Source: an uncultured Chloroflexia bacterium (lineage in GTDB: Bacteria > Chloroflexota > Limnocylindria > Limnocylindrales > CSP1-4). Taken from it: a stretch of 64,000 nt of DNA. Under the pieces are notes generated by a model that did no database searches, had not been told where the DNA came from, and saw only the letters and a list, made by a program, of their open reading frames with translations. The stretch spans positions 55,059 through 119,058 of the forward strand of contig CAVQSY010000003.1 in the NCBI GenBank assembly GCA_963716025.1. The letters run 5' to 3'. Shown piece after piece: positions 1-64,000 of this stretch. The translations under genes were made by a program, and so were the position numbers. Numbering within the stretch: the stretch's first letter is position 1; the number at the start of each line of letters is the position of its first letter.

Positions 1-290
1 CGCGCCACCCTCGGCCGGTACCCGGAACGGCGGACGCGGGGACCCGGGGCCATCCCCAGGCCGAGCCGCTCCGCGTCGTAGCGAGCGCGCAGATCCGGGT
101 CGCCGAGCCAGTCGTGCGCGACGTTGATCCGCTTGGCGCGGTCCAGCGCGGCCTCGCCTTCGCCGGAGACGTCCGGGTGGTGGCGCTTGAGCAGCGCCCG
201 CCAGGCCAGCTCGATGGCCTCGGGCGAGGCATCCACGGTGACCTCGAGGCGCGCGTAGAGGTCGTCCTCGGGCAGCGGCTGGCCGGGCAT
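1..290 (-). CDS. J-domain (DnaJ-type) protein, N-terminal part; gene runs off the window start
   Basis: Hand reverse translation from ATG at 290: [72 protein letters not shown]. It has the HPD tripeptide and the J-domain helix pattern. It is absent from the ORF track because it is open at the window edge. Confidence 0.7.
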
Positions 291-309
291 CGGCCGGGGG
301 CTTCCCGGG

Positions 310-2040
310 TCAGGCCGGCGTCGCGGACCTGCCGGCGAGGAACGCCTCGACGTCCTCGATCGGTCGCACGACCTTGTCGCCCGTCGCGCGGTTCGTTGAC
401 CTCGATCCCGCCGGCTGCCAGCGAGCGCGGGCTGACGGTCAGGATCCAGGGCATCCCGAGCAGCTCCGCGTCGGTGAACTTGACGCCCGGCGACTCGTCG
501 CGGTCGTCGTACAGGATCTCGTGGTGCGGGCCGGCGGCGGCCGCGAGCTCGTGGAGCCGATCCGCGATCTCCGGTCACGCTGGGGATCCTTGTTGGCGCC
601 GAGGGCCACGAGGTGCGCCGGGTACGGGGCCACCTCGGCGGGCCACCGATCCCCTTCTCGTCGTGGTGGGCCTCGACGATGCACGCGACGTTGCGACCCA
701 GGCCGATGCCGTAGGAGCCCATCACGATCGGGTGGCGCTCGCCATCCTCGCCCAGGTACTCGGCGCCCGAGCGCCTCGGTGTACCTGGTCCCGAGCTTGA
801 AGATGTTGCCGACCTCGATGCCGTTGCGCAGGATCACCGTCCCGTCGCAGTTGGGACAGCGGTCGCCCTCGCGGACGCTCGCGATGTCGGCGACCACGTC
901 CGGCGTGTAGTCCCGGCCGACGTTGATGTTGCGCAGGTGGTAGCCCGCGCTTGTTGGCGCCGGCGACCAGGTTGGGGCTCTGCGCCACCAGGTCGTCCAC
1001 CACGATGACCGCGTCGCGGGCGCCGATCGGCGAGCCGTAGCCCGCCTCCATGCCGCGCGCCTGGATCTCCTCGACCTGGGCCGGCCGCAGCCCGCCGATC
1101 GCCTTGATCGCGTTGACCAGCTTGGTCTCGTTGACGTCGTAGTCGCCGCGCACGATGGCCACGACGAACCGCCCGTCGCCGGTCACGAAGAACACGGCCT
1201 TGGCCGTCCGGCTGGCGGGACGCCGAGGAACGCCGCCAGCGCCTCGATCGTGGTCGTGTCGGGGGTGTGCGACCTCCTCGACCGGGGCAGCGTCCTCCTC
1301 GCGGGCCGGCGCATCCGCGATCGTCGGGGCGATCTGGCGGTTCGACGCGTAGCCGCAGGCCTCGCACAGGACCAGCACGTCCTCGCCCGCGGGGTTGAGC
1401 GAACATGAACTCGTGGGCCAGGCTGCCGCCCATCATCCCGACGTCGGAGCTGACCGGCGATCGCCTTGAGGCCGAGGCGCTCGAAGATCCGGGTGTAGGC
1501 CCGATGGTGCGCCCAGTACGCCGTGTCGAGGCCCGCGTCGTCGCGATCGCAGCGTGTACGAGTCCTTCATCACGAACTCGCGGACGCGGATGAGGCCGCC
1601 GCGGGACCGAGGCTCGTCGCGGAACTTGGTCTGGAAGTGGTAGACGATCATCGGCAGCTGCCGGTAGCTGCGCACGATGTCGCGCAGGAGGTCCGCCACG
1701 ACCTCCTCGTGGGTCATCGCGAGCACCATGTCCCGGTCGCGCCCGGTCCTTGAAGCGCGCCATCTCCGGGCCGATCGCGTCGTAGCGGCCGGTCTCCCGC
1801 CACAGGTCCGCCGGGATGGACGACCGGCATCTCCATCTCCTGGCCGCCGATGGCGTTCAGCTCCTCGCGGATGACCTGCTCGACGCGCTGGTTGACGCGG
1901 AACCCGAGCGGCAGCAGCGAGTAGATGCCGGCACCCAGCTGGCGCACGTAGCCCGCCCGCAGCAGCAGGCGGTGGGACGGCATCTCCGCTTCGGAGGGGT
2001 CGTCGCGGAGCGTGGTGAAGAACAGGCTGGAGAGGCGCAT
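310..2040 (-). pseudogene. proS: prolyl-tRNA synthetase with many reading-frame breaks
   Basis: ProS-like blocks are spread over all three minus frames. [49 protein letters not shown] (ORF 1714..3336 tail). [60 protein letters not shown] (ORF 1433..2164). [17 protein letters not shown] (ORF 834..1763). VLCEACGYASNRQIA and AKAVFFVTGDGRFVVAIVRGDYDVNETKLVNAI (ORF 722..1378). [36 protein letters not shown] (ORF 439..897). Hand translation gives the C-terminus [27 protein letters not shown] with a stop at about 310. I count at least eight frame changes. Confidence 0.9.
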
Positions 2041-2187
2041 GGCGCGAAGGATACCGGTCCGGCGCAGCGCGGGCCTCCCGGCCGCAGATGTCGACATGGC
2101 GTTCATCTGCCGGCTCGCGGCCGGTATCCTTTCGACCGCCGCCAGTCCCCAGCCCCGGCGGCACGGAGGAGCCCTCCCATCCAGGAC

Positions 2188-3180
2188 CTGACGCTGTTCC
2201 TGCTCGCGGTCATCGCGCTGGCCGTCGTGTTCGACTACATCAACGGCTTCCACGACACGGCCAACGCGATCGCCACGTCCGTTGCGACCCGTGCCCTCCG
2301 CCCGCAGTACGCGCTGCTGATGGCCGCCGCCTTCAACTTCATCGGCGCCTTCGCCGGGACCGCCGTAGCCAAGACGATCGGGGCCGGGATCGTCGACGAG
2401 CAGACGACCACCCAGGTGGTGGTGGCCGCCGCGCTGATCGGCGCGATCGCGTGGAACCTGATCACGTGGTGGCTGGGCCTGCCCAGCTCGAGCAGTCACG
2501 CGCTGATCGGCGGCCTCCTCGGGGCGACCATCATCGCCAGCGGGACCGGCGCCCTCAAGATCGACGGGATCCTCAACAAGGTGGGCGTGCCGCTGGTCAG
2601 CTCGCCGGTCATCGGGTTCATCGGGGCGCTGGCGCTCATGGTCGCCATGAGCTGGCTGTTCCGGGGGTATGCGCGCAAGCGCCTCAGCACCGTGTTCCGG
2701 CGCCTCCAGGTGTTCTCGGCCGGCTTCATGGCCTTCGCGCACGGCTCCAACGATGCCCAGAAGACGATGGGCATCATCACCCTCGCGCTGTTCTCGGCGG
2801 GGGTCATCCCCACCGTGGAGGTCCCCGTGTGGGTCATCGTGATCTCGGCGACGGCGTTGTCGCTGGGAACCGCGATGGGTGGCTGGCGGATCATGCACAC
2901 GATGGGCCAGCGGGTGGTGGAGCTGGAGCCGATCCACGGCTTCGCGGCCGAGACGACGGCGGCGACCGTCATCTACGGGGCGGCCCACTTCGGGATGCCC
3001 GTGTCCACGACCCACGTCATCTCCAGCGCCATCATGGGCGTCGGCACCAGCCGGGGCCTGCGCGGGGTCCGCTGGGGCGTTGCCCGCCGGATCCTGATCG
3101 CATGGGTGCTCACCATCCCTGCCGCCGGAATCGTCGGTGCCCTGTCCTGGGTGGTGCTCAACGGCATCGGCTTCCGATGA
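2188..3180 (+). CDS. pit: PiT-family inorganic phosphate transporter
   Basis: Frame of ORF 1816..3180. Reads [37 protein letters not shown] and later [13 protein letters not shown] and [16 protein letters not shown], the duplicated PiT signatures. There is no ATG near the first TM helix. GGAGGA at 2165-2170 suggests a non-ATG start around 2179-2188, so the start is uncertain. Confidence 0.85.
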
Positions 3181-3232
3181 GCCGCCCCCGCCCGAACGCC
3201 CTTCCTCGAACGCCCGCCACCGGAGGCCTGCC

Positions 3233-3844
3233 ATGGTCCGCCTGATCCCTCGCGACGAGAAGTTCTTCGACCTGTTCATCAAGGACGGCGAGACGATCCT
3301 GGAAGCGGCGCGCTGTCTCGAATTGATGGTCGCCACCTACGATCGCCTCGATGAGCGGGTCGCCGAGATCCAGGCGCTCGAGAAGGCGGGCGATGCCATC
3401 GACCGGGAGATCGCGACGCGGCTCGAGCGATCGTTCATCACGCCCTTCGACCGCGAGGACATCCACGAGCTGACCGTCCATCTCGACGATGTCCTCGACG
3501 GTATCCAGGCGACGGCCGAGACGTTCCTCATCTACAAGATCGCGCAACCGTCCGGTGAGGCGCGCCAGATGGTCGGGATCCTCGCCGGGCAGGCCGTCCA
3601 GCTGCTGGAGGCACTCTCGAAGCTGGAACGGGGCAAGGGGATCGGAACGCACCTCGAGCTGATCCACGATCTCGAGCACGAAGCGGACGGCCTTTCTCGG
3701 GCCGCGATCGGGCGCCTGTTCGAGGTTGGCAACGATCCGCTGGACGTGATCAAGCAGCGCGACCTCATCAAGAGCCTCGAGGAGACCATCGACGCCGCCG
3801 AGGACGCGGCCGAGGTGATGGAGCGGATCCTCGCCAAGAGCTGA
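3233..3844 (+). CDS. DUF47/PhoU-like accessory protein of PiT transporters
   Basis: ATG at 3233. [33 protein letters not shown]...[15 protein letters not shown]...[13 protein letters not shown]: helical DUF47 (YkaA-type) pattern, directly downstream of pit. Confidence 0.8.
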
Positions 3845-3911
3845 GTGGGATCCGCGGGCGACCCGACGCATCTCGGCAAGCCCCGCGTCCTGCCACGAGC
3901 CGGCGGCGTCG

Positions 3912-6002
3912 TCACCCGCCGCTGCGGGGATCGTCCTCCGTCCGGGGTCCCATCGAAGCCGCCGTCGTCCGGACGCGCCGGGCATCCGTCGAGGGCGCGG
4001 CGTGCCTCCCGGACATCGGGTGCCGGCCCTCGGCGTCGATCACGTGCATGACCGCGTTGATCAGCGCGAGGTGCGTGAACGCCTGGGGGAAGTTGCCCAG
4101 GTGCCGGCCGGTCTCCGCGTCGATCTCCTCGCCGTACAGGTCCAGCGAGCTGGAGAGCGACAGCAGGCGCTCGCAAAGGCGCCGGCCGCGGCCGACCTCA
4201 CCGATCTGGACAAGGGCCGAGACGAGCCAGAAGGAGCAGATGGTGAAGCTCCCCTCCTTGCCCGACAGACCATCGTCGGTGTGCTCGGTGCGGTAACGCA
4301 GAACCAGCCCGTCCTCGGTCAGCTCGTCGGCGATCGCGAGGACCGTGTTCCTGATGCGCGGGTCGTCGGCCGGCAGGAAGCGGACCAGCGGCAGGAGGAG
4401 CAGCGACGCGTCGAGCGCGGTGGTGTCGTAGTGCTGCGTGAAGACGCCCCGCGAATCCACGCCGTTGGCCAGCACGTCTGTCTTGATCTCGTCCGCGGCA
4501 GCCTGCCAGCGCGAGGCCGCCTCCGCGTCGCCCCGGAGGTGGGCAAGCCGGACACCACGATCCGCAGCGACCCAGCACATCACCTTGGACGAGGTGAAGT
4601 GCCTCGGCTCCCCGCGGACCTCCCAGATGCCCCGATCCGGCAGGCGCCATTCCTCGATGGCCTGCTCGACCAGGCGACTGAGGATGGTCGACATCCGGTC
4701 GTCCAGCCGGTCCCGCGACGAACTGTGGAGGTAGAACGAGTCGAGGATCGCGCCCCAGACATCGTGCTGGCGCTGCTCATAGGCCGCATTCCCGATCCGC
4801 ACCGGCTGGGCGCCGTCGTAGCCCGAGAGGTGGTCCAGCGTCCGCTCCGGGAGCTCCCGCTCGCCCCCGATGCCGTACATCACCTGGATGCCGCCGTCGG
4901 TGCCCGCCAGCTCGGCCAGGAAGTAGAAGAAGTCGTTGGCCTCCCAGTCGAAGCCCAGCGTGTACAGGCCCCACAACGCAAAGGTGGAGTCCCGGACCCA
5001 GCTGTAGCGGTAGTCCCAGTTGCGCTCGCCGCCCGGCGTCTCCGGGAGCGAGGTCGTCGCCGCGGCCACGATGGCCCCTGTCGGTGCGTAGGCCAGGCCC
5101 TTGAGCGTCAAGGCCGACCGCTGGAGGTGCGAACGCCACGGGTGATCCGGGAAGCGGCCCCTGGCCAGCCAGTGCTGCCAGTGGTGCGCGGTCCAGACGA
5201 GCCGCTCCTGGCTCTCGGCGACCGTCCGCGGGGGACGGCCCTCACCCCAGGACAAGGCGACAAACCTCGTCTCGCCGGCCTTGATCAGCGTCCTCGCGAT
5301 GGCGCTTGGACCTTCGAACCCCATCCGGAGGTCGCTGGTGAGCGTGAGCTCCGCGCCGTCCGGACCGCGGCAGACGACCTGATGGTAGTCGTCCCCGGAG
5401 TAGGCCCACTCCCCTGTCGACTGTCCGTAGTCGAACACCGGCTCGCAATCGAGCGTGAGCTGCATCTCACCGTTCACGCACCGGATCGTGCGCAGCAGCA
5501 CGTGCTCGGCATCGTAGTCGGTGGGGGCTCGGCGGTGCGTCCTCGAGCGGATCCCGGTGTTGTGCCATGGTCCGATCAGCAGCACGTCCCGGATGATCAC
5601 CCAGCCGCCGCTGGCGTTCTCCCAGGTGGTCTCGAGCACCATGGTGCCCGGCAGGTAGCGCCGGGCTGCCGGGACCATCACGTCCGCGGGCCCGAGGCGG
5701 AAGCCGCCGGCATCGCGGTCCAGGATCGCCCCGAACACGCTCGGGGAGTCGAACCGGGGCAGGCACATCCATTCGACGGTGCCGCTGGGGGCGACGAGCG
5801 CGGTCACCTCGCCGTCCGACAGGAAGGCGTAGTCGCCGATGGGCGGGAAGGCCGAGCCGTCGTGCCCGCTCGCGGTCAGGGAGCTGGCCGGAGTCACGGT
5901 CCGGGTCGGAGCGGGACCGACGAGCGGCGCACGTGGACCGGCGCCCTGGTCCGGGACCGGGGTGTCGGGCGGCTGTCCGGCTGTCTCTCGCTCGACCTGC
6001 AT
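3912..6002 (-). CDS. glycoside hydrolase family 15 (glucoamylase/trehalase-like)
   Basis: ORF 3912..6365. PIGDYAFLSDGEVTALVAPSGTVEWMCLPRFDSPSVFGAILD, WDYRYSWVRDSTFALWGLYTLGF and QAFTHLALINAV are typical GH15 blocks. I prefer the start MQVERETAG (ATG at 6002). The ORF also stays open upstream through the 18-bp repeat. Confidence 0.85.
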   Translation of the reverse strand: MQVERETAGQPPDTPVPDQGAGPRAPLVGPAPTRTVTPASSLTASGHDGSAFPPIGDYAFLSDGEVTALVAPSGTVEWMCLPRFDSPSVFGAILDRDAGGFRLGPADVMVPAARRYLPGTMVLETTWENASGGWVIIRDVLLIGPWHNTGIRSRTHRRAPTDYDAEHVLLRTIRCVNGEMQLTLDCEPVFDYGQSTGEWAYSGDDYHQVVCRGPDGAELTLTSDLRMGFEGPSAIARTLIKAGETRFVALSWGEGRPPRTVAESQERLVWTAHHWQHWLARGRFPDHPWRSHLQRSALTLKGLAYAPTGAIVAAATTSLPETPGGERNWDYRYSWVRDSTFALWGLYTLGFDWEANDFFYFLAELAGTDGGIQVMYGIGGERELPERTLDHLSGYDGAQPVRIGNAAYEQRQHDVWGAILDSFYLHSSSRDRLDDRMSTILSRLVEQAIEEWRLPDRGIWEVRGEPRHFTSSKVMCWVAADRGVRLAHLRGDAEAASRWQAAADEIKTDVLANGVDSRGVFTQHYDTTALDASLLLLPLVRFLPADDPRIRNTVLAIADELTEDGLVLRYRTEHTDDGLSGKEGSFTICSFWLVSALVQIGEVGRGRRLCERLLSLSSSLDLYGEEIDAETGRHLGNFPQAFTHLALINAVMHVIDAEGRHPMSGRHAAPSTDARRVRTTAASMGPRTEDDPRSGG

Positions 6003-6075
6003 CGTGCCTCCGTGGACGACCAGTTTCCCACGCGCGGCAAATCGGGCCCATGGCCCGGGAGGGCCATCAGGGAAC

Positions 6076-6219
6076 GGGACCGCGCCCCCAGGCGGGACCG
6101 CGCCCCCAGGCGGGACCGCGCCCCCAGGCGGGACCGCGCCCCCAGGCAGGACCGCGCCCCCAGGCAGGACCGCGCCCCCAGGCGGGACCGCGCCCCCGGG
6201 CGGGACCGCGCCCCCAGGC
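6076..6219. repeat. tandem repeat, 18-bp unit GGGACCGCGCCCCCAGGC x8 (three units with one substitution)
   Basis: Read directly. Units start at 6076, 6094, 6112, 6130, 6148, 6166, 6184 and 6202. In the minus frame of the GH15 ORF the array reads (GGAVPP)n. Confidence 0.95.
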
Positions 6220-6240
6220 GCGCCGGGTCCGATCGCGGGG

Positions 6241-6368
6241 CGAGTGAACGGTGCGCTCGATGGCGATCCCACTCGCCCCGCGAGCCGGGTCCGGGCGGAT
6301 GCTGCCCAGGGACGTCCGGTTGCGCACGCCCCGCGAGTGGGACCATGCCGGACCGCACCGTTCACTCG
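6241..6368. repeat. 128-bp nested inverted-repeat element (15-bp perfect outer arms, 9-bp inner arms)
   Basis: CGAGTGAACGGTGCG (6241-6255) is the exact reverse complement of CGCACCGTTCACTCG (6354-6368). The inner pair is CCCACTCGC (6268-6276) and GCGAGTGGG (6333-6341). Confidence 0.8.
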
Positions 6369-6441
6369 GCCGGCGAGCGAGTCCTGTGGGGTTGCGGGAA
6401 CCTGCCGGCGAGCGGGCGCCGGGCGTCCACGCCTGGCGGAT

Positions 6442-7137
6442 TCAGCCGGGGCGGCGGTACACGTAGCCGACCCCGCGGACGGTCTGCACGTACTGGGGTC
6501 TGGCTGGGTCCTCCTCCAGCTCGGAGCGGAGCCAGTGCACGTGGACGTCTACCGTCCGGGTCTCGCCCGCGTAGTCGTAGCCCCAGACCTTCTCCAGGAG
6601 CTGGTCCCGGGAGAAGACCTGGCCCGGGTTGCGGACCAGGAAGGACAGCAGCTCGAAGGCCTTGGGCTTGAGTGGGACCGCCACGCCGTCGCGCAGGACG
6701 CGATGGCCTGCGAGGTCGATCTGGACCCGGCCAAGGTCCATCAGCGGCGGCGGCCCGTCGACGGCGGCCCGCTGCTCGGCACGCCTGAAGATCGCCCGGA
6801 TGCGGGCGGTGAGCTCGCGGAGGCTGAACGGCTTGGTGACGTAGTCGTCGGCGCCGAGCTCGAGGCCCACCACCTTGTCCACCTCCCCGTCACGCGCGGT
6901 GAGCATGATGATCGGCACGGCCGACTCGGCGCGCAGGATCCGGCAGACCTCGACACCCGAGAGCTCCGGCAGCATCAGGTCGAGCAGGACGAGGTCCGGA
7001 CGGCTCTCCCGAAACCGGGTCAGGGCCTCGCGTCCGTCGGCCGCCGGGATCGCACGGAACCCCTCGAGCTCCAGGGCCTCGACGAGGGTCTCGCGAAGGG
7101 TCGTCTCGTCATCGACGACGAGGATGGTGCGAGCCAT
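6442..7137 (-). CDS. OmpR/PhoB-family response regulator, PhoP/RegX3-like; no histidine kinase adjacent
   Basis: MARTILVVDDETTLRETLVEALELEGFRAIPAADGREALTRFRESRPDLVLLDLMLPELSGVEVCRILR...DKVVGLELGADDYVTKPFSLRELTARIRAIFRR, then a winged-helix C-terminus ...RTVDVHVHWLRSELEEDPARPQYVQTVRGVGYVY. ATG at 7137. Confidence 0.9.
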   Translation of the reverse strand: MARTILVVDDETTLRETLVEALELEGFRAIPAADGREALTRFRESRPDLVLLDLMLPELSGVEVCRILRAESAVPIIMLTARDGEVDKVVGLELGADDYVTKPFSLRELTARIRAIFRRAEQRAAVDGPPPLMDLGRVQIDLAGHRVLRDGVAVPLKPKAFELLSFLVRNPGQVFSRDQLLEKVWGYDYAGETRTVDVHVHWLRSELEEDPARPQYVQTVRGVGYVYRRPG

Positions 7138-7173
7138 GTGCCCCGGATGGTCGCCGCTGGAGGTTAACGCCGT

Positions 7174-7206
7174 GTTCACGTCGTGTTCACGTCGTGTTGG
7201 GGGCCG
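7174..7206 (+). promoter_or_regulatory. 11-nt-phased direct repeats GTTCACGTCGT x2 plus a degenerate third unit (PHO-box-like)
   Basis: GTTCACG occurs at 7174-7180 and 7185-7191, exactly 11 nt apart, followed by GTTGGGG at 7196. The site lies in the 79-bp gap between the gltX stop and the response-regulator start. Confidence 0.45.
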
Positions 7207-7216
7207 TCGAGGCCGG

Positions 7217-8713
7217 TCATCCGCGAGGGGCGAGGCTCGTGACCGCCCGGTCGAGACGGGCCAGGGTCCGATCCCGACCGAGGGCAACGAGCGTGTCGAA
7301 CAGGGGCGGGGTGGCGGTCTGGCCGGTTGTGGCCACGCGGACGGCCATGAACAGGTCGCCGGCTTTCCAGCCGCGGGCCTCGGCGAGGGCGCGCAGCGGC
7401 GGCTCCAGCTCGTCGGCCTCCCAGGTGACCGCATCGTGGGCCGCGAGGGCTGCCCTCGCGGCCACCAGCCCATCGCGGGTCGTCGCGGGATCCCAGCGCT
7501 TGGGGACGAGCAGCGCCGGGTCCACGGCGAGCTCGTCCCGCCACAGGAACCCGGCCACGTCCACGATCGCCGCCAGGGTCGGGATCCGCTCCCGCACCAT
7601 CGGCAGCAGCGATCGCACCTCGTCGGCCGACGGCGCATGGTCGACCTGACCCGCGACGCAGGCCGCCTCGAGGAACGGCAGCAGCCGGTCCACCAGGTCC
7701 TCATCGGCCAGCTTCCGGATCCACTGGCCGTTGAGCCACTCCAGCCGCTCCCGGTCGAAGCGGGCCCCACCCTTCTGGACCTTGTCCAACTCGAAGCGGT
7801 CGACGATCTCGTCGATCGTGAGCACGTCCTCCTCGGTTCCCGGCGACCAGCCCAGGAACGCGAAGTAGTTGACCAGGGCCTCGCGCAGGAACCCCTGGGC
7901 CACGTAGTCGGCGACGGCGGTCTGGCTCTTGCGCTTGCTCATCTTGGTGCCGTCGGGGTTGAGGATGAGCGGCAGGTGGGCGAACAGCGGCAGCGGGTAG
8001 CCCAGCGCCTCGAACAGCAGGATGTGCTTGGGCGTGTTGCTGACGTGGTCCTCGCCGCGGATCACGTGGCTGATCCGCATCGCCATGTCGTCGACCACCA
8101 CGGTGAAGTGGTACAGGGGGGTGCCGTCGGCGCGGACGATCACGAAATCGCCGCCGAGGTTCGCCGTGTCGATCTCCACCCGGTCTCGCACGAGATCGTC
8201 CCACGCGACGACGCCGGGGCGCACCCGGAACCGCAGGGCGCCCCGATGACCCGCTGCCTCTCGCGCTGCGCGCTCGTCAACGGTCAGCGCGGCACACCGT
8301 CCGAGGTAGCGGACCGGCTCCTTCGCGGCCTCCTGGGCCTTCCGGTCGGCATCGAGCTGGTCCGTCGTGCAGTAGCAAGGGTAGGCGCGGTCCTGCTCGA
8401 GCAGCAGCCGGGCCGCGGCGGCGTAGTCGTCGATGCGGGCCATCTGACGGTACGGCGCATACGGGCCCACCTCGCCCAGGCCGCCCACGCCCGGTCCTTC
8501 GTCCCACGTGATCCCGAGCCAGTGGAGGCCGTCGAGGATGTCCTTCTCGAACGCCGAGGTGCTCCGGGCGACATCGGTGTCCTCGAGCCGCAGGACGAAG
8601 GTGCCGCCGACGTGCCTTGCGAACAGGTAGTTGAACAGCGCCGTGCGCGCCGTCCCGATGTGGAGGGGGCCGGTTGGGCTGGGCGCGATGCGGACTCGGG
8701 TGTGGGAGGGCAT
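7217..8713 (-). CDS. gltX: glutamyl-tRNA synthetase
   Basis: Intact 498-aa ORF. RVRIAPSPTGPLHIGTARTALFNYLFARHVGGTFVLRLEDTD (HIGH motif) and GTKMSKRKS (KMSKS motif). Confidence 0.95.
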   Translation of the reverse strand: MPSHTRVRIAPSPTGPLHIGTARTALFNYLFARHVGGTFVLRLEDTDVARSTSAFEKDILDGLHWLGITWDEGPGVGGLGEVGPYAPYRQMARIDDYAAAARLLLEQDRAYPCYCTTDQLDADRKAQEAAKEPVRYLGRCAALTVDERAAREAAGHRGALRFRVRPGVVAWDDLVRDRVEIDTANLGGDFVIVRADGTPLYHFTVVVDDMAMRISHVIRGEDHVSNTPKHILLFEALGYPLPLFAHLPLILNPDGTKMSKRKSQTAVADYVAQGFLREALVNYFAFLGWSPGTEEDVLTIDEIVDRFELDKVQKGGARFDRERLEWLNGQWIRKLADEDLVDRLLPFLEAACVAGQVDHAPSADEVRSLLPMVRERIPTLAAIVDVAGFLWRDELAVDPALLVPKRWDPATTRDGLVAARAALAAHDAVTWEADELEPPLRALAEARGWKAGDLFMAVRVATTGQTATPPLFDTLVALGRDRTLARLDRAVTSLAPRG

Positions 8714-8750
8714 GCCCCGATTGTAGGGGGCGGCGACGTGGGGACCCGGG

Positions 8751-9479
8751 TCAGCCCCCGAGCGGAGCCGGGACCCGGTGGAACAGCGCCGGATCGGCCT
8801 CGCCGGGCAGCATCCGGATCAGGGCCGCCGGACGCAGGCCCAGCGTCGCCCGGCCACGCGGGCCATCGAGCGTGAGGCTGTCGAGCGACTCCGAACGCGC
8901 CAGGATGGTGACGTGGGCCCCCGGGGTCAGCGCCCGGGCCTCGAGGTAGGACAGCAGGCCCGCGTCCTCCTCGGCCTCCTCCGTGATCCGCAGCACGGTG
9001 GCCCGCGATCCGGACTCCAGCTCGCTGAGCGGGATCCCGGCCGGCCGGCGATGGGCGATCTCGAGGTCGATGGGGTTGCCGTGCGGGCAGGTCTCGGGGT
9101 GCCCGAGCAGCTCGTCGAGCCGTGACTCGACCCGGGGTGAGAGCGCGCCCTGGAGCCGGGCCGCTTCCACGTCGCTCTCGGCCCAGGTCAGGCCGACGAC
9201 GGAGGTGAGGAGCCACTCGAGCAGGGCATGGCGATGGAAGATCCCATCCGCGGCAGCGCGCCCCGCGTGCGTGAGCACCAGCCCGCGGCCGGTCGATGGC
9301 TCGAGGAGCCCGTCGGACGCCAGCCGGCGGCACATCTCGCTCGCCGCCTGCGTGGACACCCCGACGTGGCGCCCCAGCTGTGCCGAGGTTGCCACCCGAC
9401 CATCCGAGCCCATCACGCGAAGGGCGAGCAGATACTCCTGGGCGGCCGCGGAGATGTCGTCGCTGTCGTTCCGGCGCAT
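8751..9479 (-). CDS. DtxR/IdeR/MntR-family metal-dependent transcriptional regulator with a C-terminal FeoA/SH3-like domain
   Basis: AAQEYLLALRVMGSDGRVATSAQLGRHVGVSTQAASEMCRRLASDGLLE...HRHALLEWLL...LLGHPETCPHGNPI...LSELESGSRATVLRITEE. Confidence 0.85.
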   Translation of the reverse strand: MRRNDSDDISAAAQEYLLALRVMGSDGRVATSAQLGRHVGVSTQAASEMCRRLASDGLLEPSTGRGLVLTHAGRAAADGIFHRHALLEWLLTSVVGLTWAESDVEAARLQGALSPRVESRLDELLGHPETCPHGNPIDLEIAHRRPAGIPLSELESGSRATVLRITEEAEEDAGLLSYLEARALTPGAHVTILARSESLDSLTLDGPRGRATLGLRPAALIRMLPGEADPALFHRVPAPLGG

Positions 9480-9488
9480 GTCCGAAGT

Positions 9489-10217
9489 CTACGTCGCGCG
9501 GCGGCCGCCACCGCGCCTGGCTCGCGCTTCGGCGCCCGGATCCTCGCCTGCCGGATCCTCGCCTGCCGGATCCTCGCCAGCAGCGGCACGGCGCGCCCGG
9601 GCGAGGTACTCCGGGCCGTGCTTGCGGGGATCGGCGTATTCCCGGGGGTTGAGCGTCCAGTAGGTGCCCGACGAGGGCCCGTACCAGGCACCGCCCTTCC
9701 ACTCCGGATCGAGCGGCATCTCGGTCGCCTCGTCATAGGTGGTGGAGCCGGGCGTGGCCCTGCGCGTTCCGCGCCCGGGATGCGCGCCCGCGCCGCTGGT
9801 GCCGCCGGCATCGTCGCCGGTACCGCTGCGGGCACCCGGCTCGCGGCTGCTGCGATTGCCGGCTCCGGGACCGGCGGCCGGCTCCGCCGTCCCCTTGTCG
9901 CCGGCGTCACGGGCAGACCCGCGGCCGCCGCCGGCCTGCCTCGCACGCCAGGCGTCCCGCGACGCCCGCGGCCGCGCAGCATCGGCCTGTCCCGGGTCGG
10001 CCGGCGCCCACGGGTCGCGCACCCGACGAAGGCGCCCATCACCGTCCACCAGGTGCTCGTAGGCTGCCTGGATCGCCAGGAACCTCGACAGCGCCCGCTC
10101 GCCCGCCGTGTCGGGGTGGTACTGCTTGGCCAGCCGGCGATAGGCGGACTTGATCTCGTTCAGGGAAGCACCGGGCGCCACGCCGAGTGTCCGGTGGGGA
10201 TCTCCCTGGAGCGTCAT
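9489..10217 (-). CDS. J-domain protein with a low-complexity linker and conserved C-terminal module
   Basis: DPHRTLGVAPGASLNEIKSAYRRLAKQYHPDTAGERALSRFLAIQAAYEHL (HPD). C-terminal block EWKGGAWYGPSSGTYWTLNPREYADPRKHGPEY, then (AGEDP)x3. Confidence 0.8.
   Translation of the reverse strand: MTLQGDPHRTLGVAPGASLNEIKSAYRRLAKQYHPDTAGERALSRFLAIQAAYEHLVDGDGRLRRVRDPWAPADPGQADAARPRASRDAWRARQAGGGRGSARDAGDKGTAEPAAGPGAGNRSSREPGARSGTGDDAGGTSGAGAHPGRGTRRATPGSTTYDEATEMPLDPEWKGGAWYGPSSGTYWTLNPREYADPRKHGPEYLARARRAAAGEDPAGEDPAGEDPGAEARARRGGGRRAT
9536..9580. repeat. tandem repeat, 15-bp unit CCGGATCCTCGCCTG x3
   Basis: Units at 9536, 9551 and 9566 (the last has 2 changes). In frame within the J-domain gene, encoding AGEDP x3. 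Confidence 0.9.
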
Positions 10218-10263
10218 CGGGGCGCCTCCGCGGCGAGGTGGGGGTCAGCCGTCACCGCACGGG

Positions 10264-11397
10264 TCAGCCGGTGAGCTCGCCCACCGGCGCCAGCTCGAAC
10301 GACGCGATCGCCTCGCCCACCACCCGACCGTGCGGATCGAGGCTCGGTGGCCGGTGGTAGCGCGAGAGGACGCGGAGCGCCTGGCCCTCGAGCACACCGA
10401 TCTGGCTGAGCGCCTCGACGGTTGCGGCGTGGCCAGCGCGATCGTATCCACCCCCGTCTTCGATCTTGAGGGCGAACCCGGATGGCGACGAGCCCTCGCC
10501 GCGCGCGCCGGCGAGGATCCCCACGCACGACAGCGCCTCGGCGCCTCCCTTGACGACAAGCGCGCCCGGCACCGCCTTCATGAGCGACGTGTCGAGACGC
10601 TCACGGGTCCCGGCGACGAGATCAGGGTGCGCGACCATCGAATCGCGCACGGTCGCCAGGTGACGGGCAAGGGATGATCGCGCGTCCGACGCCGGCAGCA
10701 ACTCCGGGCCGGCGAGGATCGCGAACGCGCGTGCGATCTCCCGGAGCGGGAACGCGAACGTCGCCACCCCGCAGGCATCGATGCTGGTCACGAGGCGCGA
10801 CGGTGTCACCCCGAAACAGGCCGCCACGACGTCGACATAGGCCATGTGCGCCGGGTGATCCTCCTGCCAGTAGGTCTCCAGATCCCAGCCGCCCATCTTC
10901 GCCAGCAGCAGGAACGCCGTGTGTTGGCCGGAGCACATCTGCCGGAACGGGCCCGGCCGCTCGCCATCGCGGGCAAGCCGTGCCGCCGTGAGAGTGTCGA
11001 GCGGTCCGTCCGTGCCGCACGAGAGGGCCGCCTGCGCGATGCCGGCCCGGCGGTAGAGCCCCATGAGCGTCCGGACGTGGAGGTCCTCGCCCGAGTGGCT
11101 GGACGCCATGATGGCCAGCTCCTCAGCGGTGAGGTCGAACTCGGCCTGGCCGCCTGCCCGCAGCAGCGCCACCAGGCCGAACGGCTTGACCGCCGACCGG
11201 AGGTTGACGAGGCGATCCGCATCACCCAGCGAGTGCAACAGGCGGCCGCTCGAATCGACCTCGGCGATGTCGCCTCGGTGGACCGATTCCGTGACCCCGC
11301 TTCGCACCTGGCGGACCAGCACCGGCGGCACCGTCCAGCGCCCGGGTCGAGGGGATACGGCGGGTCGCGGGGAGCGGCTCGGGGTGCGCGTGGCCAT
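10264..11397 (-). CDS. asparaginase II family protein (Pfam Asparaginase_II type)
   Basis: Start MATRTPS (ATG at 11397). TESVHRGDIAEVDSSGRLLHSLGDADRLVNLRSAVKPFGLVALL...MASSHSGEDLHV...CSGQHTAFLLLAKMGGW...HPAHM. The 826-aa ORF in the track is an upstream read-through artefact. Confidence 0.8.
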   Translation of the reverse strand: MATRTPSRSPRPAVSPRPGRWTVPPVLVRQVRSGVTESVHRGDIAEVDSSGRLLHSLGDADRLVNLRSAVKPFGLVALLRAGGQAEFDLTAEELAIMASSHSGEDLHVRTLMGLYRRAGIAQAALSCGTDGPLDTLTAARLARDGERPGPFRQMCSGQHTAFLLLAKMGGWDLETYWQEDHPAHMAYVDVVAACFGVTPSRLVTSIDACGVATFAFPLREIARAFAILAGPELLPASDARSSLARHLATVRDSMVAHPDLVAGTRERLDTSLMKAVPGALVVKGGAEALSCVGILAGARGEGSSPSGFALKIEDGGGYDRAGHAATVEALSQIGVLEGQALRVLSRYHRPPSLDPHGRVVGEAIASFELAPVGELTG

Positions 11398-11522
11398 CGC
11401 CCGCGAGCATAGCGCGCCGGGCACCGCGCGGCCCGTCGTCGCGCTAGCATTGAGCCTCGACCGGCAGGAGCGTGCCGCCCGGACGCACGGCGCCCGAACC
11501 CCGATCACAACGAGGGACACCC

Positions 11523-12168
11523 GTGGCTGACTGGCCGAACCTTCACGTGTCGCAGCACCCCGCCGTCCGCCACAAGCTGGGCATCCTGCGGGACGTGGCG
11601 ACCGAGCCCAAGAAGTTCCGCGAGGTCGTCCGGGAGCTCTCCTGGCTGCTGGGCTACGAGGCGCTCGCCGACGCCCACACCCGGCCCATCGACGTCCCGA
11701 CGCCGCTCGAGGTCGATGCAGGGCGAGGAGCTCGCCGATCGCATCGGCTTCATCCCCATCCTGCGCGCCGGTCTGGGCATGGTGGACGCGTTCCTGGAGC
11801 TGATGCCCACCGCCCAGGTCTGGCACCTGGGCCTGTTCCGCGACGAGCGCACGCTCCGCCCGGTCGAGTACTACAACAAGCTGCCCAACACCAGCACCGT
11901 GGACCTGTGCCTGATCCTCGACCCGATGCTCGCCACGGGCGGATCGGCCACGGCGGCGATCGAGGTCCTCAAGAAGTGGGGCGCGGTCCGGATCAAGCTC
12001 GTCAACCTGATCGCCGCGCCCGAGGGCGTCGAGGCGGTCCTGGCCGCCCACCCCGAGGTGGAGATCCACACGGCCGCCCTGGACCGCCAGCTCAACGAGA
12101 AGGGCTACATCATGCCCGGCCTGGGCGACGCCGGCGACCGCCAGTTCGGGACGGGCCACAGCGGCTGA
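11523..12168 (+). pseudogene. upp: uracil phosphoribosyltransferase with one +1 frameshift near 11715
   Basis: GTG at 11523: [47 protein letters not shown]...PTPLEV. The frame then switches to ORF 11716..12168: [22 protein letters not shown]...[11 protein letters not shown]...[17 protein letters not shown]. An extra G sits in GTC-G-ATG-CAG. Confidence 0.9.
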
Positions 12169-12249
12169 CTGCCAGCCGTTGCCGCCGAAAGGACGGCGCG
12201 CGCGGCGCGGCACGCCACGCAGCACGGGCCCCGCCGCTAGCATCTGTCG

Positions 12250-13389
12250 ATGCGCCTCACCGCCCGGCGGCTCAATCGGGCAACGATCGCTCGGCAGCTG
12301 CTGCTCCAGCGCGAGGCGGTTGACGTCGTGGAAGCGGTTCGGCGCGTCGTCGCGCTCCAGGCCCAGGAGCCGGCCGCGCCGTATGTGGCGCTGTGGGATC
12401 GGGTGGAGGGATTCGACCCCGCGGAGCTGGACGCCGCATTCGCCAGCCGGGCGATCGTCAAGGCCCAGCTGATGCGGATCACGCTGCATGCGGTGACCGC
12501 AGGCGACTACCCGGCCTTCCGGGAGGCGATGGAGCGCACGCTGCGTGCGGTGCGGCTCCACGATCGGCGGTTCACGAGCGAGGGCATCTCGATCCCGGAC
12601 GCGGACGCGCTCGTCCCGGACCTGCGCACGTTCATGTCCTCGCCCCGGCGCAATCGCGAGGTCGAGGCATGGCTGGAGGTGCGCTTCGGGGCCCCAATGG
12701 CACGCGTGTGGTGGGCGCTCCGCCAGTGCGGGCCGTTCGTCCACGCCGTGACCGGTGGCCCGTGGTCGTTCGGGCCAACGCCCGCGTATGTGGGCGCCTG
12801 CGAGCCGACGCGTGGGGGCGATGTCGCCGCCTCGACGCGGTCACTCGTCGTCCGCTACCTCGAGGCGTTCGGACCGGCCACCATGCAGGACATCGCGCAG
12901 TTTGGGACGATCTATCGACCGCCCGTGCAGGCCACACTGGCATCCCTCGGTGACGCCCTCGTGCGGTACGAGGGGCCGAACGAAGAGCTGCTCTATGACG
13001 TCCCCGGCGGCCGGCTGCCACCCGAGGACGTGCCTGTGCCACCGCGCCTCCTGGCCATGTGGGACAGCACGCTGCTCGCCTACGCCGATCGAAGCCGGAT
13101 CATCCCGCCTGCGTACCGATCGCAGGTCATGCGCAAGAACGGCGACGTGCTGCCGACGATCCTCGTCGATGGCCACGTGGCGGGTGTGTGGCGCCCGACC
13201 GCGATCGGCATCGAGGTCACGGCGTTTCACCCTCTGGGCGACGATGCGTGGGCAGGGCTCGAGACCGAGGCCAGGAGCCTTCGAGCGCTTCTGGCTGGCC
13301 GTGAGCCCATCATCTTCCAGGGCCGATTTGCCCACTGGTGGACCCAGATGCCGACCGACGGCGTGGAGGTGCGCACCCTGGGCAACTGA
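12250..13389 (+). CDS. winged-helix HTH_42 (DUF1006) protein, AlkZ/YcaQ-family DNA glycosylase-like
   Basis: MRLTARRLNRATIARQLLLQRE...VEAVRRVVALQAQEPAAPYVALWDRVEGF: family-typical N-terminus with a Q-A-Q triad where AlkZ-like enzymes carry Q-phi-Q. Intact 379 aa. Confidence 0.7.
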   Translation: MRLTARRLNRATIARQLLLQREAVDVVEAVRRVVALQAQEPAAPYVALWDRVEGFDPAELDAAFASRAIVKAQLMRITLHAVTAGDYPAFREAMERTLRAVRLHDRRFTSEGISIPDADALVPDLRTFMSSPRRNREVEAWLEVRFGAPMARVWWALRQCGPFVHAVTGGPWSFGPTPAYVGACEPTRGGDVAASTRSLVVRYLEAFGPATMQDIAQFGTIYRPPVQATLASLGDALVRYEGPNEELLYDVPGGRLPPEDVPVPPRLLAMWDSTLLAYADRSRIIPPAYRSQVMRKNGDVLPTILVDGHVAGVWRPTAIGIEVTAFHPLGDDAWAGLETEARSLRALLAGREPIIFQGRFAHWWTQMPTDGVEVRTLGN

Positions 13390-13491
13390 GGGCCCGGATC
13401 TGCTCGACGTCCTCGACACGCTGGAGATCGAGCACCCAGGGTGTCGGGTACCCTTCGTGCACGCTCGACGATCCCGACACGGAGGCGCCCC

Positions 13492-14073
13492 ATGGCCGAG
13501 GTCCTGCTGTTCCACCACGCCCAGGGTCTGACCCCGGGTGTCCGTGCCTTTGCCGACGAGCTGCGCGCCGCCGGGCACATCGTCCATACCCCGGACCTGT
13601 ACGAAGGCCGGACCTTCGCGACCCTGGACGAGGGGCTCGCCCACGCCAAGGGGGTCGGCTTCGAGGCCATCCTCGAGCGCGGCGTGCGGACCGCGGACGA
13701 CCTCCCCGCCGCCCTCGTGTACGCCGGCTTCTCGCTGGGCGAGATGGCCGCCCAGAAACTGGCCCAGACCCGGCCCGGGGCCCGCGGCGCGCTGCTCTTC
13801 TACTCCTGTATCCCGATCAGCGGCGAGTGGGCCTTCGGGCCCTGGCCGGACGGCGTCCCGGTCCAGGTCCACGGCATGGACGCGGACCCGGTCTTCGTCG
13901 GCGAGGGCGACATTGATGCCGCCCGCGAGATCGTCGCGAAGGTGGAAGACGCGGAGCTGTTCCTGTACCCGGGCGACCAGCACTACTTTGCCGACAGCTC
14001 GCTGCCCTCGTACGACGCGGAGGCGACCGCGCTGCTCACGACGCGGGTGCTCGCGTTCCTTGCCCGCGTCTGA
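13492..14073 (+). CDS. dienelactone hydrolase family protein
   Basis: MAEVLLFHHAQGLTPGVRAFADELRAAGHIVHTPDLYEGRTF...YAGFSLGEMAA...VQVHGMDADPVF...LFLYPGDQHYFAD. Confidence 0.75.
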   Translation: MAEVLLFHHAQGLTPGVRAFADELRAAGHIVHTPDLYEGRTFATLDEGLAHAKGVGFEAILERGVRTADDLPAALVYAGFSLGEMAAQKLAQTRPGARGALLFYSCIPISGEWAFGPWPDGVPVQVHGMDADPVFVGEGDIDAAREIVAKVEDAELFLYPGDQHYFADSSLPSYDAEATALLTTRVLAFLARV

Positions 14074-14086
14074 CCGCGCGCCCGAC

Positions 14087-14593
14087 GTGGATGATCCCGT
14101 GATCCGAGCCGCCTACAGCCTGTGGCCGCAGGTCAACCGCAGCCTGCGCGAGGTGGTGGCGGCGATGACCGGCGAGCAGCTGGCGATCCGCCCATCGCCC
14201 GACCGGTGGCCGCTCTGGGCGACGGTGGGCCACCTTGCCTGCCAGCGCGTGTTCTGGCTGTGCGACTTCGCGGGTGAGCCCGGCGCGGAGACCACGCCCT
14301 TCACGAATGCCGCGTACGACTGCCCCGGGGACGACGACCTCGAGCACGTGCTGGGAGCCGAGGAGCTCGTCGCTGCGCTCGACGCGACCTTCCGCATCGT
14401 CGAGGGCTGCCTGGACCGCTGGACCGTGGGCATGCTTGACGAGGAGATCCGCCACCCGGAGTGGGACGGCTCCTGGGTCCGCAGCCGTGGCTCGGTCATC
14501 CAGCGGGTGTTCACCCACGACATCGCCCACTGCGCGGAGCTCAACGAGGCGCTCGGGATCGCCGGCCTGCCCCAGGTCGAGCTCTGGCACTGA
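14087..14593 (+). CDS. DinB-family (four-helix, metal-binding) protein
   Basis: In-frame GTG at 14087. LWATVGHLACQRVFW...EELVAALDATFRIVEGCLDRWT...RVFTHDIAHCAELNEALG: the spaced His pattern of DinB/YfiT-like proteins. Confidence 0.65.
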   Translation: MDDPVIRAAYSLWPQVNRSLREVVAAMTGEQLAIRPSPDRWPLWATVGHLACQRVFWLCDFAGEPGAETTPFTNAAYDCPGDDDLEHVLGAEELVAALDATFRIVEGCLDRWTVGMLDEEIRHPEWDGSWVRSRGSVIQRVFTHDIAHCAELNEALGIAGLPQVELWH

Positions 14594-14685
14594 GCCGGGT
14601 GAGACGCCGGCCGCGACGGTCACGACCCTGACAGCCTGCCTCCGCGGCATGGCCTCGCAGGCCGAGGTATCGTGTCGGCCGAATG

Positions 14686-14702
14686 GTTAGGTCGAGCCTA
14701 AC
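14686..14702. promoter_or_regulatory. perfect palindrome GTTAGG-N5-CCTAAC upstream of the MarR/efflux operon (candidate MarR operator)
   Basis: GTTAGG at 14686-14691 and CCTAAC at 14697-14702, in a locally lower-GC stretch about 100 bp upstream of the MarR ATG. Confidence 0.4.
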
Positions 14703-14798
14703 TGTCAACACGGCACAAAGGGGAATGGCATCAACGACCGCGAGCGGACCGGCCTCATCGAGGCAGTCGTCGGCGACTACGAGGGCCTGCTTGCCAGG

Positions 14799-15242
14799 AT
14801 GGCCGAGGCGAACTCGCCGGAGTTCCTGGAGATCGACATCACGATGCCGCAGGCAAAGGTGCTGTACCTCCTGACTGCCGGCGATCTCCACATGTCGGAG
14901 CTTGTCGCGCGTCTTGGCGTGACCCTGCCGACCGTGAGCGGGATCGTGGACCGGCTCGTCGAGCACGGGCTCGTCGGCCGTCGCGCGGTGGAATCCGACC
15001 GCCGGCGCGTGTTCGTGGGGCTCACGCCCGCCGGAGCGGCGTTGATCGACCGCTTCCGGGACCTCAACGCCCGCCAGATCCGGGACCTCCTGAGCGTCCT
15101 CGACGACAAGGACCTCGAGTCGATGCGCGGGTTCCTGGCCGTCCTCGACCGGGGGGTCTCCAGCCTCGCGGCCGCCATGCCGATCACCACCCTGGCGCCC
15201 GACGCGGTGCCCGAAGGGGCTTCGAGGAGCGCTGCGTCATGA
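14799..15242 (+). CDS. MarR-family transcriptional regulator
   Basis: ITMPQAKVLYLLTAGDLHMSELVARLGVTLPTVSGIVDRLVEHGLVGRRAVESDRRRVFVGLTPAG. The frame is open upstream to 14691 and reads like coding sequence (ERTGLIEAVVGDYEGLLAR), so the true start may lie earlier or use a non-ATG codon. The stop overlaps the next gene (ATGA). Confidence 0.85.
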   Translation: MAEANSPEFLEIDITMPQAKVLYLLTAGDLHMSELVARLGVTLPTVSGIVDRLVEHGLVGRRAVESDRRRVFVGLTPAGAALIDRFRDLNARQIRDLLSVLDDKDLESMRGFLAVLDRGVSSLAAAMPITTLAPDAVPEGASRSAAS

Positions 15243-16729
15243 ACAGGCGAGTCGTCGCCATCGGCGTGGTGGTCGTTGGGGTGGCCCTGGTGGGACTCGC
15301 GGCGATCGGTGGGGCCATCGGCGGCCAGGCGCCGGAGGTCACGTACCTCACGGCGAAGGCATCAGTGGCGGACGTGCGCGACACCGTGTCGGTCAGCGGA
15401 TCCGTGCGGTCCGTGGAGAGCTACGGGCTGGCGTTCGGACAGGAGCCGGTCCGCTCACCGTCGGTGGCCTCCGCACCCGGCTCGGCGGTCGCCCCGCAGT
15501 GGACGGTGCTGACCGTGGAGGTGGCGGCCGGCGAAGCCGTCAAGGCGGGCGACGTGCTCGCGACAGCGGACACCGCGGACGCGGAGGTCGTCCTCACCGT
15601 GGCCCAGGCCAACCTCGCCGCGGCCCAGGCGCGGCTCGAGACCAGCGAGAAGCCGGTCACGAAGACGGCTCGCGCCAAGGCCCGGCTCGGCATCAAGCAG
15701 GCGGAGAGCCAGCTCACCCAGGCCAAGAAGGCCCGCACCCAGACTCGGGCGTCCGGACGGCTCGCGATCTCCCAGGCGACCAAGGTGCTCGACGACGCCC
15801 GGCAGCGCCGGAAGGACGACCGGGCGGCCGGCGCCCTGCCGTCGGTGATCGACGCCGACACGGCGGCCGTCAAGCAGGCGAAGCGCGCGCTGGCCACCGC
15901 CGAGCGCCAGGCAGCATCGGCAAACACGCAGGCCTCGGGACAGGTGGCGGCGGCGAAGCTCGGCGTGGAATCGGCCGAGCTCGCGTTCGACCAGGCGGTC
16001 AACGTGGACACCGATGCCGCGGTGTCCGCCGACCAGGCCGCCGTCGCCCAGGCCCAATCGGCCGTCTCGGACGCGGAGCGAACGCTCGAGCTGGCGACGC
16101 TGACCGCGCCGATCGACGGCGTGGTCTCGTCGGTCTCCATCGAGCCCGGCGATCACGTGTCGACCACCGTCGTTTTGCTCCGCGGAACCGCCGTCGAAGT
16201 CGCGGCCTCCATCACCGAGAGCAACCTGCCCGCGGTGGCGGTCGGCCAGCCGGCGGAGGTGTCGATCCCCGCCCTGGACACGACCGTGATCGGCACCGTG
16301 GATTCCGTGGATCTCGCAGGCGCCACCAAGAGCGCATCGGGGATCGTGTCCTACGGCATCGTGATCTCGCTCGAAACGCCGCCCGACGGCGTGGCGCCCA
16401 GCATGACCGCCGACGTGGACATCACGACCGCCAGCGCCGAGGGCGTGCTGGCGGTGCCGGTGACGGCCATCAGTGGCGAGCCGGGCACCTACACGGTGCA
16501 GGTGCTGGACGGACCCGATCGCGTGCGGACCGTCCCCGTCGAGGTGGGCCTCCTCACCGCGTCGCTCGCGGAGATCCGCTCGGGCATCGATGTGGGCACC
16601 GTGGTCGTCACCGGGACGGCCACCGCCAGGGACCTGGTGACGACCTTCCCCACCGGCCCCGGCGGCACCGGTGACGGGGGTGGCACAGGGACCGGAGGCG
16701 GGTCGAGCCCAGGGAGCGGCCAGAATTGA
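15239..16729 (+). CDS. efflux periplasmic adaptor (HlyD/MacA-type membrane fusion protein)
   Basis: N-terminal TM anchor MNRRVVAIGVVVVGVALVGLAAIGG, a long Ala/Gln-rich coiled-coil region, and barrel-like C-terminal blocks (LTAPIDGVVSSVSIEPGDHV). Confidence 0.8.
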   Translation: MNRRVVAIGVVVVGVALVGLAAIGGAIGGQAPEVTYLTAKASVADVRDTVSVSGSVRSVESYGLAFGQEPVRSPSVASAPGSAVAPQWTVLTVEVAAGEAVKAGDVLATADTADAEVVLTVAQANLAAAQARLETSEKPVTKTARAKARLGIKQAESQLTQAKKARTQTRASGRLAISQATKVLDDARQRRKDDRAAGALPSVIDADTAAVKQAKRALATAERQAASANTQASGQVAAAKLGVESAELAFDQAVNVDTDAAVSADQAAVAQAQSAVSDAERTLELATLTAPIDGVVSSVSIEPGDHVSTTVVLLRGTAVEVAASITESNLPAVAVGQPAEVSIPALDTTVIGTVDSVDLAGATKSASGIVSYGIVISLETPPDGVAPSMTADVDITTASAEGVLAVPVTAISGEPGTYTVQVLDGPDRVRTVPVEVGLLTASLAEIRSGIDVGTVVVTGTATARDLVTTFPTGPGGTGDGGGTGTGGGSSPGSGQN

Positions 16730-17445
16730 CAACGGTCCCGGTCGCTCTTGGCGCCCCGGCGGGGCCGGCCGCCGCCACGCCGGTCATCGAGATGCGCGGC
16801 ATCGGCAAGACCTACAGCTCCGGCCGCCTCGAGGTGCGGGCGCTGGTCGACGTGGATCTCGACGTGGCGCCCGGTGACTTCCTCGCGATCGTCGGCCCTT
16901 CCGGCTCCGGCAAGTCGACCCTGATGAACCTGCTCGGCTGCCTCGACCGGCCCACGTCAGGCACGTACCGGCTGGCCGGGATCGACGTCGCCACGCTCCC
17001 GGACGATGAGCTCGCCCGCGTCCGCAACCGGACGATCGGGTTCGTGTTCCAGTCCTTCAACCTGCTCCCCCGCACCACGGCCCTCGAGAACGTCGCCATG
17101 CCGCTCCTGTACGCGGGCGTCCGGCGGACCGAGCGGAACCGGCGGGCGCACGAGGCCCTGGCCCGCCTGGGACTCGATGACCGCCTGACCCATGAGCCCT
17201 CGGAGCTGTCCGGCGGCCAGCAGCAGCGCGTGGCGATCGCCCGGGCGCTGGTGACCCAGCCGGCGATCATCCTTGCGGATGAGCCCACCGGGAACCTGGA
17301 CTCAGCCTCGGGCGCGGACGTGCTCAAGCTGCTGCACGAGCTCAACGACGTCGGCACCACGATCGTCCTGATCACCCACGACAGCGACGTCGCGGTGGCG
17401 GCGAAGCGCAGCGTCCACGTGCGCGACGGGCGGGTCTCCTCGTGA
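16726..17445 (+). CDS. ABC transporter ATP-binding protein, MacB/LolD type
   Basis: TTG start overlaps the upstream stop (TTGA). GPSGSGKSTLMNLLGCLDRPTSGTY (Walker A), FVFQSFNLLP, LSGGQQQRVAIARAL (signature), ILADEPTGNLD (Walker B). Confidence 0.9.
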   Translation: MTTVPVALGAPAGPAAATPVIEMRGIGKTYSSGRLEVRALVDVDLDVAPGDFLAIVGPSGSGKSTLMNLLGCLDRPTSGTYRLAGIDVATLPDDELARVRNRTIGFVFQSFNLLPRTTALENVAMPLLYAGVRRTERNRRAHEALARLGLDDRLTHEPSELSGGQQQRVAIARALVTQPAIILADEPTGNLDSASGADVLKLLHELNDVGTTIVLITHDSDVAVAAKRSVHVRDGRVSS

Positions 17446-18638
17446 ACTGGGCGGAGCTGATCCCGCTCGCGATCTCCCGGCTGGCTGCGGCCCGGATGCG
17501 CGCCCTGCTGACGATGCTCGGCGTGATCATCGGTGTGGGCTCGATCGTCGCGCTGGTCTCGGTGGCGCAGGGCGCCACGTCGGGGATCACCAACCTGATC
17601 GAAGGCCTGGGGACGAACCTGCTCAGCATCAGCCCGGGTGCCAGCACCTTCGGATTCGTGCGCGGAGCGGCCGGATCCGGGGACACCCTGACCATCGCCG
17701 ACGCGGAGGCCATCCGGGAGATCCCCGGCGTCGCGGACGTCGCCCCCCAGGTGTCCACGATCGCCGTGGTGGTGGCCGGCGATTCCAACACCACGACCAC
17801 GGTCTCCGGGATCACCCCGTCGTTCATGCCGGTCCGGGCGTACGAGATCTGGCGTGGCTCGTTCGTGTCGGAGGCAGCGTACGAGGCGGGGCTGCGTGTT
17901 GCCGTGATCGGGTCGACCACGGCCGATGCCCTCCATCTCGGTGAGTCGGCGGTCGGCTCCAGGATCCTCGTCGGCGGCGTCCCGTTCCGCGTGATCGGGA
18001 TCCTCCAACCCAAGGGCATCCTCGACGACCAGGTCCTGGTCCCGCTCACGGCCGTGCGCGACTACTTCGTGGCGGGCAGCTCGCTCCAGTCGCTGTCGGT
18101 CTCGACGGAGCGGGCGAGCCAGATCCCGATCGTCAAGTTCCAGGTCACCGAGCTGCTGCGCGTCCGCCACGGGATCGCCCAGGGCGAGGAGGACGACTTC
18201 ACGGTCATCGACCAGACGCAGCTGCTGTCTGCGTTCGGGACAATCACGGGCTTCCTGTCGCTGCTGCTGGCCGGGATCGCGTCGATCAGCCTGCTGGTGG
18301 GCGGCATCGGCATCATGAACATCATGCTCGTCTCGGTCCGGGAGCGGACGCGCGAGATCGGGATCCGGAAGGCGATCGGGGCGCGCGGGCGCGACATCAT
18401 GGCCCAGTTCCTGATCGAGGCGCTGGTGCTGTCGATGGCCGGGGGCCTGTTCGGCATCGCGTTCGGGGTGGCGGCCTCGGCGCTGGTCGGGGCCGTGGCC
18501 GGCTGGGGGCTCAACATCAGCCTGACGACCATCCTGCTGGCCGTGGGCTTCTCACTGGCCGTCGGCGTGGTCTTCGGGGTCTGGCCCGCCCGCCAGGCGG
18601 CCCGCCTGGATCCGATCACGGCGCTGCGGTACGAATAG
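17442..18638 (+). CDS. ABC transporter permease, MacB/FtsX type
   Basis: GTGA overlap with the ATPase gene. N-terminal TM helix, a large periplasmic domain, and a C-terminal FtsX block ...SLLVGGIGIMNIMLVSVRERTREIGIRKAIGARGRDI... Confidence 0.9.
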   Translation: MNWAELIPLAISRLAAARMRALLTMLGVIIGVGSIVALVSVAQGATSGITNLIEGLGTNLLSISPGASTFGFVRGAAGSGDTLTIADAEAIREIPGVADVAPQVSTIAVVVAGDSNTTTTVSGITPSFMPVRAYEIWRGSFVSEAAYEAGLRVAVIGSTTADALHLGESAVGSRILVGGVPFRVIGILQPKGILDDQVLVPLTAVRDYFVAGSSLQSLSVSTERASQIPIVKFQVTELLRVRHGIAQGEEDDFTVIDQTQLLSAFGTITGFLSLLLAGIASISLLVGGIGIMNIMLVSVRERTREIGIRKAIGARGRDIMAQFLIEALVLSMAGGLFGIAFGVAASALVGAVAGWGLNISLTTILLAVGFSLAVGVVFGVWPARQAARLDPITALRYE

Positions 18639-18754
18639 GCTCGTCCGGTCTGCGCTCCGGGTCCCAAGGACCACCGGGGACTTGACCACCGTCGCCAACG
18701 CCCCATCATCACGGCACATACCTACGGAAATCGGGAGCACGGGGGTCCGGCCGG

Positions 18755-19984
18755 ATGCCGACATCGGGGAGGCGGCGAGCGATCACGTGGCTTGGCGCGG
18801 CGATCCTGCTGTTGACCGCCTGCGGCAGCGACCCGGCGACGCCGGGCCCCGCGACGCCCGCGCCGACCGCAGACCCACGCCTCGAGGAAGTCGCCGAGGG
18901 TCGCGGTGTGTGGGAGCGGCAGCGTCCCTCCACGGTGGCCTATACGACGGTCGAGCACCGCGCGAGCGGCCAGGAGACGGTCGTCCACGTGGCGGAGATG
19001 GATGGGCGGGCAGAGGTCCAGCCCGTGTCGATGGCTCCGGACGCACCGGAGATCGGTGCCGCGCAGACCATCGGAGGCATTCTCGACCGCGCCGCCGCCG
19101 CGCTCGAGCAGCCCGGCGGCGAAGTGTCGATCTCCTACGACGTCCTGTACGGGTACGTGTCGCGCCTTGACCAGCGCCTGCCGGACGGCGCCGATGCGCA
19201 GGCCAGCGTGGAGGTGCGAGACCTCACGACCGCGGCCGATCGGACCAGCGCCTCGCGGGCCCGAGCAGCCCTCGACAGCCTGCTCCAGGCCTGGAATGCG
19301 CCACGCTCCCCCACCTGGGAGTACACGTGGAGCCGCTTCACCGCGGCCGACACGGTCTCGAGCGCCACGACCTACCGGGTCCACCACGAGGATGGCGCGA
19401 CCACCGTCGCGGCCGAGGGCGGGGCGGCAGGCGACGCGGCGCCCCCGGACGCCGCCACCATCGGCGGCACCGTCGAGGCGGCCGTGGGCGTGCTCGCGGC
19501 CGGTGGCTGGGTCGACGTCGCCGCGGACGTGGAGGGTCTCGACGTCCTGGTCTCGATCGACCCATCGCCTTCGGCGCGAGGTGACGCCTACTGGATCCGG
19601 ATCGACTACACGGACCTGTACGCGGTCCAGGCTCGCGAGGCCCTCGCCGCTGCCAGGGCCCGCTGGTCCGCCGCTGCCCCCGAGCGGTACGCGTTCCGCT
19701 GGCGCTACGAGGGCCCCGGCGGCTCATGGGGCTGGAACGTCACCCTCAATGGAGACGACGCCGAATTCAAGCCCACCGCGGGTGCGCCGCCCGTCGGGAG
19801 CTCGTTCGTCGCCCCGCGAATTGATGCCCTGTTCGATCTCGTCGGGGCCATCGTCGACGGCGGCGGCAAGGTGAAGGTGGTCTACGACACCGCGCTCGGA
19901 TACCCGAAGACGGTCGCCGTCACCCAGGGCGGGGGTGCCGCCCCCAACGGCACCATCACCATCAGCAAGCTGAAGGTGAAGTAG
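18755..19984 (+). CDS. lipoprotein made of three repeated modules of about 120 aa (tentatively DUF6174-like)
   Basis: Lipobox AILLLTAC. Three modules begin WERQRPSTVAYTTVEH, WNAPRSPTWEYTWSRF and RWSAAAPERYAFRWRY. The last ends VKVVYDTALGYPKTVAV. The family name is from memory only. Confidence 0.6.
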   Translation: MPTSGRRRAITWLGAAILLLTACGSDPATPGPATPAPTADPRLEEVAEGRGVWERQRPSTVAYTTVEHRASGQETVVHVAEMDGRAEVQPVSMAPDAPEIGAAQTIGGILDRAAAALEQPGGEVSISYDVLYGYVSRLDQRLPDGADAQASVEVRDLTTAADRTSASRARAALDSLLQAWNAPRSPTWEYTWSRFTAADTVSSATTYRVHHEDGATTVAAEGGAAGDAAPPDAATIGGTVEAAVGVLAAGGWVDVAADVEGLDVLVSIDPSPSARGDAYWIRIDYTDLYAVQAREALAAARARWSAAAPERYAFRWRYEGPGGSWGWNVTLNGDDAEFKPTAGAPPVGSSFVAPRIDALFDLVGAIVDGGGKVKVVYDTALGYPKTVAVTQGGGAAPNGTITISKLKVK

Positions 19985-20008
19985 CGGGTCCGGTCCTTGC
20001 CGCAGGGG

Positions 20009-20296
20009 TCAGGCCCCTGCCTCGTTCCCATCCCGGCCGCGGCCGATCGCGCCGCTCACGGCCGCGACGCCGTTGACGGCGGACCAGGTGGTGACCGCCT
20101 CGGCGAGGATCGACGAGGACGGGCGGATCGCGAGGCGGTCGTCGGCGCCGCGGATGCCGGCACCGAGCTCGTGGAGCCGGCCACGGTACGCGGGATGGTC
20201 GCCATCGGTGCGGGCCACGGGCGGGTAGACGTCGAAGTAGCCGGCAGGTGACACGACGATGGTGCTCTCGGCCAGCAGGAAGGACTTGCGGGACAT
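20009..20296 (-). CDS. hypothetical 95-aa protein
   Basis: MSRKSFLLAESTIVVSPAGYFDVYPPVARTDGDHPAYRGRLHELG... I checked the codons by hand and third positions are almost all G/C, which supports real coding. I recognise no family. Confidence 0.45.
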   Translation of the reverse strand: MSRKSFLLAESTIVVSPAGYFDVYPPVARTDGDHPAYRGRLHELGAGIRGADDRLAIRPSSSILAEAVTTWSAVNGVAAVSGAIGRGRDGNEAGA

Positions 20297-20437
20297 CAGG
20301 AATCCGATCCGTCGCAAACGCAACGGACGAACTGGATGTGAACCCGGCGCTATCGACTGGACCCCACCATCGACCCAGCCGCCGGATCCGTCAAATGGGT
20401 GCGCGCCGGGGCCGGCGGCAACCGGGCGCCATCCGGG

Positions 20438-21247
20438 TCAGGCGCCACGAGCGTGGAGCCGCTCTCGGACCTCGGTGATGAGCTCGAAGAACCGCGGCGC
20501 CTCGCGGGTGGCGTCGTCGCGTGGCTGCGGCAGGTCGATCTCCACCGTGCTCATGATCCGGCCCGGCCGGGCGCCCATCACCACCACCCGCGTCGAGAGG
20601 TAGACGGCCTCCGGGATCGAGTGGGTCACGAACACGACCGTGGTCCCCGTCCGTGACCAGATCCGCAGCACCTCGTCGTTGAGGCGCTCGCGGGTCATCT
20701 CGTCCAGTGCCCCGAACGGCTCGTCCATGAGCAGGATGCGCGGCTCGAAGGCGAGCGCCCGCGCGATGGCGACCCGCTGCTGCATCCCGCCCGAGAGCTG
20801 GTAGGGACGGTGGCCGGCGAACCCGTCGAGGTCCACCAGGGCAAGCATCTCGCGGACCCGCGTCGCGCGGCGCTCTGCCGGCCAGCGCAGGATCTCGAGC
20901 GGGAGGGCGACGTTCTCCGCCACCGTCCGCCAGTCGAACAGGACGGGCGCCTGGAAGACGATCCCGTAGTCGCGGTCCAGCCGTGCGCGTCCAGGCGGCT
21001 TGGCGTTGACGGTCACCTCCCCTCGAGTCGGCGCGACAAGGTCCCCGATGACTCGCAGGAGCGTGGACTTGCCGCACCCGGACGGCCCGATGAGCGAGAC
21101 GAACGCCCCAGGCTCGATCGCGAGGTCAACGGCCTCGAGGGCCAGCAATGGCCCGCCCTCGCCACCGGCGAAGGCCTTGTCGAGGCCGCGGATGCTGACG
21201 ATCGGCCCGGCGGCCTGGGTCGCGCCGGCCGCCGGGTCCCCGCTCAT
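20438..21247 (-). CDS. ABC transporter ATP-binding protein, nitrate/sulfonate/taurine (NitT/TauT, TauB/SsuB-like) type
   Basis: LIGPSGCGKSTLLRVIGDLVAPTRGEV, IVFQAPVLFDWRTVAENV, LSGGMQQRVAIARALAFEPRILLMDEPFGALD. No permease or binding-protein gene is adjacent. Confidence 0.85.
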   Translation of the reverse strand: MSGDPAAGATQAAGPIVSIRGLDKAFAGGEGGPLLALEAVDLAIEPGAFVSLIGPSGCGKSTLLRVIGDLVAPTRGEVTVNAKPPGRARLDRDYGIVFQAPVLFDWRTVAENVALPLEILRWPAERRATRVREMLALVDLDGFAGHRPYQLSGGMQQRVAIARALAFEPRILLMDEPFGALDEMTRERLNDEVLRIWSRTGTTVVFVTHSIPEAVYLSTRVVVMGARPGRIMSTVEIDLPQPRDDATREAPRFFELITEVRERLHARGA

Positions 21248-21250
21248 GCC

Positions 21251-22585
21251 CTAGCCGGTGACCGCCTGGTCGGCGATGTCCAGCGCGGCGTCGATGATGG
21301 CAAAGCCCTCGGCCAGCTGGTCCTCGTTGATGCACAGGGGCGGGTTGGTGTGGATCGAGTTGTTGGCGATCATCGCGTACAGGCTGTGCTCGCGGAAGTA
21401 CTTGCCGATCGCCTTCATCTCGTCGCTGGTCCCGTTGAAGGGCGTGATCGGCGTCCACGGGTCCTGGCTCCGGACGAGGTCAAGGATTCCGAACAGGCCG
21501 ATGTTGCGGTGCGCCCCCACCGACGGGTGCTTGGCGGCCAGCGCCTCGTGATGGCGGCGCATGACCTCGCCCATCCGGGCGGCGTTGCCGATGAGGTCGT
21601 CGTCCTCGTACACGCCGATCGTGGCCAGGGCCGCGGCGAGGCTCACGGGGTGGCTGCTGTAGGTCAGGCCCCCGTAGAACATCTTGCCGTTCATGACCTC
21701 GGAGATGTGGTCGCGCATGGCGACCGCACCGAGGGGCAGGTAGGACGACGTGAGGCCCTTGGCCATCGTCATCAGGTCGGGGGTGACATCCCAGTGGTCG
21801 ATCGCGAACCAGCGGCCGGTCCGCCCGAAGCCCGCCATGACCTCGTCGGCGACCATCAGGATCCCGTACTTGTCGCACAGCTCGCGGACACCCTTGATGT
21901 ACCCGTCGGGCGGGATGAGGATGCCGTTGGTCCCGACGACGGTCTCGAGGAAGATGGCCGCGATCGTCTGGGCGCCCTCGTACTTGATCACGTCCTCGAG
22001 GCCGGTGAGGGCCTCGGCGGCCGAGCGCGGCTCCTTCTCGCCCCAGCGGTGCGTGTCCGGATAGCGCACCACACCCACGATGCCCGGCTCATTCGCCCAG
22101 CGACGATAGTCGCCGGTGAGCGTCATCGCCCCGGCCGTCGCGCCATGGTAGGCGCGATACCGGGCCAGCAGCTTGTACTTGCCCGTCACGTGCCGGGCGA
22201 GCTTGATCGCGTTCTCCACGGCCTCGGCGCCGCCGAGCGTGAAGAACACCTTGTTGAGGTCACCGGGCATGATCTCGGCCAGCTTCCGGCCGAGGCGGGC
22301 GCGGATCTCGGTCGCGAAGGCGGGCTGCACGAACTGGAGCTTCTCGGCCTGCGCGTTGATCGCGTCGAGCACGCGCCGATCGCCGTGCCCGATGTTGACC
22401 GACATCAGCTGGGCGTTGAAGTCCAGGATCCGGCGGCCTTCGGGCGTGTACAGGTAGACGCCCTCAGCGCGATCGATCGCGATCGGATCGAGCTGGCCCT
22501 GGATGGACCACGAGAACATCGTGTGCTCGCGGGAAAGGGAGACGATCTCCTCGCTGGTCATGCCGGGCGCGGCGCTGATGCCCAT
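21251..22585 (-). CDS. class III (omega) aminotransferase, beta-alanine/taurine:pyruvate type
   Basis: Intact 444 aa. ...FFTLGGAEAVENAIKLAR...YRAYHGATAGAMTLTGD...ILMVADEVMAGFGRTGRWFAIDHWDVTPDLMTMAKGLTSSYLPLGA (PLP lysine context). Confidence 0.85.
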   Translation of the reverse strand: MGISAAPGMTSEEIVSLSREHTMFSWSIQGQLDPIAIDRAEGVYLYTPEGRRILDFNAQLMSVNIGHGDRRVLDAINAQAEKLQFVQPAFATEIRARLGRKLAEIMPGDLNKVFFTLGGAEAVENAIKLARHVTGKYKLLARYRAYHGATAGAMTLTGDYRRWANEPGIVGVVRYPDTHRWGEKEPRSAAEALTGLEDVIKYEGAQTIAAIFLETVVGTNGILIPPDGYIKGVRELCDKYGILMVADEVMAGFGRTGRWFAIDHWDVTPDLMTMAKGLTSSYLPLGAVAMRDHISEVMNGKMFYGGLTYSSHPVSLAAALATIGVYEDDDLIGNAARMGEVMRRHHEALAAKHPSVGAHRNIGLFGILDLVRSQDPWTPITPFNGTSDEMKAIGKYFREHSLYAMIANNSIHTNPPLCINEDQLAEGFAIIDAALDIADQAVTG

Positions 22586-22811
22586 GATCCTCCGTTCCGG
22601 GCGGCCCGGGGTGGGCCGTCCGCTGCTGTCGGCCTTGGCTGCCGGCGTAGTGTGCCGTGGGAGCCATTACAACACACGGCCGACGCCGTGGCGGCGGACC
22701 AGACGGCCGGGTCATGGCGGGTGGAATCGCCTGTTCGCGTTGAGGTTGCTGGTAACTGGATCCAGCGATAACATCGGTTACCGCAGCTCCCTACCACCCC
22801 AGGAGGACCGC

Positions 22812-23174
22812 ATGACGCGAGACGACGTCGTCCGCTGGCTCGAAGGCTACAACGATGCCTGGCGGACATACGACCCCGGCGCCATTCGCGCGCTGTTCGC
22901 GGAGGACGCCGAGTACCGCTACTACCCGTGGGGCGAGCCGCTTCGCGGCGCCTCCGCCATCGTCGACGACTGGCTGGCGGACCAGGACACCCCGGGCACC
23001 TACGAGGGTGCCTACGAGCCCTATGCCGTGGACGGTTCCCGGGCCGTGGCGGTGGGCACGAGCACGTACACCGGCGAGGCGGGTGACCGGCGCTACCACA
23101 ACGTGTTCCTGCTCGAGTTCGACGGAGACGGCGCCTGCCGCCGGTTCACCGAGGTCTTCGCCCAGGAGCGCTGA
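22812..23174 (+). CDS. SnoaL/NTF2-like fold protein
   Basis: AGGAGGA at 22801-22807, then ATG at 22812. MTRDDVVRWLEGYNDAWRTYDPGAIRALFAEDAEYRYYPWGEPLRGASAIVDDW... Confidence 0.7.
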   Translation: MTRDDVVRWLEGYNDAWRTYDPGAIRALFAEDAEYRYYPWGEPLRGASAIVDDWLADQDTPGTYEGAYEPYAVDGSRAVAVGTSTYTGEAGDRRYHNVFLLEFDGDGACRRFTEVFAQER

Positions 23175-23257
23175 CCTGGGGGTCCGGGCCCCCGGCCCCG
23201 ACAACCAGGGCCATCCGGGGGATGACGCCCGCGGCCGTTTGGGTGCACGATCTCCGC

Positions 23258-24817
23258 ATGCGCCGTACGTTCCATGCCGCGCGGGTGCTTCTGCTCGCTG
23301 CGGCTCTCGTCGCGGGCCCGGCCGCCGGCACGGCCATTGCCGCCGCTCCCGACGCCACGCCGCCCGTGGTGACCCCTCCGGTCGCCCAGCCTGCGGCCGG
23401 CGAGACCGCGAAGTCGGCCGCCATCACGATGAGGGTCGCCTGGACGGCCACCGACAGCGGGACGGGCGTGGCGCGGGTCAAGGTGCAGATCAGTGTTGAC
23501 GGTGGCTCGTGGGCGAAGGTCGCCCTGCCCAGGCCGGCTGCCAGGCACGCCATGGTCACGGTTCGACCCCCACACGACGCCAGGTTCCGGGTGCGAGCGA
23601 AGGATGGTGCCGGCAACTGGAGTCCGTGGGCGTACGGCAACGCGCTGCGCTGGGCGCTCACCTCGGAACAGTCGGCTGACGTCACCACCACGGGCGCCTG
23701 GGCCACCCTGGGCGCCGGCGGGTTCCTCGGCGACCGAGCCCTGCGCGGGCGCGCGGGCGGAACGGAGCTTGCGTTCGTGTTCACCGGGAGCCAGGTCGCG
23801 TGGATCGGTCGCCCGTCCCGATCGGGCGGGTCCGCCCGGGTTCTCCTCGATGGGCAGGACCGCGGCGTCGTCAGCACCTACGCGACTTCCACGGCCTACC
23901 GGCGCGTGGTCTACGTCGCGACCTGGCCCGAGCCGGGCCGCCACACCCTCACCATCCGCGTCGTCGGCACGCCGGGCCACCCCAACGTCGTCGTGGACGG
24001 GTTCATCGTGGGTGATGCGCCGTCGGCTGACCCGGTGCTGGTCGGCGCTGGAGACATCGCGTACTGCGGCAGCCCGGGCGACAACCGGACCGCGGACCTG
24101 CTCGACGCCATCCCGGGGCGCGTGTTCGCGGCCGGTGACACGGTCTATCCGGACGGGACGAGGGCCCAGTTCCGCGACTGCTACGGCCCCACCTGGGGCC
24201 GCTGGCGGCTCCGAACCTCCCCCGCCGTCGGCAACCACGAGTACCACACGCCCGGAGCCGGACCCTATTGGGACTACTTCGGTGCGCGGGCGGGCGAGCG
24301 CGGCAAGGGGTGGTACGCGTATGACCTCGGCAGCTGGCGGATCTACACGCTCAACGCCAACTGCACCGAGGTCGGCTGCGGGACCGGCTCAGCCCAGGAG
24401 CAGTGGCTCCGGGCGGACCTCGCAGCCAACCCGCGCGCCTGTGTGGCCGCGGTCATGCACCAGCCGCTGTTCTCCTCCGGTCAGCACGGGGGCGACCCAG
24501 TGGTCCGCCCCCTGTGGGAAGCCCTCGCCGATTTCGACGCCGACGTCGTCCTGGCCGGCCACGACCACGACTACGAGCGGTTTGCTCCCCAGACACCGGC
24601 GGGTGCCGCCTCCCCCACCGGCATCCGCGAGTTCGTGGTCGGCACCGGCGGGGGTCCGTTGCGTCCGTTCGCGACGATCCGGGCGAACAGCGAGGTTCGG
24701 GAGGCCGCGACCCACGGCGTGCTCCGGCTCACGCTCCGGGCCGCCTCCTATGACTGGCTGTTCATCCCGGTCGCCGGGCGGGTGTTCACGGATGCCGGAA
24801 CGGGGCTCTGCCACTGA
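23258..24817 (+). CDS. secreted metallophosphoesterase with an N-terminal non-catalytic beta-rich region
   Basis: Signal-like MRRTFHAARVLLLAAALVAGPAAGTAIAA. Calcineurin-like motifs GAGDIAYCG, AAGDTVYPDG, VGNHEY, MHQPLFSSGQHG and LAGHDHDYERF. Confidence 0.8.
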   Translation: MRRTFHAARVLLLAAALVAGPAAGTAIAAAPDATPPVVTPPVAQPAAGETAKSAAITMRVAWTATDSGTGVARVKVQISVDGGSWAKVALPRPAARHAMVTVRPPHDARFRVRAKDGAGNWSPWAYGNALRWALTSEQSADVTTTGAWATLGAGGFLGDRALRGRAGGTELAFVFTGSQVAWIGRPSRSGGSARVLLDGQDRGVVSTYATSTAYRRVVYVATWPEPGRHTLTIRVVGTPGHPNVVVDGFIVGDAPSADPVLVGAGDIAYCGSPGDNRTADLLDAIPGRVFAAGDTVYPDGTRAQFRDCYGPTWGRWRLRTSPAVGNHEYHTPGAGPYWDYFGARAGERGKGWYAYDLGSWRIYTLNANCTEVGCGTGSAQEQWLRADLAANPRACVAAVMHQPLFSSGQHGGDPVVRPLWEALADFDADVVLAGHDHDYERFAPQTPAGAASPTGIREFVVGTGGGPLRPFATIRANSEVREAATHGVLRLTLRAASYDWLFIPVAGRVFTDAGTGLCH

Positions 24818-24993
24818 ACCGCGACGCGGCAGGCGATGCCCACGGGCTGACTTCCGGCCCGCCCGGTAGGGGCCGACGGGGGCAGAAGCCCAAGGACCAG
24901 CGGCGTATGCTCCGCGCATTCGCCGCCGCGGCGACGCCGGTGGTGGCAGCCGTCCGAGCGGGCGGCAAACGGGAGTATCGAGGAGGCTGATTC

Positions 24994-25844
24994 ATGCCCC
25001 GTAACGTGCGTGGCGCGCTGCTCCAGGCAACCTGGACCGGCGACAAGGAGTCGATGATCCAGAAGCACGAGGGCTATGCCCACGAGGCGGCCAAGCAGGG
25101 CGCGCAGGTGATGCTGCTTCCAGGAGCTCTTCTACGGACCGTACTTCTGCCAGGTGCAGGAGCAGCAGTACTACAGCTACACCGAGCTGATCCCGGACGG
25201 GCCGACCACGAAGCGGATGCAGGACCTCGCCAAGCAGACCGGCATGGTCCTCGTGGTGCCCGATGTACGAGGAGGACTCGACCTCGGGCATCTACTACAA
25301 CACGGCGGCGGTGATCGACGCCGACGGCTCGTACCTGGGCAAGTACCGCAAGACCCACATCCCGCACGTCCAGGGCTTCTGGGAGAAGTTCTACTTCCGC
25401 CCCGGCAACCTCGGCTACCCGGTGTTCGAGACCGCGGTCGGCAAGGTCGGCGTCTACATCTGCTACGACCGCCACTTCCCCGAGGGCGCCCGCGCGCTGG
25501 GCCTCAACGGCGCCGAGATGGTGTTCATCCCGTCGGCCACCAGTCGCGGCCTGTCGGAGTACCTGTGGCGGATCGAGCAGGTCAGCCACGCGCTGGCCAA
25601 CGGCTACTTCGTCGGCACGATCAACCGCGTCGGCATCGAGGCCGAGATCGGACCCGACGACTTCTACGGCCAGAGCTACTTCGTCGATCCGCGCGGCCAG
25701 TTCGTCGGCGCGGTGGGCAGCCCCCACGACGAGGAGCTGATCATCCGTGACATGGACTTCGACGTGATCAACGAGGTCCGCCAGACTTGGCAGTTCTACC
25801 GGGACCGCCGGCCCGACCAGTACGGAGACCTCACCCGGCCCTAG
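24994..25844 (+). pseudogene. beta-ureidopropionase (nitrilase superfamily) with two +1 frameshifts
   Basis: Three frames join into one protein: MPRNVRGALLQATWTGDKESMIQKHEGYAHEAAKQGAQVM | (C)FQELFYGPYFCQVQEQQYYSYTELIPDGPTTKRMQDLAKQTGMVLVVP | MYEEDSTSGIYYNTAAVIDADGSYLGKYRKTHIPHVQGFWEKFYFRPGNLGYPVFET..VGVYICYDRHFPE...FIPSATSRGLSEYLW...TINRVG. Extra bases sit at about 25114 and about 25262. The blocks resemble eukaryote-type beta-alanine synthase. Confidence 0.85.
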
Positions 25845-25906
25845 GCCGCCACGGAGGGCCGAACGGCACGGTTGCCGATGCGGCCGTGTCGGGTATGATC
25901 CCGCGC

Positions 25907-25939
25907 GGCTCGGCTGTCAAGGAGGAGGACAGCCGAGCC
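25907..25939 (+). terminator. perfect 12-bp stem hairpin with a Shine-Dalgarno-like loop (terminator or attenuator)
   Basis: GGCTCGGCTGTC (25907-25918), loop AAGGAGGAG, GACAGCCGAGCC (25928-25939), then GCCTGATTCTC. It lies between the beta-ureidopropionase and LLM genes. Confidence 0.5.
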
Positions 25940-25975
25940 GCCTGATTCTCCCGGGTCCCCACAGGAGGCAGCGGA

Positions 25976-26989
25976 ATGCAGTTCGGCTTCACGCTCAAGC
26001 CCGACCACTCGATCGAGCGCACGATCGAGCTCACCCGACAGGCGGAGGCTGCCGGCTTCACCCACGGCTGGCTGTTCGATTCGCACGTCCTGTGGAGAGA
26101 CCCGTACCCGCTCCTGACGCTCATGGTCCAGGCCACGACGGCGATGCGGTTCGGGACCTGCGTCACCAACCCGGCCACGCGTGAGCCATCAGTCACGGCC
26201 TCGCTGCTCGCCGAGCTCAACGAGCTGTCCGGCGGGCGCATGGACCTGGGCATCGGCCGCGGCGACTCGGCGCGCCGGGTGCTGGGCAAGGCCCCGACAA
26301 CGATGAAGGACCTCGAGCAGGCCGTGCACGTGATCCGGGCGCTGGTCGAGGGTCGCGGCATCGAGTTCGAGGGCGCGATGCTCGAACTGCCCTGGACACC
26401 GGGCTTCCCGCTCCCGGTGTGGATCGCGGGCTACGGCCCCGTGGCGCTCAAGCTGACGGGCCGCATCGCAGACGGGGCCATGCTCCAGATCGGCGACCCC
26501 GATCTCATCCGCTGGTTCGTATCCCAGGTGCGGGAATCCGCGGCGGCCGCCGGGCGGGACCCGGGCGCCGTGCAGGTCATGGCTGCCGCACCGGCCCACG
26601 TCGGTGACCTGGCCGACGGCCGGGACCGGACGCGCTGGTTCCCGGCGCTGGTCGGCAACCACGTCGTCGATCTCGTGAACAAGTACCCGCGCGAGGACCT
26701 GCCGCCGGAGCTGACGGCCTACATCCACGACCGCGAGGGCTACGACTACCTCCACCACGCCGAGGTCGGGTCCTCGAATGCCTCCTTCGTGACCGACGAC
26801 ATCGTGGACCGGTTCTGCCTGGTCGGCGGCCCGGACGCGCACATCGAGCGGCTCCGGACGCTTGCCGAAGCCGGGGTGGACCAGTTCAACCTGTACCTGA
26901 TGAACGGCAACGAGGAGGAGCAGCTCGAGCTCTACGGGAAGCACGTGATCCCGGCCCTCCGGGACGTTGGCGCGGAGCGTCACGCCTGA
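25976..26989 (+). CDS. luciferase-like monooxygenase (LLM) class, F420-dependent oxidoreductase type
   Basis: MQFGFTLKPDHSIERTIELTRQAEAAGFTHGWLFDSHVLWRDPYPLLTLM...GRMDLGIGRGDSARRVLG...VWIAGYGPVALKLTGRIADG. Intact 337 aa. Confidence 0.8.
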   Translation: MQFGFTLKPDHSIERTIELTRQAEAAGFTHGWLFDSHVLWRDPYPLLTLMVQATTAMRFGTCVTNPATREPSVTASLLAELNELSGGRMDLGIGRGDSARRVLGKAPTTMKDLEQAVHVIRALVEGRGIEFEGAMLELPWTPGFPLPVWIAGYGPVALKLTGRIADGAMLQIGDPDLIRWFVSQVRESAAAAGRDPGAVQVMAAAPAHVGDLADGRDRTRWFPALVGNHVVDLVNKYPREDLPPELTAYIHDREGYDYLHHAEVGSSNASFVTDDIVDRFCLVGGPDAHIERLRTLAEAGVDQFNLYLMNGNEEEQLELYGKHVIPALRDVGAERHA

Positions 26990-27235
26990 CGGCCGGGCAC
27001 GTCCGCTCGACGAGCGCGGGGCCTGGGGACAGGCCGCCCAGCGATCCCGCCTCGGAGCATGGACCCTCCGCACCGCCACCGGACGGTCCGGCCCCGGTGA
27101 CGGGGTGCACCACGATCACGCGGGTCTCCACGGCCGGTGGAGTCCAGTGTGGTGCGGTGGTGGGTCACCGGACCTACGTCACCCTCCCGCCCACCACCCC
27201 ATCGGACCGACACTGTGGGGGCTGGAGGTCGCTCG

Positions 27236-27445
27236 ATGACCGATCACTCGATGTTTCGCCGCCGGGATCCGTTCTGGGAGCTTGATGGCCCCGCCGCCCG
27301 GCGCGCGCGCCGGATCCGCCAGACACGTGGCGCGATCGCCTTCCTGTTCGCCGTCGTCGCCGTGGGCGCCACCATCCTGGCCTGGTTGATCCGGCTCGGG
27401 ATCGCGGCGGCGCTGGGTGTGCCCCTCGCCCTGCCGGCGCTCTGA
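27236..27445 (+). CDS. hypothetical small membrane protein (69 aa)
   Basis: GGAGG lies 7 nt upstream of ATG at 27236. MTDHSMFRRRDPFWELDGPAARRARRIRQTRGAIAFLFAVVAVGATILAWLIRLGIAAALGV: one or two TM helices. Confidence 0.4.
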   Translation: MTDHSMFRRRDPFWELDGPAARRARRIRQTRGAIAFLFAVVAVGATILAWLIRLGIAAALGVPLALPAL

Positions 27446-27610
27446 CACCGGCCAAGCGGCGGGTGGGCCGGTGGGCCCCTGCCGGTGCGGCTGTCAGGGT
27501 CACGTCTCCACGTCAACCGGCCCTGTCACGGCCGGTCGCCATCGCTAGGATGGGTCCACGAGCGTCCCACCGCCTCCGGGTGAGGCGGCACATGCACGCG
27601 AGGAGGACAG

Positions 27611-29005
27611 ATGCGGACCCTGATCGCCAACGGCACCATCGTCACCGCCGACGGGTCGTACCAGGCCGATGTGCTGGTCGACGGCGAGACGATCGCGCAG
27701 GTCGGCTCCAACCTGGCCGGTGCGGGCGTGAGCGCGGACGAGACGATCGACGCGACCGGCAAGTACGTGATCCCGGGCGGAATCGACGCCCACACCCACA
27801 TGGAGCTGCCCTTCGGCGGGACCTTCGCCAAGGACACCTTCGAGACGGGCACCCGCGCGGCGGCGTTCGGCGGCACGACCTCGATCGTGGACTTCGCCGT
27901 CCAGGCGAAGGGCCAGTCGCTCCACGAGGGGCTCGACGCCTGGCACAAGAAGGCCGAGGGCAACGCCGTCGTCGACTACGGCTTCCACATGATCATGTCG
28001 GACGTCAACGATGCGACCCTGGCCGAGATGGACCAGCTGGTCGCCGAGGGCGTGCCGGACTTCAAGCTGTTCACCGCCTACCCGGGCGTCTTCCTTTCGC
28101 CGGACGACCACATCTTCCGGGCGATGCAGCAGACGAAGAAGAACGGCGGCCTCATCCTGATGCACGCCGAGAACGGACCCGTGATCGACATCCTGGCGGC
28201 GGAGCAGGTCGCAGCGGGCATGACCGATCCGCTCGGCCACGGGTTGGCCCGCGACTCGCGGATGGAGGCTGAGGCGACCAACCGGATGATCCGGCTGGCC
28301 GAGGTCGCCGGCGTTCCCGTGTACTTCGTCCACATGTCCGCCAAGGAGGCGCTGCAGGCCCTGATGGCGGCCCGCGACCGGGGCGCGATGGCCTGGGCGG
28401 AGACATGCCCCCAGTACCTCTACCTCAACCTCGATGACCTGGGCCACGGTTTCGAGGGCGCCAAGTTCGTCTGCTCGCCGCCGCTCCGCACGCCGGACCA
28501 TTCAGAGGCCCTCTGGGCGGCGCTCAAGCGGGACGACCTCCAGCTCGTGGGCACCGACCATTGTCCGTTCGACTTCCACGGCCAGAAGGAGCTTGGACGC
28601 GGGGACTTCCGCAAGATCCCCAACGGCCTGCCCGGCGTCGAAGAGCGCGTGGACCTCATGCACCAGGGCGTCATCGACGGGCGCTACACCAGGGAGCGCT
28701 GGGTCGAGATCGTGTCCACCGCCCCGGCCAAGATCTTCGGGATGTACCCGCAGAAGGGCGTGATCGCCGCCGGCTCCGATGCGGACCTCGTGGTCTACGA
28801 CCCGAACCGCAAGCACGTCCTGTCTGCCAAGACCCACCACATGGACGTCGACTACAGCTGCTACGAGGGGATGACCGTCCAGGGCGGCTCGGACGTCGTG
28901 CTGTCGCGTGGCACCGTGGTGGTCCGCGACGGTGAGTGGACCGGTCCTGCCGGCCACGGCAGGTTCCTCAAGCGCAGCCTCGCGAACTTCCCGCGCGTTT
29001 CATAG
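27611..29005 (+). CDS. dihydropyrimidinase / D-hydantoinase
   Basis: AGGAGGA then ATG at 27611. VIPGGIDAHTHMELPFGGT, DFKLFTAYPG, ILMHAENG, VYFVHMSAKEA, TDHCPF. Intact 464 aa. Confidence 0.9.
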   Translation: MRTLIANGTIVTADGSYQADVLVDGETIAQVGSNLAGAGVSADETIDATGKYVIPGGIDAHTHMELPFGGTFAKDTFETGTRAAAFGGTTSIVDFAVQAKGQSLHEGLDAWHKKAEGNAVVDYGFHMIMSDVNDATLAEMDQLVAEGVPDFKLFTAYPGVFLSPDDHIFRAMQQTKKNGGLILMHAENGPVIDILAAEQVAAGMTDPLGHGLARDSRMEAEATNRMIRLAEVAGVPVYFVHMSAKEALQALMAARDRGAMAWAETCPQYLYLNLDDLGHGFEGAKFVCSPPLRTPDHSEALWAALKRDDLQLVGTDHCPFDFHGQKELGRGDFRKIPNGLPGVEERVDLMHQGVIDGRYTRERWVEIVSTAPAKIFGMYPQKGVIAAGSDADLVVYDPNRKHVLSAKTHHMDVDYSCYEGMTVQGGSDVVLSRGTVVVRDGEWTGPAGHGRFLKRSLANFPRVS

Positions 29006-29272
29006 CCTCGGGCGCTGTGCCCGTCGGCCCGGTTCGCCCCGCGGGGCCCGGCCCGACGGGTGCGCGCGCCACCTCACCCGAACCGGGGCGTCGGACGCCC
29101 CAACCGTCGCGTCATGGGACGAGTCGGTCTCGGGGCGCTCCACCGGTCACGCAGCCGGGCAGGTCGCGGGATGTTCAGGAGTCCGGGCGCCCGAACTGGC
29201 GCGCCACGCGCTGGTTGGGGCTGCCAGCGTCCGGCGGGCGCGGCGAGCTGGCTCCCGGGTGCCCGGCAGGAC

Positions 29273-29686
29273 CTATGACGAGCAGCCGACGCAATCCTCG
29301 GCGTGCAGACCCAGCGCCTCGCGCGCCTTGCACTCGTCGTCTACGCAGAAGGCCATCTCGAGCTTGCCGGGCTTCGCGCCGGCCTGGATCATGCCGCTGA
29401 CCATGACGCCCGCATCGGCGAGCTTCTGGCTCACGGCGCCGAGGCTTCCGGGCTCATCGGGGATCTCGACCATCACGGGTTCACCCTCGATGAACACGTG
29501 GCCCAATCCCTTGAGCACCGAGCGAGCGGCATCGTCGTCCGTGAAGGTCACGAACATGCACTGGAGCGGCCCGGTCCCGGCACATGCGGCGTGATGGATC
29601 TGCACGCCTCGCTGGGCGAAGGTGCGGCTGAGCAGCGCGAGCTCGCCGGGATGGTTGTCAAGCTGGACGACGAACTGCCGGGCCAT
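29273..29686 (-). CDS. tandem ACT-domain protein
   Basis: Start MARQFVVQLDNHPGELALLSRTFAQRGVQI. Second ACT-like half VMVEIPDEPGSLGAVSQKLADAGVMV. Confidence 0.6.
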   Translation of the reverse strand: MARQFVVQLDNHPGELALLSRTFAQRGVQIHHAACAGTGPLQCMFVTFTDDDAARSVLKGLGHVFIEGEPVMVEIPDEPGSLGAVSQKLADAGVMVSGMIQAGAKPGKLEMAFCVDDECKAREALGLHAEDCVGCSS

Positions 29687-29856
29687 GGAAGCGCTCCCCT
29701 GGGTGGATTCCCCGCGATCGGCGCAAGCCTCATCCCCCACGGCGGGGCCGGACCAGTGCCGGACGGCGCTCGAAGGTCCCGACCGGTATCCCGCGAACGG
29801 GCCAACGGGCATAGATTCGGGTGGTCGAGGCATCGTCGCCACCAGGAGCCGTCGCC

Positions 29857-30162
29857 ATGTTCGTGACTCTCGTCCACTGCCATGTCAAGCCCGAGCACGC
29901 CAACGCGTTCGAGGACGCCTGCCGGGCCAACTGCGAGGCCTCCAGTCGAGAGCCAGGCAACATCCGGTTCGACCTCCTGCGGCTCGCCGAGGACGCGACC
30001 CGCTTCGTGCTCTACGAGTGGTACGTGGACGAGGCGGCCGCCCGTGCCCACAGGGACACCCCGCACTACGCGACGTGGCGTGAGGCAACAGCCGGGATGT
30101 TCGCAGAAGACCGGTACGGCGTCCGATACACGGGCCTGTTTCCCGAAACCCCTGCCTCGTGA
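29857..30162 (+). CDS. antibiotic-biosynthesis-monooxygenase (ABM/Dabb fold) protein
   Basis: AGGAG then ATG at 29857. MFVTLVHCHVKPEHANAFEDACRANCEASSREPGNIRFDLLRLAEDATRFVLYEWYVDEAAARAHRDTPHY. Confidence 0.75.
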   Translation: MFVTLVHCHVKPEHANAFEDACRANCEASSREPGNIRFDLLRLAEDATRFVLYEWYVDEAAARAHRDTPHYATWREATAGMFAEDRYGVRYTGLFPETPAS

Positions 30163-31472
30163 GCGATCCCGGCTCCCGGGTGCCGCAGCAGGGGTCCCGG
30201 GTGCCGCAGCAGGGGTCCCGGGTGCCGCAGCAGGGGTCCCGGGTGCCGCGACCAGGGTCCAAGGCGGTCGAGCCCGTACTCCCATTCGTGCTCGGGCGGA
30301 TCCCGAGGATCACGTTTGGCGCGGGCACGTTCGGGCAGCTGCCGGGCACTGTGGCAGCGCATGGCGGCCGCGTGCTGCTGGTCACCGGCGGCCGATCGCT
30401 GGCGGCGTCGGGCCGGCGCGACGACCTGCTGGCGGGCCTGCGGGCTTCGGGCGTCACGGTTGCGGGTGAGGTGGCCGTCACCGACGAGCCGTCCCCGGGC
30501 CTCGTGGACGGCGCGGTGCGTGCCCATCGCGATGTCGCCGTGGACGTGGTCCTGGGGATCGGGGGTGGCAGCGTGCTCGACGCCGCCAAGGCGATCGCGG
30601 GGTTGCTCCGGTCCGGTTCCAGCGTGGAGGACCACCTCGAGGGACTGCCCGACTACCGCCCATACGATGGCGTGCCGGTGCCGCTCGTCGCTGTCCCGAC
30701 GACGGCGGGCACGGGCTCCGAGGCCACGCGCAACGCGGTGCTGAGCGAGCGCGGTCCGGCCGGCTACAAGCGATCCTTCCGCGACGAGCGTCTCGTGGCG
30801 GCGGACGCGGTCATCGACCCGGACCTGCTGGCCGGCGCCGACCCCTCGCGGATCGCGGCCCACGGCATGGACGCCGTCACGCAGCTCCTCGAGGCCTACG
30901 TGTCAACGAAGGCTGGGCCCGTCACCGACACGCTGGCGCTGGACGGGCTACGAGCAGCTCGTGTCGCGCTGCTGCCGTGGCACGCGGACCCCGACGGCCC
31001 GGCGGCACCGGCAGCCCGCTCGAGGATGGCCTACGCGGCACTGCTGTCGGGGATCTGCCTCGCGCACGCCGGATTGGGAGGCGTCCACGGGCTAGCCTCT
31101 CCGCTCGGCGCCCAGCTCCCCATGCCCCATGGCGTCGCCTGTGGAACGACCCTCGCCGGCATCACGGCGGCGAACGTGGCGGCGCTTGAGGCGCGCGACC
31201 CTGGCTCGGCGACCCTCGGCCGCTACGCGACCCTGGGCCGGCTCCTGGCCGGCCTGCCCGAGTCGACCCCTCCGGACGAGGCACGCGCCGCCCTGGTCGC
31301 GGAGCTCCGGCGGTGGACGGCCGCGCTGGCCATTCGCGGGTTGCGCGCGTACGGCCTCACCGAGGGCGGGATCCCGGCGGTGGTCGCCGACGCCCGCGGC
31401 AGCTCGATGCGGACCAACCCGGTCACCCTGACCGACGAGGAGCTGGCCTCCGTCCTGCTCGCTGCACTCTGA
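30159..31472 (+). CDS. iron-containing (group III) alcohol dehydrogenase
   Basis: GTG overlaps the ABM stop (GTGA). ...VLGIGGGSVLDAAKAIAG...VPLVAVPTTAGTGSEATRNAVL...HGMDAVTQLLEAYVS...GGVHGLASPLG. The N-terminus carries (GSRVPQQ) repeats. Confidence 0.85.
   Translation: MSDPGSRVPQQGSRVPQQGSRVPQQGSRVPRPGSKAVEPVLPFVLGRIPRITFGAGTFGQLPGTVAAHGGRVLLVTGGRSLAASGRRDDLLAGLRASGVTVAGEVAVTDEPSPGLVDGAVRAHRDVAVDVVLGIGGGSVLDAAKAIAGLLRSGSSVEDHLEGLPDYRPYDGVPVPLVAVPTTAGTGSEATRNAVLSERGPAGYKRSFRDERLVAADAVIDPDLLAGADPSRIAAHGMDAVTQLLEAYVSTKAGPVTDTLALDGLRAARVALLPWHADPDGPAAPAARSRMAYAALLSGICLAHAGLGGVHGLASPLGAQLPMPHGVACGTTLAGITAANVAALEARDPGSATLGRYATLGRLLAGLPESTPPDEARAALVAELRRWTAALAIRGLRAYGLTEGGIPAVVADARGSSMRTNPVTLTDEELASVLLAAL
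30174..30257. repeat. tandem repeat, 21-bp unit TCCCGGGTGCCGCAGCAGGGG x4 (last unit diverged)
   Basis: Units at 30174, 30195, 30216 and 30237. In frame at the 5' end of the alcohol dehydrogenase ORF. Confidence 0.95.
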
Positions 31473-31485
31473 GCCGGCGCCCGGC

Positions 31486-32475
31486 TCAGATCCGGGGGCG
31501 CGCAGACGGGTCAGGCCAGTCCGGCTCGCCCGGTGCCTTCGCCGGCCGCGGCGCCAACCCCGTGACGGCCACGGACCCCGGAACCACGACCAGCCGCGCG
31601 CGTCTCCCGCGCACCACCGCGACCCAGCCGATGATCAGCATCAGCCCGTACGACACCGCAGCGATCGCAATCGAGATCAACTGGTCCATCCGCAGCGGTC
31701 CCAACACCTCGGGGTCACGCCAGGTGGTCGCGACGATCGCCCGCGCGATCGCCCACGACCCGATCGCGAACAGGAACGCCCCGCCGTTGCGACCGGGGAA
31801 GGCATCAAAGGCGATCACCCAGCTGACGATGATGACCACGGCGAGGGTGGCCAGCGCCTCGTAGATCTGGGCGGGATGCGCCGCCAGCTGGGGCGCCAGC
31901 GAGCCCCACGGTCCGGGTCCGGCGTAGGCCGTGGCCCACGACGCATCGCTGAGCGTGCCCTGACCACTGCCCCCGAGGGCCATCACCGCCTTGCCGGCCG
32001 CCAGCCCCAGCAGCACCGGCATCGTCATCGCGTGTAGCCATCGACCGAGGGGTGCCCCGAGCAGTCCGGCCACGATCGACGCCGTGATCACGCCGCCAAC
32101 GACGCCCAACGAGAGCTGGAGGCCGCCCTGGCCCAGATCGAGCAGCGCGCCGGGATTGGCCTGGTAGAAGTCCCAGTGGAGAAGCCAGTAGCCGAGGCGC
32201 GCGCCCACCGCGGCGCCCGGCAGCGCAGCCACCGCGATGTACAGCAGGTCGTCGGCGCGGAGCCAGTTGCGCTCCGCCGGGTCCCGGCCCGGGGCGTCGG
32301 CCGGCTTGTTGAGATCGATGGGCGTGGCGTGGGCCGCGAACGCCGCGATCAGGACGGCCAGGAATACGACGAGGGCAATGCCGAGCGTCTCGAGGCGGAC
32401 GCTGAAGTCGCCGATCCGGACGATCGGGTCAAACGCGAGCTCGATGACGGCGCGGGGCGCCACGAGGTGGAGCAC
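31486..32475 (-). CDS. divergent prolipoprotein diacylglyceryl transferase (Lgt)-like membrane protein
   Basis: Multi-TM protein with an Lgt-like layout. ...AALPGAAVGARLGYWLL... and AAHPAQIYEALATLAVVII (the HPxQxYE block). The GRxGNFxNxE block seen in the canonical copy at 43018..44100 is not recognisable. Confidence 0.6.
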   Translation of the reverse strand: MLHLVAPRAVIELAFDPIVRIGDFSVRLETLGIALVVFLAVLIAAFAAHATPIDLNKPADAPGRDPAERNWLRADDLLYIAVAALPGAAVGARLGYWLLHWDFYQANPGALLDLGQGGLQLSLGVVGGVITASIVAGLLGAPLGRWLHAMTMPVLLGLAAGKAVMALGGSGQGTLSDASWATAYAGPGPWGSLAPQLAAHPAQIYEALATLAVVIIVSWVIAFDAFPGRNGGAFLFAIGSWAIARAIVATTWRDPEVLGPLRMDQLISIAIAAVSYGLMLIIGWVAVVRGRRARLVVVPGSVAVTGLAPRPAKAPGEPDWPDPSARPRI

Positions 32476-32570
32476 GACGCGGCGAGTCTACCGTGCCAGA
32501 CACCACCGGCTGGGACCCCCAGCCACCGGTCGCGAGGGAACCTGACCAGCCGGTCGCGCGTTATGGGCCC

Positions 32571-33053
32571 ATGATCACTCGACCCGTGCCCCGCCTCCCC
32601 GCCGCCCTCGTGCTGGTCGCGCTGGCAATCGCGGCGTGCTCGAGCGGCGCCGGCCCCGCGACCCCGACATCCGCCGCAGCATCCCCGTCGGCGCCGGCCA
32701 CGCTGGCGCCGGCCACGCCCGCACCGTCCACCCTGGTCGCAAGCATGGAGCCCCCGACCGCCATCCCGGGCACGAGCGATGCGATCCCGGCCCCCTACCT
32801 CGAGGCGGCGATCGCCGATGCCGCGTCGCGCGCCGGCGTTGAACCGGCCGACGTCATCCTCGTCTCGGCCGAGTCTCGCGACTGGCCATCCGGCGCCTTG
32901 GGCTGCCCGGTGATGGGCTTCATGTACACCGACGTGATCACGCCGGGCTATCGGATCGTCGTGGAGGCGGGCGGTGCGACCTACGACTACCGGGCTGGAA
33001 CCCGGGGTACCGGTGAGGTCCGCCTGTGCGAGAACCCGCTCGGGCCAGGCTGA
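32571..33053 (+). CDS. small lipoprotein, unknown function
   Basis: MITRPVPRLPAALVLVALAIAACSSG (lipobox IAAC), a Pro/Ala linker, and a globular C-terminal domain with two Cys. Confidence 0.65.
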   Translation: MITRPVPRLPAALVLVALAIAACSSGAGPATPTSAAASPSAPATLAPATPAPSTLVASMEPPTAIPGTSDAIPAPYLEAAIADAASRAGVEPADVILVSAESRDWPSGALGCPVMGFMYTDVITPGYRIVVEAGGATYDYRAGTRGTGEVRLCENPLGPG

Positions 33054-33098
33054 TCGGCGCACGCGGTCCCGGTGCGGCCTGTCACGGCGTGGCCGGGA

Positions 33099-34088
<990 letters not shown>

Positions 34089-34153
34089 TCAGGTGGCCTG
34101 CATTCTAGCCCCGGCCGCTGCCCAGGAACCCCGCGTCCTCCACCCGCTTGGCG

Positions 34154-35758
34154 TCAGCCCTCGGCGACCGGGTCCGGGTCCACCGGGATCGGTCCAGCCG
34201 TGCGGACCGCTTCGGAGACGCCGGCGGCGTACTTCGCGAAGTTCTCGTGGAACATGCCGGCGATCCTGCGGGCAGCCTCGTCGTATGCCCCGGGGTCCGC
34301 CCACGTGTTGCGCGGGAACAGGACCTCGTCGGGGACGCCGGGGACGCTGACCGGGATCGCCACCCGGAAGATCGGGTCGACCACCGTCTCGACGGCGTCG
34401 AGCTCGCCGTTGATTGCCGCACGGACCATGTTCCGCGTGTGGTTGATGTTCATCCGATGGCCGGTCCCGTACGGGCCGCCCGTCCAGCCGGTGTTCACCA
34501 GCCAGACAGGGACGTCGAACTTGTCCAGGCGGTCCATCAGCATGTGCGCGTACTCGCCGGGGTGGCGGGGCAGGAACGGGGCGCCGAAACCCGCGCTGAA
34601 CGTGGCGCTGGGCTCCTTGACGCCGATCTCGGTGCCGGCGAGCTTGGCGGTGTAGCCGCTGATGAAGTGGTAGGCCGCCTGCTCCCGGGTGAGCCGGCTG
34701 ATCGGGGGCAGGACGCCGAATGCGTCGGCCGTGAGGAAGACCACGTGCTCCGGTCCGGGGGCCACGCCCGTGGGGTCTGCATTGCCGATGAAATGGAGCG
34801 GATACGCCGCGCGGGTGTTCTCGGTGAAGCGCTCGGAGTCCAGGTCCAGCTCCCGCGTCTCGGGGAACATGTCGGTGTTCTCGAGGATGGTCCCGAAGCG
34901 CTTCGTCGTGGCGAAGATGTCCGGCTCGTACATGGGAGACAGCCGGATCGTCTTGGCGTAGCAGCCACCCTCGAAGTTGAAGGTGTAGCCGTCGCCCCAG
35001 CCGTGCTCGTCGTCACCGATCAGGCTGCGCTGCGGGTCGGCCGACAGGGTGGTCTTCCCGGTGCCGGAAAGGCCGAAGAAGATGACGGAGTCGCCCTTCA
35101 CGCCCACGTTGATCGAGGAATGCATCGGCAGCACGCCCTCGTCGGGCATCAGGTAGTTCATCACGGTGAACGCGGACTTCTTGATCTCCCCCGCGTACAT
35201 CGTGCCGACGATGATGATCTCCATCCGCTGCAGGTGGAGGAGGATCGCCGTGCCGGTCCGCGTGCCCTCGGTCTCCGGGTCCGCCTGGAAGCTGGGCACG
35301 TTGATGATCGTGAAGTTGGGGGCGAAGGTCGCCAGGTCCTCGCGCGGCGGGCGGCGGAACAGGTTGCGCGCGAAGATGCTGGCCCAGGCCGTCTCGGTAT
35401 AGACGCGCAGGCTACGCCGGTGGGCCGAGTGGGCGCCGATGTACATGTCCTGTGCGTACAGGCGCCGGTCCGCGACGTACGTCATGAGGCGCGCCCGGAG
35501 GCGGTCGTAGTGCGCCTCGCTGATCTCCTGGTTGACCTCGCCCCACCAGACCTTGGCCTCGCTCCACGGCTCACGAACGAGGAACTTGTCCCTGGGCGAA
35601 CGGCCCGTGTGCTGGCCCGTCCGCACGACCAGCGGCCCCTCCGCCGCGAGCGTCCCTTCGTCCTCGCGGATGGCGCGCTCGTAGAGCTCGGCGACGGGGA
35701 GGTTGGCGAGGACGGAGCCCCCGATGGTCCCGGTTGGGGCCGGCACAGTCATCGACAT
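34154..35758 (-). CDS. pckA: phosphoenolpyruvate carboxykinase (ATP)
   Basis: TGQHTGRSPRDKFLV, FFGLSGTGKTTLSADP, LIGDDEHGW, FEGGCYAK. I prefer ATG at 35758 (MSMTVPAP), which has GAGG 9 nt upstream, over the track start at 35788. Confidence 0.9.
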   Translation of the reverse strand: MSMTVPAPTGTIGGSVLANLPVAELYERAIREDEGTLAAEGPLVVRTGQHTGRSPRDKFLVREPWSEAKVWWGEVNQEISEAHYDRLRARLMTYVADRRLYAQDMYIGAHSAHRRSLRVYTETAWASIFARNLFRRPPREDLATFAPNFTIINVPSFQADPETEGTRTGTAILLHLQRMEIIIVGTMYAGEIKKSAFTVMNYLMPDEGVLPMHSSINVGVKGDSVIFFGLSGTGKTTLSADPQRSLIGDDEHGWGDGYTFNFEGGCYAKTIRLSPMYEPDIFATTKRFGTILENTDMFPETRELDLDSERFTENTRAAYPLHFIGNADPTGVAPGPEHVVFLTADAFGVLPPISRLTREQAAYHFISGYTAKLAGTEIGVKEPSATFSAGFGAPFLPRHPGEYAHMLMDRLDKFDVPVWLVNTGWTGGPYGTGHRMNINHTRNMVRAAINGELDAVETVVDPIFRVAIPVSVPGVPDEVLFPRNTWADPGAYDEAARRIAGMFHENFAKYAAGVSEAVRTAGPIPVDPDPVAEG

Positions 35759-36040
35759 GATCGAATACCTCGGCTGGGACGCGAGCATGCACGCCCGCGG
35801 GTGGCTCTGACCGGCCGCGCGTGACGGGTCCCAAGGGGACCCGGGAGTCGGCTTCCGCAGTCAAGGTTGCGATTCGGTTGCCGATCATGATACCGGGGTG
35901 CGCAACCTGCGGGGCACGGGCGTTCCGGCGGCAGGACGGTGATCCATCCGCAGGTCGAGGGTGCGCACACCACGCAGGGCGAGGAGGCGGGCGAAGAAGC
36001 CGGGCACGACGCCCATCGCGTTCCTGGGGCAGCGCAGGAT

Positions 36041-38029
36041 CTATTCCGAGCGGTCCACGTCGACGGTCCACTGCGAGTCCACGCCGGCCGCCGGCACGAC
36101 CTGCGACCAGTCCTCGTAGATGAGGCCGCCGACCTCCGGCAGGTGGATCCGGTACCCCACGTCCGGCGAGGACCAGCGGCTGTCGTTGAACGGCGCGTAG
36201 GGCCCGACGATCGTCTTCCCGTCGACGAGCCGCCGCCCCGTGTACGGGATCGGCGCGTCGCAGGCTCCGATGCCATCGGCGGGCTCGAGCGGGTAGAACG
36301 AGAGGATGAGGTCCTCGGTGCCGGGGGTGCCCGCTACCAGGGTGTCCTGATCGCGGATCAGCGCACCACCCGGGACCACCCGCCCGACGACCCAGAGCTG
36401 CTGGGTCGTGGTGGTCGGGGCGTGGCACTCGCCGGCGACGAGCGGGAGCGTCAGCGTCATGTCGGTGGTGCTGGCGATGACGCCGCGCATCAGGCCCCGG
36501 TACGTGCCGTCGGGATACTTCGTGAGCAGGCCCTCCGCGCTGTCCGTGCCGTTCCGGTGCGCCTGGGCGTCCATGCCGATCCCGATCCCGACCGTGACGT
36601 CGTAGACATCCGTGAGCGAGAGGTTGATGCCCGGGCCGTGGAACCCGATCGCGAACCCGCGCGTGGAGGACACCCGGCGGCCGCGAACCATCCCCGAGCC
36701 GAGCACGTGCTGCTGGACCCATGGGTCGCTCGACTCGTAGAACGCCTCGATCAGCTGCCACTTGTCGACGCTGGCGTACAGGCTGGCGAAATCCTCGGCC
36801 TCGAAGCCGACTCCGTCCGCCGGCTCGCGGCGCGGGTTGTAGACGACCCTGGCGTCGCCGGCGGCGGAGGCCGGCGTCACGGCGGGCAGGCTGCGATCGA
36901 GGCTCCCGTGCTTCTGGAGGCTGGACGGGTCGCTGGTCTCCCACCGGATCTCGAGCCCGAGCGGGTCGCCCCGGTCCCCGTTCACCTGCTCGAGGAGGTG
37001 GCGCCCGGTGGTCGGCGAGACCAGCGGGACGGACGGCCCCAGCCAGGCACCGATCGTGCCCGGGTCACCCGGACCGCCGTGACCCTCGTGGACCTCCCCC
37101 TGGGTGACGTCGAACCCGATCAGTGACGCCAGTGTCCGGATGTGGACCATGAGCTCGGTGCCTTCGTCGTAGGTCAGGACGCCCGGCCGGATCCCCGTCG
37201 CCGGCAGGTTCGGCTGGGCCGTGCCCCACGGCGGGCCGAGCGCCGCTGCGGCGATGCCAGCGCCGGGCACGATCCCGGCGAAACGCTCGTCGGCCGGTCC
37301 GACGAAGCCGTCGACGAACAGCAGCCAGGCGTGGACGGAGGTCATCCGGAACGACCCGTCGATCGGCTGCCCGAGCAGCACCTGGGGCACGAGGTCATCC
37401 GGGCGCTCGGCGTAGGCGTCGGCGTAGGCTCGCGTGAACGCGCGGGCGTCAAGGTCCGGGATGAACGGAGCCACGTCCGCGTACAGGTCGTCCATGGCGA
37501 ACGGGAGCGCCCCGTCCTCCTGCTCCAGCGAGTCCGCGAGCTCCGCAGCCGAGCGGTCGATCAGGTCCCGGACCTCGACGTCGAACAGCCACGGGTCGCC
37601 CGCCTCGTGCTCGGCCCCTTCCCGGACCGGGGTGCCGTCCGGCGCGTAGATGCCGACGCCCATGAGCGCGAGCAGCGACACGACGCCGACGTCGACCCGC
37701 GACGGGTCGTACAGTGCCTCACCCACGGCGAACGGGTCGACCAGGGACGGGGCCGGCAACGCAGCCTCCCGAGGGGTGCCCGGACCCGGTCCGGGCAGGA
37801 CCGGCTCGGCGGGGTTCGGTGCGATCGAGGGCGTCGCCTGGCCGGCGGGTGTCGGAGGGCCGCCGGACGGGGCGCCCGTCGCCGCGGGCGTGGAGGTGGT
37901 CGACGGTGCGGCGCAGGAAGCGACCGCGACCAGGAGGGCAGCGCTGAATGCGAGCGCGCGCCGGGAGGCCCTCCGCGGCGGCCGCACGCGCCGGACTGGC
38001 GTGCGTGGCGGGCGAAGGGGGCCGGGCAT
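36041..38029 (-). CDS. large lipoprotein (662 aa), no recognisable domain
   Basis: ATG at 38029. MPGPLRPPRTPVRRVRPPRRASRRALAFSAALLVAVASCAAPS (lipobox VASC), a Pro-rich linker, then about 580 aa with no motif I can name. Confidence 0.65.
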   Translation of the reverse strand: MPGPLRPPRTPVRRVRPPRRASRRALAFSAALLVAVASCAAPSTTSTPAATGAPSGGPPTPAGQATPSIAPNPAEPVLPGPGPGTPREAALPAPSLVDPFAVGEALYDPSRVDVGVVSLLALMGVGIYAPDGTPVREGAEHEAGDPWLFDVEVRDLIDRSAAELADSLEQEDGALPFAMDDLYADVAPFIPDLDARAFTRAYADAYAERPDDLVPQVLLGQPIDGSFRMTSVHAWLLFVDGFVGPADERFAGIVPGAGIAAAALGPPWGTAQPNLPATGIRPGVLTYDEGTELMVHIRTLASLIGFDVTQGEVHEGHGGPGDPGTIGAWLGPSVPLVSPTTGRHLLEQVNGDRGDPLGLEIRWETSDPSSLQKHGSLDRSLPAVTPASAAGDARVVYNPRREPADGVGFEAEDFASLYASVDKWQLIEAFYESSDPWVQQHVLGSGMVRGRRVSSTRGFAIGFHGPGINLSLTDVYDVTVGIGIGMDAQAHRNGTDSAEGLLTKYPDGTYRGLMRGVIASTTDMTLTLPLVAGECHAPTTTTQQLWVVGRVVPGGALIRDQDTLVAGTPGTEDLILSFYPLEPADGIGACDAPIPYTGRRLVDGKTIVGPYAPFNDSRWSSPDVGYRIHLPEVGGLIYEDWSQVVPAAGVDSQWTVDVDRSE

Positions 38030-38175
38030 GTCCGCAGGCTGGCGGCCCGTGCTCGCGCCGTCATCGTCAACCTGCGCCACGCAGGCGGACGGAGCCCTTG
38101 CATCCGGAGTGACGAGGCGCCAGCATGCGCCCACGCGCAGACCCTTGGGAGCGCGGGCGGATCGAGAGGCAGGAC

Positions 38176-40764
38176 ATGGAGCCGCAGGTACCGGATCGCG
38201 CGCGCAGTGGACGACCTGCGGTCGCCCCGGAAGCGCTCGCACCCGCGGTCCGTCTCCTCGGGCGGTCCGAGGAGGAGCGGTCGCTGGGCGAGGCGATCGC
38301 CGCGTCGAGGCCGGTCGTGATCGTGGGCGAGGCCGGCATCGGCAAGTCCGCCCTCATGGCCGCGGCGGTCGCGGGCCGGCCCGCCCGGTTCGGAGGGGCA
38401 CTCGGGATGCTGGCGGCGGTGCCCTGCCTTGCGCTTCACCGGGCGGTCGGCGGCGTGGTCGACGGCGACGCCGCGACGGTCGCGCAGAACGTGCTCAGAC
38501 GCGTGCCGGACGGCGGCGTCCTGGTACTCGATGACCTCCACTGGGCCGACGACACGACGGTCGACGTCATCCGCCGGCTGTGCGGCCTGCTTCCGCTGCT
38601 GATGGGCGTCAGGTCCGGCGGCGCCCGGGCCGACGCCGTGGTAGCGGCGCTTGCCGCGAGCGGTGCCACCGTCCTCCCACTGGGACCGCTGCCCATCGGT
38701 GACGCTGCCGCGCTGGCGATCCGCGACCATTCATCGCTGGGGCCTGCGGCCGCCCGGCGGCTGGCCACCGCGAGCGGCGGCAACCCGCTCCTGGTCCAGG
38801 AGCTGGCGCGGTCCGGCGAGGTGACCACCAGCCTCCGGCTCGCGATCCTCCACCGGCTCGGGGGCCTCGGCCCTGAGCGTCGATCCCTGGTGGAGCTCCT
38901 TGCCGTCGCCGGGACACCCCTGCCCCTGGAGCGCCTCGGGGCGGACGCCGCGATGGTGCCATCGCTCGCGGGCAGTGGGTTCCTGCAGTCATCCGACGGC
39001 ATCGTCGGCATCCGCCACGCGCTGATCGCCGACGTCGTCGCCGCTGCGCTCGGACCGGCCCGCCGGGCCGGGGTCCACCGGCGCGCCGCGTCGCTGGTGG
39101 ACGACCCGTTGCTGAAGGCCCGCCACCTGGCAGGCGCCGGGGCGCGCCACGCCGCGGTCGTCGTCGCGTCCGCGGCCGCGGGCGATCCCGGCCTGCCGGC
39201 CGGCCACCGCGCGGCCGCCCTGGCCGTGGCGGCCGAGAACGAGGCGGGACCCGATGCCGGCGGGCTGCGGCTCGATGCGGCGGAGGCCCTGGCCGCCGCG
39301 GCCCAGTTCCGCGAAGCGGGGCGCCTGCTCGACCTCGTCCCGGGAAACGATGCGCCTCATCGGGCCCGGTCTCTCCGGATCCGGGCGAGCGTTCTCTGGG
39401 GTCTGGGCGACGGCCCCGGCTCGCTTGCCGCCGCGGAAGCCGCGCTGGCCGCATCCGACCCCGCCGACACCCGGCTGCGGGCGGGCATCCAGCTGGAGCT
39501 CGCCTGGACGGTCACCCTGATGCGCGACGGGCCGCGAGCCGTGCCACTGGCCCGCGATGCCCTGGCAGCGCACCTGGCGCTCGGCCTGCCGCCCGGCCCG
39601 GCGAGGCGCGTCCTGGCCACCGCCATGTCCATCACCCAGGTGGCGATCGACGAATGGGGGCCCCTGCTGCGCGGTGCGATCGACGAGGCGCACAGCCGTG
39701 GCGACCTGGCCGAGGAGCTGCTGTGCGCCAAGATCCTCGCGGCGAGCGAGCAGGTGGCCGGCAACCCGGCGGCGGGCCGGGTGCTGGGCGAGGCCCTGGC
39801 TGACCGCGCCCGCGCCGGCGGCATGCTCGGCTGGGAGCAGTCGCTGCGCTCCACGCTGCTGTCGATCGCAGTCTCGCAGGCTGACTACGCGAAGGCGATC
39901 ACGGACGGCGACGCACTGCTGGACGAGCCGCTCGAACCCAGGACGCGGGCGCAGGCTGCGGGCTCGCTGGCCATGGCCCTGCTCGACACGGGACGACTCG
40001 ACGACGCTTTGGCCGTGCTTGCGCCAGCCCTGGCCACCGCTCCGGACGACCCCGACGGCCGGTTCGACCTGCTCCACGCCCGTGTCGAGCACGCCCTCGC
40101 GGACGGCGATCCGGCCCGCGCCCTCGCGCTGGCCGACGCGGCGCTGGCCTCCTACGGCGAGGCGTCGTACGGCGACGTGCGGTCGCTCCGCGTCGCTCGC
40201 GACTGGGCGGCCCTGGAGGCCGGGCTGCCGGCGGGTGCGGCGGTGCCGGACGAGCCGGTCCATCCCTTCTGGGCCGGCGCGGCACCGGAACGCGAGGGGA
40301 TCCGTGCCCTCGCACGGGATCGCCCGGCCGATGCCGCGCGGCTGTTTGCCCTGGCCTCGGCGCGCTACGCCCGCTACCTCCGCCGCGCCGAGATCCGCTG
40401 CCGGTGGGCCGAGGGTGGCGCCCTGCGGCGCGCCGGGCGCATCGCCGAGGCGATCCGCGTCCTCGAGGCCGCGGAGGCCACCGCCGAGGGCCTGGGCATG
40501 GTGCCGCTCGTCGCCCGGATCCGCCGCGAGATCCGCCTGACCGGGACCCGCCGGTCGGTCGCCAGGGGCCGCCGCGGCCGGCTCTCGGCCCGCGAGCGCG
40601 AGGTGCTCGACCTGGTGGCGACCGGCCTGACCAATGCCCAGATCGCGGCCCGGCTCGGGGTCGGCCGACCCACCGTGGCACGGCTGATCGCGAATGCGGG
40701 GGACAAGCTCGGGACCACGTCCCGCCTCCAGGCCGCCGTCGAGCGCGACAGGGGGCCGGCATGA
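38176..40764 (+). CDS. LAL-type (large ATP-binding LuxR family) transcriptional regulator
   Basis: Walker A VVIVGEAGIGKSAL, Walker B-like GGVLVLDDLHWAD, a long Ala/Leu-rich helical repeat region, and a C-terminal LuxR HTH LSAREREVLDLVATGLTNAQIAARLGVGRPTVARLIANAGDKLG. The start is 38176 or 38125. Confidence 0.85.
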   Translation: MEPQVPDRARSGRPAVAPEALAPAVRLLGRSEEERSLGEAIAASRPVVIVGEAGIGKSALMAAAVAGRPARFGGALGMLAAVPCLALHRAVGGVVDGDAATVAQNVLRRVPDGGVLVLDDLHWADDTTVDVIRRLCGLLPLLMGVRSGGARADAVVAALAASGATVLPLGPLPIGDAAALAIRDHSSLGPAAARRLATASGGNPLLVQELARSGEVTTSLRLAILHRLGGLGPERRSLVELLAVAGTPLPLERLGADAAMVPSLAGSGFLQSSDGIVGIRHALIADVVAAALGPARRAGVHRRAASLVDDPLLKARHLAGAGARHAAVVVASAAAGDPGLPAGHRAAALAVAAENEAGPDAGGLRLDAAEALAAAAQFREAGRLLDLVPGNDAPHRARSLRIRASVLWGLGDGPGSLAAAEAALAASDPADTRLRAGIQLELAWTVTLMRDGPRAVPLARDALAAHLALGLPPGPARRVLATAMSITQVAIDEWGPLLRGAIDEAHSRGDLAEELLCAKILAASEQVAGNPAAGRVLGEALADRARAGGMLGWEQSLRSTLLSIAVSQADYAKAITDGDALLDEPLEPRTRAQAAGSLAMALLDTGRLDDALAVLAPALATAPDDPDGRFDLLHARVEHALADGDPARALALADAALASYGEASYGDVRSLRVARDWAALEAGLPAGAAVPDEPVHPFWAGAAPEREGIRALARDRPADAARLFALASARYARYLRRAEIRCRWAEGGALRRAGRIAEAIRVLEAAEATAEGLGMVPLVARIRREIRLTGTRRSVARGRRGRLSAREREVLDLVATGLTNAQIAARLGVGRPTVARLIANAGDKLGTTSRLQAAVERDRGPA

Positions 40765-41282
40765 GGGACCACAGGCTCGCCCACACGGTGATCGAGGGAG
40801 ACGGCCCGCGCGCCGACGGGCATGCCCGGTCGGCGGTCGAGGCGGGCGTCGAGACCGGCCGCCGACCGCTGCACGGGTTCACGGGCGCCGGGCGCGACGC
40901 CGTGTGCCAAGGCTCCGTCGCCTCGACGGCGGACGCCCAGCTCGCGCTCCTGGCCGCGCTGGGCGGCGCGCTGCTGGTCGTGCGCGCGAGCGGGTCCCGG
41001 CGGACGATCGATGCCTTCCTCGACGATCTCCGGCGCCTCGGACCGGTGGATCACGTGACGCCCGACCGGCCGGCGCCACGGCGCCTCGACCGAGAGCAGC
41101 GGGCGCTGCTCGGCCTCCTCTCGGAGGGGCTCACGCTGGGCGAGTCGGCCAACCAGCTGGGGCTCGCGCGACGGACCGCCGACCGCCGCCTCGCGGCGGC
41201 CCGCGAGCTGCTCGGTGTGCGTACCACGGCGGAGGCCATCATGGCAGCCCACGAGGCCGGGCGGGGCGAGCCCACGGCCTGA
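40761..41282 (+). CDS. small HTH protein (LuxR/sigma-70 region-4-like C-terminus), translationally coupled to the LAL gene
   Basis: ATGA overlap at 40761-40764. C-terminus LDREQRALLGLLSEGLTLGESANQLGLARRTADRRLAAARELLGVRTTAEAI. The N-terminal half is unassigned. Confidence 0.6.
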   Translation: MRDHRLAHTVIEGDGPRADGHARSAVEAGVETGRRPLHGFTGAGRDAVCQGSVASTADAQLALLAALGGALLVVRASGSRRTIDAFLDDLRRLGPVDHVTPDRPAPRRLDREQRALLGLLSEGLTLGESANQLGLARRTADRRLAAARELLGVRTTAEAIMAAHEAGRGEPTA

Positions 41283-41381
41283 CGGGCGGGGCCGCCGGCC
41301 GACCAGTGGCGCAGGTGGACGATGACGAGGACCGGAGCCTGCCCCAGCCTTGCCTCGAAGGTCACCCCACGGAGGACAGTC

Positions 41382-41993
41382 ATGCGCGTCCCGATCGCCG
41401 CCGCTTCCGTCATCGCGATGGCGGTCGTCCTGTCGGCCTGCGGTGGAGGCGGCACCACGGGGAGCGGTCCCAGCGCCGACCCGGGGAGTGAGCCGACGGC
41501 AGCAGCCGTCACCACCGCACCCGAGCCCACGGTGGCCGCCACTGACGACGTGGCGCCGACCGCCGGCGACGGATCCGGGTCGGGCACGGCGTTCGCCGCC
41601 CGACCGTGCGAGGTCGTGACCCAGGGCGACGCCGAGGCGGCCCTGGGGGTGTCCGGCCTTACCAGCCAGGTCCTCCCGGTCGACCCGAACTCGGGCATCT
41701 GCTCCTGGCGCGATGCGGCGAACACGGTCGAGGTCTACGCAGGCGTCTGGGACAGCGGAGCCGGCCTCGGCCAGTGGGAGGCCATCGCGTACCTCGCCGA
41801 CAACGGCGGTGAGGGTATCGAGCGCATCGACGGTCTCGGCGGCGACGCCTTGTTCGCAACGCAGGGAGCCGTCCTGCTGGTCTGGAAGAACAGCACGCTC
41901 GTCCAGCTGACCGTCCGACATCCCGACTTCGACGAGGCGGCACAGCGGGCGGCGGTGATCGAGCTCGGCAGGGCAGCGCTCGGCCGCCTCTGA
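41382..41993 (+). CDS. lipoprotein, unknown function (tentatively DUF3558-like)
   Basis: GGAGG then ATG at 41382. MRVPIAAASVIAMAVVLSACGGGG (lipobox LSAC). Two conserved Cys (ARPCEVV ... SGICSW). Confidence 0.6.
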   Translation: MRVPIAAASVIAMAVVLSACGGGGTTGSGPSADPGSEPTAAAVTTAPEPTVAATDDVAPTAGDGSGSGTAFAARPCEVVTQGDAEAALGVSGLTSQVLPVDPNSGICSWRDAANTVEVYAGVWDSGAGLGQWEAIAYLADNGGEGIERIDGLGGDALFATQGAVLLVWKNSTLVQLTVRHPDFDEAAQRAAVIELGRAALGRL

Positions 41994-42011
41994 TGGGCCC
42001 TGGCGTCCGCG

Positions 42012-42063
42012 GCGGCCCGACGCCGCGGCCCGACGCCTCGGCCTAACACCTCGGCCTAACACC
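42012..42063. repeat. tandem 13-bp units: GCGGCCCGACGCC x2 then TCGGCCTAACACC x2
   Basis: Units at 42012, 42025, 42038 and 42051, in the convergent gap between the lipoprotein and the acyltransferase gene. Confidence 0.85.
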
Positions 42064-42146
42064 ATCGTCGCCGTCGCCATCGCCGGTGACGGCTCCATCC
42101 CGCGACGCCTACCCCCACCCGGAGCGCAGCTCCGGAGGCCCAGGGC

Positions 42147-43046
42147 TCAGGCGCGGTCCAGGCGTCCCGGCCGGAGGAACAGCCAGGTGAGCCGGCGCGA
42201 CAGCCGGCGGGGATGATCCGGCGGGTCCACCGTGCGAGGGTGGAGCGCCTCGACCGCGGGCCCAAGCAGGGCCTCGAGGCGCCCCGTGAGCGCCTTGGCG
42301 AGGTCCAGCTCCCGGCGGGATCCGGGCTCCGGCAGCGATCCATCCCATGCATCGCCGAGCAGCATCCGGGCGGAGGTGGCGGGCAGCACCTGCGAGGCCA
42401 TCCGGCGGCCGATGTAGAGCTCCTCGGTGCCGGCGATCACGAGCGGGACGAGCGGCGCACCGGTCCGGATGGCAATCAGCGCGGCACCCGGGCGGAACGG
42501 GCTGATGCGACCGGGCGGACCGGACACGGTGCCCTCGGGCATCTGGACGAAGACGCCGCCGTTGCGGATGACGGCGTGCGCCGCCGCGACGTGGTCGTCG
42601 ATGCCCATCCCGCCGCGCCAGACCGGGAGCAGCCCGCCCAGGCGGCGGATGAGCCGCTCGCGCCAGGCCGAAGTGAACGTGGACGGGCCGCTGCCGAGGA
42701 ACCAGGCCCGTGGCTCGACAGGGAGTGCGTGCATGACGACGAACGGATCCATCCAGCCGCGGTGAGCGGCCCCGACGAGCAGGTACCCGCCACCGGCCGG
42801 AAGATGCTCCCGTCCGGACGATCCGATCCTGAACCGGAACACGCCGAAGGCGAGAACGCGGACGAGCAGGCGCACCGCCCGGTACAGGACTGAAGCTCGT
42901 GACTCGGGCTCGCGACCCAGCCACTCGAGCCCCTCGCGAACACCCGTGCGGCGGGCCGCCTCGAGCACGCCCGGCGCGAGCCGGGACTTCGGACGTCGAC
43001 GTGCGGGCGCGGGTTGTTCAGGCTCCACCGGAGCGGCCGCGGTCAT
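42147..43046 (-). CDS. 1-acyl-sn-glycerol-3-phosphate acyltransferase family (PlsC-like)
   Basis: ATG at 43046 (MTAAAPVEPEQP). GAAHRGWMDPFVV (HX4D-type block), FVQMPEGTVSGP, FRPGAALIAIRTGAPLVPLVIAG. Overlaps the lgt 3' end by about 29 nt. Confidence 0.75.
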   Translation of the reverse strand: MTAAAPVEPEQPAPARRRPKSRLAPGVLEAARRTGVREGLEWLGREPESRASVLYRAVRLLVRVLAFGVFRFRIGSSGREHLPAGGGYLLVGAAHRGWMDPFVVMHALPVEPRAWFLGSGPSTFTSAWRERLIRRLGGLLPVWRGGMGIDDHVAAAHAVIRNGGVFVQMPEGTVSGPPGRISPFRPGAALIAIRTGAPLVPLVIAGTEELYIGRRMASQVLPATSARMLLGDAWDGSLPEPGSRRELDLAKALTGRLEALLGPAVEALHPRTVDPPDHPRRLSRRLTWLFLRPGRLDRA

Positions 43047-44100
43047 CGCCGGCCTCCTCCACCACCTCGATCTCGTCCTCGTCGACCCAGATCTCCTCGA
43101 CGACGTCGCCATCGTCGATCCGTGCCGGCGGCTCGCCCCAGCGGTCGCCCGCGGTCGCTCCCGGCCGGTGCCGCCACAGCAGCATGCCGCCGGCGATCGC
43201 GAAGATCACCGTGCTGACGATCATGGCTGTCGGGATGCCGCCGAGGGTCCAGTTCTCCGAACGGAGCGTCTCGAGCGAGAAGCGCACGACCGCGTACCAC
43301 ATGGCCCACACCAGCAGCAGGTCGCCGGGACGCATCCGCGGCCCGAACCGGCGCGCGATCCAGAGCAGCGCGATCACCCCCACGATCCCGCTCGCCGACT
43401 CGTACAGGAACAGCGGGTGGAAGCCGGTCGTCGCCTCGGGGAAGGTGGTGCACGGGTAGTCGACGATGCGATGGGCACAGTCGATGGCGATCCCCCACGG
43501 CAGCGGGGTGGGCGGCCCGTAGAGCTCCTGGTTGAAGAAGTTGCCCCACCGGCCCACGGCCTGCATCACGAACAGGCCCGGCGCGACGACGTCGGCCCAG
43601 CGCCAGAAGGGCTGCTTCCACCACCACCGGATGAGCACCCAGGCGGCGATCGTGCCGGTGATGATCCCACCGTAGACCCCAAGGCCCGTGAAGCCGGCGA
43701 ACTGGTAGCCGCCGTCGGCCGTCCGCGCAATCGGCAGGAAGACCGTCAGCAGATCGTCCTTGTAGCGCTGCCACTGGTCGATGACGTGGTACAGGCGCCC
43801 GCCGAGCAGGGCCGCGACCGCGACGACGATGATCCCGGTGTCGATCAGCCGGGCGTCGAGACCGCGCCGCCGCGCCTCGCGGGTGATCACCAGGTAGGTG
43901 GCCGCCAGGCCGACCGCGTAGGCGATGCCGTACCACAGGAGCGGAATCGGGCCGAGCTGGATGGCGACCGGGTCCGGGGTGACGTTGATGAGGGCGATCA
44001 GCGGCTGCAACAACGACCCCTCTGCACGGACATCGCGCGGAGTGTAGCCCGAGCGACGCCTGCCGGTTCTCGAGCACCAGTTGCGGCCCGAGCGCGCCAT
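43018..44100 (-). CDS. lgt: prolipoprotein diacylglyceryl transferase
   Basis: LGPIPLLWYGIAYAVGLAATY, LLGGRLYHV, GRWGNFFNQELYGPPT, FHPLFLYESASG. Acidic C-terminal tail. The start is uncertain (ATG at 44100 or a TTG near 44010). Confidence 0.85.
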   Translation of the reverse strand: MARSGRNWCSRTGRRRSGYTPRDVRAEGSLLQPLIALINVTPDPVAIQLGPIPLLWYGIAYAVGLAATYLVITREARRRGLDARLIDTGIIVVAVAALLGGRLYHVIDQWQRYKDDLLTVFLPIARTADGGYQFAGFTGLGVYGGIITGTIAAWVLIRWWWKQPFWRWADVVAPGLFVMQAVGRWGNFFNQELYGPPTPLPWGIAIDCAHRIVDYPCTTFPEATTGFHPLFLYESASGIVGVIALLWIARRFGPRMRPGDLLLVWAMWYAVVRFSLETLRSENWTLGGIPTAMIVSTVIFAIAGGMLLWRHRPGATAGDRWGEPPARIDDGDVVEEIWVDEDEIEVVEEAGDDRGRSGGA

Positions 44101-44126
44101 GGGTCCCGTCGGCTATCCTCCGCCCG

Positions 44127-44435
44127 ATGAGCGGCGACTTCAACTGGTGGCTCCTGGTCGTCGGCGCAGTCGCCGGCGTGGCCCTCACGTGGCTGGTGCT
44201 GGCGGACACCCAGCGGCGGGAGGAGGAGATCACCGAGGAGGAGCTGGCCGCGGAGGCCGGCTGGATCGCGCGGGCGCTTCCCGGTGGACCGCGACGCGAC
44301 GACATCGAGCGCGTCCTCCGCGCCCATCGCCGGTACCTGGGGTTTGCGCCTCCGGACACGCTCGTGGACCCGGCCGACCTCACGGGCCTCGCGCACGACC
44401 CGGCGGGATCAGGCGCCCCGGAGACGGACGGCTAG
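44127..44435 (+). CDS. hypothetical small membrane-anchored protein (102 aa)
   Basis: MSGDFNWWLLVVGAVAGVALTWLVLADTQRREEE...: a single N-terminal TM helix, then a charged region. Confidence 0.45.
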   Translation: MSGDFNWWLLVVGAVAGVALTWLVLADTQRREEEITEEELAAEAGWIARALPGGPRRDDIERVLRAHRRYLGFAPPDTLVDPADLTGLAHDPAGSGAPETDG

Positions 44436-44442
44436 CCGTCCG

Positions 44443-44934
44443 TCAGGACTCGGCGGGCCGATCCGTGCCGGGGGCGATGGGCAGAGGGCGGTTCTCGAAC
44501 CCGGTGGTGAACACCACGTCCGTCTCGGTCGCGAACACGTCCTCGGTGGTCTGGATCCGGCGGACGATCACTCCGAGGTGCTCCATGTCGCGAGCGCGGA
44601 TCTTGAGGATGTAGTCCGCCTCGCCGGTGACGTGGTGGCATTCCTCGATCTCGGGGATGGCGCTGAACTCCGGCGTCAGGTCCTTCGAGACGGTGCCGGG
44701 CGCCTGGGTCACCCACGTGAAGGCCAGAACGGACAGCCCGACCGCAGCCGGATCGACGTCGGCCCCGTAGCCCCGGATGACGCCGCGGGCCTCGAGCTTC
44801 CGCACCCGCTCGTGAACGGACGGCGCGGCCATCCCAAGATCCGAGGCGAGATCCGTATACGAGCGACGACCCTGGGTCTGGAGGATCTCCAGGACCCGCG
44901 CGTCGTTGTCGCTGAGAGGGACGTTCTTGCTCAT
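44443..44934 (-). CDS. Lrp/AsnC-family transcriptional regulator
   Basis: ATG at 44934. MSKNVPLSDNDARVLEILQTQGRRSYTDLASDLGMAAPSVHERVRKLEARGVIRGY...CHHVTGEADYILKIRARDMEHL. Confidence 0.9.
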   Translation of the reverse strand: MSKNVPLSDNDARVLEILQTQGRRSYTDLASDLGMAAPSVHERVRKLEARGVIRGYGADVDPAAVGLSVLAFTWVTQAPGTVSKDLTPEFSAIPEIEECHHVTGEADYILKIRARDMEHLGVIVRRIQTTEDVFATETDVVFTTGFENRPLPIAPGTDRPAES

Positions 44935-44936
44935 CT

Positions 44937-44986
44937 GGTACCTATTATTAGGCAATCCGCTTGCATGGCCTTTGTATCTTAGGTAC
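44937..44986. promoter_or_regulatory. low-GC divergent promoter region with inverted GGTACCTA / TAGGTAC motifs
   Basis: GGTACCTATTATTAGGCAATCC...TTTGTATCTTAGGTACAGTAGG is the most AT-rich stretch of the window. GGTACCTA at 44937-44944 pairs with TAGGTAC at 44980-44986. Confidence 0.4.
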
Positions 44987-45085
44987 AGTAGGTCCATTAG
45001 GGTTACGTCTGGGGTGCCGACCCCGCCGGATCGGCCGGCGGGACCTCACGGTCCGCGGCCCAGCCCCGTTTATGCAGGTTCAGAC

Positions 45086-45220
45086 ATGGTGCTCGTTGCC
45101 GTGTTCACGCTCCTCGCGCTGTTCTCGATCATCAGCATCGTGATGAGCGCCGAGGATCCCCAGCGGTTGAGCGATCCCAGGGACAATCCGATCCTCTGGG
45201 GCACCGTCGGCCGCCGGTAA
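45086..45220 (+). CDS. 44-aa membrane micro-protein
   Basis: MVLVAVFTLLALFSIISIVMSAEDPQRLSDPRDNPILWGTVGRR. Third codon positions are nearly all G/C by hand check. A canonical terminator follows. The ORF could start further upstream. Confidence 0.45.
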   Translation: MVLVAVFTLLALFSIISIVMSAEDPQRLSDPRDNPILWGTVGRR

Positions 45221-45246
45221 GCGCGTCCTACAGCCTACTGCACGAG

Positions 45247-45270
45247 ACCCCGGCCATCGGCCGGGGTTTC
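45247..45270 (+). terminator. intrinsic terminator
   Basis: ACCCCGGCC-ATC-GGCCGGGGT followed by TTC, 27 nt after the micro-ORF stop. Confidence 0.7.
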
Positions 45271-45402
45271 GTCATATCCGGGAGCCTGCGCCGTCGTGGC
45301 GACGTCGGCCACGGGACAGGACCGGGCGCCGTTCTGGCAGCCCTCTCCCGACCCAAGACGGGCCTGTACTCTAGGTCTCGTCACCGTCCCGGAGTCCGCT
45401 CG

Positions 45403-46335
45403 TTGCCCAGCCTTCCCCGGCCCTACCGACCGACCCCGGTCCCGAGCGTGCGCCCGTGGGCCGGAACCCGCCTTGGCCCGCCCGGCACGAGCATCGGAGA
45501 GCTGTGGCTGGCAGGCCCGGAGTCCCTGGTGCAAACCGACAGCGCGGAGCGGACCCTTGACGCGCTTGCCGAGATGGACGGCGAGACGCTGGTCGGCAGC
45601 CGCGGGATGGCGCTCCTCGGGCCACGGTTCCCCCTGTTGATCAAGGTGATCGACGCCGCTGACCGATTGTCCCTGCAGGTCCACCCCGATGACGCCCTCG
45701 CCCGCGAGCTGTACGGCCCCGGGGCCGTGGGCAAGGCCGAAGCCTGGCTGGTGCTCGAATCGGAGCCGGGGGCGGAGCTCATCACGGGCCCCGCCCCAGA
45801 CGTGGACGGCGAGCGGCTGCTGTCTTTGGTCGCTGCCGGCGAGGCGGACCTCCAGCACTGTCGCCGGACGCCGGCCACGCCGGGCGACACGTGGCTGCTC
45901 CGTCCCGGGACCCTGCACGCCATCGGCGCGGGGACGTTCGTCTACGAGATCGAGCAACCCTCTGACCTGACATTCCGGATCTCCGACTGGGGCCGGCCCA
46001 CCGGCCGGGTGCTGCACCTGGCGGAGGCCTTGCGCGCGCTGCAGCCCACCCGGCACGCAGAGCTGCGCGGAACCGGGTTCCGACTCGATGACGGCTCCCT
46101 CGAGTCACCCCAGCTGCGCCTGGAGCTGCCCGACCTCTCCGGCGTGATCACTCGCGAGCCGGCCGGGCGCACGTGCGAGGTCGTGACGTCGGCCCGGGGC
46201 ACGCTCCACCTTGACGGCGATGGCTGGCACGAGATCCTGGAGCCCCTGGAGACCCTCGTCGTCCCGGCGGCCGTCGACCGGTACACGCTCCGCGGCGCCG
46301 TTGGGGCGCTCGCGTGCGTGGGCAGCATCCCCTAG
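45403..46335 (+). CDS. manA: type I phosphomannose isomerase-like (cupin) protein
   Basis: VRPWAGTRLG...IGELWLAG...RFPLLIKVIDAADRLSLQVHPDD...GKAEAWLVL...GTLHAIGAGTFVYEIEQPSDLTFRISDWGR. TTG start, uncertain. Confidence 0.7.
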   Translation: MPSLPRPYRPTPVPSVRPWAGTRLGPPGTSIGELWLAGPESLVQTDSAERTLDALAEMDGETLVGSRGMALLGPRFPLLIKVIDAADRLSLQVHPDDALARELYGPGAVGKAEAWLVLESEPGAELITGPAPDVDGERLLSLVAAGEADLQHCRRTPATPGDTWLLRPGTLHAIGAGTFVYEIEQPSDLTFRISDWGRPTGRVLHLAEALRALQPTRHAELRGTGFRLDDGSLESPQLRLELPDLSGVITREPAGRTCEVVTSARGTLHLDGDGWHEILEPLETLVVPAAVDRYTLRGAVGALACVGSIP

Positions 46336-46369
46336 CAGGGCTCCACGTCTCCTTTGCCGGGGTTCGGCG

Positions 46370-46687
46370 CTACCAGGTGCCGGCCGGGTGCCGGCGGAGC
46401 GCCTCGAGCGAGCCCGCGGGCAGGTGCGCCTCCAGGCAGGTGACGCCGTCCGGACCCACGAGCGCGTCGTGGCGGGTGCCCGCCGGCAGATCCAGCCGAT
46501 CGCCCTCCTCGAGGTCCACCGCGGTCCCCAGGTCCGGAACGCCGAACCGCACGGATCCGGCAGCGCACACCAGCACCTTGTCGTAGTCGTGCGCGTGGGC
46601 CGCATACCGGTCGCCCGGCCCGTTCGACCACGCGCCGGGCGCGAGCCCCTCGGCCTCCAGCCGGGCGGCCAGCCGGTCCAGGCTCAC
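46370..46687 (-). CDS. small cupin-domain protein
   Basis: GTG overlaps the upstream stop (GTGA at 46684-46687). GDRYAAHAHDYDKVLVCAAGSVRFGV...LPAGTRHDALVGPDGVTCLE. Confidence 0.6.
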   Translation of the reverse strand: MSLDRLAARLEAEGLAPGAWSNGPGDRYAAHAHDYDKVLVCAAGSVRFGVPDLGTAVDLEEGDRLDLPAGTRHDALVGPDGVTCLEAHLPAGSLEALRRHPAGTW

Positions 46688-47934
46688 CCGTTCACCCCCA
46701 CGCCGATGATGCTCCCCACGAGATACGTGACCGCGGCGGCCGCAGCCCCGATGCCCAGCTGCCGGATGCCACTGAACACGGCCCCCTTGCCCGTGAGCAG
46801 GCTGACCCCGGCGCCCACCCCGAACAGCGCGACCAGCGACAGGCCCAGGCTGACCGCGAACGCCGTCGGCCCGCTCCCGGCCAGGTACGGCAGGACCGGG
46901 ATGATCGCCCCGAGGGCGAACGCGAGGAAGGAACCGAAGGCGGCGCCCCACGGCGAGCCCAGCTCGTCCGGGTCCAGGCCCAGCTCCTCGCGGACGAGCG
47001 CATCGAGCGCGGTGGCCGGGTCCCGGAACATCCGCTCCGCGATCCGCTCGGCCTCCTCGCGCGGGAATCCCTTGGCGACGTAGATCTCGGTGAGCTCCTG
47101 CTGCTCCTCCTCCGGCATGGCCTCCAGCTCCGCACGCTCGAGCTCGATCTGGTGCTCGAACAGCTCCCGCTGGCTCTGCATGGAGATGTACTCCCCCGCC
47201 GCCATCGAGAACGCGCCGGCGAGGAGGCCTGCCACGCCCGCGAGGAGGATGAGCGAGCCCTGGTCCGATGCGCCGGCCACGCCCATCACCAGCGACAGGT
47301 TCGAGACGAGGCCGTCGCTGACGCCGAAGATCACCGCGCGCAACGTCCCCGACCGCCCGCTCCGGTGCCAGGTCTCGCCCCGGGTGACCGCCTCGGCTGA
47401 ACCCGCGTCGCCGCTGCCCACCGGGGGATGCCCGGCGGCGGTGACGCGTCGCACTGCCCCCCGCCGGCGACCTGCCACGAGCGCGGCGGGGTCGTCGCTG
47501 GTGCTGGTCGCGGGTACCCCGGTCGATGACCCACTGGCCGCCGGCTGAACGTCGAGGCGCTTCCAGATCTCCGCGTGCTCACGCTCGTCCGCGGCGATGG
47601 ATTCGATCGCGGGGCTGGCCTCCTGCGAGTCGTAGATCTCGACCTCGTCGCCCTCGAGGGCCTTGACAAGGTCCGACACCGCACGAGTTCCGAACAGGCG
47701 GGCGACCAGGATGATGAACCGGACGCGCATCCGCGGGCGGGCGGCGGGCGGCACGGTGGCGCCCAGCTCGGTGAGACGGGTTGCCCAGATATCGGCGTGA
47801 CGTCGCTCATTGTCCGCGATGTGGCGGAACGCGTCCGCGCGACGCGGGTCCTTCTCGATCCCGGCGAGGGCCTCGTAGAGGGCGACGGCGTCCTGCTCCA
47901 GCCGGAGGTTCTCGAGACTCTGGGCGATGTTCAC
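46684..47934 (-). CDS. mbfA: ferritin-like (erythrin) domain fused to a VIT1/CCC1 iron/manganese transporter (MbfA-like)
   Basis: N-terminus DAVALYEALAGIEKD...ADNERRHADIW...AADEREHAEIW (two ExxH pairs). C-terminus AVIFGVSDGLVSNLSLVMGVAG...AGAFSMAAGEYISMQSQRE...FGSFLAFALGAIIPVLPY. Confidence 0.8.
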   Translation of the reverse strand: MNIAQSLENLRLEQDAVALYEALAGIEKDPRRADAFRHIADNERRHADIWATRLTELGATVPPAARPRMRVRFIILVARLFGTRAVSDLVKALEGDEVEIYDSQEASPAIESIAADEREHAEIWKRLDVQPAASGSSTGVPATSTSDDPAALVAGRRRGAVRRVTAAGHPPVGSGDAGSAEAVTRGETWHRSGRSGTLRAVIFGVSDGLVSNLSLVMGVAGASDQGSLILLAGVAGLLAGAFSMAAGEYISMQSQRELFEHQIELERAELEAMPEEEQQELTEIYVAKGFPREEAERIAERMFRDPATALDALVREELGLDPDELGSPWGAAFGSFLAFALGAIIPVLPYLAGSGPTAFAVSLGLSLVALFGVGAGVSLLTGKGAVFSGIRQLGIGAAAAAVTYLVGSIIGVGVNG

Positions 47935-48032
47935 GACGCAAGGGTAACGAACGTGACCGTTCCCGGCCGGGTCACGTTCCCGCGCGGACCGTGATCAGTC
48001 GCGTGGACGACGGGCACGCCTACACTCTGGCC

Positions 48033-49037
48033 ATGATCGAGCTGCCGCCCCTTCGCTACCTGACCGCCGGCGACGTCACAGCGGCGATGCCGCCCCTCCA
48101 CGAGCGCCTTGCCCTCGCCGAGGTCACCCTCCGCGGCCTGGCCGGTGATGCCGAGCTGCCGGCCAAGATCGGCCTCCACCCGGCGCCGCCCGCGTCGTTC
48201 GCCCATGCGATGCCCGCGAGGCTGCCGGGCAGTGAGGCCGACGGCTCCGGGGACCGGATCGGCATGAAGTGGGTCAGCGGCAACCCGGCCAACAACGCCG
48301 CCGGGCTCGCGGGCATCCACGCGGTGCTCCTGCTCAACGATCCGATCACCACCGTGCCCATCGCGATCCTCGACGCCGGGCCGATCACCGCGCATCGGAC
48401 GGCGGCCATCAGCGGGGTCGCCATCCGGGCCTGGGCGCCCGCTGCCGCAGCCGGACGTCCGCTCCGGGCCGCGCTGATCGGTGCCGGCGTGCAGGGACGG
48501 AGCCACGTACCGGTGCTGGGCCACGTGCTGCCGGGCGTGTCGCTCGCGGTGTACGACCGGGACCCGTCGCGTGCGGCGTCCCTTGCGGAGCTCGCGGCCT
48601 CGACGCCCGGGGTCGGCTCGGTCGAGGTGGCCGCGAGTGCGCGCGAGGCGGTCCGCGAGGCGGATGTGGTGATCACCGTCGCCTCGTTTGTCGCCCCCCC
48701 GGAGCGCCAGGTCATGACCCGCGACTGGCTGGCGCCCGGGGCCCTCGTGGTGCCGGTCGACTACGCCACGCACTGCTCGGCCGAGGTGGCCCGAGATGCC
48801 GGCCTGTTCCTGGTCGACCATCGCGCGCAGTTCCTCGCCAACCGCGACGCCGGCAATTTCGACGGCTATCCGGATCCCGCGATGACCTTCGGCGAGGCGC
48901 TGCTCGCCGGCACGCCGCGGCCCGCCGGCCGCGTCGTGGCGACGCACCTCGGGACGGGTCTCGCCGACGTCGTCTTCGGCGCGGCCATCCTCGAGGCCGC
49001 CATCGAACGAGGACTCGGCGCCATCCTGCCACGCTGA
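48033..49037 (+). CDS. ornithine cyclodeaminase / mu-crystallin family protein
   Basis: ATG at 48033. ...GMKWVSGNPANN...ITAHRTAAISGVAIRAWAP...AALIGAGVQGRSHVPVL...DVVITVASF. Confidence 0.8.
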   Translation: MIELPPLRYLTAGDVTAAMPPLHERLALAEVTLRGLAGDAELPAKIGLHPAPPASFAHAMPARLPGSEADGSGDRIGMKWVSGNPANNAAGLAGIHAVLLLNDPITTVPIAILDAGPITAHRTAAISGVAIRAWAPAAAAGRPLRAALIGAGVQGRSHVPVLGHVLPGVSLAVYDRDPSRAASLAELAASTPGVGSVEVAASAREAVREADVVITVASFVAPPERQVMTRDWLAPGALVVPVDYATHCSAEVARDAGLFLVDHRAQFLANRDAGNFDGYPDPAMTFGEALLAGTPRPAGRVVATHLGTGLADVVFGAAILEAAIERGLGAILPR

Positions 49038-49179
49038 GACACGGCCCTGCCATGCGGGGCTGGGCCGCGGCGCGCGAGCAGCGCACGCGTCCGCCCGCGA
49101 GCGGGTAGCCTGACGCCCGCGCCCCGGCCCGCCGACGTTCGCGTTGCGCGCACCCGAACCCGGGGCGGAGGAGGAGCCC

Positions 49180-51795
49180 GTGGGTCGCGTGCTGCGTGGC
49201 GCGCTCGTGCTGGTCGTGATCGTGGTCGTGGCCAGCGTCGTGGCCGGCGGGGGGCTGATCGCGGCGATCACCGCCTCGGGCCAGCCGCAGCTTTCGGGCA
49301 CGGTCGTGATCCCGGGTCTCGACGAAGCGGTCGAGGTGAGCCGGGACGCCAGCGGGGTGACCCACATCACCGCGGGGACCGAGCACGACCTGTTCCTGGC
49401 CCAGGGGTGGATCCACGCGTCGGAGCGCCTGTGGCAGATGGAGATCTACCGCCGGATCGGCGCGGGGCGGCTCTCCGAGCTGTTCGGCGAGAGCCAGGTG
49501 GCCACCGACTCGTTCATCCGGACCGTCAACTGGCGGGGCGCCGCCCAGCGCGACCTTGGCGCCCTGTCCGCCGCGTCGCGGGCATTGCTGCAGGCGTACA
49601 GCGATGGCATCAACGCCTACATGGACGGTCACCCGTCCGCGCTCGGAACGTCGTTCGTGGTCGCGGGCCTCCTGGGCGGCGAGGGCGAACCGCTGGGCGG
49701 GCTACGCCCGGAACCGTGGGCGCCCCTCGACACGCTGACCTTCGCCAAGCTCCAGGCATGGAGCCTGGGCGGGAACGTCGACACCGAGATCTTCCGGATG
49801 CTGGCCGACGCGCAGCTTGGCGACCCCGCCCTCACGGACCAGCTGTTCCCGCCCTACGCCGCCGGCCAGCCGGTGATCGGCGCGCCGGAGGACGCTGCGG
49901 GTGGGGCGTTCCTGGCACCCGCGCCGACGAGCCGGGCTGCGGCGCTGACGGCGCCCGTCGGCCCCGATGCCCAGGCCTGGACCGAGCTCGGGCGGCTGAT
50001 GGGAGGCATCGGGGTGCTGGCGGGCCTGACGCCGGAGACCAACCTCGTCGGCACCGGCGGCGTGGGCTCCAACAACTGGGTGGTCGGGCCGTCGCACACG
50101 GCGTCCGGCAGCGCGATGCTCGCCAACGATCCGCACCTCGCCTTCAGCATGCCCTCGATCTGGTACGTCAATGGGCTCCACTGCCGGCCCGTCTCCGCGG
50201 CCTGCGCGTTCGACGTGGCCGGCGTCACCTTCCCCGGCACGCCCGGCGTGATCCTCGGCCACAACCAGCGCATCGCGTGGGGCGTGACCAACGTGAACCC
50301 GGACGTCCAGGATCTCGTGGAGGAGCGGGTCGACCCGGCGGACCCGACCCGCTACCTGACCCCAGGCGGCTCCGAGCCGTTCACGCTCCGGACCGAGACG
50401 ATCCGGGTTGCCGGCGGTGACGACGTGACGCTGACGGTTCGCGAGACGCGGCACGGTCCGGTCATCACGGACGTGGACGATCGCCTGAAGACGTCCGGCA
50501 GCCCGTACGTCCTTCGCTGGACCGCCCTGTCGGAGCCCGACCGGATCCTCGAGGCCTTCCTGGACATCGATCGCGCGACCGACTGGACCTCGTTCCGGGA
50601 GGCGCTCCGCAAGTACGGGGCCCCGTCCCAGAACTTCGTGTACGCCGATGTCGACGGGCACATCGGCTACCAGATGCCAAGCACGATCCCCGTTCGCACG
50701 CTTCCCGGTGACACCGGTGCCCGGCCGGTTCCCGGCTGGGACGGCCGGCACGAGTGGGTGTCGTTCGTGCCGTTCGATGACCTGCCCAGCGTGTTCGATC
50801 CCCCGTCTGGCCGCATCGCCACGGCCAACAACCAGGTGTGGTCCGACGGCCCCTTCCTCGGTGACGAGTGGGACCGAGGCGACCGCGCGGCCCGGATCCT
50901 GGAATTGATCGACGCCGCGGGCGACGAGGTCACGCTGGACACGCTCGCAGCCATCCAGGGCGACACGCTGCTCCGGCGCGCCGCACGCCTCACGAGCGCC
51001 GTTCGCGGCCTGGGCCCGACCCCCGCGACCGCCGACGGGCAGACCGTGTACGACGAGATCCTGGCATGGGACGGCCGCTGCGACGTCGACTCGACCGGTT
51101 GCTCGGCATACCTCGTGTTCGAGCTCGCGCTCGTCCGCGGCTTGTTCGATGACGAGCTGGGTCCGCTCGCACGCGACTTCGTCGGGTCCGACACCGCGCA
51201 CGACCTCGCGGCGAGCCTCGTGGGAACCCCTGAGGGTCGCGCGTCGGCCTGGTGGGGCGATGCCAGGACGGGCCGGGAGGGCGACCCGGAGCCGGTGGTC
51301 GCCGCGGCCCTCGATGCGGCCGGCTCGTGGCTGCGCCGCGACCTGGGCAGCCCGCGGCGATGGACGTGGGGCCGCATGCACACCGTGACGTTCCAGGAGT
51401 CGACCCTGGGGACCAGCGGGATCGGCCCCCTGGAGTGGTACTTCAACAGCCCCTCGTACCCGGTGGCGGGCGCGGACGGTGCCGTCGACAACACCTACTA
51501 CCGGCTGTGGCGTGCCTACCCCGATCCGTACGACCCCGACTACGAGCCGGCCGACACGCTGCCGGAGCTGTTCTCGGTGACCAACGGGCCGTCGATGCGG
51601 GCGCTCTACGACCTTGGCGACCTCGATGGCGGGCGCATCGTGACGACCACCGGTCAGAGCGGTCACCCGTTCAGCCGTCACGGGACGGACTTCATCGGGC
51701 CGTGGCTTGCCAATCAGACCGTGCCGCTGCCATTCAGCGCGGACGCGATCAGCGCGGCGTCGGTGGCGAAGTTGGAGCTGACCCCCGCCCATTGA
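49180..51795 (+). CDS. penicillin acylase family (Ntn hydrolase, peptidase S45) protein
   Basis: GGAGGAGGAG then GTG at 49180. Signal anchor VGRVLRGALVLVVIVVVASVVAGGG. QGWIHASERLWQMEIYRR. Beta-subunit nucleophile context GGVGSNNWVVGPSHTASGSAMLANDPHL. Confidence 0.85.
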   Translation: MGRVLRGALVLVVIVVVASVVAGGGLIAAITASGQPQLSGTVVIPGLDEAVEVSRDASGVTHITAGTEHDLFLAQGWIHASERLWQMEIYRRIGAGRLSELFGESQVATDSFIRTVNWRGAAQRDLGALSAASRALLQAYSDGINAYMDGHPSALGTSFVVAGLLGGEGEPLGGLRPEPWAPLDTLTFAKLQAWSLGGNVDTEIFRMLADAQLGDPALTDQLFPPYAAGQPVIGAPEDAAGGAFLAPAPTSRAAALTAPVGPDAQAWTELGRLMGGIGVLAGLTPETNLVGTGGVGSNNWVVGPSHTASGSAMLANDPHLAFSMPSIWYVNGLHCRPVSAACAFDVAGVTFPGTPGVILGHNQRIAWGVTNVNPDVQDLVEERVDPADPTRYLTPGGSEPFTLRTETIRVAGGDDVTLTVRETRHGPVITDVDDRLKTSGSPYVLRWTALSEPDRILEAFLDIDRATDWTSFREALRKYGAPSQNFVYADVDGHIGYQMPSTIPVRTLPGDTGARPVPGWDGRHEWVSFVPFDDLPSVFDPPSGRIATANNQVWSDGPFLGDEWDRGDRAARILELIDAAGDEVTLDTLAAIQGDTLLRRAARLTSAVRGLGPTPATADGQTVYDEILAWDGRCDVDSTGCSAYLVFELALVRGLFDDELGPLARDFVGSDTAHDLAASLVGTPEGRASAWWGDARTGREGDPEPVVAAALDAAGSWLRRDLGSPRRWTWGRMHTVTFQESTLGTSGIGPLEWYFNSPSYPVAGADGAVDNTYYRLWRAYPDPYDPDYEPADTLPELFSVTNGPSMRALYDLGDLDGGRIVTTTGQSGHPFSRHGTDFIGPWLANQTVPLPFSADAISAASVAKLELTPAH

Positions 51796-51825
51796 CGGCC
51801 GGGGGCCGCCGGTACCATCGCCACC

Positions 51826-52791
51826 ATGGCCTCGAACCGCGCGCCGCTGACCGGGACGCTCGCCGCCGTGGTGGCGGCCTCGCTGTTCGGGATGCTGGGG
51901 CCGCTGGCCCGGTTCGGCGCCGATGCCGGCGTCGGAGGGGTCGCGTTCACGGCGTGGCGCGCCCTGCTCGGCGTCGCGTTCCTGGGCCTCCTGATCGCCT
52001 CGCGGGGTGCCGCCCGCTCGTCGCTTGCCGCCGTGCGCGGACTGCCCGGCCGGGGACGGGCATCCCTCGGGATCGCCGCGCTCATGGGCGTGACCCTCAA
52101 CGTGTCCATCTTCAGCGCTTTCGGCCTGGTGCCGATCGCGCTCGCATTGATGCTGTTCTACCTCTACCCCGCGGGCGTGGTCGTCGTGGACCTGGTGCTG
52201 GGCCGGGAGCGCCTGTCCGCGTCCCGGCTGGCCGCCCTGCTGCTCTCGTTCGGCGGCGTCGTGCTCGTGCTCGCGGGCGGCATGGAGGATGCATCCGGCG
52301 CACCGCTCAGCCTGCTGGGGATCGCGCTCGGGCTTGCGGCCGCGGCCAGCCAGGTCGTGTTCATGACCGTCAGCCGCGGTGGGTACTCAAGCGTGCCGGC
52401 GGATGCGGCAACGCTCGTGATCCTCTCCACGTCCGTCGTGGGTGCGGCATTGATCGCGATCCTGGCCGGGCAGGGACCCGACCTGCTGGTGCCGCTGGGG
52501 GACCCGGGTTCCTGGCCGGTGATCCTCGTCGCGGGCGTGGCCGCCGCCGGCGTCTCGTCGCTCCTGTTCCTGACCGCGATCCGAGGCATCGGCGCGACCC
52601 GCACGGGGATCCTGATGCTCCTGGAGCCGGTGGTCGGGGTGCTGCTCGCGGCCCTGTTGCTCGGAGAGTCGCTGGCGCCGATCCAGGTCGTCGGCGGCGC
52701 GCTGGTCCTCGTCGGCGCGCTCGTGCTCCAGGTCCGGTCGGCGCCCGAGCTGGAGCCGATCGCCGAGACCGACGCGGGGCCAGTCGTCTGA
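51826..52791 (+). CDS. EamA/DMT-family transporter
   Basis: Ten predicted TM helices and a duplicated EamA-like architecture (...FTAWRALLGVAFLGLLIA... / ...SSLLFLTAIRGIGATRTGILMLLEPVVGVLLAALLLGE). Confidence 0.8.
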   Translation: MASNRAPLTGTLAAVVAASLFGMLGPLARFGADAGVGGVAFTAWRALLGVAFLGLLIASRGAARSSLAAVRGLPGRGRASLGIAALMGVTLNVSIFSAFGLVPIALALMLFYLYPAGVVVVDLVLGRERLSASRLAALLLSFGGVVLVLAGGMEDASGAPLSLLGIALGLAAAASQVVFMTVSRGGYSSVPADAATLVILSTSVVGAALIAILAGQGPDLLVPLGDPGSWPVILVAGVAAAGVSSLLFLTAIRGIGATRTGILMLLEPVVGVLLAALLLGESLAPIQVVGGALVLVGALVLQVRSAPELEPIAETDAGPVV

Positions 52792-52885
52792 CGTGGGTCC
52801 AAACGCCTGACCAGGCGCTCGGCGGGCGCGCGGCGGTTCGGTGGCTCGGCGGGCGCGCGGCGGGCGCGCGGCGGCTCGGCTGGCG

Positions 52886-52917
52886 ACCGAACGGTGCGTT
52901 CCCGTTCGGTTCTGTTC
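52886..52917 (+). terminator. intrinsic terminator after the EamA gene
   Basis: ACCGAACGG-TGCGTTC-CCGTTCGGT followed by TCTGTTC. Confidence 0.55.
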
Positions 52918-53010
52918 GCCCAGCGATCGGAATGCGGGTGGTTGACCCCACGAGCCCGCCGGTTCCACTCGCAGGGCGAGCGCCCCCGGCGGTGACCGCA
53001 CGGTTCAGCC

Positions 53011-53198
53011 GCCGGGCGAGCGGGCACCGGGCGCCGGGATCGGCGGGGCGAGCGGGCACCGGGCGCCGGGATCGGCGGGGCGAGCGGGCACCGGGCGCCG
53101 GGATCGGCGGGGCGAGCGGGCACCGGGCGCCGGGATCGGCGGGGCGAGCGGGCGAGCGGGCACCGGGCGCCGGGATCGGCCGGGCGAGCGGGCCCGGG
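53011..53198. repeat. tandem repeat, 32-bp unit CGAGCGGGCACCGGGCGCCGGGATCGGCGGGG x5 plus a partial unit (one 8-bp internal duplication)
   Basis: Unit starts at 53017, 53049, 53081, 53113 and 53153 (after the CGAGCGGG duplication at 53145). There are no spacers. The period is not a multiple of 3. Confidence 0.95.
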
Positions 53199-53213
53199 AC
53201 CCCGCAGATGGAC

Positions 53214-53600
53214 CTACGCCTCCTCGTGGAGCTCCAGCGGCCCCTCGTCGACCTCGATCACCACGCGGCCATCCTCGACCCGGACCTCGTAGGCCGCGAG
53301 CGGGAGCTCCGCCGGCGGATCGAGCGGCTCGCCATCGGTCAGGTCGAAGCGCGACAGGTGCAGGGCGCAGGTCAGGGTGCCCGCGGTCAGGAACCCACGG
53401 TCGAGCTCGAAGTACTCGTGCGAGCAGGTCCCCTGCAGCGCGTGGAACTCGCCGTTGACATGGATCACGAGCACCGGGTCGGACTGGTCCACCCAGACCA
53501 TCCGCATCTCCCCCTCCTCGAGCTCGTCGACTCCGAGGAGGTCGATGACCCGGCTCAGGCCGCCGTCGCGGAACCGGCCGCCGCGAGCCCGGCGGCCCAC
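53214..53600 (-). CDS. Rieske [2Fe-2S] domain protein of the suf operon
   Basis: ...DELEEGEMRMVWVDQSDPVLVIHVNGEFHALQGTCSHEYFELDRGFLTAGTLTCALHLSRFDLTDGEPL (CxH ... CxxH). Overlaps the sufD 3' end. Confidence 0.8.
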   Translation of the reverse strand: MGRRARGGRFRDGGLSRVIDLLGVDELEEGEMRMVWVDQSDPVLVIHVNGEFHALQGTCSHEYFELDRGFLTAGTLTCALHLSRFDLTDGEPLDPPAELPLAAYEVRVEDGRVVIEVDEGPLELHEEA

Positions 53601-54961
53601 TTGGCCTCCAGGGCATCGCGCAGGCGGTCCTGCGCCTCCTCGAGGGGAACCCGGGCCACCACCGGCTCCAGGAATCCGAGGACGATGAACTTGCGGGCCT
53701 CGTCGGGGGCGATGCCCCGGCTCTCGAGGTAGAACAGCTGGCTCTCGTCGATGGGACCGACGGACGAGCTGTGCGCCGCGCGCCGGCAGTCCGGCTGGTC
53801 GATCTCGAGCGACGGGATGGCCACCGCGCGCGCCGCCTTCGAGAGGTTCATGCCGAACTCTCCGAGGAAGCTGTCGGTGCCCACCGCGGTCTTCTCGATC
53901 ACGATCAGACCCTTCATGTAGCTGCGGGCCTTGTCGAACAGCACGCCCTTCGAGAGCAGCTGGCCGGTGGTGTCGCGCCCGACGTGGCGGGTATACGAGG
54001 TCAGGTCGTGCAGCTGGTCCTCGGCACCGAACACGATCTCGACCTGCTCGACGACGCTCCGATCGCCGGCGAGGACGTTGTCGACGCGAGAGCGGACGAG
54101 CCGGCCGCCCAGCTGGGCCAGGGCCCAGCGCAGGTCGGCGCCCTCCCCGATCTCGGCTCGGCGCTGCTGGAACACCACGTGGTCCGGGCCCAGCTCCTGG
54201 AGCGAGGCCATGGCGAGCCGGGCATGCGCACCGAGCCGGATCTCGGTGGTGGAGGAGAGCAGCGCCTGCGATCCGGCGACCGCCGCGTCACTCGCGACCA
54301 GCTCCTCCACGATCGTGGCCTCCGCGCCATCCTCGAGGACCAGGAACGTGCGCCCGATGAGGGTCCGCGGAGCGCCCAACGACCAGCGCACGACGATCGG
54401 GCGCTCGACCCGGACGCCGGCCGGCACGTGGACCACGACGCCGGTCGTCCAGGCCGCGCGGGACAGCTCGGCCAGCTTCTCGTCCCGGGGCAGGAGCGGC
54501 GCACCCTCGAGGAGCGATCGCGCCAGCGCCTCGTCGGACGCCACGAGCTCGGGCAGGGTCAGCAGGCGCACGCCGTCGGCCGCGGCCCGGGCGTCCAGGG
54601 AGCGCGCGATGGCGCCCTCCTCGCCCATCTCGATCAGCCCGGCGACGTCGTCTCCGGGCGTGCCCTCCGCTCCCTTTCCGGCCGGCGACGTGAACGGCAG
54701 CGCCCCGTCGAGCGACGCGGCGCGCAGGTCCAGGTACGGCGTGTACAACCGGTTGCTCTCCACCGGGAGCGCCTCGAACGCCGCCAGGGCGGCGAGGCGG
54801 TCCTCACGCAGCCAGGCTGGCTCGGCGGCCGCCTCCGAGATCGCGTCGACCAGGGCCCGGTCAACAAAGCTGAACGGCAGGTCCGCGGGCGCCCGGCGCG
54901 GGGCGTGTACCGGGCGCGCGGGGCTCGTCGGAAGCGACGAGGGTTCGGCGACCTCCGTCAT
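53555..54961 (-). CDS. sufD: Fe-S cluster assembly protein SufD
   Basis: Intact 468 aa. ATGA overlap with the sufB stop. C-terminal blocks [25 protein letters not shown]...[37 protein letters not shown]. Confidence 0.85.
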
Positions 54962-56362
54962 CCGAGCGACCCCTCCATCTCCAGCTTGACCAGGCGGTTG
55001 AACTCGATCGCGTACTCCATCGGGAGCTCCTTGGTGAACACCTCGAGGAAGCCCTGGATGACCAGGTTCTGCGCCTCGTTCTCGGTCAGCCCACGGCTCA
55101 TGAGGTAGAAGATCTGGTCGGCCGAGATCTTCCCCACCGTCGCCTCGTGGGTCATCGTGGTGTCGTCTTCCTGGATGTCGATGTACGGGTAGGTGTCGCT
55201 GCGGCTCTGATCATCGAGCATCAGGGCATCGCATCGCACGCTCGCCGTGACGCCCGTCGCCCCGGGCGCGATCCGCAGCTGGCCCCGATAGGTGGCGCGG
55301 CCGCCGTCCTTGGACACGGACTTGGACACGATCCGGGAGGTGGTGTTCGGGGCGAGGTGGATGGCCTTGGCGCCGGTGTCCTGGTGCTGCCCCTTGCCGG
55401 CAACCGCCACCGAGATGACCTCGGCCCGGGCGCCCTCGCCACGCAGGTAGATCGCGGGGTACTTCATCGTGAGACGGGAGCCGGTGTTCGCGTCCACCCA
55501 CTCGACGGTCGAGTTGGCGTGCGCGTGGGCCCGCTTGGTGACCAGGTTGTAGACGTCGTTCGACCAGTTCTGGATGGTGGTGTAGCGGACCTTGGAGCCC
55601 GGCAGCGCGACGACCTCGACGACGGCGGCATGCAGCGAGTCGGTCGCGTAGATCGGCGCCGTGCAGCCCTCGATGTAGTGGACCTTGGCACCCTCGTCGA
55701 CGACGATCAGCGTCCGCTCGAACTGGCCAGTGTTCTCGCCGTTGATGCGGAAGTAGGCCTGGAGCGGGAGCGGGACCTCGACGCCCTTGGGCACGTACAC
55801 GAACGAGCCGCCGGACCAGACCGCGCGAGTTGAGCGCGGCGAACTTGTTGTCCTCGGGCGGGACCACCGTGCCGAAGTACTGCCGGAAGATCTCCGGGTG
55901 CTCCTTGAGCGCCTGGTCGGTGCCCATGAACACCACGCCGATCTTGGACAACTCCTCGCGCACGGAGTGGTAGACCACCTCGGAGTCGTACTGGGCGCCG
56001 ACGCCGGCGAGGAACTTGCGCTCGGCCTCGGGGATGCCCAGCTTCTCGAACGTCGCCTTGATCTGCTCCGGGACGTCGTCCCAGGACTTCTCCTCGCGCT
56101 CGGACGGCTTGCGGTAGTAGACGATCTTGTCGAAGTCGATGGCATCGAGCGCGCCGCCCCACTTGGGCATGGGGCGCTTGAGGAAGTGGTCGTACGCGCG
56201 CAACCGGAACTGGAGCATCCACTCCGGCTCCTCCTTGAACCGGGAGATCTCCTCCACCGTGTCGCGGGTGAGGCCGCGCTTGGTCTCGCGCAGGTACACG
56301 ATGTCATCGTGGAACGCGAACTGGTCGCGCTCGTCCTTGACGAGGTCACGGGTCGAGGTCAT
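54958..56362 (-). pseudogene. sufB: Fe-S cluster assembly protein SufB with one +1 frameshift near 55825
   Basis: N-terminal part in ORF 55211..56521 ([20 protein letters not shown]...[13 protein letters not shown]). C-terminal part in ORF 54958..56349 ([28 protein letters not shown]...[10 protein letters not shown]). An extra base lies within CGCGCG at 55822-55827. Confidence 0.9.
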
Positions 56363-56557
56363 CGCAGCTCCGTTCGCGGCCACAGGGCCGACGGCTGGGG
56401 TCCGGTTGAGTGGTGGCGGGTCGAGAGGGAGCGCCGCGACCCCGGGGACGCGGGGCCGCAGGCTAATCCCTAGTGGAATTATCGGAATTACCGGCCGATC
56501 CGTCAACGACGACCCCGGCACGCGCCCCGTGCGAGCCCGATGGTCCGCCGATCCCGC

Positions 56558-57849
56558 CTAGAAGTGGGTCGTGCACCAGGGCGGATCGGCGGTCCGGAAC
56601 AGGCCGTCAGCGTCGCCAAGCGCACCCGGCCGATGCTCCTCGTACCCGGTGCTCAGGGCGACGTGCGCAAGGCGCGTGCCGCCGAGGTAGGCTCCAGACA
56701 GCGCCGCGACCGGAACCGTGAGGTCCGGTGGACGGTCCGTCGGGCGGCACGATGCGCCCTCTGGCCCGACCTCGAGCAGGAGACGCGACGTCCCGCCCCA
56801 CATCGGATCGTCGATCACCTCGATGACCACGCGCCCGGTTCGCGCATAGGCCCGTGCCTCCAGGGCACGCGGCACGTCGAACAGCCGGACCCAGAGCCGT
56901 CGACCCAGTCCGTGACCCGGGCTGCCCGGGCATTCGTGAGCAGCCATGGGAACCGCTCGGATTCGCGGCGGTCGGGCAGCCTGACGGTCGCCAGCAGGTC
57001 GAGGTCGAGCACGAACCGGAGCAGGTCGTCCTCTGCGGTGTCGGTGAGGGCGTGGAGCTCGTTGACCTCCACCACGCCCATCGGCAAGCCCTGCTGCCAC
57101 TTCGGGTCCGCCTTCCAGCGGACGTACCCGTCGACCGCGCCCGACGGGGCGCGGTGGAGCGCGACAAACCCGTTCCAGCGCTCGCCCCAGGGCTCGTCAC
57201 GCAGGCCGAACGCCCGGTCCCAGGTGGAGTCGCGGCGCCGGATCTCGCCGGGCTGGCGGAGCCGCCACGCGTCGAAGACGGCGGCGCTGGCATCGCGGCT
57301 GGCCGGTGCCGCCGGGACGAGCTCGACGGCGCCGCCGAGCTCGCCGTGGGAGCCTTCTGGCTCGCCGTGGGAGCCGTCTGGCTCGCCCGCGGAACCGCCG
57401 GGCTCGCCACGGAGCCGGGTCGCGCGGGCGTCGATCGTGTACTCCACCTGACGCGTCGCCGGCGCGTAGCCGAGCCGTCCGTAGATGCCGTACTCGGCCG
57501 CGTAGAGCAGCGCCACGGGCTCCCCGCGCTCACGCAGGGCCGCGTGCTCGCGGGCCGCGAGGGCCGTCATGATCCCGCGTCGCCGGTGCGTCGGGAGCAC
57601 GGTGACGGCCGACACGGCCGATGCAGGCAGACGTCGCAGGCCGGGGGCCGTCACCTCCGTGGGAAAGGAGCGAAACGTCCCGACCACCCGGTCCCCGTCG
57701 AACGCGAGCCACACGCGGTCCGGGTCCCAGTTGGCCCGCATGCTCTCCGCCACGGCGCGGTTGTCGGGCCGCTCCATGAACGCGGTGGTGATGACGTCGA
57801 CGGCCGCCTCGTAGTCGTCCGGCGAGGCGTTCCGGATCTCGATCGCCAT
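56558..57849 (-). pseudogene. Eis-like GNAT acetyltransferase (GNAT plus SCP2-like C-terminus) with a 1-nt deletion near 56898
   Basis: MAIEIRNASPDDYEAAVDVITTAFM...VTVLPTHRRRGIMTALAAREHAALRERGEPVALLYAAEYGIYGRLGY (ORF 56815..58008). The frame then switches to LWVRLFDVPRALEARAY...GGTRLAHVALSTG (ORF 56558..57100). Confidence 0.75.
57340..57416. repeat. tandem repeat, 21-bp unit CTCGCCGTGGGAGCCTTCTGG, about 3.6 copies
   Basis: Units at 57340, 57361, 57382 and 57403 (partial). In frame in the Eis-like gene, giving GEPGGSAGEPDGSHGEPEGSHGE. Confidence 0.85.
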
Positions 57850-57920
57850 GCCATCGACTCTAGCACCGGGCGGGGTCGCGCTAGACTTGCCACGTTCGTG
57901 GACAGTGGAGGAATGAGCGC

Positions 57921-59138
57921 TTGACCAACGAGAGTCGGCAGTCCGACGACCTGCGGTTGCCGGACGGCCGGATCCTCGTGCACATCGGGCCGCACAAGAC
58001 CGGGACAACGTCGCTCCAGGCCGCCCTGTTCACCGCACGGCCGTCCCTCCGCGAGCAGGGCGTTCACCATGCCGGCTGGTCCCGGAACCCGGCCCCGCGC
58101 CATCCAGTCGGTGACCGGCCAGGTCTCCGCCTGGAGTGACACCCCTCCTCCCATCCGCGGCTGGCTGAACCTGGAAAGGACATCCACCGCGCGCAGCCCG
58201 ACCGCGTCATCCTGAGCAGCGAGTTCCTTGCCCACGCGCGGCCCGACGTGGTGCGCCGGGTCGTGGACGACCTGGGCCGGGACCGGGTCCACGTGGTGAC
58301 CACCCTGCGGCCGATCGCCAGGATCCTGCCCTCGATGTGGCAGCAGAGCATCAGGGCGGGACGGACCACAGCCTTCGACGCCTGGCTCCGTCGCCTGTTC
58401 GCGACGGACCAGCCGCCGGCGGGCTTCTGGACCCTCCAGGAGCACGATGCGCTGATCCGGCGATGGGCCGATGCGGTGGGCATCGACCGCGTCACGGCCG
58501 TCGTGCTCGATGAGGGCGATCGCGAGATGGTGATGCGCACGTTCGAGCGGATCCTCGGCCTGCGGCCAGGCACGCTGCAGTCCGTCTCCGGGCTCGCCAA
58601 CCGGTCGATCTCCGCGGAGGAGGCCGAGGCCATTCGGGCCTACAACATCGCGCACCGGCACGCCGGCCTGGGCAAGGCGATGCACGCCCTGGTCATGCGC
58701 TTCGGTGCGGCGCAGTACCTGTGCCGCCTGGATGCGTCCGAGGGCGGCACCACGATCCGGCTTCCGGGTTGGGTGCTCGATGACGTCGCCCGCAAGGCCG
58801 ACGCGATCGTATCGGGCATCCGGGCGTCCGGGGTGCGCGTGGTCGGAGACCTGGACCGGCTGCTCGAGGTGCCCGGGCCGCCGAGCCTGGAGGACGAGAC
58901 GCTCCCCGAGGACGTGCCGCCCGAGGTTGCCGCACGCATCGCCATGGGGATCCTGATCGCGAGCGGGCGGACGCGGCTCGACGGGGCGGTCGAAGACGAG
59001 GAGATCGCCGAGGTCGTGTCGGCGATTGCCTCACGGCAGCTCGCCGCCGCCGTGAGCCTGCGAACCCGCGCATCGCTGTGCCGAAAGCGAGATCGGGGCC
59101 TGCAGCTCCTGACGGGCGGGCTCGAGCGCGCCGGCCGG
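57921..59138 (+). pseudogene. paralog A of an uncharacterised sulfotransferase-like P-loop family (3' end approximate)
   Basis: GGAGGA then TTG at 57921. LPDGRILVHIGPHKTGTTSLQAALF...GVHHAG. The frame changes at about 58101 and returns at about 58179. Then VILSSEFLAHARPDVVRRVVDDLGRDRVHVVTTLRPIARILPSMWQQSIRAG...ANRSISAEEAEAIRAYN...SGVRVVGDLDRL...VAARIAMGILIASG. There is no stop before paralog B in this frame. Confidence 0.6.
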
Positions 59139-60475
59139 GTGATCCGGCCGCCCGCAGGACAGGATGCCTCGCCCGCGGCAACAGCACCGGCGGGAGCCGG
59201 TGCGGCGCACCACCCGGACGCGCTTCCGGCGGGCACGATCCTCGTCCACATCGGGCCGCCCAAGACCGGGACGACCGCGGTCCAGGCGGCGTTCGACGAG
59301 GCCCGTGCGCGGACCGCGGCGCAGGGCGTGCACTATGCGGGCCGGCGACGGCACTCGATCTCCGCGGTCCAGGCCGTGCTCCTCCGGCGCGGGATCAAGT
59401 CCGAGACCGTCCCGCCGATGGGTGCCCTGGAACCGGCTGCTCGAGCGAGATCCGCCACACCGCCGCGGGCCGGGTGGTCCTGAGCAGCGAGTTCTTCGCC
59501 GACGCGACGCCCGACGGATCCGGGCCGTGGTCGATGCGCTGGGGCCGGACCGCGTGCAGGTGTCGTGGTGACCCTGCGGCCGCTTGCGAGGGTCATCCCA
59601 AGTCAATGGCAGCAGTACGTCCAGAGCGGACTCAAGACGAGCTACGCCTCCTGGCTGGATGCCATGCTCAACCGGCCGCCCGGCAAGCTGTCGCCGTCCT
59701 TCTGGCATCGCCATCGCCACGACGAGCTGATCGCCCGCTGGGCTGCAGTGGTTGGCCCCGATCGAGTGACCGCCATCGTCGTCGACGAGGGTTCCCGCGA
59801 GTCGATCCTGCGCCAGTTCGAGCAGCTCGCCGGACTGGAGGAGGGCACCCTCCGCCTCCAGGAATTGCTCCAGAACCGGTCGCTGACGTTCGAGGAGGTT
59901 GAGGCCGTCCGCGCGCTGAACGTGGCCTTCGCCGCCGCCGGACTCCGGCGACCGCTGCATGCCGAGATCGTCAACTTCGGCGCGACGGAGCACCTCAAGA
60001 TCGTTCCGCCCGAGTCCGGGACGACACGCATGGAGCTGCCCGCGTGGGCGGCCGCACGGGTGAGCGAGATCTCGCAGGAGGTGGCGGCCGGCATCACCGC
60101 CTCGGGGGTGCGGGTGATCGGGGACCTGGACCACCTGCGTGAGGTCGTGGCCGGTGGGGGCACCGGACCCGGGCGGAGCCTGTTCGCATTCCAGTCTCGG
60201 TGGCGGCGCGCCTGATGCTGGGGGTCCTGCTCGCGACCGGCCTCGTTCCCGACGGGCTCAGGACCCTGGAGCGGATCGCGACACCGGCGCCCGCGGCCGG
60301 GCGTGGAGGCCGGGGCGGCCGCAGGGATCGCGTCCCGACACCGCGCACGATCGGTCCCCGGATGGCCGAGCCGATCGAGATCGCTCGCGTCCCCACCCGG
60401 CGCCTCGTCGGCATCCTCGCCAGGCGGGGCCGCACGCGCTCGCTGACCGCCCGACTTCGGAAGCATGGCGCCTGA
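59139..60475 (+). pseudogene. paralog B of the same family (5' end approximate; at least five frame changes)
   Basis: LPAGTILVHIGPPKTGTTAVQAAFDEARARTAAQGVHYAG | AWNRLLERD | GRVVLSSEFFADATPDG | IRAVVDALGPDRVQV | VTLRPLARVIPSQWQQYVQSG...QNRSLTFEEVEAVRALN...SGVRVIGDLDHL | VAARLMLGVLLATG...LTARLRKHGA. The pieces come from ORFs 58248.., 59164.., 59078.., 59565.. and 60200.. Confidence 0.6.
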
Positions 60476-61681
60476 CGCCCTGCCCCCGGTCACGGTCGGC
60501 GCGAGCGCGCCGCCGCGCATCGAGCCTTTCCCGGTCGGGACCCGCCTCCTGCACATCGGGCCTCCCAAGACGGGAACGACGTCCCTCCAAGCCGCGTTCT
60601 GGGCCGCCCGCGAAGACGCCCTTTCGCAGGGCGTGCGCGACGCAGGCTCGAGCCGCCATCCTCGAGGGCGGTCCTCGCGGTCACCGTACGGATGTCCTTC
60701 GCCGAGGACCGGGCGACCCCGGACATCGGGCACTGGGAGCGCCTGCTCGCCGAGATCCGTGGGCGCCCGAGCCTCGTGTCGTCCTCAGCAGCGAGGGCTT
60801 CTCGTACGCGAGCGAAGCGGCGCGGGACCGCGTCATCACGGACCTCGATCCCGGTCGCGTCCACGTGGTCGTGACGCTGCGGCCGATCCGAAGGCTGCTG
60901 GCATCGGAATGGCAGGAGCACACGCAGAGCGGCCTGCGAGTGCCGTTCGACGACTGGCTCGACCAGCTGTTCAATCGGCCCGACACGAGGATCGCGCGGG
61001 CATTCTGGTGGCGGCAGCGCCACGACCGACTGGTCGAGCGGTGGGGATCCCCGGTCGGGATGGACCGGGTGACCGCGGTGGTGGCCGACGTCGCCTACCC
61101 CGAGCGCCTGTACTGGGTGTTCGGCGTCCACCGGGCTGCGGCAGGGGACGCTCGTCCCCGACCCCAGCCTCGCGAACCGGTCGCTCACGCTCGAGGAGAT
61201 CGTCGCGATCCGCGCCCTCGCGGAGCGGTTCGACGCCGAAGGCTTGAGCATGGCCGCCTTCCACCGGGTGGCCCGCATGAAGATTGCCGCCTACATGAAG
61301 CGGCGCCAGCCGGCCGTCGGCGAGGCGCGGATCGAGACGCCGCAATGGGCGCTCGACCGTGCCGGGGAGGTCGCCCGGGAGGTCGTGGCCGGCGTTGCCG
61401 CGTCCGGGGCCCGCGTCGTCGGCGATCTCGAGCTCCTGAAATCGCAGCCCGGGAGCGGCAGCCACGGCGAGCGGCTGCCGGAGGTGCCCGTCTCGCCCGA
61501 GGTCGCCGCCTGGGATGGCCATGGGCGCGGTGATGGTGGCTTACCTGGCGGAGCCCGGCGGACGCAGGCGGGCCGGAGCGTCGGTGGACCTGGCCTCGGT
61601 GCCGACGCCTTGCCTCGCCCGGACCCTCGCGGGAAGGGCGAGGCGCTTCGTCACCCGGCGCCTCGGACGCGGCCGGCCTGA
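60465..61681 (+). pseudogene. paralog C of the same family (at least four frame changes; 3' end approximate)
   Basis: The ATG at 60465 overlaps the paralog B stop (60473-60475). PVGTRLLHIGPPKTGTTSLQAAFWAAREDALSQGVR | MSFAEDRATPDIGHWERLLAEIRG | VVLSSEGFSYASEAARDRVITDLDPGRVHVVVTLRPIRRLLASEWQEHTQSG | ANRSLTLEEIVAIRAL(hand-read)...SGARVVGDLELL | MAMGAVMVAYL. Confidence 0.6.
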
Positions 61682-61693
61682 CCGTCACGACGC

Positions 61694-63066
61694 TCAGGCG
61701 CCCAGCCGGTCGACCGGCCTCCGGATGCGGGCGACGGCCACCTCGACCGTCGTGATGGTCGTGTCCACCACGACGTCCGCGTCGTCTGGCGCCTCGCAGG
61801 CCTACGAGATGCCGGTGAAGTCCGCGACCTCGCCGGCCCGGCCCTCGCGTAGAGGCCCTTCCGGTCGCGGGCCTCGCACACCTCGAGCGGGGTGCTCACC
61901 CAGACCAGCAGGAACGCGCCATTCGCCTCGGCCATGGCCCGCACCCGGGCCCGCGAGGACGCGAACGGGGCGATGGGTGCCGCGACGGCAATCCCGCCGT
62001 GGCGGCGAGCTGCGCAGCCACCCAGCCGATGCGTTCCACGTTGCGCTCCCGGGACGCCCCGTCGAAGCCCAGCTCCGCCGAGAAGTGCTGGCGGATCTCG
62101 TCGCCATCGAGGAGTGTCACGGGACGGGCACCCCCATCGAGCAGGTCCTCGACCAGGGCCCGGGCGATCGCGGACTTTCCCGAACCGGACAGGCCGCTGA
62201 ACAGCACGACGGCCCCGCCTGGCGGGGTCCCCGATCGAGCGCGCAGGATCTCGGCGGCCGACGCCTCCGGGGAGATGGCCCGCACCGCCCGCCCCCAGGC
62301 GCCCGCGAGCGACGAGATCGGTCGAGCTCCTCGGCGGTTCGCAGCGCGGACAGGGCAATGGTGCGCGTCGCTCCGTATGCCTCGAGGACCTCGGGGAGGG
62401 ATGGTGACCGCCAGCCGGCCGGCACCGGACCGGAGGGGGAAAAAACGGGGTCACCACGGGGACGACCGGCGTCCCGTGTATCTGCTCACCGAGGGCCTGG
62501 GCCGCCGCCACCGCGGCCCGGGTCAGGCCGGCCCAACTCACCGACCCCGCGGGCCGGTGCCGTCGCGCCACCGGGATCGCCAGCAGGACGGCCCCCGGCC
62601 GGGCTCCCTCGAGGATGCCGGCCGCCCGGTCGAGATCGGCCAGCGTGGGCACGTCGTCGACGACGAGCGCCGTGATCGGCTCCGCCGAGGCCACCGTCCC
62701 GATTCGGGCCTGGACGGCGGCGACCGACAACCGCAGCGCCGGATCCCAGTGCGGCCCTCCATGGGGAGCGAACGGACGTACTGGCTCGAGGATCCTCCTG
62801 CCGGCGACCGTCGACAGGCGGGCCAGGCGCGCGTTCTCCGCGTCGGTGAGCACGACGCCGTCCTCACCCGGATCGATCCCGGCCGGGGGCGTCGGGTGCC
62901 GGCACCGCGCCACCGAGGGCGAGCTCGAGGAGATCCAGGCCCACGTCGTCGAGGACGATCTTCTACTGCGGCCTCCTCGGGGGACGCTTCGGACAGGCGC
63001 GCCCTTGCCTCGGCCCGGCGGCCTTCGCTGCTCCTGTCGCCCGGGCGCGAGATGCCCGGGCCCCAT
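61694..63066 (-). pseudogene. cysC: adenylyl-sulfate (APS) kinase fused to an N-terminal degenerate ATP-sulfurylase-like domain; multiple frameshifts plus an in-frame TAG
   Basis: The APS kinase core is clear. GGAVVLFSGLSGSGKSAIARALVEDLLDGGARPVTLLDGDEIRQHFSAELGFDGASRERNVERIGWVAAQLA (ORF 61896..62285). GGIAVAAPIAPFASSRARVRAMAEANGAFLLVWVSTPLEVCEARDRKGLYARA (ORF 61651..63066). RAGEVADFTGIS-TAG-ACEAPDDADVVVDT (TAG at 61802-61804). The N-terminal roughly 260 aa (LDDVGLDLLELALGGA, GVVLTDAENARLARLS, AVLLAIPVARR) resemble Sat, but I cannot find the catalytic motifs. The start is uncertain. Confidence 0.7.
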
Positions 63067-63084
63067 TGCGGATCAGGATCGAGA

Positions 63085-63943
63085 TCAGGCTGCCGAGCCC
63101 GACGGTGCAGCCACGGCGGCCAGCAGGACGATCTCATTGCTGAACCCCAGCAGCTTGAGCGACGACGAGAGCAGCAGCACCGCGAGCACGCGCCGGATGA
63201 TGCCGCCGGGGGCGCGGGTGGAGACCTGGGCCCCGAACCAGGCGCCGGGGATCGCCCCGAACAGCAGCGAGAACGCGACGGCGAACGAGAAGCTGCCGAA
63301 CAGCATGTGGCCGGCAGCTGCCGAGCCCACCAGCGGGATCGCCTGGACGAGGTCGGTACCGACCAGCGCCGACGCCTGCAGGGCGGGGTGCATCATCAGC
63401 AGCCCGACCACGATGATCGATCCCGCGCCGACCGAGGTCAGGCCCACCATGAACCCGGCAACCGCCCCCAGGAGGACGGTCCGGATCGGCTTGAGGACCA
63501 CGGCCGGCTTCTTGGGCACGCCCGCGATGCCCTCGCCCAGGGGCAAGCCGCCGGCTCCACATCTGGATCAGCGCGCGGCTGATCAACCCGATGGTCGCCA
63601 GCATCAGGGCGAGCCCGCAGCCACGCTTGAGCCACAGATCGAGGTCGACGTCGGGGGGCACCTGGCTGATCAGCCAGGCCCCGGAGAACGCTGCCGGCAC
63701 GGAGCCCACGCACAGCCAGGCCACCAGCTTGAGGTTGACCGTTCCATGCCGGAGGCGGGCCCATGCCCCCACCGGCTTCATGAACAGGTTCACCACGATG
63801 TCGCTCGAGATCGCCGTCAGCGGGTCAACGCCGAACAGGAACACGAGCATTGGCGTCATCAGCGCCCCGCCACCCATCCCCGTGAGGCCGACGTCGGTGC
63901 CCACCAGGAGCCCCCCGATGGCCAGCGGCAGATCGAACGTCAT
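63085..63943 (-). pseudogene. TauE/SafE (DUF81) family anion exporter with one frameshift near 63540
   Basis: MTFDLPLAIGGLLVGTDVGLTGMGGGALMTPMLVFLFGVDPLTAISSDIV (ORF 63134..63985) joins ...AVAGFMVGLTSVGAGSIIVVGLLMMHP...FGAIPGAWFGAQVSTRAPGGIIRRVLAVLLL (ORF 63085..63546). Confidence 0.75.
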
Positions 63944-64000
63944 GGGCGCGCGACCGCGCTGCCGGGCGTGGAGGGTGCAGGACATGCGCGGATGATAACT

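What the first reader, a model, noticed from the sequence alone, without database searches (positions are those of the whole stretch)
310..63943. Reading-frame lesions are strongly clustered: proS and the 57.9-63.6 kb block carry most of them, while about 45 kb of other genes are intact
By hand I count roughly 30 frame breaks. They are: proS at least 9 in 1.7 kb; paralogs A, B and C plus the cysC fusion plus tauE about 17 in 6 kb; and single or double hits in upp (about 11715), beta-ureidopropionase (about 25114 and 25262), sufB (about 55825) and the Eis-like gene (about 56898). Long genes such as gltX, GH15, pckA, the LAL regulator, penicillin acylase, sufD and hydA have none. Uniform sequencing error would not give this pattern. 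The cysC region also has an in-frame TAG (61802-61804) inside the conserved FTGI-x-x-PYEAP block, with neighbouring codons also substituted. That is substitution decay, not an indel artefact. However, proS and sufB are normally essential, which argues for local assembly error or strain-mixture consensus problems. The data are therefore ambiguous: either genuine patchy pseudogenisation (requiring a second proS elsewhere) or locally poor consensus.
Basis: seen in the sequence. Interest (0 to 1): 0.6.

Follow-up and report, generated by a model that had tools for sequence, protein, structure and literature searches.

The report
Clustered frameshifts are assembly errors
The broken reading frames are really in the deposited sequence and really come in patches, but they are almost certainly consensus errors of a noisy, strain-mixed long-read metagenome bin, so the genes (including essential proS and sufB) should not be read as pseudogenes.

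Summary
A codon-model scan places 22 of 26 frame switches in 14% of the window (P about 2e-15). Alignment to relatives gives about 44 window-specific frame-breaking indels: 16 in proS, 24 in the last 7 kb and 4 isolated.

The cause is very probably poor consensus, not gene decay.
- The same scan finds about 1,720 frame switches across the 3.2-Mb, 90-contig, 69.7%-complete bin, touching 27% of gene calls, including FtsH and ClpB. They form about 115 patches of roughly 1 kb. Half of these cross gene boundaries, and they are enriched 2.4-fold near contig ends.
- The window's last 7.5 kb is the end of its contig. From 56.8 to 60.8 kb it differs from another public MAG by about 5 substitutions but about 14 indel columns.
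- A second copy of the block in the same bin (C51) has the APS-kinase fusion, TauE and two paralogs intact. All 24 indels and the TAG at 61802-61804 are unique to the window.
- With the indels removed, proS is a collinear 572-aa gene with dN/dS 0.16, like its neighbours. No second proS exists.

The parts
310..2070 (-). proS (prolyl-tRNA synthetase). It carries 16 frame-breaking indels between 395 and 1812, 13 of them insertions and mostly single bases outside homopolymers.
   Evidence: Indel list. HMM events at 394-1818. Pfam tRNA-synt_2b + tRNA_edit + HGTP_anticodon. The repaired gene is a collinear 572 aa with dN/dS 0.156. It is the only proS locus in the bin.
11529..12168 (+). upp (uracil phosphoribosyltransferase) with a single +1 insertion (C) at 11714.
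   Evidence: Pfam UPRTase 1-206/206 after repair.
24991..25844 (+). Carbon-nitrogen hydrolase (beta-ureidopropionase-like) with two +1 insertions (G) at 25116 and 25258.
   Evidence: Pfam CN_hydrolase. dN/dS 0.039 after repair.
54958..56452 (-). sufB with a single +1 insertion (G) at 55825.
   Evidence: Pfam SUFBD_core. The second copy on C51 has a different single frameshift.
56558..58092 (-). Eis-like GNAT acetyltransferase with a single window-unique 1-base deletion at 56896-56899.
   Evidence: Pfam Acetyltransf_9/17 + SCP2_2.
57921..61533 (+). Three tandem paralogs (A, B, C) with no Pfam family and a GPPKTGTT motif. Window-unique indels lie at 58093, 58174, 59425, 59445, 59514, 59560, 60170, 60437, 60658, 60760 and 61122.
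   Evidence: Three-way alignment. The three paralogs in G008 each give a single one-frame hit. Paralogs B and C are intact on C51. No Pfam hit.
61694..62962 (-). APS-kinase (cysC) fusion gene. It has an in-frame TAG at 61802-61804 and window-unique indels at 61716, 61839, 62003, 62318, 62438 (+5) and 62883.
   Evidence: The C51 copy is intact and matches APS_kinase 2-152/152.
63085..64000 (-). TauE/SafE sulfite exporter gene, running off the contig end. Window-unique indels lie at 63103, 63545 and 63945.
   Evidence: The C51 copy is intact and matches Pfam TauE.
56800..64000 (.). Terminal block of contig C3 (the window ends at the contig end). It is about 99.9% identical in substitutions to relative G008 from 56.8 to 60.8 kb. 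From 60.8 kb to the end it carries noise-like mismatches and indels. It is duplicated at about 92-93% identity on contig C51 of the same bin.
25976..54950 (.). Longest stretch without a detected frame switch (about 29 kb). Two shorter clean stretches lie at 2179-11500 and 12244-24990.
   Evidence: HMM. Single-frame tblastn hits.

Best explanation
The frame breaks are consensus errors in a metagenome-assembled genome built from error-prone long reads. They are not mutations carried by the organism.

The bin belongs to Candidatus Limnocylindrales (Chloroflexota). It has 3.2 Mb in 90 contigs and holds several closely related strains. Where effective read depth for one haplotype falls to one or a few reads, polishing cannot remove random single-base insertions and deletions. 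This happens at contig ends, at strain bubbles and in chance depth troughs. The result is roughly 1-kb patches with about 6 frame switches per kb inside otherwise clean sequence. The proS patch is one such mid-contig trough. The 56.8-64 kb block is the last 7 kb of the contig, in a region where at least three related haplotypes (C3 end, C51, C42 start) tangle.

Shown: the lesions, their clustering, their genome-wide spread, their uniqueness to this assembly, and intact selection signatures.

Inferred: the sequencing platform of this bin and the low local depth.
For: 1. Genome-wide spread. There are 1,721 non-junction frame switches (0.53/kb) on nearly all contigs, ranging from 0 to 3/kb per contig. 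27% of gene calls are hit. The same model gives 0.07-0.08/kb on the syntenic regions of the better congeners G006 and G010. Essential or conserved genes elsewhere are hit hard: FtsH has 16 events and ClpB has 13, and both give full Pfam matches once frames are corrected.

2. Position, not gene, decides where patches fall. 115 patches hold 922 events. 56 of them touch 2 or more genes and 18 touch both strands. The median span is 1.05 kb. The rate is 0.97/kb within 5 kb of contig ends against 0.40/kb in the interior, and it is higher on short contigs.

3. Indels without substitutions. From 56.8 to 60.8 kb the window differs from G008 by about 5 mismatches but about 14 indel columns.

4. Uniqueness. 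In the window/G008/C51 alignment, 24 indels and 80 substitutions are window-only. G008 has 12 indels and 16 substitutions of its own. The majority consensus shows only 3 HMM events, all read as gene-junction calls.

5. Noise-like substitutions. Window-unique substitutions fall at codon positions 24/35/22. The genuinely diverged C51 gives 81/66/218.

6. Intact copies nearby. C51 in the same bin carries the APS-kinase fusion, TauE and paralogs B and C intact. G008 has proS intact and each of its three paralogs gives a single one-frame hit.

7. proS shows no sign of decay. With the indels removed it is a collinear 572-aa protein, the same length as nearly all of the 120 listed relatives, with a best hit of 92% identity. 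dN/dS against G008 is 0.156, within the 0.04-0.24 range of most neighbouring genes.

8. No backup proS exists in the bin.

9. Assembly pathology. Many contig-end overlaps lie at 82-98% identity. C68 contains an imperfect inverted duplication with arms of about 11 kb, and it has 2.5 events/kb.

10. The relatives share the problem. The congeners are Flye + Medaka Nanopore-only MAGs (PMC12313526). G008 has its own patch of 4 frame switches in sufD, where the window is intact.

11. Indel context. The proS indels are not tied to homopolymers: 4 of 14 lie next to an identical base, against about 51% expected by chance. This fits raw-read noise better than systematic polished-consensus error.
Against: - Low depth and the platform of this particular bin are therefore inferred.
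- No same-species independent assembly was found. The best ProS hit is 92% identical, so the proS indels could not be contradicted base by base.
- The detected proS events (394-1818) lie entirely inside one gene. By my own rough arithmetic from the gene lengths, a randomly placed 1.45-kb patch would do that about 5% of the time. Four further indels against G008 lie just upstream at 2060-2175.
- The frameshift scan is home-made and was trained on this bin. Contigs with other codon usage could inflate its counts.
Confidence: 0.9

Rival explanations
1. Genuine patchy pseudogenisation. The organism is losing proS, sufB, upp and the sulfur-related cassette through real frameshift mutations, as in reductive genome evolution, and relies on a second copy or a partner organism.
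For: The lesions are in the deposited sequence. The detected proS events lie within one gene. Window-unique substitutions in the cysC block are random by codon position, which neutral decay would also give. The bin is only 69.7% complete, so a second proS could be missing from it.
Against: - There are about 1,720 frame switches in 27% of genes, including FtsH, ClpB, ProS and SufB.
- proS has dN/dS 0.156 and is perfectly collinear at 572 aa after indel removal.
- No second proS, upp or CN-hydrolase is present.
- All 24 terminal-block indels are absent from a 99.9%-identical relative and from the same-bin copy.
- About 14 indel columns against about 5 substitutions over 4 kb is not an evolutionary ratio.
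- Half of the patches cross gene boundaries and they are enriched at contig ends.
Confidence: 0.04
2. Mixed case. Most lesions are errors, but the APS-kinase fusion / TauE end of the block (60.8-64 kb) is also a real decaying pseudogene region in the lineage shared by the window and G008.
For: G008 also shows frame switches in its copy of this region: HMM events at G008 local 64254-65555, which correspond to about window 61.9-63.2 kb. The window has an in-frame TAG and about 3% mismatches there.
Against: The G008 and window lesions lie at different positions: 12 are G008-unique, 24 are window-unique, and none is shared against C51 in a way that breaks the consensus frame. The majority consensus of the three sequences shows only junction-type HMM events. 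The TAG is window-only. The region is the extreme contig end.
Confidence: 0.05
3. The errors arise mainly from collapsing reads of several diverged strains into one consensus (a mosaic consensus), not from low depth as such.
For: The bin contains many alternative contigs at 82-98% identity. C51 overlaps the last 10.8 kb of C3 at 91.6% and continues into C42. Identity of the window to G008 jumps from 82-94% to 99.9% at about 56.8 kb.
Against: No alternative contig covers the proS patch. The proS lesions are single-base insertions with normal divergence around them. A collapse of strains about 10% apart should give substitution mosaics, not isolated 1-bp insertions. This rival is a variant of the artefact explanation, not an alternative to it.
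Confidence: 0.3

Closest known systems
Indel errors in Nanopore-only (Flye + Medaka) metagenome-assembled genomes, as discussed for the Microflora Danica long-read catalogue (PMC12313526)
   Same: The closest relatives are MAGs of that catalogue. The window shows single-base indels that fragment genes. The bin has low estimated completeness for its size, alternative strain contigs and an inverted-duplication contig. The paper states that Medaka was used to reduce indel errors and that low-coverage MAGs showed reduced coding density.
   Different: The origin of this particular bin was withheld, so platform and depth are inferred. The errors here are mostly outside homopolymers and are strongly patchy. 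The paper emphasises long homopolymers in low-GC genomes.
Bacterial pseudogene accumulation in reductive genomes (for example Mycobacterium leprae; my own knowledge)
   Same: Many genes carry multiple frameshifts and stops.
   Different: Here the broken genes keep low dN/dS and full collinearity. Essential single-copy genes are hit. The lesions are unique to one assembly, cross gene boundaries and concentrate at contig ends.

Membership tests
Long-read assembly/consensus indel artefact | Lesions occur genome-wide regardless of gene essentiality | tested here: met
   1,721 frame switches; 27% of gene calls are hit. ProS, SufB, FtsH (16 events) and ClpB (13 events) are all broken.
Long-read assembly/consensus indel artefact | Indels far exceed substitutions against an independent assembly of near-identical sequence | tested here: met
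   From 56.8 to 60.8 kb there are about 5 mismatches against about 14 indel columns relative to G008. 24 indels are window-unique and 12 are G008-unique.
Long-read assembly/consensus indel artefact | Error density follows assembly position (contig ends, short contigs, strain bubbles), not gene boundaries | tested here: met
   0.97/kb near contig ends against 0.40/kb in the interior. 56 of 115 patches span 2 or more genes. The window's main block is the contig end and is duplicated on C51.
Long-read assembly/consensus indel artefact | Reads contradict, or only thinly support, the consensus at the lesions | not testable with these tools
True pseudogenes / reductive decay | Relaxed selection (dN/dS approaching 1) in the broken gene | tested here: not met
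   proS dN/dS is 0.156, CN-hydrolase 0.039 and upp 0.159. Most neighbouring genes fall between 0.04 and 0.24.
True pseudogenes / reductive decay | A functional replacement exists for an essential gene | tested here: not met
   Only one proS locus is found by the TIGR00409 search and by tblastn. Caveat: the bin is about 70% complete.
True pseudogenes / reductive decay | Lesions are shared by independent assemblies of the same lineage | tested here: not met
   All 24 terminal-block indels and the TAG are absent from G008 and C51. For proS, no same-lineage assembly was available.

The most novel reading that the evidence does not exclude
The last roughly 7 kb of the contig carries an Eis-like GNAT gene, three unclassified tandem paralogs with a GPPKTGTT motif, an APS-kinase fusion and TauE. 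This block could be a real, very recently exchanged cassette between two species-level Limnocylindrales lineages. It is about 99.9% identical to G008 in substitutions, against a background of 82-94% for most of the window. The alternative is a chimeric join made by the assembler. The frameshifts would still be errors in either case.
Probability: 0.2. Interest if true: 0.3.

Novelty: not a real feature. Interest (0 to 1): 0.08.

Why it matters
The result matters mainly as a warning.
- This bin, which serves as a species representative, has roughly one frame-breaking error per 2 kb, concentrated in patches.
- Gene calls, pseudogene counts, completeness estimates (69.7% here) and any 'odd gene' finding inside a patch are unreliable.
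- Other findings from this genome that rest on a frameshift, a missing start codon or a premature stop should be discounted unless they lie in a clean stretch or are confirmed in relatives.
- The public relative G008 shows the same kind of patch in sufD.

Tried and rejected
- Looking up the source record of the window by exact protein: nothing on record, or withheld.
- Searching 5.8 billion proteins for a same-species intact ProS: the best hit is 92% identical, so the proS indels got no direct base-by-base contradiction.
- A simple GC3 frame plot: too noisy, so it was replaced by a codon-usage Viterbi model with frameshift states. That model makes false calls at overlapping gene junctions (15218, 17436, 40749, 53576). 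These were filtered by requiring the old frame to stay open for more than 24 nt. The filter also drops two probably real events (60194, 62887).
- Homopolymer-driven error as the cause: rejected for proS, where 4 of 14 indels lie next to an identical base and 1 lies in a run of 3 or more.
- Programmed frameshifting: considered but not tested. It seems unlikely given 16 shifts in one gene and about 1,700 genome-wide.
Full report
**What the window is**

The window is G000:C3:55059-119058, and C3 is 119,061 bases long, so the window's right end is a contig end. G000 has 3.2 Mb in 90 contigs at 72% GC, with estimated completeness 69.7% and contamination 3.8%. Protein-based locus retrieval places it in Chloroflexota, Candidatus Limnocylindrales. 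The closest congeners used here (G005, G006, G008, G010) are 'MFD....bin' MAGs with Flye-style contig names. [quoted passage not shown] The record of G000 itself is withheld.

**Checking the observation**

I took GC3-filtered ORFs from about 70 kb of syntenic sequence in each of four congeners and ran tblastn against the window. Frame switches inside single query proteins appear in these genes:
- proS
- upp
- the CN-hydrolase
- sufB
- the Eis-like gene
- the APS-kinase fusion
- TauE

Every other gene with a clear ortholog matches in one frame; the few other two-frame hits are stop-to-stop ORF extensions upstream of the true start. Base-level alignment to G008 gives the exact lesions:
- proS: 16 non-3n indels between 395 and 1812 (13 insertions, 3 deletions, net +12)
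- upp: +1 at 11714
- CN-hydrolase: +1 at 25116 and at 25258
- sufB: +1 at 55825
- Eis-like gene: -1 at 56899

I then wrote a codon-usage Viterbi model with frameshift states, trained on 772 long ORFs of the genome. After removing four gene-junction artefacts it frame switches in the window. 22 of the 26 lie in proS or the last 7.4 kb, which together make up 14% of the window (binomial P = 2e-15). The variance/mean ratio in 2-kb bins is 5.0, and the longest clean run is 30.6 kb. If anything, the count of about 30 is low.

**The same pattern holds genome-wide**

The model finds 1,721 non-junction frame switches in the whole bin, or 0.53/kb. Contig C3 is below average at 0.29/kb, and contigs range from 0 to 3/kb. 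Other features:
- 60% of 2-kb bins have no events, and the top 10% hold 59% of events. The variance/mean ratio is 4.3.
- 115 patches hold 922 events. The median span is 1.05 kb at about 6 events per kb.
- 56 patches touch two or more genes and 18 touch both strands.
- The rate is 0.97/kb within 5 kb of contig ends against 0.40/kb in the interior. Contigs under 30 kb carry 0.8-1.1/kb against 0.4/kb for longer ones.
- 27% of gene calls are hit.

The same model, run on the syntenic regions of relatives, gives:

| Relative | Frame switches per kb |
|---|---|
| G006 | 0.07 |
| G010 | 0.08 |
| G005 | 0.18 |
| G008 | 0.37 |

Genes with many events elsewhere include FtsH (16 events) and ClpB (13 events). 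Their frame-corrected translations give full-length Pfam matches, which also validates the model's calls.

**The terminal block**

Identity to G008, counting substitutions only, changes along the window:

| Window region | Identity to G008 |
|---|---|
| most of 1-53 kb | 82-94% |
| 53-57 kb (suf genes) | 92-97% |
| 57-60 kb | 99.9-100% |
| 60-61 kb | 99.5% |
| 61-64 kb | about 97.5-98% |

From 56.8 to 60.8 kb there are about 5 mismatches but about 14 indel columns. The same region exists a second time in the bin. Contig C51 overlaps C3:108275-119061 at 91.6% identity and runs on into the start of C42.

A three-way alignment of window, G008 and C51 gives these sequence-specific differences:

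| Sequence | Unique indels | Unique substitutions | Codon positions 1/2/3 |
|---|---|---|---|
| Window | 24 | 80 | 24/35/22 |
| G008 | 12 | 16 | 4/3/9 |
| C51 | 9 | 390 | 81/66/218 |

The majority consensus shows only three events, which I read as gene-junction calls. The window-only substitutions are random by codon position (64 nonsynonymous, 16 synonymous, 1 stop). Many are runs of adjacent mismatches next to indels. C51's differences show the third-position bias of real divergence. The single stop is the TAG at 61802-61804 (G>T at 61803), where C51 reads ...FTGISSPYEAP.... On C51 the APS-kinase fusion, TauE and paralogs B and C are intact, and the three G008 paralogs each give a single one-frame hit.

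**proS**

G008's proS is intact. When the window's indels are removed against it, the result is a stop-free, collinear protein that is 91.6% identical to G008's. The database search returns thousands of relatives. Nearly all of the 120 listed are exactly 572 aa, and the best is 92% identical. Nei-Gojobori dN/dS against G008 is 0.156. With G006 as outgroup, window-lineage changes are 28.5 synonymous and 12.5 nonsynonymous. Most neighbouring genes fall between 0.04 and 0.24. There is no second proS, upp or CN-hydrolase in the bin. The proS indels are not tied to homopolymers.

**Other signs of a noisy, strain-mixed long-read assembly**

- Many contig-end overlaps lie at 82-98% identity.
- C68 begins with an imperfect inverted duplication. 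Its arms are about 11 kb long and 84-93% identical with hundreds of gaps, and the contig carries 2.5 events/kb.
- G008 has its own patch of four frame switches in sufD, where the window is intact.
- Several congeners with very few contigs also score only 72-73% complete.

**Conclusion**

The lesions are a property of the assembly. Patches most likely mark stretches where the consensus rests on one or very few reads of a given haplotype.

Two points count against full certainty:
- The detected proS events lie within a single gene. By my rough estimate from gene lengths, a random 1.45-kb patch would do that about 5% of the time.
- No same-species independent assembly was found.

Earlier notes of this scan on other pieces of the same genome describe the same block-wise frameshifts hitting topA, valS, ileS and polA. 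I treated these as leads. My genome-wide scan agrees with them independently.

Noticed in passing
window 56500-64000; G000 contigs C51:1-10726 and C42:1-906: Identity of the window to relative G008 jumps from 82-94% over most of the window (92-97% over the suf genes) to about 99.9% at about 56.8 kb. The same bin holds a second version of this block (C51) at about 92-93% identity. This is either a chimeric join to a G008-like strain or a very recent exchange of the cassette between lineages.
   Followed up: partly
window 57921-64000: Three tandem paralogs with no Pfam family, each carrying a P-loop-like GPPKTGTT motif, sit next to an APS-kinase fusion (an N-terminal ~250 aa without a Pfam family) and a TauE sulfite exporter. 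This looks like a sulfation cassette with unclassified putative sulfotransferases. The sulfotransferase reading is a guess from the motif and the gene context.
   Followed up: partly
G000 contig C68:33-22276: An imperfect inverted duplication centred near 11.15 kb, with arms 84-93% identical and hundreds of gaps, on a contig with 2.5 frame switches per kb. It looks like a fold-back chimeric read turned into a contig.
   Followed up: no
G008:C12 (loci L015-L018), local 54646-56440 and 57569-58859: The public relative G008 has four frame switches in sufD, where the window is intact. It also has a 1.3-kb insertion between sufB and the Eis-like gene that both G000 versions lack.
   Followed up: no
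window 35930-42150 and 49040-51715: Two stretches (about 6.2 kb and 2.7 kb) have no counterpart at the syntenic position in G008, although the second is present in G005. These are flexible islands in an otherwise collinear region.
   Followed up: no
G000 whole bin: Numerous alternative contigs overlap at 82-98% identity, for example C24/C52, C39/C40, C36/C37, C21/C80, C44/C45 and C13/C14. The bin is a mixture of related strains. The 69.7% completeness estimate is probably depressed by broken marker genes.
   Followed up: partly

What the first reader, a model, noticed from the sequence alone, without database searches (positions are those of the whole stretch)
57921..63943. Candidate undescribed sulfation module: three tandem paralogs with a sulfotransferase-like P-loop, convergent with a Sat-like/CysC fusion and a TauE/SafE exporter
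Three consecutive + strand genes of about 390-410 aa each are clear paralogs. All three share an N-terminal (I/L)L(V/L)HIGP(H/P)KTGTT(S/A)(L/V)QAA(L/F) loop. They also share V(I/V)LSSE(F/G)F, V(V/T)TLRP(I/L)xR(I/V/L)(L/I)(P/A)S(M/Q/E)WQ(Q/E)xxx(A/S)G, NRS(I/L)(S/T)xEE(A/V/I)xAIRA(Y/L), SG(V/A)RV(V/I)GDL(D/E)xL, and a hydrophobic tail VAA(R/W)(I/L/M)(A/M)(M/L)G. The B stop overlaps the C start (60465/60475), which indicates an operon. I cannot place this family by name. The PKTGTT loop resembles the 5'-phosphosulfate-binding loop of PAPS-dependent sulfotransferases. The only neighbours on the other strand are an APS kinase (the PAPS-forming step) fused to a Sat-like domain, and a TauE/SafE sulfite/sulfo-anion exporter. 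The simplest reading is a dedicated PAPS supply plus three specialised sulfotransferases acting on an unknown acceptor (cell-envelope glycolipid, polysaccharide or small molecule). No acceptor-biosynthesis genes are present in the window.
Basis: partly seen in the sequence, partly recalled or inferred. Interest (0 to 1): 0.8.

Follow-up and report, generated by a model that had tools for sequence, protein, structure and literature searches.

The report
Uncharacterised sulfotransferase-like paralogs beside PAPS genes
Three tandem copies of an unnamed protein domain have the fold and cofactor-binding motifs of sulfate-transferring enzymes and sit, here and in dozens of related soil Chloroflexota genomes, beside the genes that make the activated sulfate donor, so they probably sulfate an unknown cell component.

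Summary
There are three paralogous ~400-aa units (41-44% identical), encoded by two genes, not three. A and B form one continuous ~849-aa reading frame. C is a separate gene whose start overlaps the B stop. In this window the units are broken by about 12 one- or two-base indels. A 98%-identical relative (L034) reads A-B as one intact ORF and most of C intact, so these look like assembly errors.

No Pfam or NCBIfam model reaches threshold. There are recurrent sub-threshold Sulfotransfer_4 hits, and no PDB sequence match. An AlphaFold model of an intact homolog (pLDDT 87) matches solved PAPS-dependent sulfotransferases best. All three units keep the Lys-containing 5'-PSB loop, a strand-end Glu, and a 3'-PB-type R-x7-S motif.

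In 44 of 57 Chloroflexota-type loci the paralogs sit next to APS kinase and, in most, TauE, a CysQ-like gene, CysD and CysN. In 18 Actinomycetota loci they do not. The kinase's N-terminal domain has an ATP-sulfurylase fold but lacks Pfam-detectable sulfurylase sequence.

Best reading: a divergent, uncharacterised sulfotransferase family fed by an adjacent PAPS pathway, with the acceptor unknown. UniProt already auto-labels some homologs "Sulfotransferase family protein". Interest is moderate.

The parts
57921..59135 (+). Sulfotransferase-like domain A, the N-terminal half of the fused A-B gene. TTG start at 57921 as in L034. Two compensating 1-base indels near 58093 and 58174.
   Evidence: Keeps K (HIGPHKTGTT), SSEF, TLRPIARILPS and NRS.
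59136..59186 (+). Linker between domains A and B (Pro/Ala/Gly-rich). There is no stop codon, so A and B are one reading frame.
   Evidence: frame 3 open. (849-aa ORF in L034). (P0004 reads through the junction). Fused two-domain ORFs also occur in L019 and L026.
59187..60475 (+). Sulfotransferase-like domain B, the C-terminal half of the fused gene. Stop at 60473-60475. Five frame-shifting indels relative to L034 (about 59425, 59445, 59514, 59561, 60170) and one 3-base in-frame insertion at 60439.
60465..61681 (+). Gene C, the third sulfotransferase-like paralog (~405 aa). Its ATG overlaps the A-B stop. Frameshifted relative to L034 at about 60658, 60760, 61122 and 61669, with a further frame switch near 61511 seen only in the frameshift-aware alignment. 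Repaired C-terminus reads ...RRFVTRRLGRRPA*.
   Evidence: It is the ortholog of the APS-kinase-proximal copy in relatives (tree).
61694..63066 (-). APS kinase (CysC domain) with an N-terminal domain of ~290 aa that has an ATP-sulfurylase-like fold. Convergent with gene C across a 12-nt gap. At least four frameshifts in this window.
   Evidence: coordinates. Pfam APS_kinase 1.6e-53 and NCBIfam apsK above cutoff for the L004 ortholog. Best PDB sequence hit is 3cr8. The full-length fold matches 1m8p, 1i2d, 3cr8 and 2gks.
63085..63943 (-). TauE/SafE-family (TSUP) membrane transporter, upstream of and co-directional with the APS kinase. One frameshift in this window.
   Evidence: Pfam TauE 3.7e-43 for the L004 ortholog.
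56561..57849 (-). Eis-like GNAT acetyltransferase, the divergent upstream neighbour. It recurs in about half of the related loci. No functional link to the paralogs is shown.

Best explanation
The locus encodes three copies of a divergent, uncharacterised PAPS-dependent sulfotransferase domain. A and B are fused in one ~849-aa protein, and C is a translationally coupled ~405-aa protein.

Proposed mechanism for each domain (inferred by analogy):
- It binds 3'-phosphoadenosine-5'-phosphosulfate through an N-terminal strand-loop-helix, HIGPxKTGTT. The Lys would act as the 5'-phosphosulfate-binding and catalytic residue.
- A strand-then-helix motif, TLRPxxRxxxS, would bind the 3'-phosphate through its Arg and Ser, which are 8 residues apart.
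- The invariant Glu at the end of the SSE(F/G)F strand is the most likely catalytic base.

Proposed donor supply (shown by synteny, function inferred):
- The adjacent convergent operon encodes a TauE-family transporter and an APS kinase.
- In relatives, and presumably just beyond the window end, a divergent CysQ-like gene, CysD and CysN follow.
- Together these would cover sulfate entry, APS synthesis, PAPS synthesis and PAP removal.

Other points:
- Three anciently diverged, catalytically intact-looking domains suggest either several sulfation positions on one acceptor or several related acceptors.
- There is no signal peptide. The conserved, borderline-hydrophobic C-terminal helix and basic tail suggest a cytoplasmic, membrane-peripheral enzyme acting on an envelope lipid or lipid-linked glycan. 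This last step is speculation.
- The frameshifts in this window are most likely assembly errors.
For: Fold and motifs:
- AF2 model of homolog P0006 with a 42-sequence alignment: pLDDT 87.2, pTM 0.80.
- Foldseek against the PDB: the top three hits and most of the top 20 are sulfotransferases (3rnl E 1.7e-5; 3uan, 6xl8, 1vkj, 1zrh; SULT1E1, SULT7A1, SULT1C2). Target-normalised TM reaches 0.59.
- Invariant residues in 42 homologs include K30, T31, G32, T33, T34, S104, S105, E106, R135, S143, N234, R235 and S236. Their secondary-structure placement is strand 22-26, loop, helix 33-42; strand 100-105 then E106; strand 128-134 then R135; S143 in helix 137-150.
- The R-to-S spacing of 8 equals that of the published 3'PB motif RDPRxxxxSR (PMC7353957).
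- All three window domains keep these residues.
- Sub-threshold Sulfotransfer_4 matches recur in 4 of 42 and 5 of 10 members. They start at the N-terminal end of the profile and reach profile positions 25-115.

Context:
- 44 of 57 Chloroflexota-type loci have APS kinase immediately downstream of the paralog array. Most of these also have TauE, a CysQ-like gene, CysD and CysN (gene and Pfam tables).
- CysD, CysN and APS kinase pass NCBIfam curated cutoffs.
- Upstream neighbours vary between loci while this link persists.

Assembly errors:
- In L034, which is 98.2% identical, A-B is one intact ORF and C is intact except near its C-terminus.
- Indel noise is patchy elsewhere in the window and also hits sufB.
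Against: - No curated sequence model recognises the family. Pfam and NCBIfam give nothing at threshold.
- A profile search of PDB sequences finds nothing.
- hhalign against an HS3ST1 profile is not significant (probability 0.4%).
- Foldseek E-values are modest apart from the top hit. P-loop kinases and GTPases also appear with target-normalised TM of 0.3-0.5, as expected because the folds are related.
- I could not inspect model coordinates, so I could not confirm that K30, R135 and S143 line one pocket.
- Linkage to cys genes is absent in all 18 Actinomycetota loci. The Chloroflexota loci are related lineages, so their synteny is not fully independent evidence.
- The cys cluster could be the housekeeping sulfate-assimilation set.
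- No acceptor pathway was found in the window or in relatives.
Confidence: 0.75

Rival explanations
1. The paralogs are ATP- or NTP-dependent P-loop kinases or NTPases rather than sulfotransferases, and their position next to the cys genes is incidental.
For: Foldseek also returns PSTK, adenylate kinase, Kti12, FtsY/FlhF and APS kinase, with probabilities of 0.6-0.98. No sulfotransferase HMM reaches threshold.
Against: The loop is GPxKTGTT, not Walker A GxxxxGK[ST]. Sulfotransferases fill the top ranks with the highest TM scores. An R-x7-S 3'PB-type motif is invariant. Sulfotransfer_4 is the only family hit more than twice among the 42 aligned members, and it is also hit in 5 of 10 further members, always below threshold. 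Linkage to the PAPS-making and PAP-removing genes is conserved.
Confidence: 0.07
2. The module is genuinely decaying in this organism: the frameshifts are real mutations, and A-B, C, the APS kinase and TauE are pseudogenes.
For: There are at least 12 indels in 3.8 kb of A-B-C, and more in the APS kinase and TauE. Many long ORFs elsewhere in the window are intact. The phase-switch count is raised in 56-64 kb.
Against: The essential sufB gene and the Eis-like gene are also frameshifted. Similar noise occurs at 1-4 kb and 8-12 kb. The closest relative is a metagenome-assembled genome and carries its own frameshifts in the APS kinase and in C's C-terminus. Several of the indels fall beside short G or C runs. 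Substitutions against L034 number only 43 in 3.86 kb, with 15 alignment gaps (three of them at or next to the ends of the aligned stretch), a ratio typical of sequencing error rather than of evolution.
Confidence: 0.1
3. The neighbouring cys genes are simply the housekeeping sulfate-assimilation cluster. The paralogs are sulfotransferases or something else that stay adjacent through inherited synteny in one lineage, not because the PAPS supply is dedicated to them.
For: All linked loci are Chloroflexota-type (mostly Limnocylindria-like) MAGs. All 18 Actinomycetota loci are unlinked. Some Chloroflexota genomes carry extra unlinked copies, for example L042 and L055. CysDN also serves assimilation.
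Against: The link persists while the paralogs diverge to about 45% identity, the copy number varies from 1 to 5, and the upstream neighbours change. No sulfate-reduction genes (CysH, sulfite reductase) were called in the three loci that have gene and Pfam tables, whereas APS kinase and a PAP-phosphatase-like gene were.
Confidence: 0.15
4. One or more of the three domains is a non-catalytic PAPS/PAP-binding or scaffolding pseudo-enzyme, for example within the fused A-B protein.
For: Tandem fusion of two homologous domains is recurrent. Domain C differs at 5 of the 54 invariant positions (Q147E, E243V, N249A, G269K, G356Y).
Against: All three domains keep the K, E, R, S and NRS residues that are candidates for catalysis and cofactor binding.
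Confidence: 0.05

Closest known systems
Heparan-sulfate 3-O-sulfotransferases (HS3ST1/3; PDB 3uan, 1zrh, 6xl8) and the uncharacterised Alicyclobacillus sulfotransferase 3rnl
   Same: These are the best structural matches. They share the strand-loop-helix PSB loop with a Lys. They share a Glu just after a central strand: SSEF here, TVEKTP in HS3ST1 (HS3ST1 sequence from memory, confirmed at 99% identity to P0372). They share an R-x7-S 3'PB motif: LRPLARILPS here, LRDPSERVLS in HS3ST1.
   Different: There is no significant sequence or profile similarity. The new family has an extra ~110-residue helical C-terminal region with a hydrophobic helix and a basic tail. It is cytoplasmic and bacterial, and it occurs in tandem arrays and fusions.
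Pfam Sulfotransfer_4 (PF17784) and Sulfotransfer_1 (PF00685)
   Same: Sub-threshold matches recur. They start at the N-terminal end of each profile and reach profile positions 25-115 of Sulfotransfer_4 (E 0.003-0.09) and 4-144 of Sulfotransfer_1 (E 0.15).
   Different: All scores are below the gathering cutoffs (at most 18 bits against 22.8). The three window domains give no hit at all.
Mycobacterial sulfation system (CysDNC, CysQ, Stf0-Stf3 sulfotransferases making sulfolipids; review PMC3141025, listed but not read here)
   Same: The logic is the same: CysDN plus APS kinase make PAPS, a CysQ-type phosphatase removes PAP, and cytoplasmic sulfotransferases modify envelope glycolipids (established knowledge).
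   Different: Here the sulfotransferase genes are physically clustered with the PAPS genes. The kinase is fused to an ATP-sulfurylase-like domain, not to CysN. The Stf0 structure is not among the top 50 fold matches. The acceptor is unknown.
Thiobacillus denitrificans hexameric APS kinase with an ATP-sulfurylase-like N-terminal domain (PDB 3cr8)
   Same: It is the best PDB sequence match for the kinase domain (E 4.7e-57). The full-length fold match includes the N-terminal domain (E 6e-23, about 518 aligned columns).
   Different: The N-terminal domain here is shorter (~290 aa) and has no detectable sequence similarity to any sulfurylase. Whether it is inactive, as I recall was reported for 3cr8, was not tested.
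Tandem sulfotransferases of glycopeptide antibiotic clusters (Teg12/13/14, StaL)
   Same: Several paralogous sulfotransferases encoded side by side, each sulfating a different position of one scaffold (from memory). This is a precedent for the 'three specialised enzymes' idea.
   Different: As I recall, those are ~285-aa enzymes of a canonical, Pfam-recognised sulfotransferase family inside a biosynthetic gene cluster. Here there is no Pfam membership and no scaffold-biosynthesis genes nearby.

Membership tests
PAPS-dependent sulfotransferase superfamily (fold level) | Overall alpha/beta fold similar to solved sulfotransferases | tested here: met
   Foldseek against the PDB: ranks 1-3 and most of the top 20 are sulfotransferases. 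Probability is 1.00 for the top three and for 1zrh, and 0.84-0.99 for the other sulfotransferases. Target-normalised TM 0.5-0.59, on a model with pLDDT 87.
PAPS-dependent sulfotransferase superfamily (fold level) | 5'-phosphosulfate-binding strand-loop-helix with a conserved Lys/Arg followed by G-(S/T)-(S/T) | tested here: met
   H25, G27, P28, K30, T31, G32, T33 and T34 are invariant in 42 homologs and lie between strand 22-26 and helix 33-42. The motif is present in A, B and C. The comparison motif is RxGSSF (PMC7353957).
PAPS-dependent sulfotransferase superfamily (fold level) | 3'-phosphate-binding motif: Arg at a strand end and Ser eight residues later in the following helix | tested here: met
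   R135 and S143 are invariant. Strand 128-134 is followed by helix 137-150. The spacing equals that of RDPRxxxxSR. Kept in A, B and C.
PAPS-dependent sulfotransferase superfamily (fold level) | Catalytic base (His or Glu) positioned next to the acceptor hydroxyl or amine | tested here: inconclusive
   The invariant E106 after strand 100-105 (and H25) are candidates. Model coordinates could not be inspected.
PAPS-dependent sulfotransferase superfamily (fold level) | PAPS binding and sulfuryl transfer to an acceptor | not testable with these tools
   Requires biochemistry.
Pfam Sulfotransfer_1/2/3/4/5 and NCBIfam sulfotransferase models (sequence-level membership) | Score at or above the curated gathering cutoff | tested here: not met
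   Repaired A, B and C give no sulfotransferase hit at E<=1; B gives only three weak, unrelated Pfam hits. Homologs give only sub-threshold Sulfotransfer_4 and Sulfotransfer_1 hits.
Heparan-sulfate 3-O-sulfotransferase family | Significant profile-profile similarity | tested here: not met
   hhalign of A1 against A4 gives probability 0.4%, E 0.16.
P-loop NTPases / nucleotide kinases | Walker A motif GxxxxGK[ST] | tested here: not met
   The loop is G-P-x-K-T-G-T-T, with the Lys three positions before the final Thr pair. Kinases and GTPases rank below sulfotransferases in the fold search.
Mycobacterial Stf0-type sulfotransferases | Close structural or sequence similarity to Stf0 | tested here: inconclusive
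   No Stf0 entry appears among the 50 fold matches shown. No direct comparison was run.
APS kinase (CysC) - neighbour gene | APS_kinase domain above curated cutoffs | tested here: met
   For the L004 ortholog, Pfam gives 1.6e-53 and NCBIfam TIGR00455 gives 168.5 bits against a cutoff of 138.7. The window copy aligns in pieces at 53-81% identity.
ATP sulfurylase (Sat) - N-terminal domain of the neighbour gene | ATP-sulfurylase fold | tested here: met
   The full-length AF2 model (pLDDT 87) aligns over 516-569 columns with the sulfurylase-kinase fusions 1m8p, 1i2d, 3cr8 and 2gks, E 6e-26 to 3e-21.
ATP sulfurylase (Sat) - N-terminal domain of the neighbour gene | Sulfurylase sequence signature (Pfam ATP-sulfurylase/PUA_2; catalytic QxRNPxHxxH-type motif) | tested here: not met
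   There is no Pfam hit N-terminal of residue 246, apart from one sub-threshold MeaB match from 274; the strongest hits (APS_kinase, AAA_33) start at 291. A profile of 22 N-domains finds no sulfurylase in the PDB. The consensus reads VVDDVPTRAD where, by my own reading from memory, the motif would lie.
TauE/SafE (TSUP) transporters - neighbour gene | Pfam TauE above cutoff | tested here: met
   148.3 bits against a cutoff of 32.6 for the L004 ortholog. The window copy is 65-72% identical in two frames.

The most novel reading that the evidence does not exclude
This is the founding example of a new sulfotransferase family, with thousands of members in Chloroflexota and Actinomycetota and no curated model. 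In Limnocylindria-like bacteria it would form a self-contained sulfation island: a transporter, CysDN, an ATP-sulfurylase-like/APS kinase fusion, a CysQ-like phosphatase, and one to five sulfotransferase domains including fused di-domain enzymes. The island would build a multiply sulfated envelope lipid or glycan of a kind not yet known from this abundant, uncultured soil and freshwater lineage.
Probability: 0.3. Interest if true: 0.65.

Novelty: new variant of a known kind. Interest (0 to 1): 0.45.

Why it matters
- If the prediction holds, a large protein family now annotated almost everywhere as 'hypothetical protein' gains a function. It has no Pfam or NCBIfam model.
- It would point to sulfated metabolites or envelope components in Limnocylindria-type Chloroflexota, which are abundant in soils and lakes but uncultured, and in many Actinomycetota including Streptomyces.
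- The cultivable actinomycete carriers make the prediction directly testable.
- The tight clustering with a complete PAPS supply and PAP recycling set gives a ready-made cassette for heterologous sulfation.
- The fused two-domain form and the ATP-sulfurylase-like domain on the kinase are further structural questions.
- For genome annotation, the case shows how indel-rich long-read MAGs can hide such genes.

Tried and rejected
- Pfam and NCBIfam scans of hand-repaired A, B and C gave nothing informative.
- A profile HMM of 42 homologs against PDB sequences gave only a chance hit to Pho4.
- hhalign of the family profile against a vertebrate HS3ST1 profile was not significant. That profile has low diversity, which limits the test.
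- A profile of the APS-kinase N-terminal domain against PDB sequences gave nothing. Only the fold search revealed the sulfurylase-like fold.
- An Rfam scan of the window, L004 and L034 for a riboswitch or other regulatory RNA found no match.
- A literature search for Limnocylindria plus sulfotransferase returned no papers. A general search found only the mycobacterial and engineering literature.
- The look-up of encoding contigs for P0004, to see the same species' flanks, found nothing on record.
- I looked for acceptor-biosynthesis genes in the rest of the window. The 20 largest coding-like ORFs are housekeeping or miscellaneous: PHO4, GH15, GltX, AlkZ-like, MacB/FtsX, aminotransferase, amidohydrolase, Fe-ADH, two Lgt, MDH, PEPCK, a LuxR-type regulator, VIT1 and penicillin amidase. 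There were no glycosyltransferase, polyketide or lipid clusters.
- I considered and rejected the idea that the frameshifts mark specific pseudogenisation (see the rival explanations).
- I considered the Eis-like acetyltransferase as a functional partner. It is adjacent in only about half of the loci, and nothing links its chemistry to sulfation.

Full report
**What is in the sequence**

The window is about 72% G+C. A three-frame translation of 57850-61750 shows three tandem, clearly related protein units on the + strand. None can be read in a single frame.

I aligned each unit to an ortholog from a related genome with a frameshift-aware method. That places two frame changes in A, six in B and four in C. 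The neighbouring genes are broken in the same way: SufB, an Eis-like acetyltransferase, the APS kinase and TauE.

**The frameshifts are most likely assembly errors**

- Window 56513-64000 is 98.2% identical to locus L034, contig CAVOXZ010000012.1 of an 'uncultured Chloroflexia' MAG, MFD09964.bin.2.77.
- In L034 the A-B region is one intact 849-aa ORF. C is a separate ORF whose ATG overlaps the A-B stop.
- A base-level alignment shows 43 substitutions and 15 alignment gaps in 3.86 kb. Twelve of the gaps are 1-2 base events inside the coding region, several beside short G or C runs.
- L034 has frameshifts of its own in the APS kinase and at the C-terminus of C.
- A codon-phase scan of the whole window shows that the noise is patchy. 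Phase switches number 10 per 4 kb in 56-64 kb, 15 in 1-4 kb and 10 in 8-12 kb, against 2-7 elsewhere.
- The essential sufB gene is hit as well.

I therefore treat the genes as functional in the organism. I give real pseudogenisation about 10%.

**Gene model**

No stop codon separates A from B in three places:
- the window;
- L034;
- protein P0004, which one search lists on a separate 18-kb contig and which reads from the tail of A through the whole of B.

Fused two-domain ORFs also occur in L019 and L026. Among cluster representatives, six proteins of 759-853 aa carry two family matches: P0121-P0125 and P0210.

The locus is therefore two genes:
- A-B, 57921-60475;
- C, 60465-61681. The repaired C-terminus is ...RRFVTRRLGRRPA*.

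C ends 12 nt from the stop of the convergent APS kinase gene (61694-63066, minus strand). That gene follows TauE (63085-63943, minus strand).

**The family**

- A search with repaired A found 731 relatives at E<=1e-3. Most of the 120 listed are about 400 aa, and none of them has a Pfam domain. Every source name given is 'hypothetical protein', and the few that name an organism are Chloroflexota or Candidatus Limnocylindria MAGs.
- An exhaustive profile search found 10,940 cluster representatives at E<=1e-3 and 1,435 at E<=1e-30.
- A genome scan shows the family in Limnocylindria-type Chloroflexota. It also shows it in Actinomycetota: Streptomyces, Mumia, Actinopolymorpha and Nocardiopsis among others.
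- NCBI calls the actinomycete proteins 'hypothetical protein'. UniRef labels three of them 'Sulfotransferase family protein', for example A0A852ZG15. So an automated sulfotransferase prediction already exists, but I found no characterisation.

**Tests of the sulfotransferase idea**

Sequence-level tests fail:
- The repaired A, B and C give no informative Pfam hit and no NCBIfam hit at E<=1; B gives only three weak, unrelated Pfam hits.
- The family profile finds no PDB sequence.
- hhalign against a vertebrate HS3ST1 profile is not significant.
- The only signal is a recurrent sub-threshold match of the N-terminal region to Pfam Sulfotransfer_4. It occurs in 4 of 42 and 5 of 10 members, E 0.003-0.09. 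There is also one match to Sulfotransfer_1.

Structure-level tests succeed:
- AlphaFold2 on homolog P0006 with the 42-sequence alignment gives pLDDT 87.2 and pTM 0.80.
- Foldseek against the PDB ranks a bacterial sulfotransferase first (3rnl, E 1.7e-5).
- Heparan-sulfate 3-O-sulfotransferases come next (3uan, 6xl8, 1vkj, 1zrh; target-normalised TM 0.46-0.59), then cytosolic SULTs.
- P-loop kinases and SRP GTPases score lower.

The invariant residues of the family fall where the sulfotransferase cofactor motifs lie:
- HIGPxKTGTT lies between strand 22-26 and helix 33-42. This matches the 5'-PSB loop. The Lys sits early in the loop, unlike Walker A.
- E106 directly follows strand 100-105. It is a candidate base, as Glu is in HS 3-OSTs.
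- R135 lies at the end of strand 128-134, and S143 lies in the following helix. The spacing is the same as in the published 3'PB motif RDPRxxxxSR (PMC7353957).
- All three window domains keep these residues and the invariant NRS triplet.

**Context**

I used ortholog proteins from L004 as tblastn probes.
- 44 of 57 Chloroflexota-type loci carry the APS kinase immediately downstream of, and convergent with, the paralog array. Several of the other 13 are short contigs.
- Most of the 44 also carry TauE and then, on the other strand, a CysQ-like inositol-phosphatase-family gene, CysD and CysN.
- CysD, CysN and the kinase pass NCBIfam cutoffs. The phosphatase is closest to CysQ but scores below cutoff.
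- This window ends at TauE, so the CysQ-like, CysD and CysN genes are expected just beyond base 64000.
- The array holds one to five copies. A neighbour-joining tree shows that C belongs to a clade containing the kinase-proximal copies of eight other loci, and A to a clade of distal copies. The duplications are therefore old.
- None of the 18 Actinomycetota loci has cys genes within 8 kb. There the neighbours include a LytR_cpsA_psr ligase or a PMT-family mannosyltransferase. This hints weakly at envelope glycopolymers.

**The neighbouring kinase**

- Its C-terminal half is a bona fide APS kinase.
- Its first ~290 residues match no Pfam family. A profile of them finds nothing in the PDB by sequence.
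- An AlphaFold model of a full-length homolog (pLDDT 87) aligns over 516-569 columns with the ATP sulfurylase-APS kinase fusions 1m8p, 1i2d, 3cr8 and 2gks. E-values are 6e-26 to 3e-21, against about 1e-14 for kinase-only structures.
- The domain lacks recognisable sulfurylase sequence. It probably acts like the inactive domain of the Thiobacillus enzyme 3cr8 (from memory), with CysDN as the real sulfurylase.

**Mechanism proposed**

*Shown:*
- sulfotransferase-like fold and motifs;
- translational coupling of A-B and C;
- conserved clustering with APS kinase, TauE, a CysQ-like gene and CysDN.

*Inferred:*
- a TauE-family permease brings in sulfate or handles a sulfo-anion;
- CysDN makes APS and the kinase makes PAPS;
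- the three domains each transfer sulfate to a distinct position or acceptor;
- the CysQ-like enzyme removes the inhibitory PAP.

*Speculative:*
- The conserved C-terminal helix is the most hydrophobic segment in every domain, with a Kyte-Doolittle 19-residue mean of 1.4-1.9.
- Together with the basic tail it may hold the enzymes at the membrane, pointing to a lipid or lipid-linked glycan acceptor.
- No acceptor pathway was found in the window.

**Verdict**

The locus is a divergent, uncharacterised branch of a known enzyme superfamily. It has some unusual features: no curated model, a C-terminal extension, tandem and fused domains, and tight clustering with a complete PAPS pathway. It is not a categorically new system. 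An automated 'sulfotransferase family' label already exists for some homologs. Interest is moderate, at 0.45.

Noticed in passing
window 1-64000 (notably 1-4000, 8000-12000, 56000-64000): Frameshift and indel noise is patchy. Codon-phase switches number 10-15 per 4 kb in these stretches and 2-7 elsewhere. Long ORFs such as 49114-51792 and 34157-35860 are intact. This suggests uneven polishing or coverage, or strain mixing, in a metagenome assembly.
   Followed up: partly
window 51716-64000 against L034: Identity to the closest relative is mosaic. It is 98.2% over 56513-64000 (Eis-like gene through TauE), 93.9% over 53213-56522 (Rieske/SufD/SufB) and 81.7% over 51716-52792 (EamA). The cause could be recent exchange of the sulfation block between lineages, or a chimeric or strain-mixed assembly. 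The 98% block starts where the indel noise starts.
   Followed up: no
window 56561-57849 (-): An Eis-like GNAT acetyltransferase (Acetyltransf_9/17 plus SCP2_2) is the divergent upstream neighbour of the paralog array in about half of the Chloroflexota loci. No functional link is established.
   Followed up: partly
window 54958-56521 (-): sufB is split between two frames near 55.8 kb. It belongs to a Rieske-SufD-SufB block that is syntenic with relatives.
   Followed up: no
window 31489-32487 (-) and 43021-44112 (-): Two prolipoprotein diacylglyceryl transferase (Lgt) paralogs lie within 12 kb of each other.
   Followed up: no
window 36044-38353 (-) and 38113-40761 (+): A 770-aa coding-like ORF with no Pfam match overlaps the start of an 883-aa LuxR-type (AAA_16 plus GerE) regulator ORF. 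One of the two may be spurious or frameshifted.
   Followed up: no
L080 (Actinopolymorpha rutila) and L081/L063/L072 (Mumia): Actinomycetota homologs are not near cys genes. In Actinopolymorpha the gene lies between a LytR_cpsA_psr ligase and a 593-aa hexapeptide-repeat protein. In Mumia three tandem copies sit between a PMT/rsmI block and metG.
   Followed up: partly
Proteins P0334, P0336, P0337, P0340, P0344: The ATP-sulfurylase-like N-domain fused to APS kinase is rare, with 54 hits. Outside Chloroflexota it occurs in Promicromonospora and Myceligenerans. JGI names these proteins 'sulfate adenylyltransferase'.
   Followed up: no
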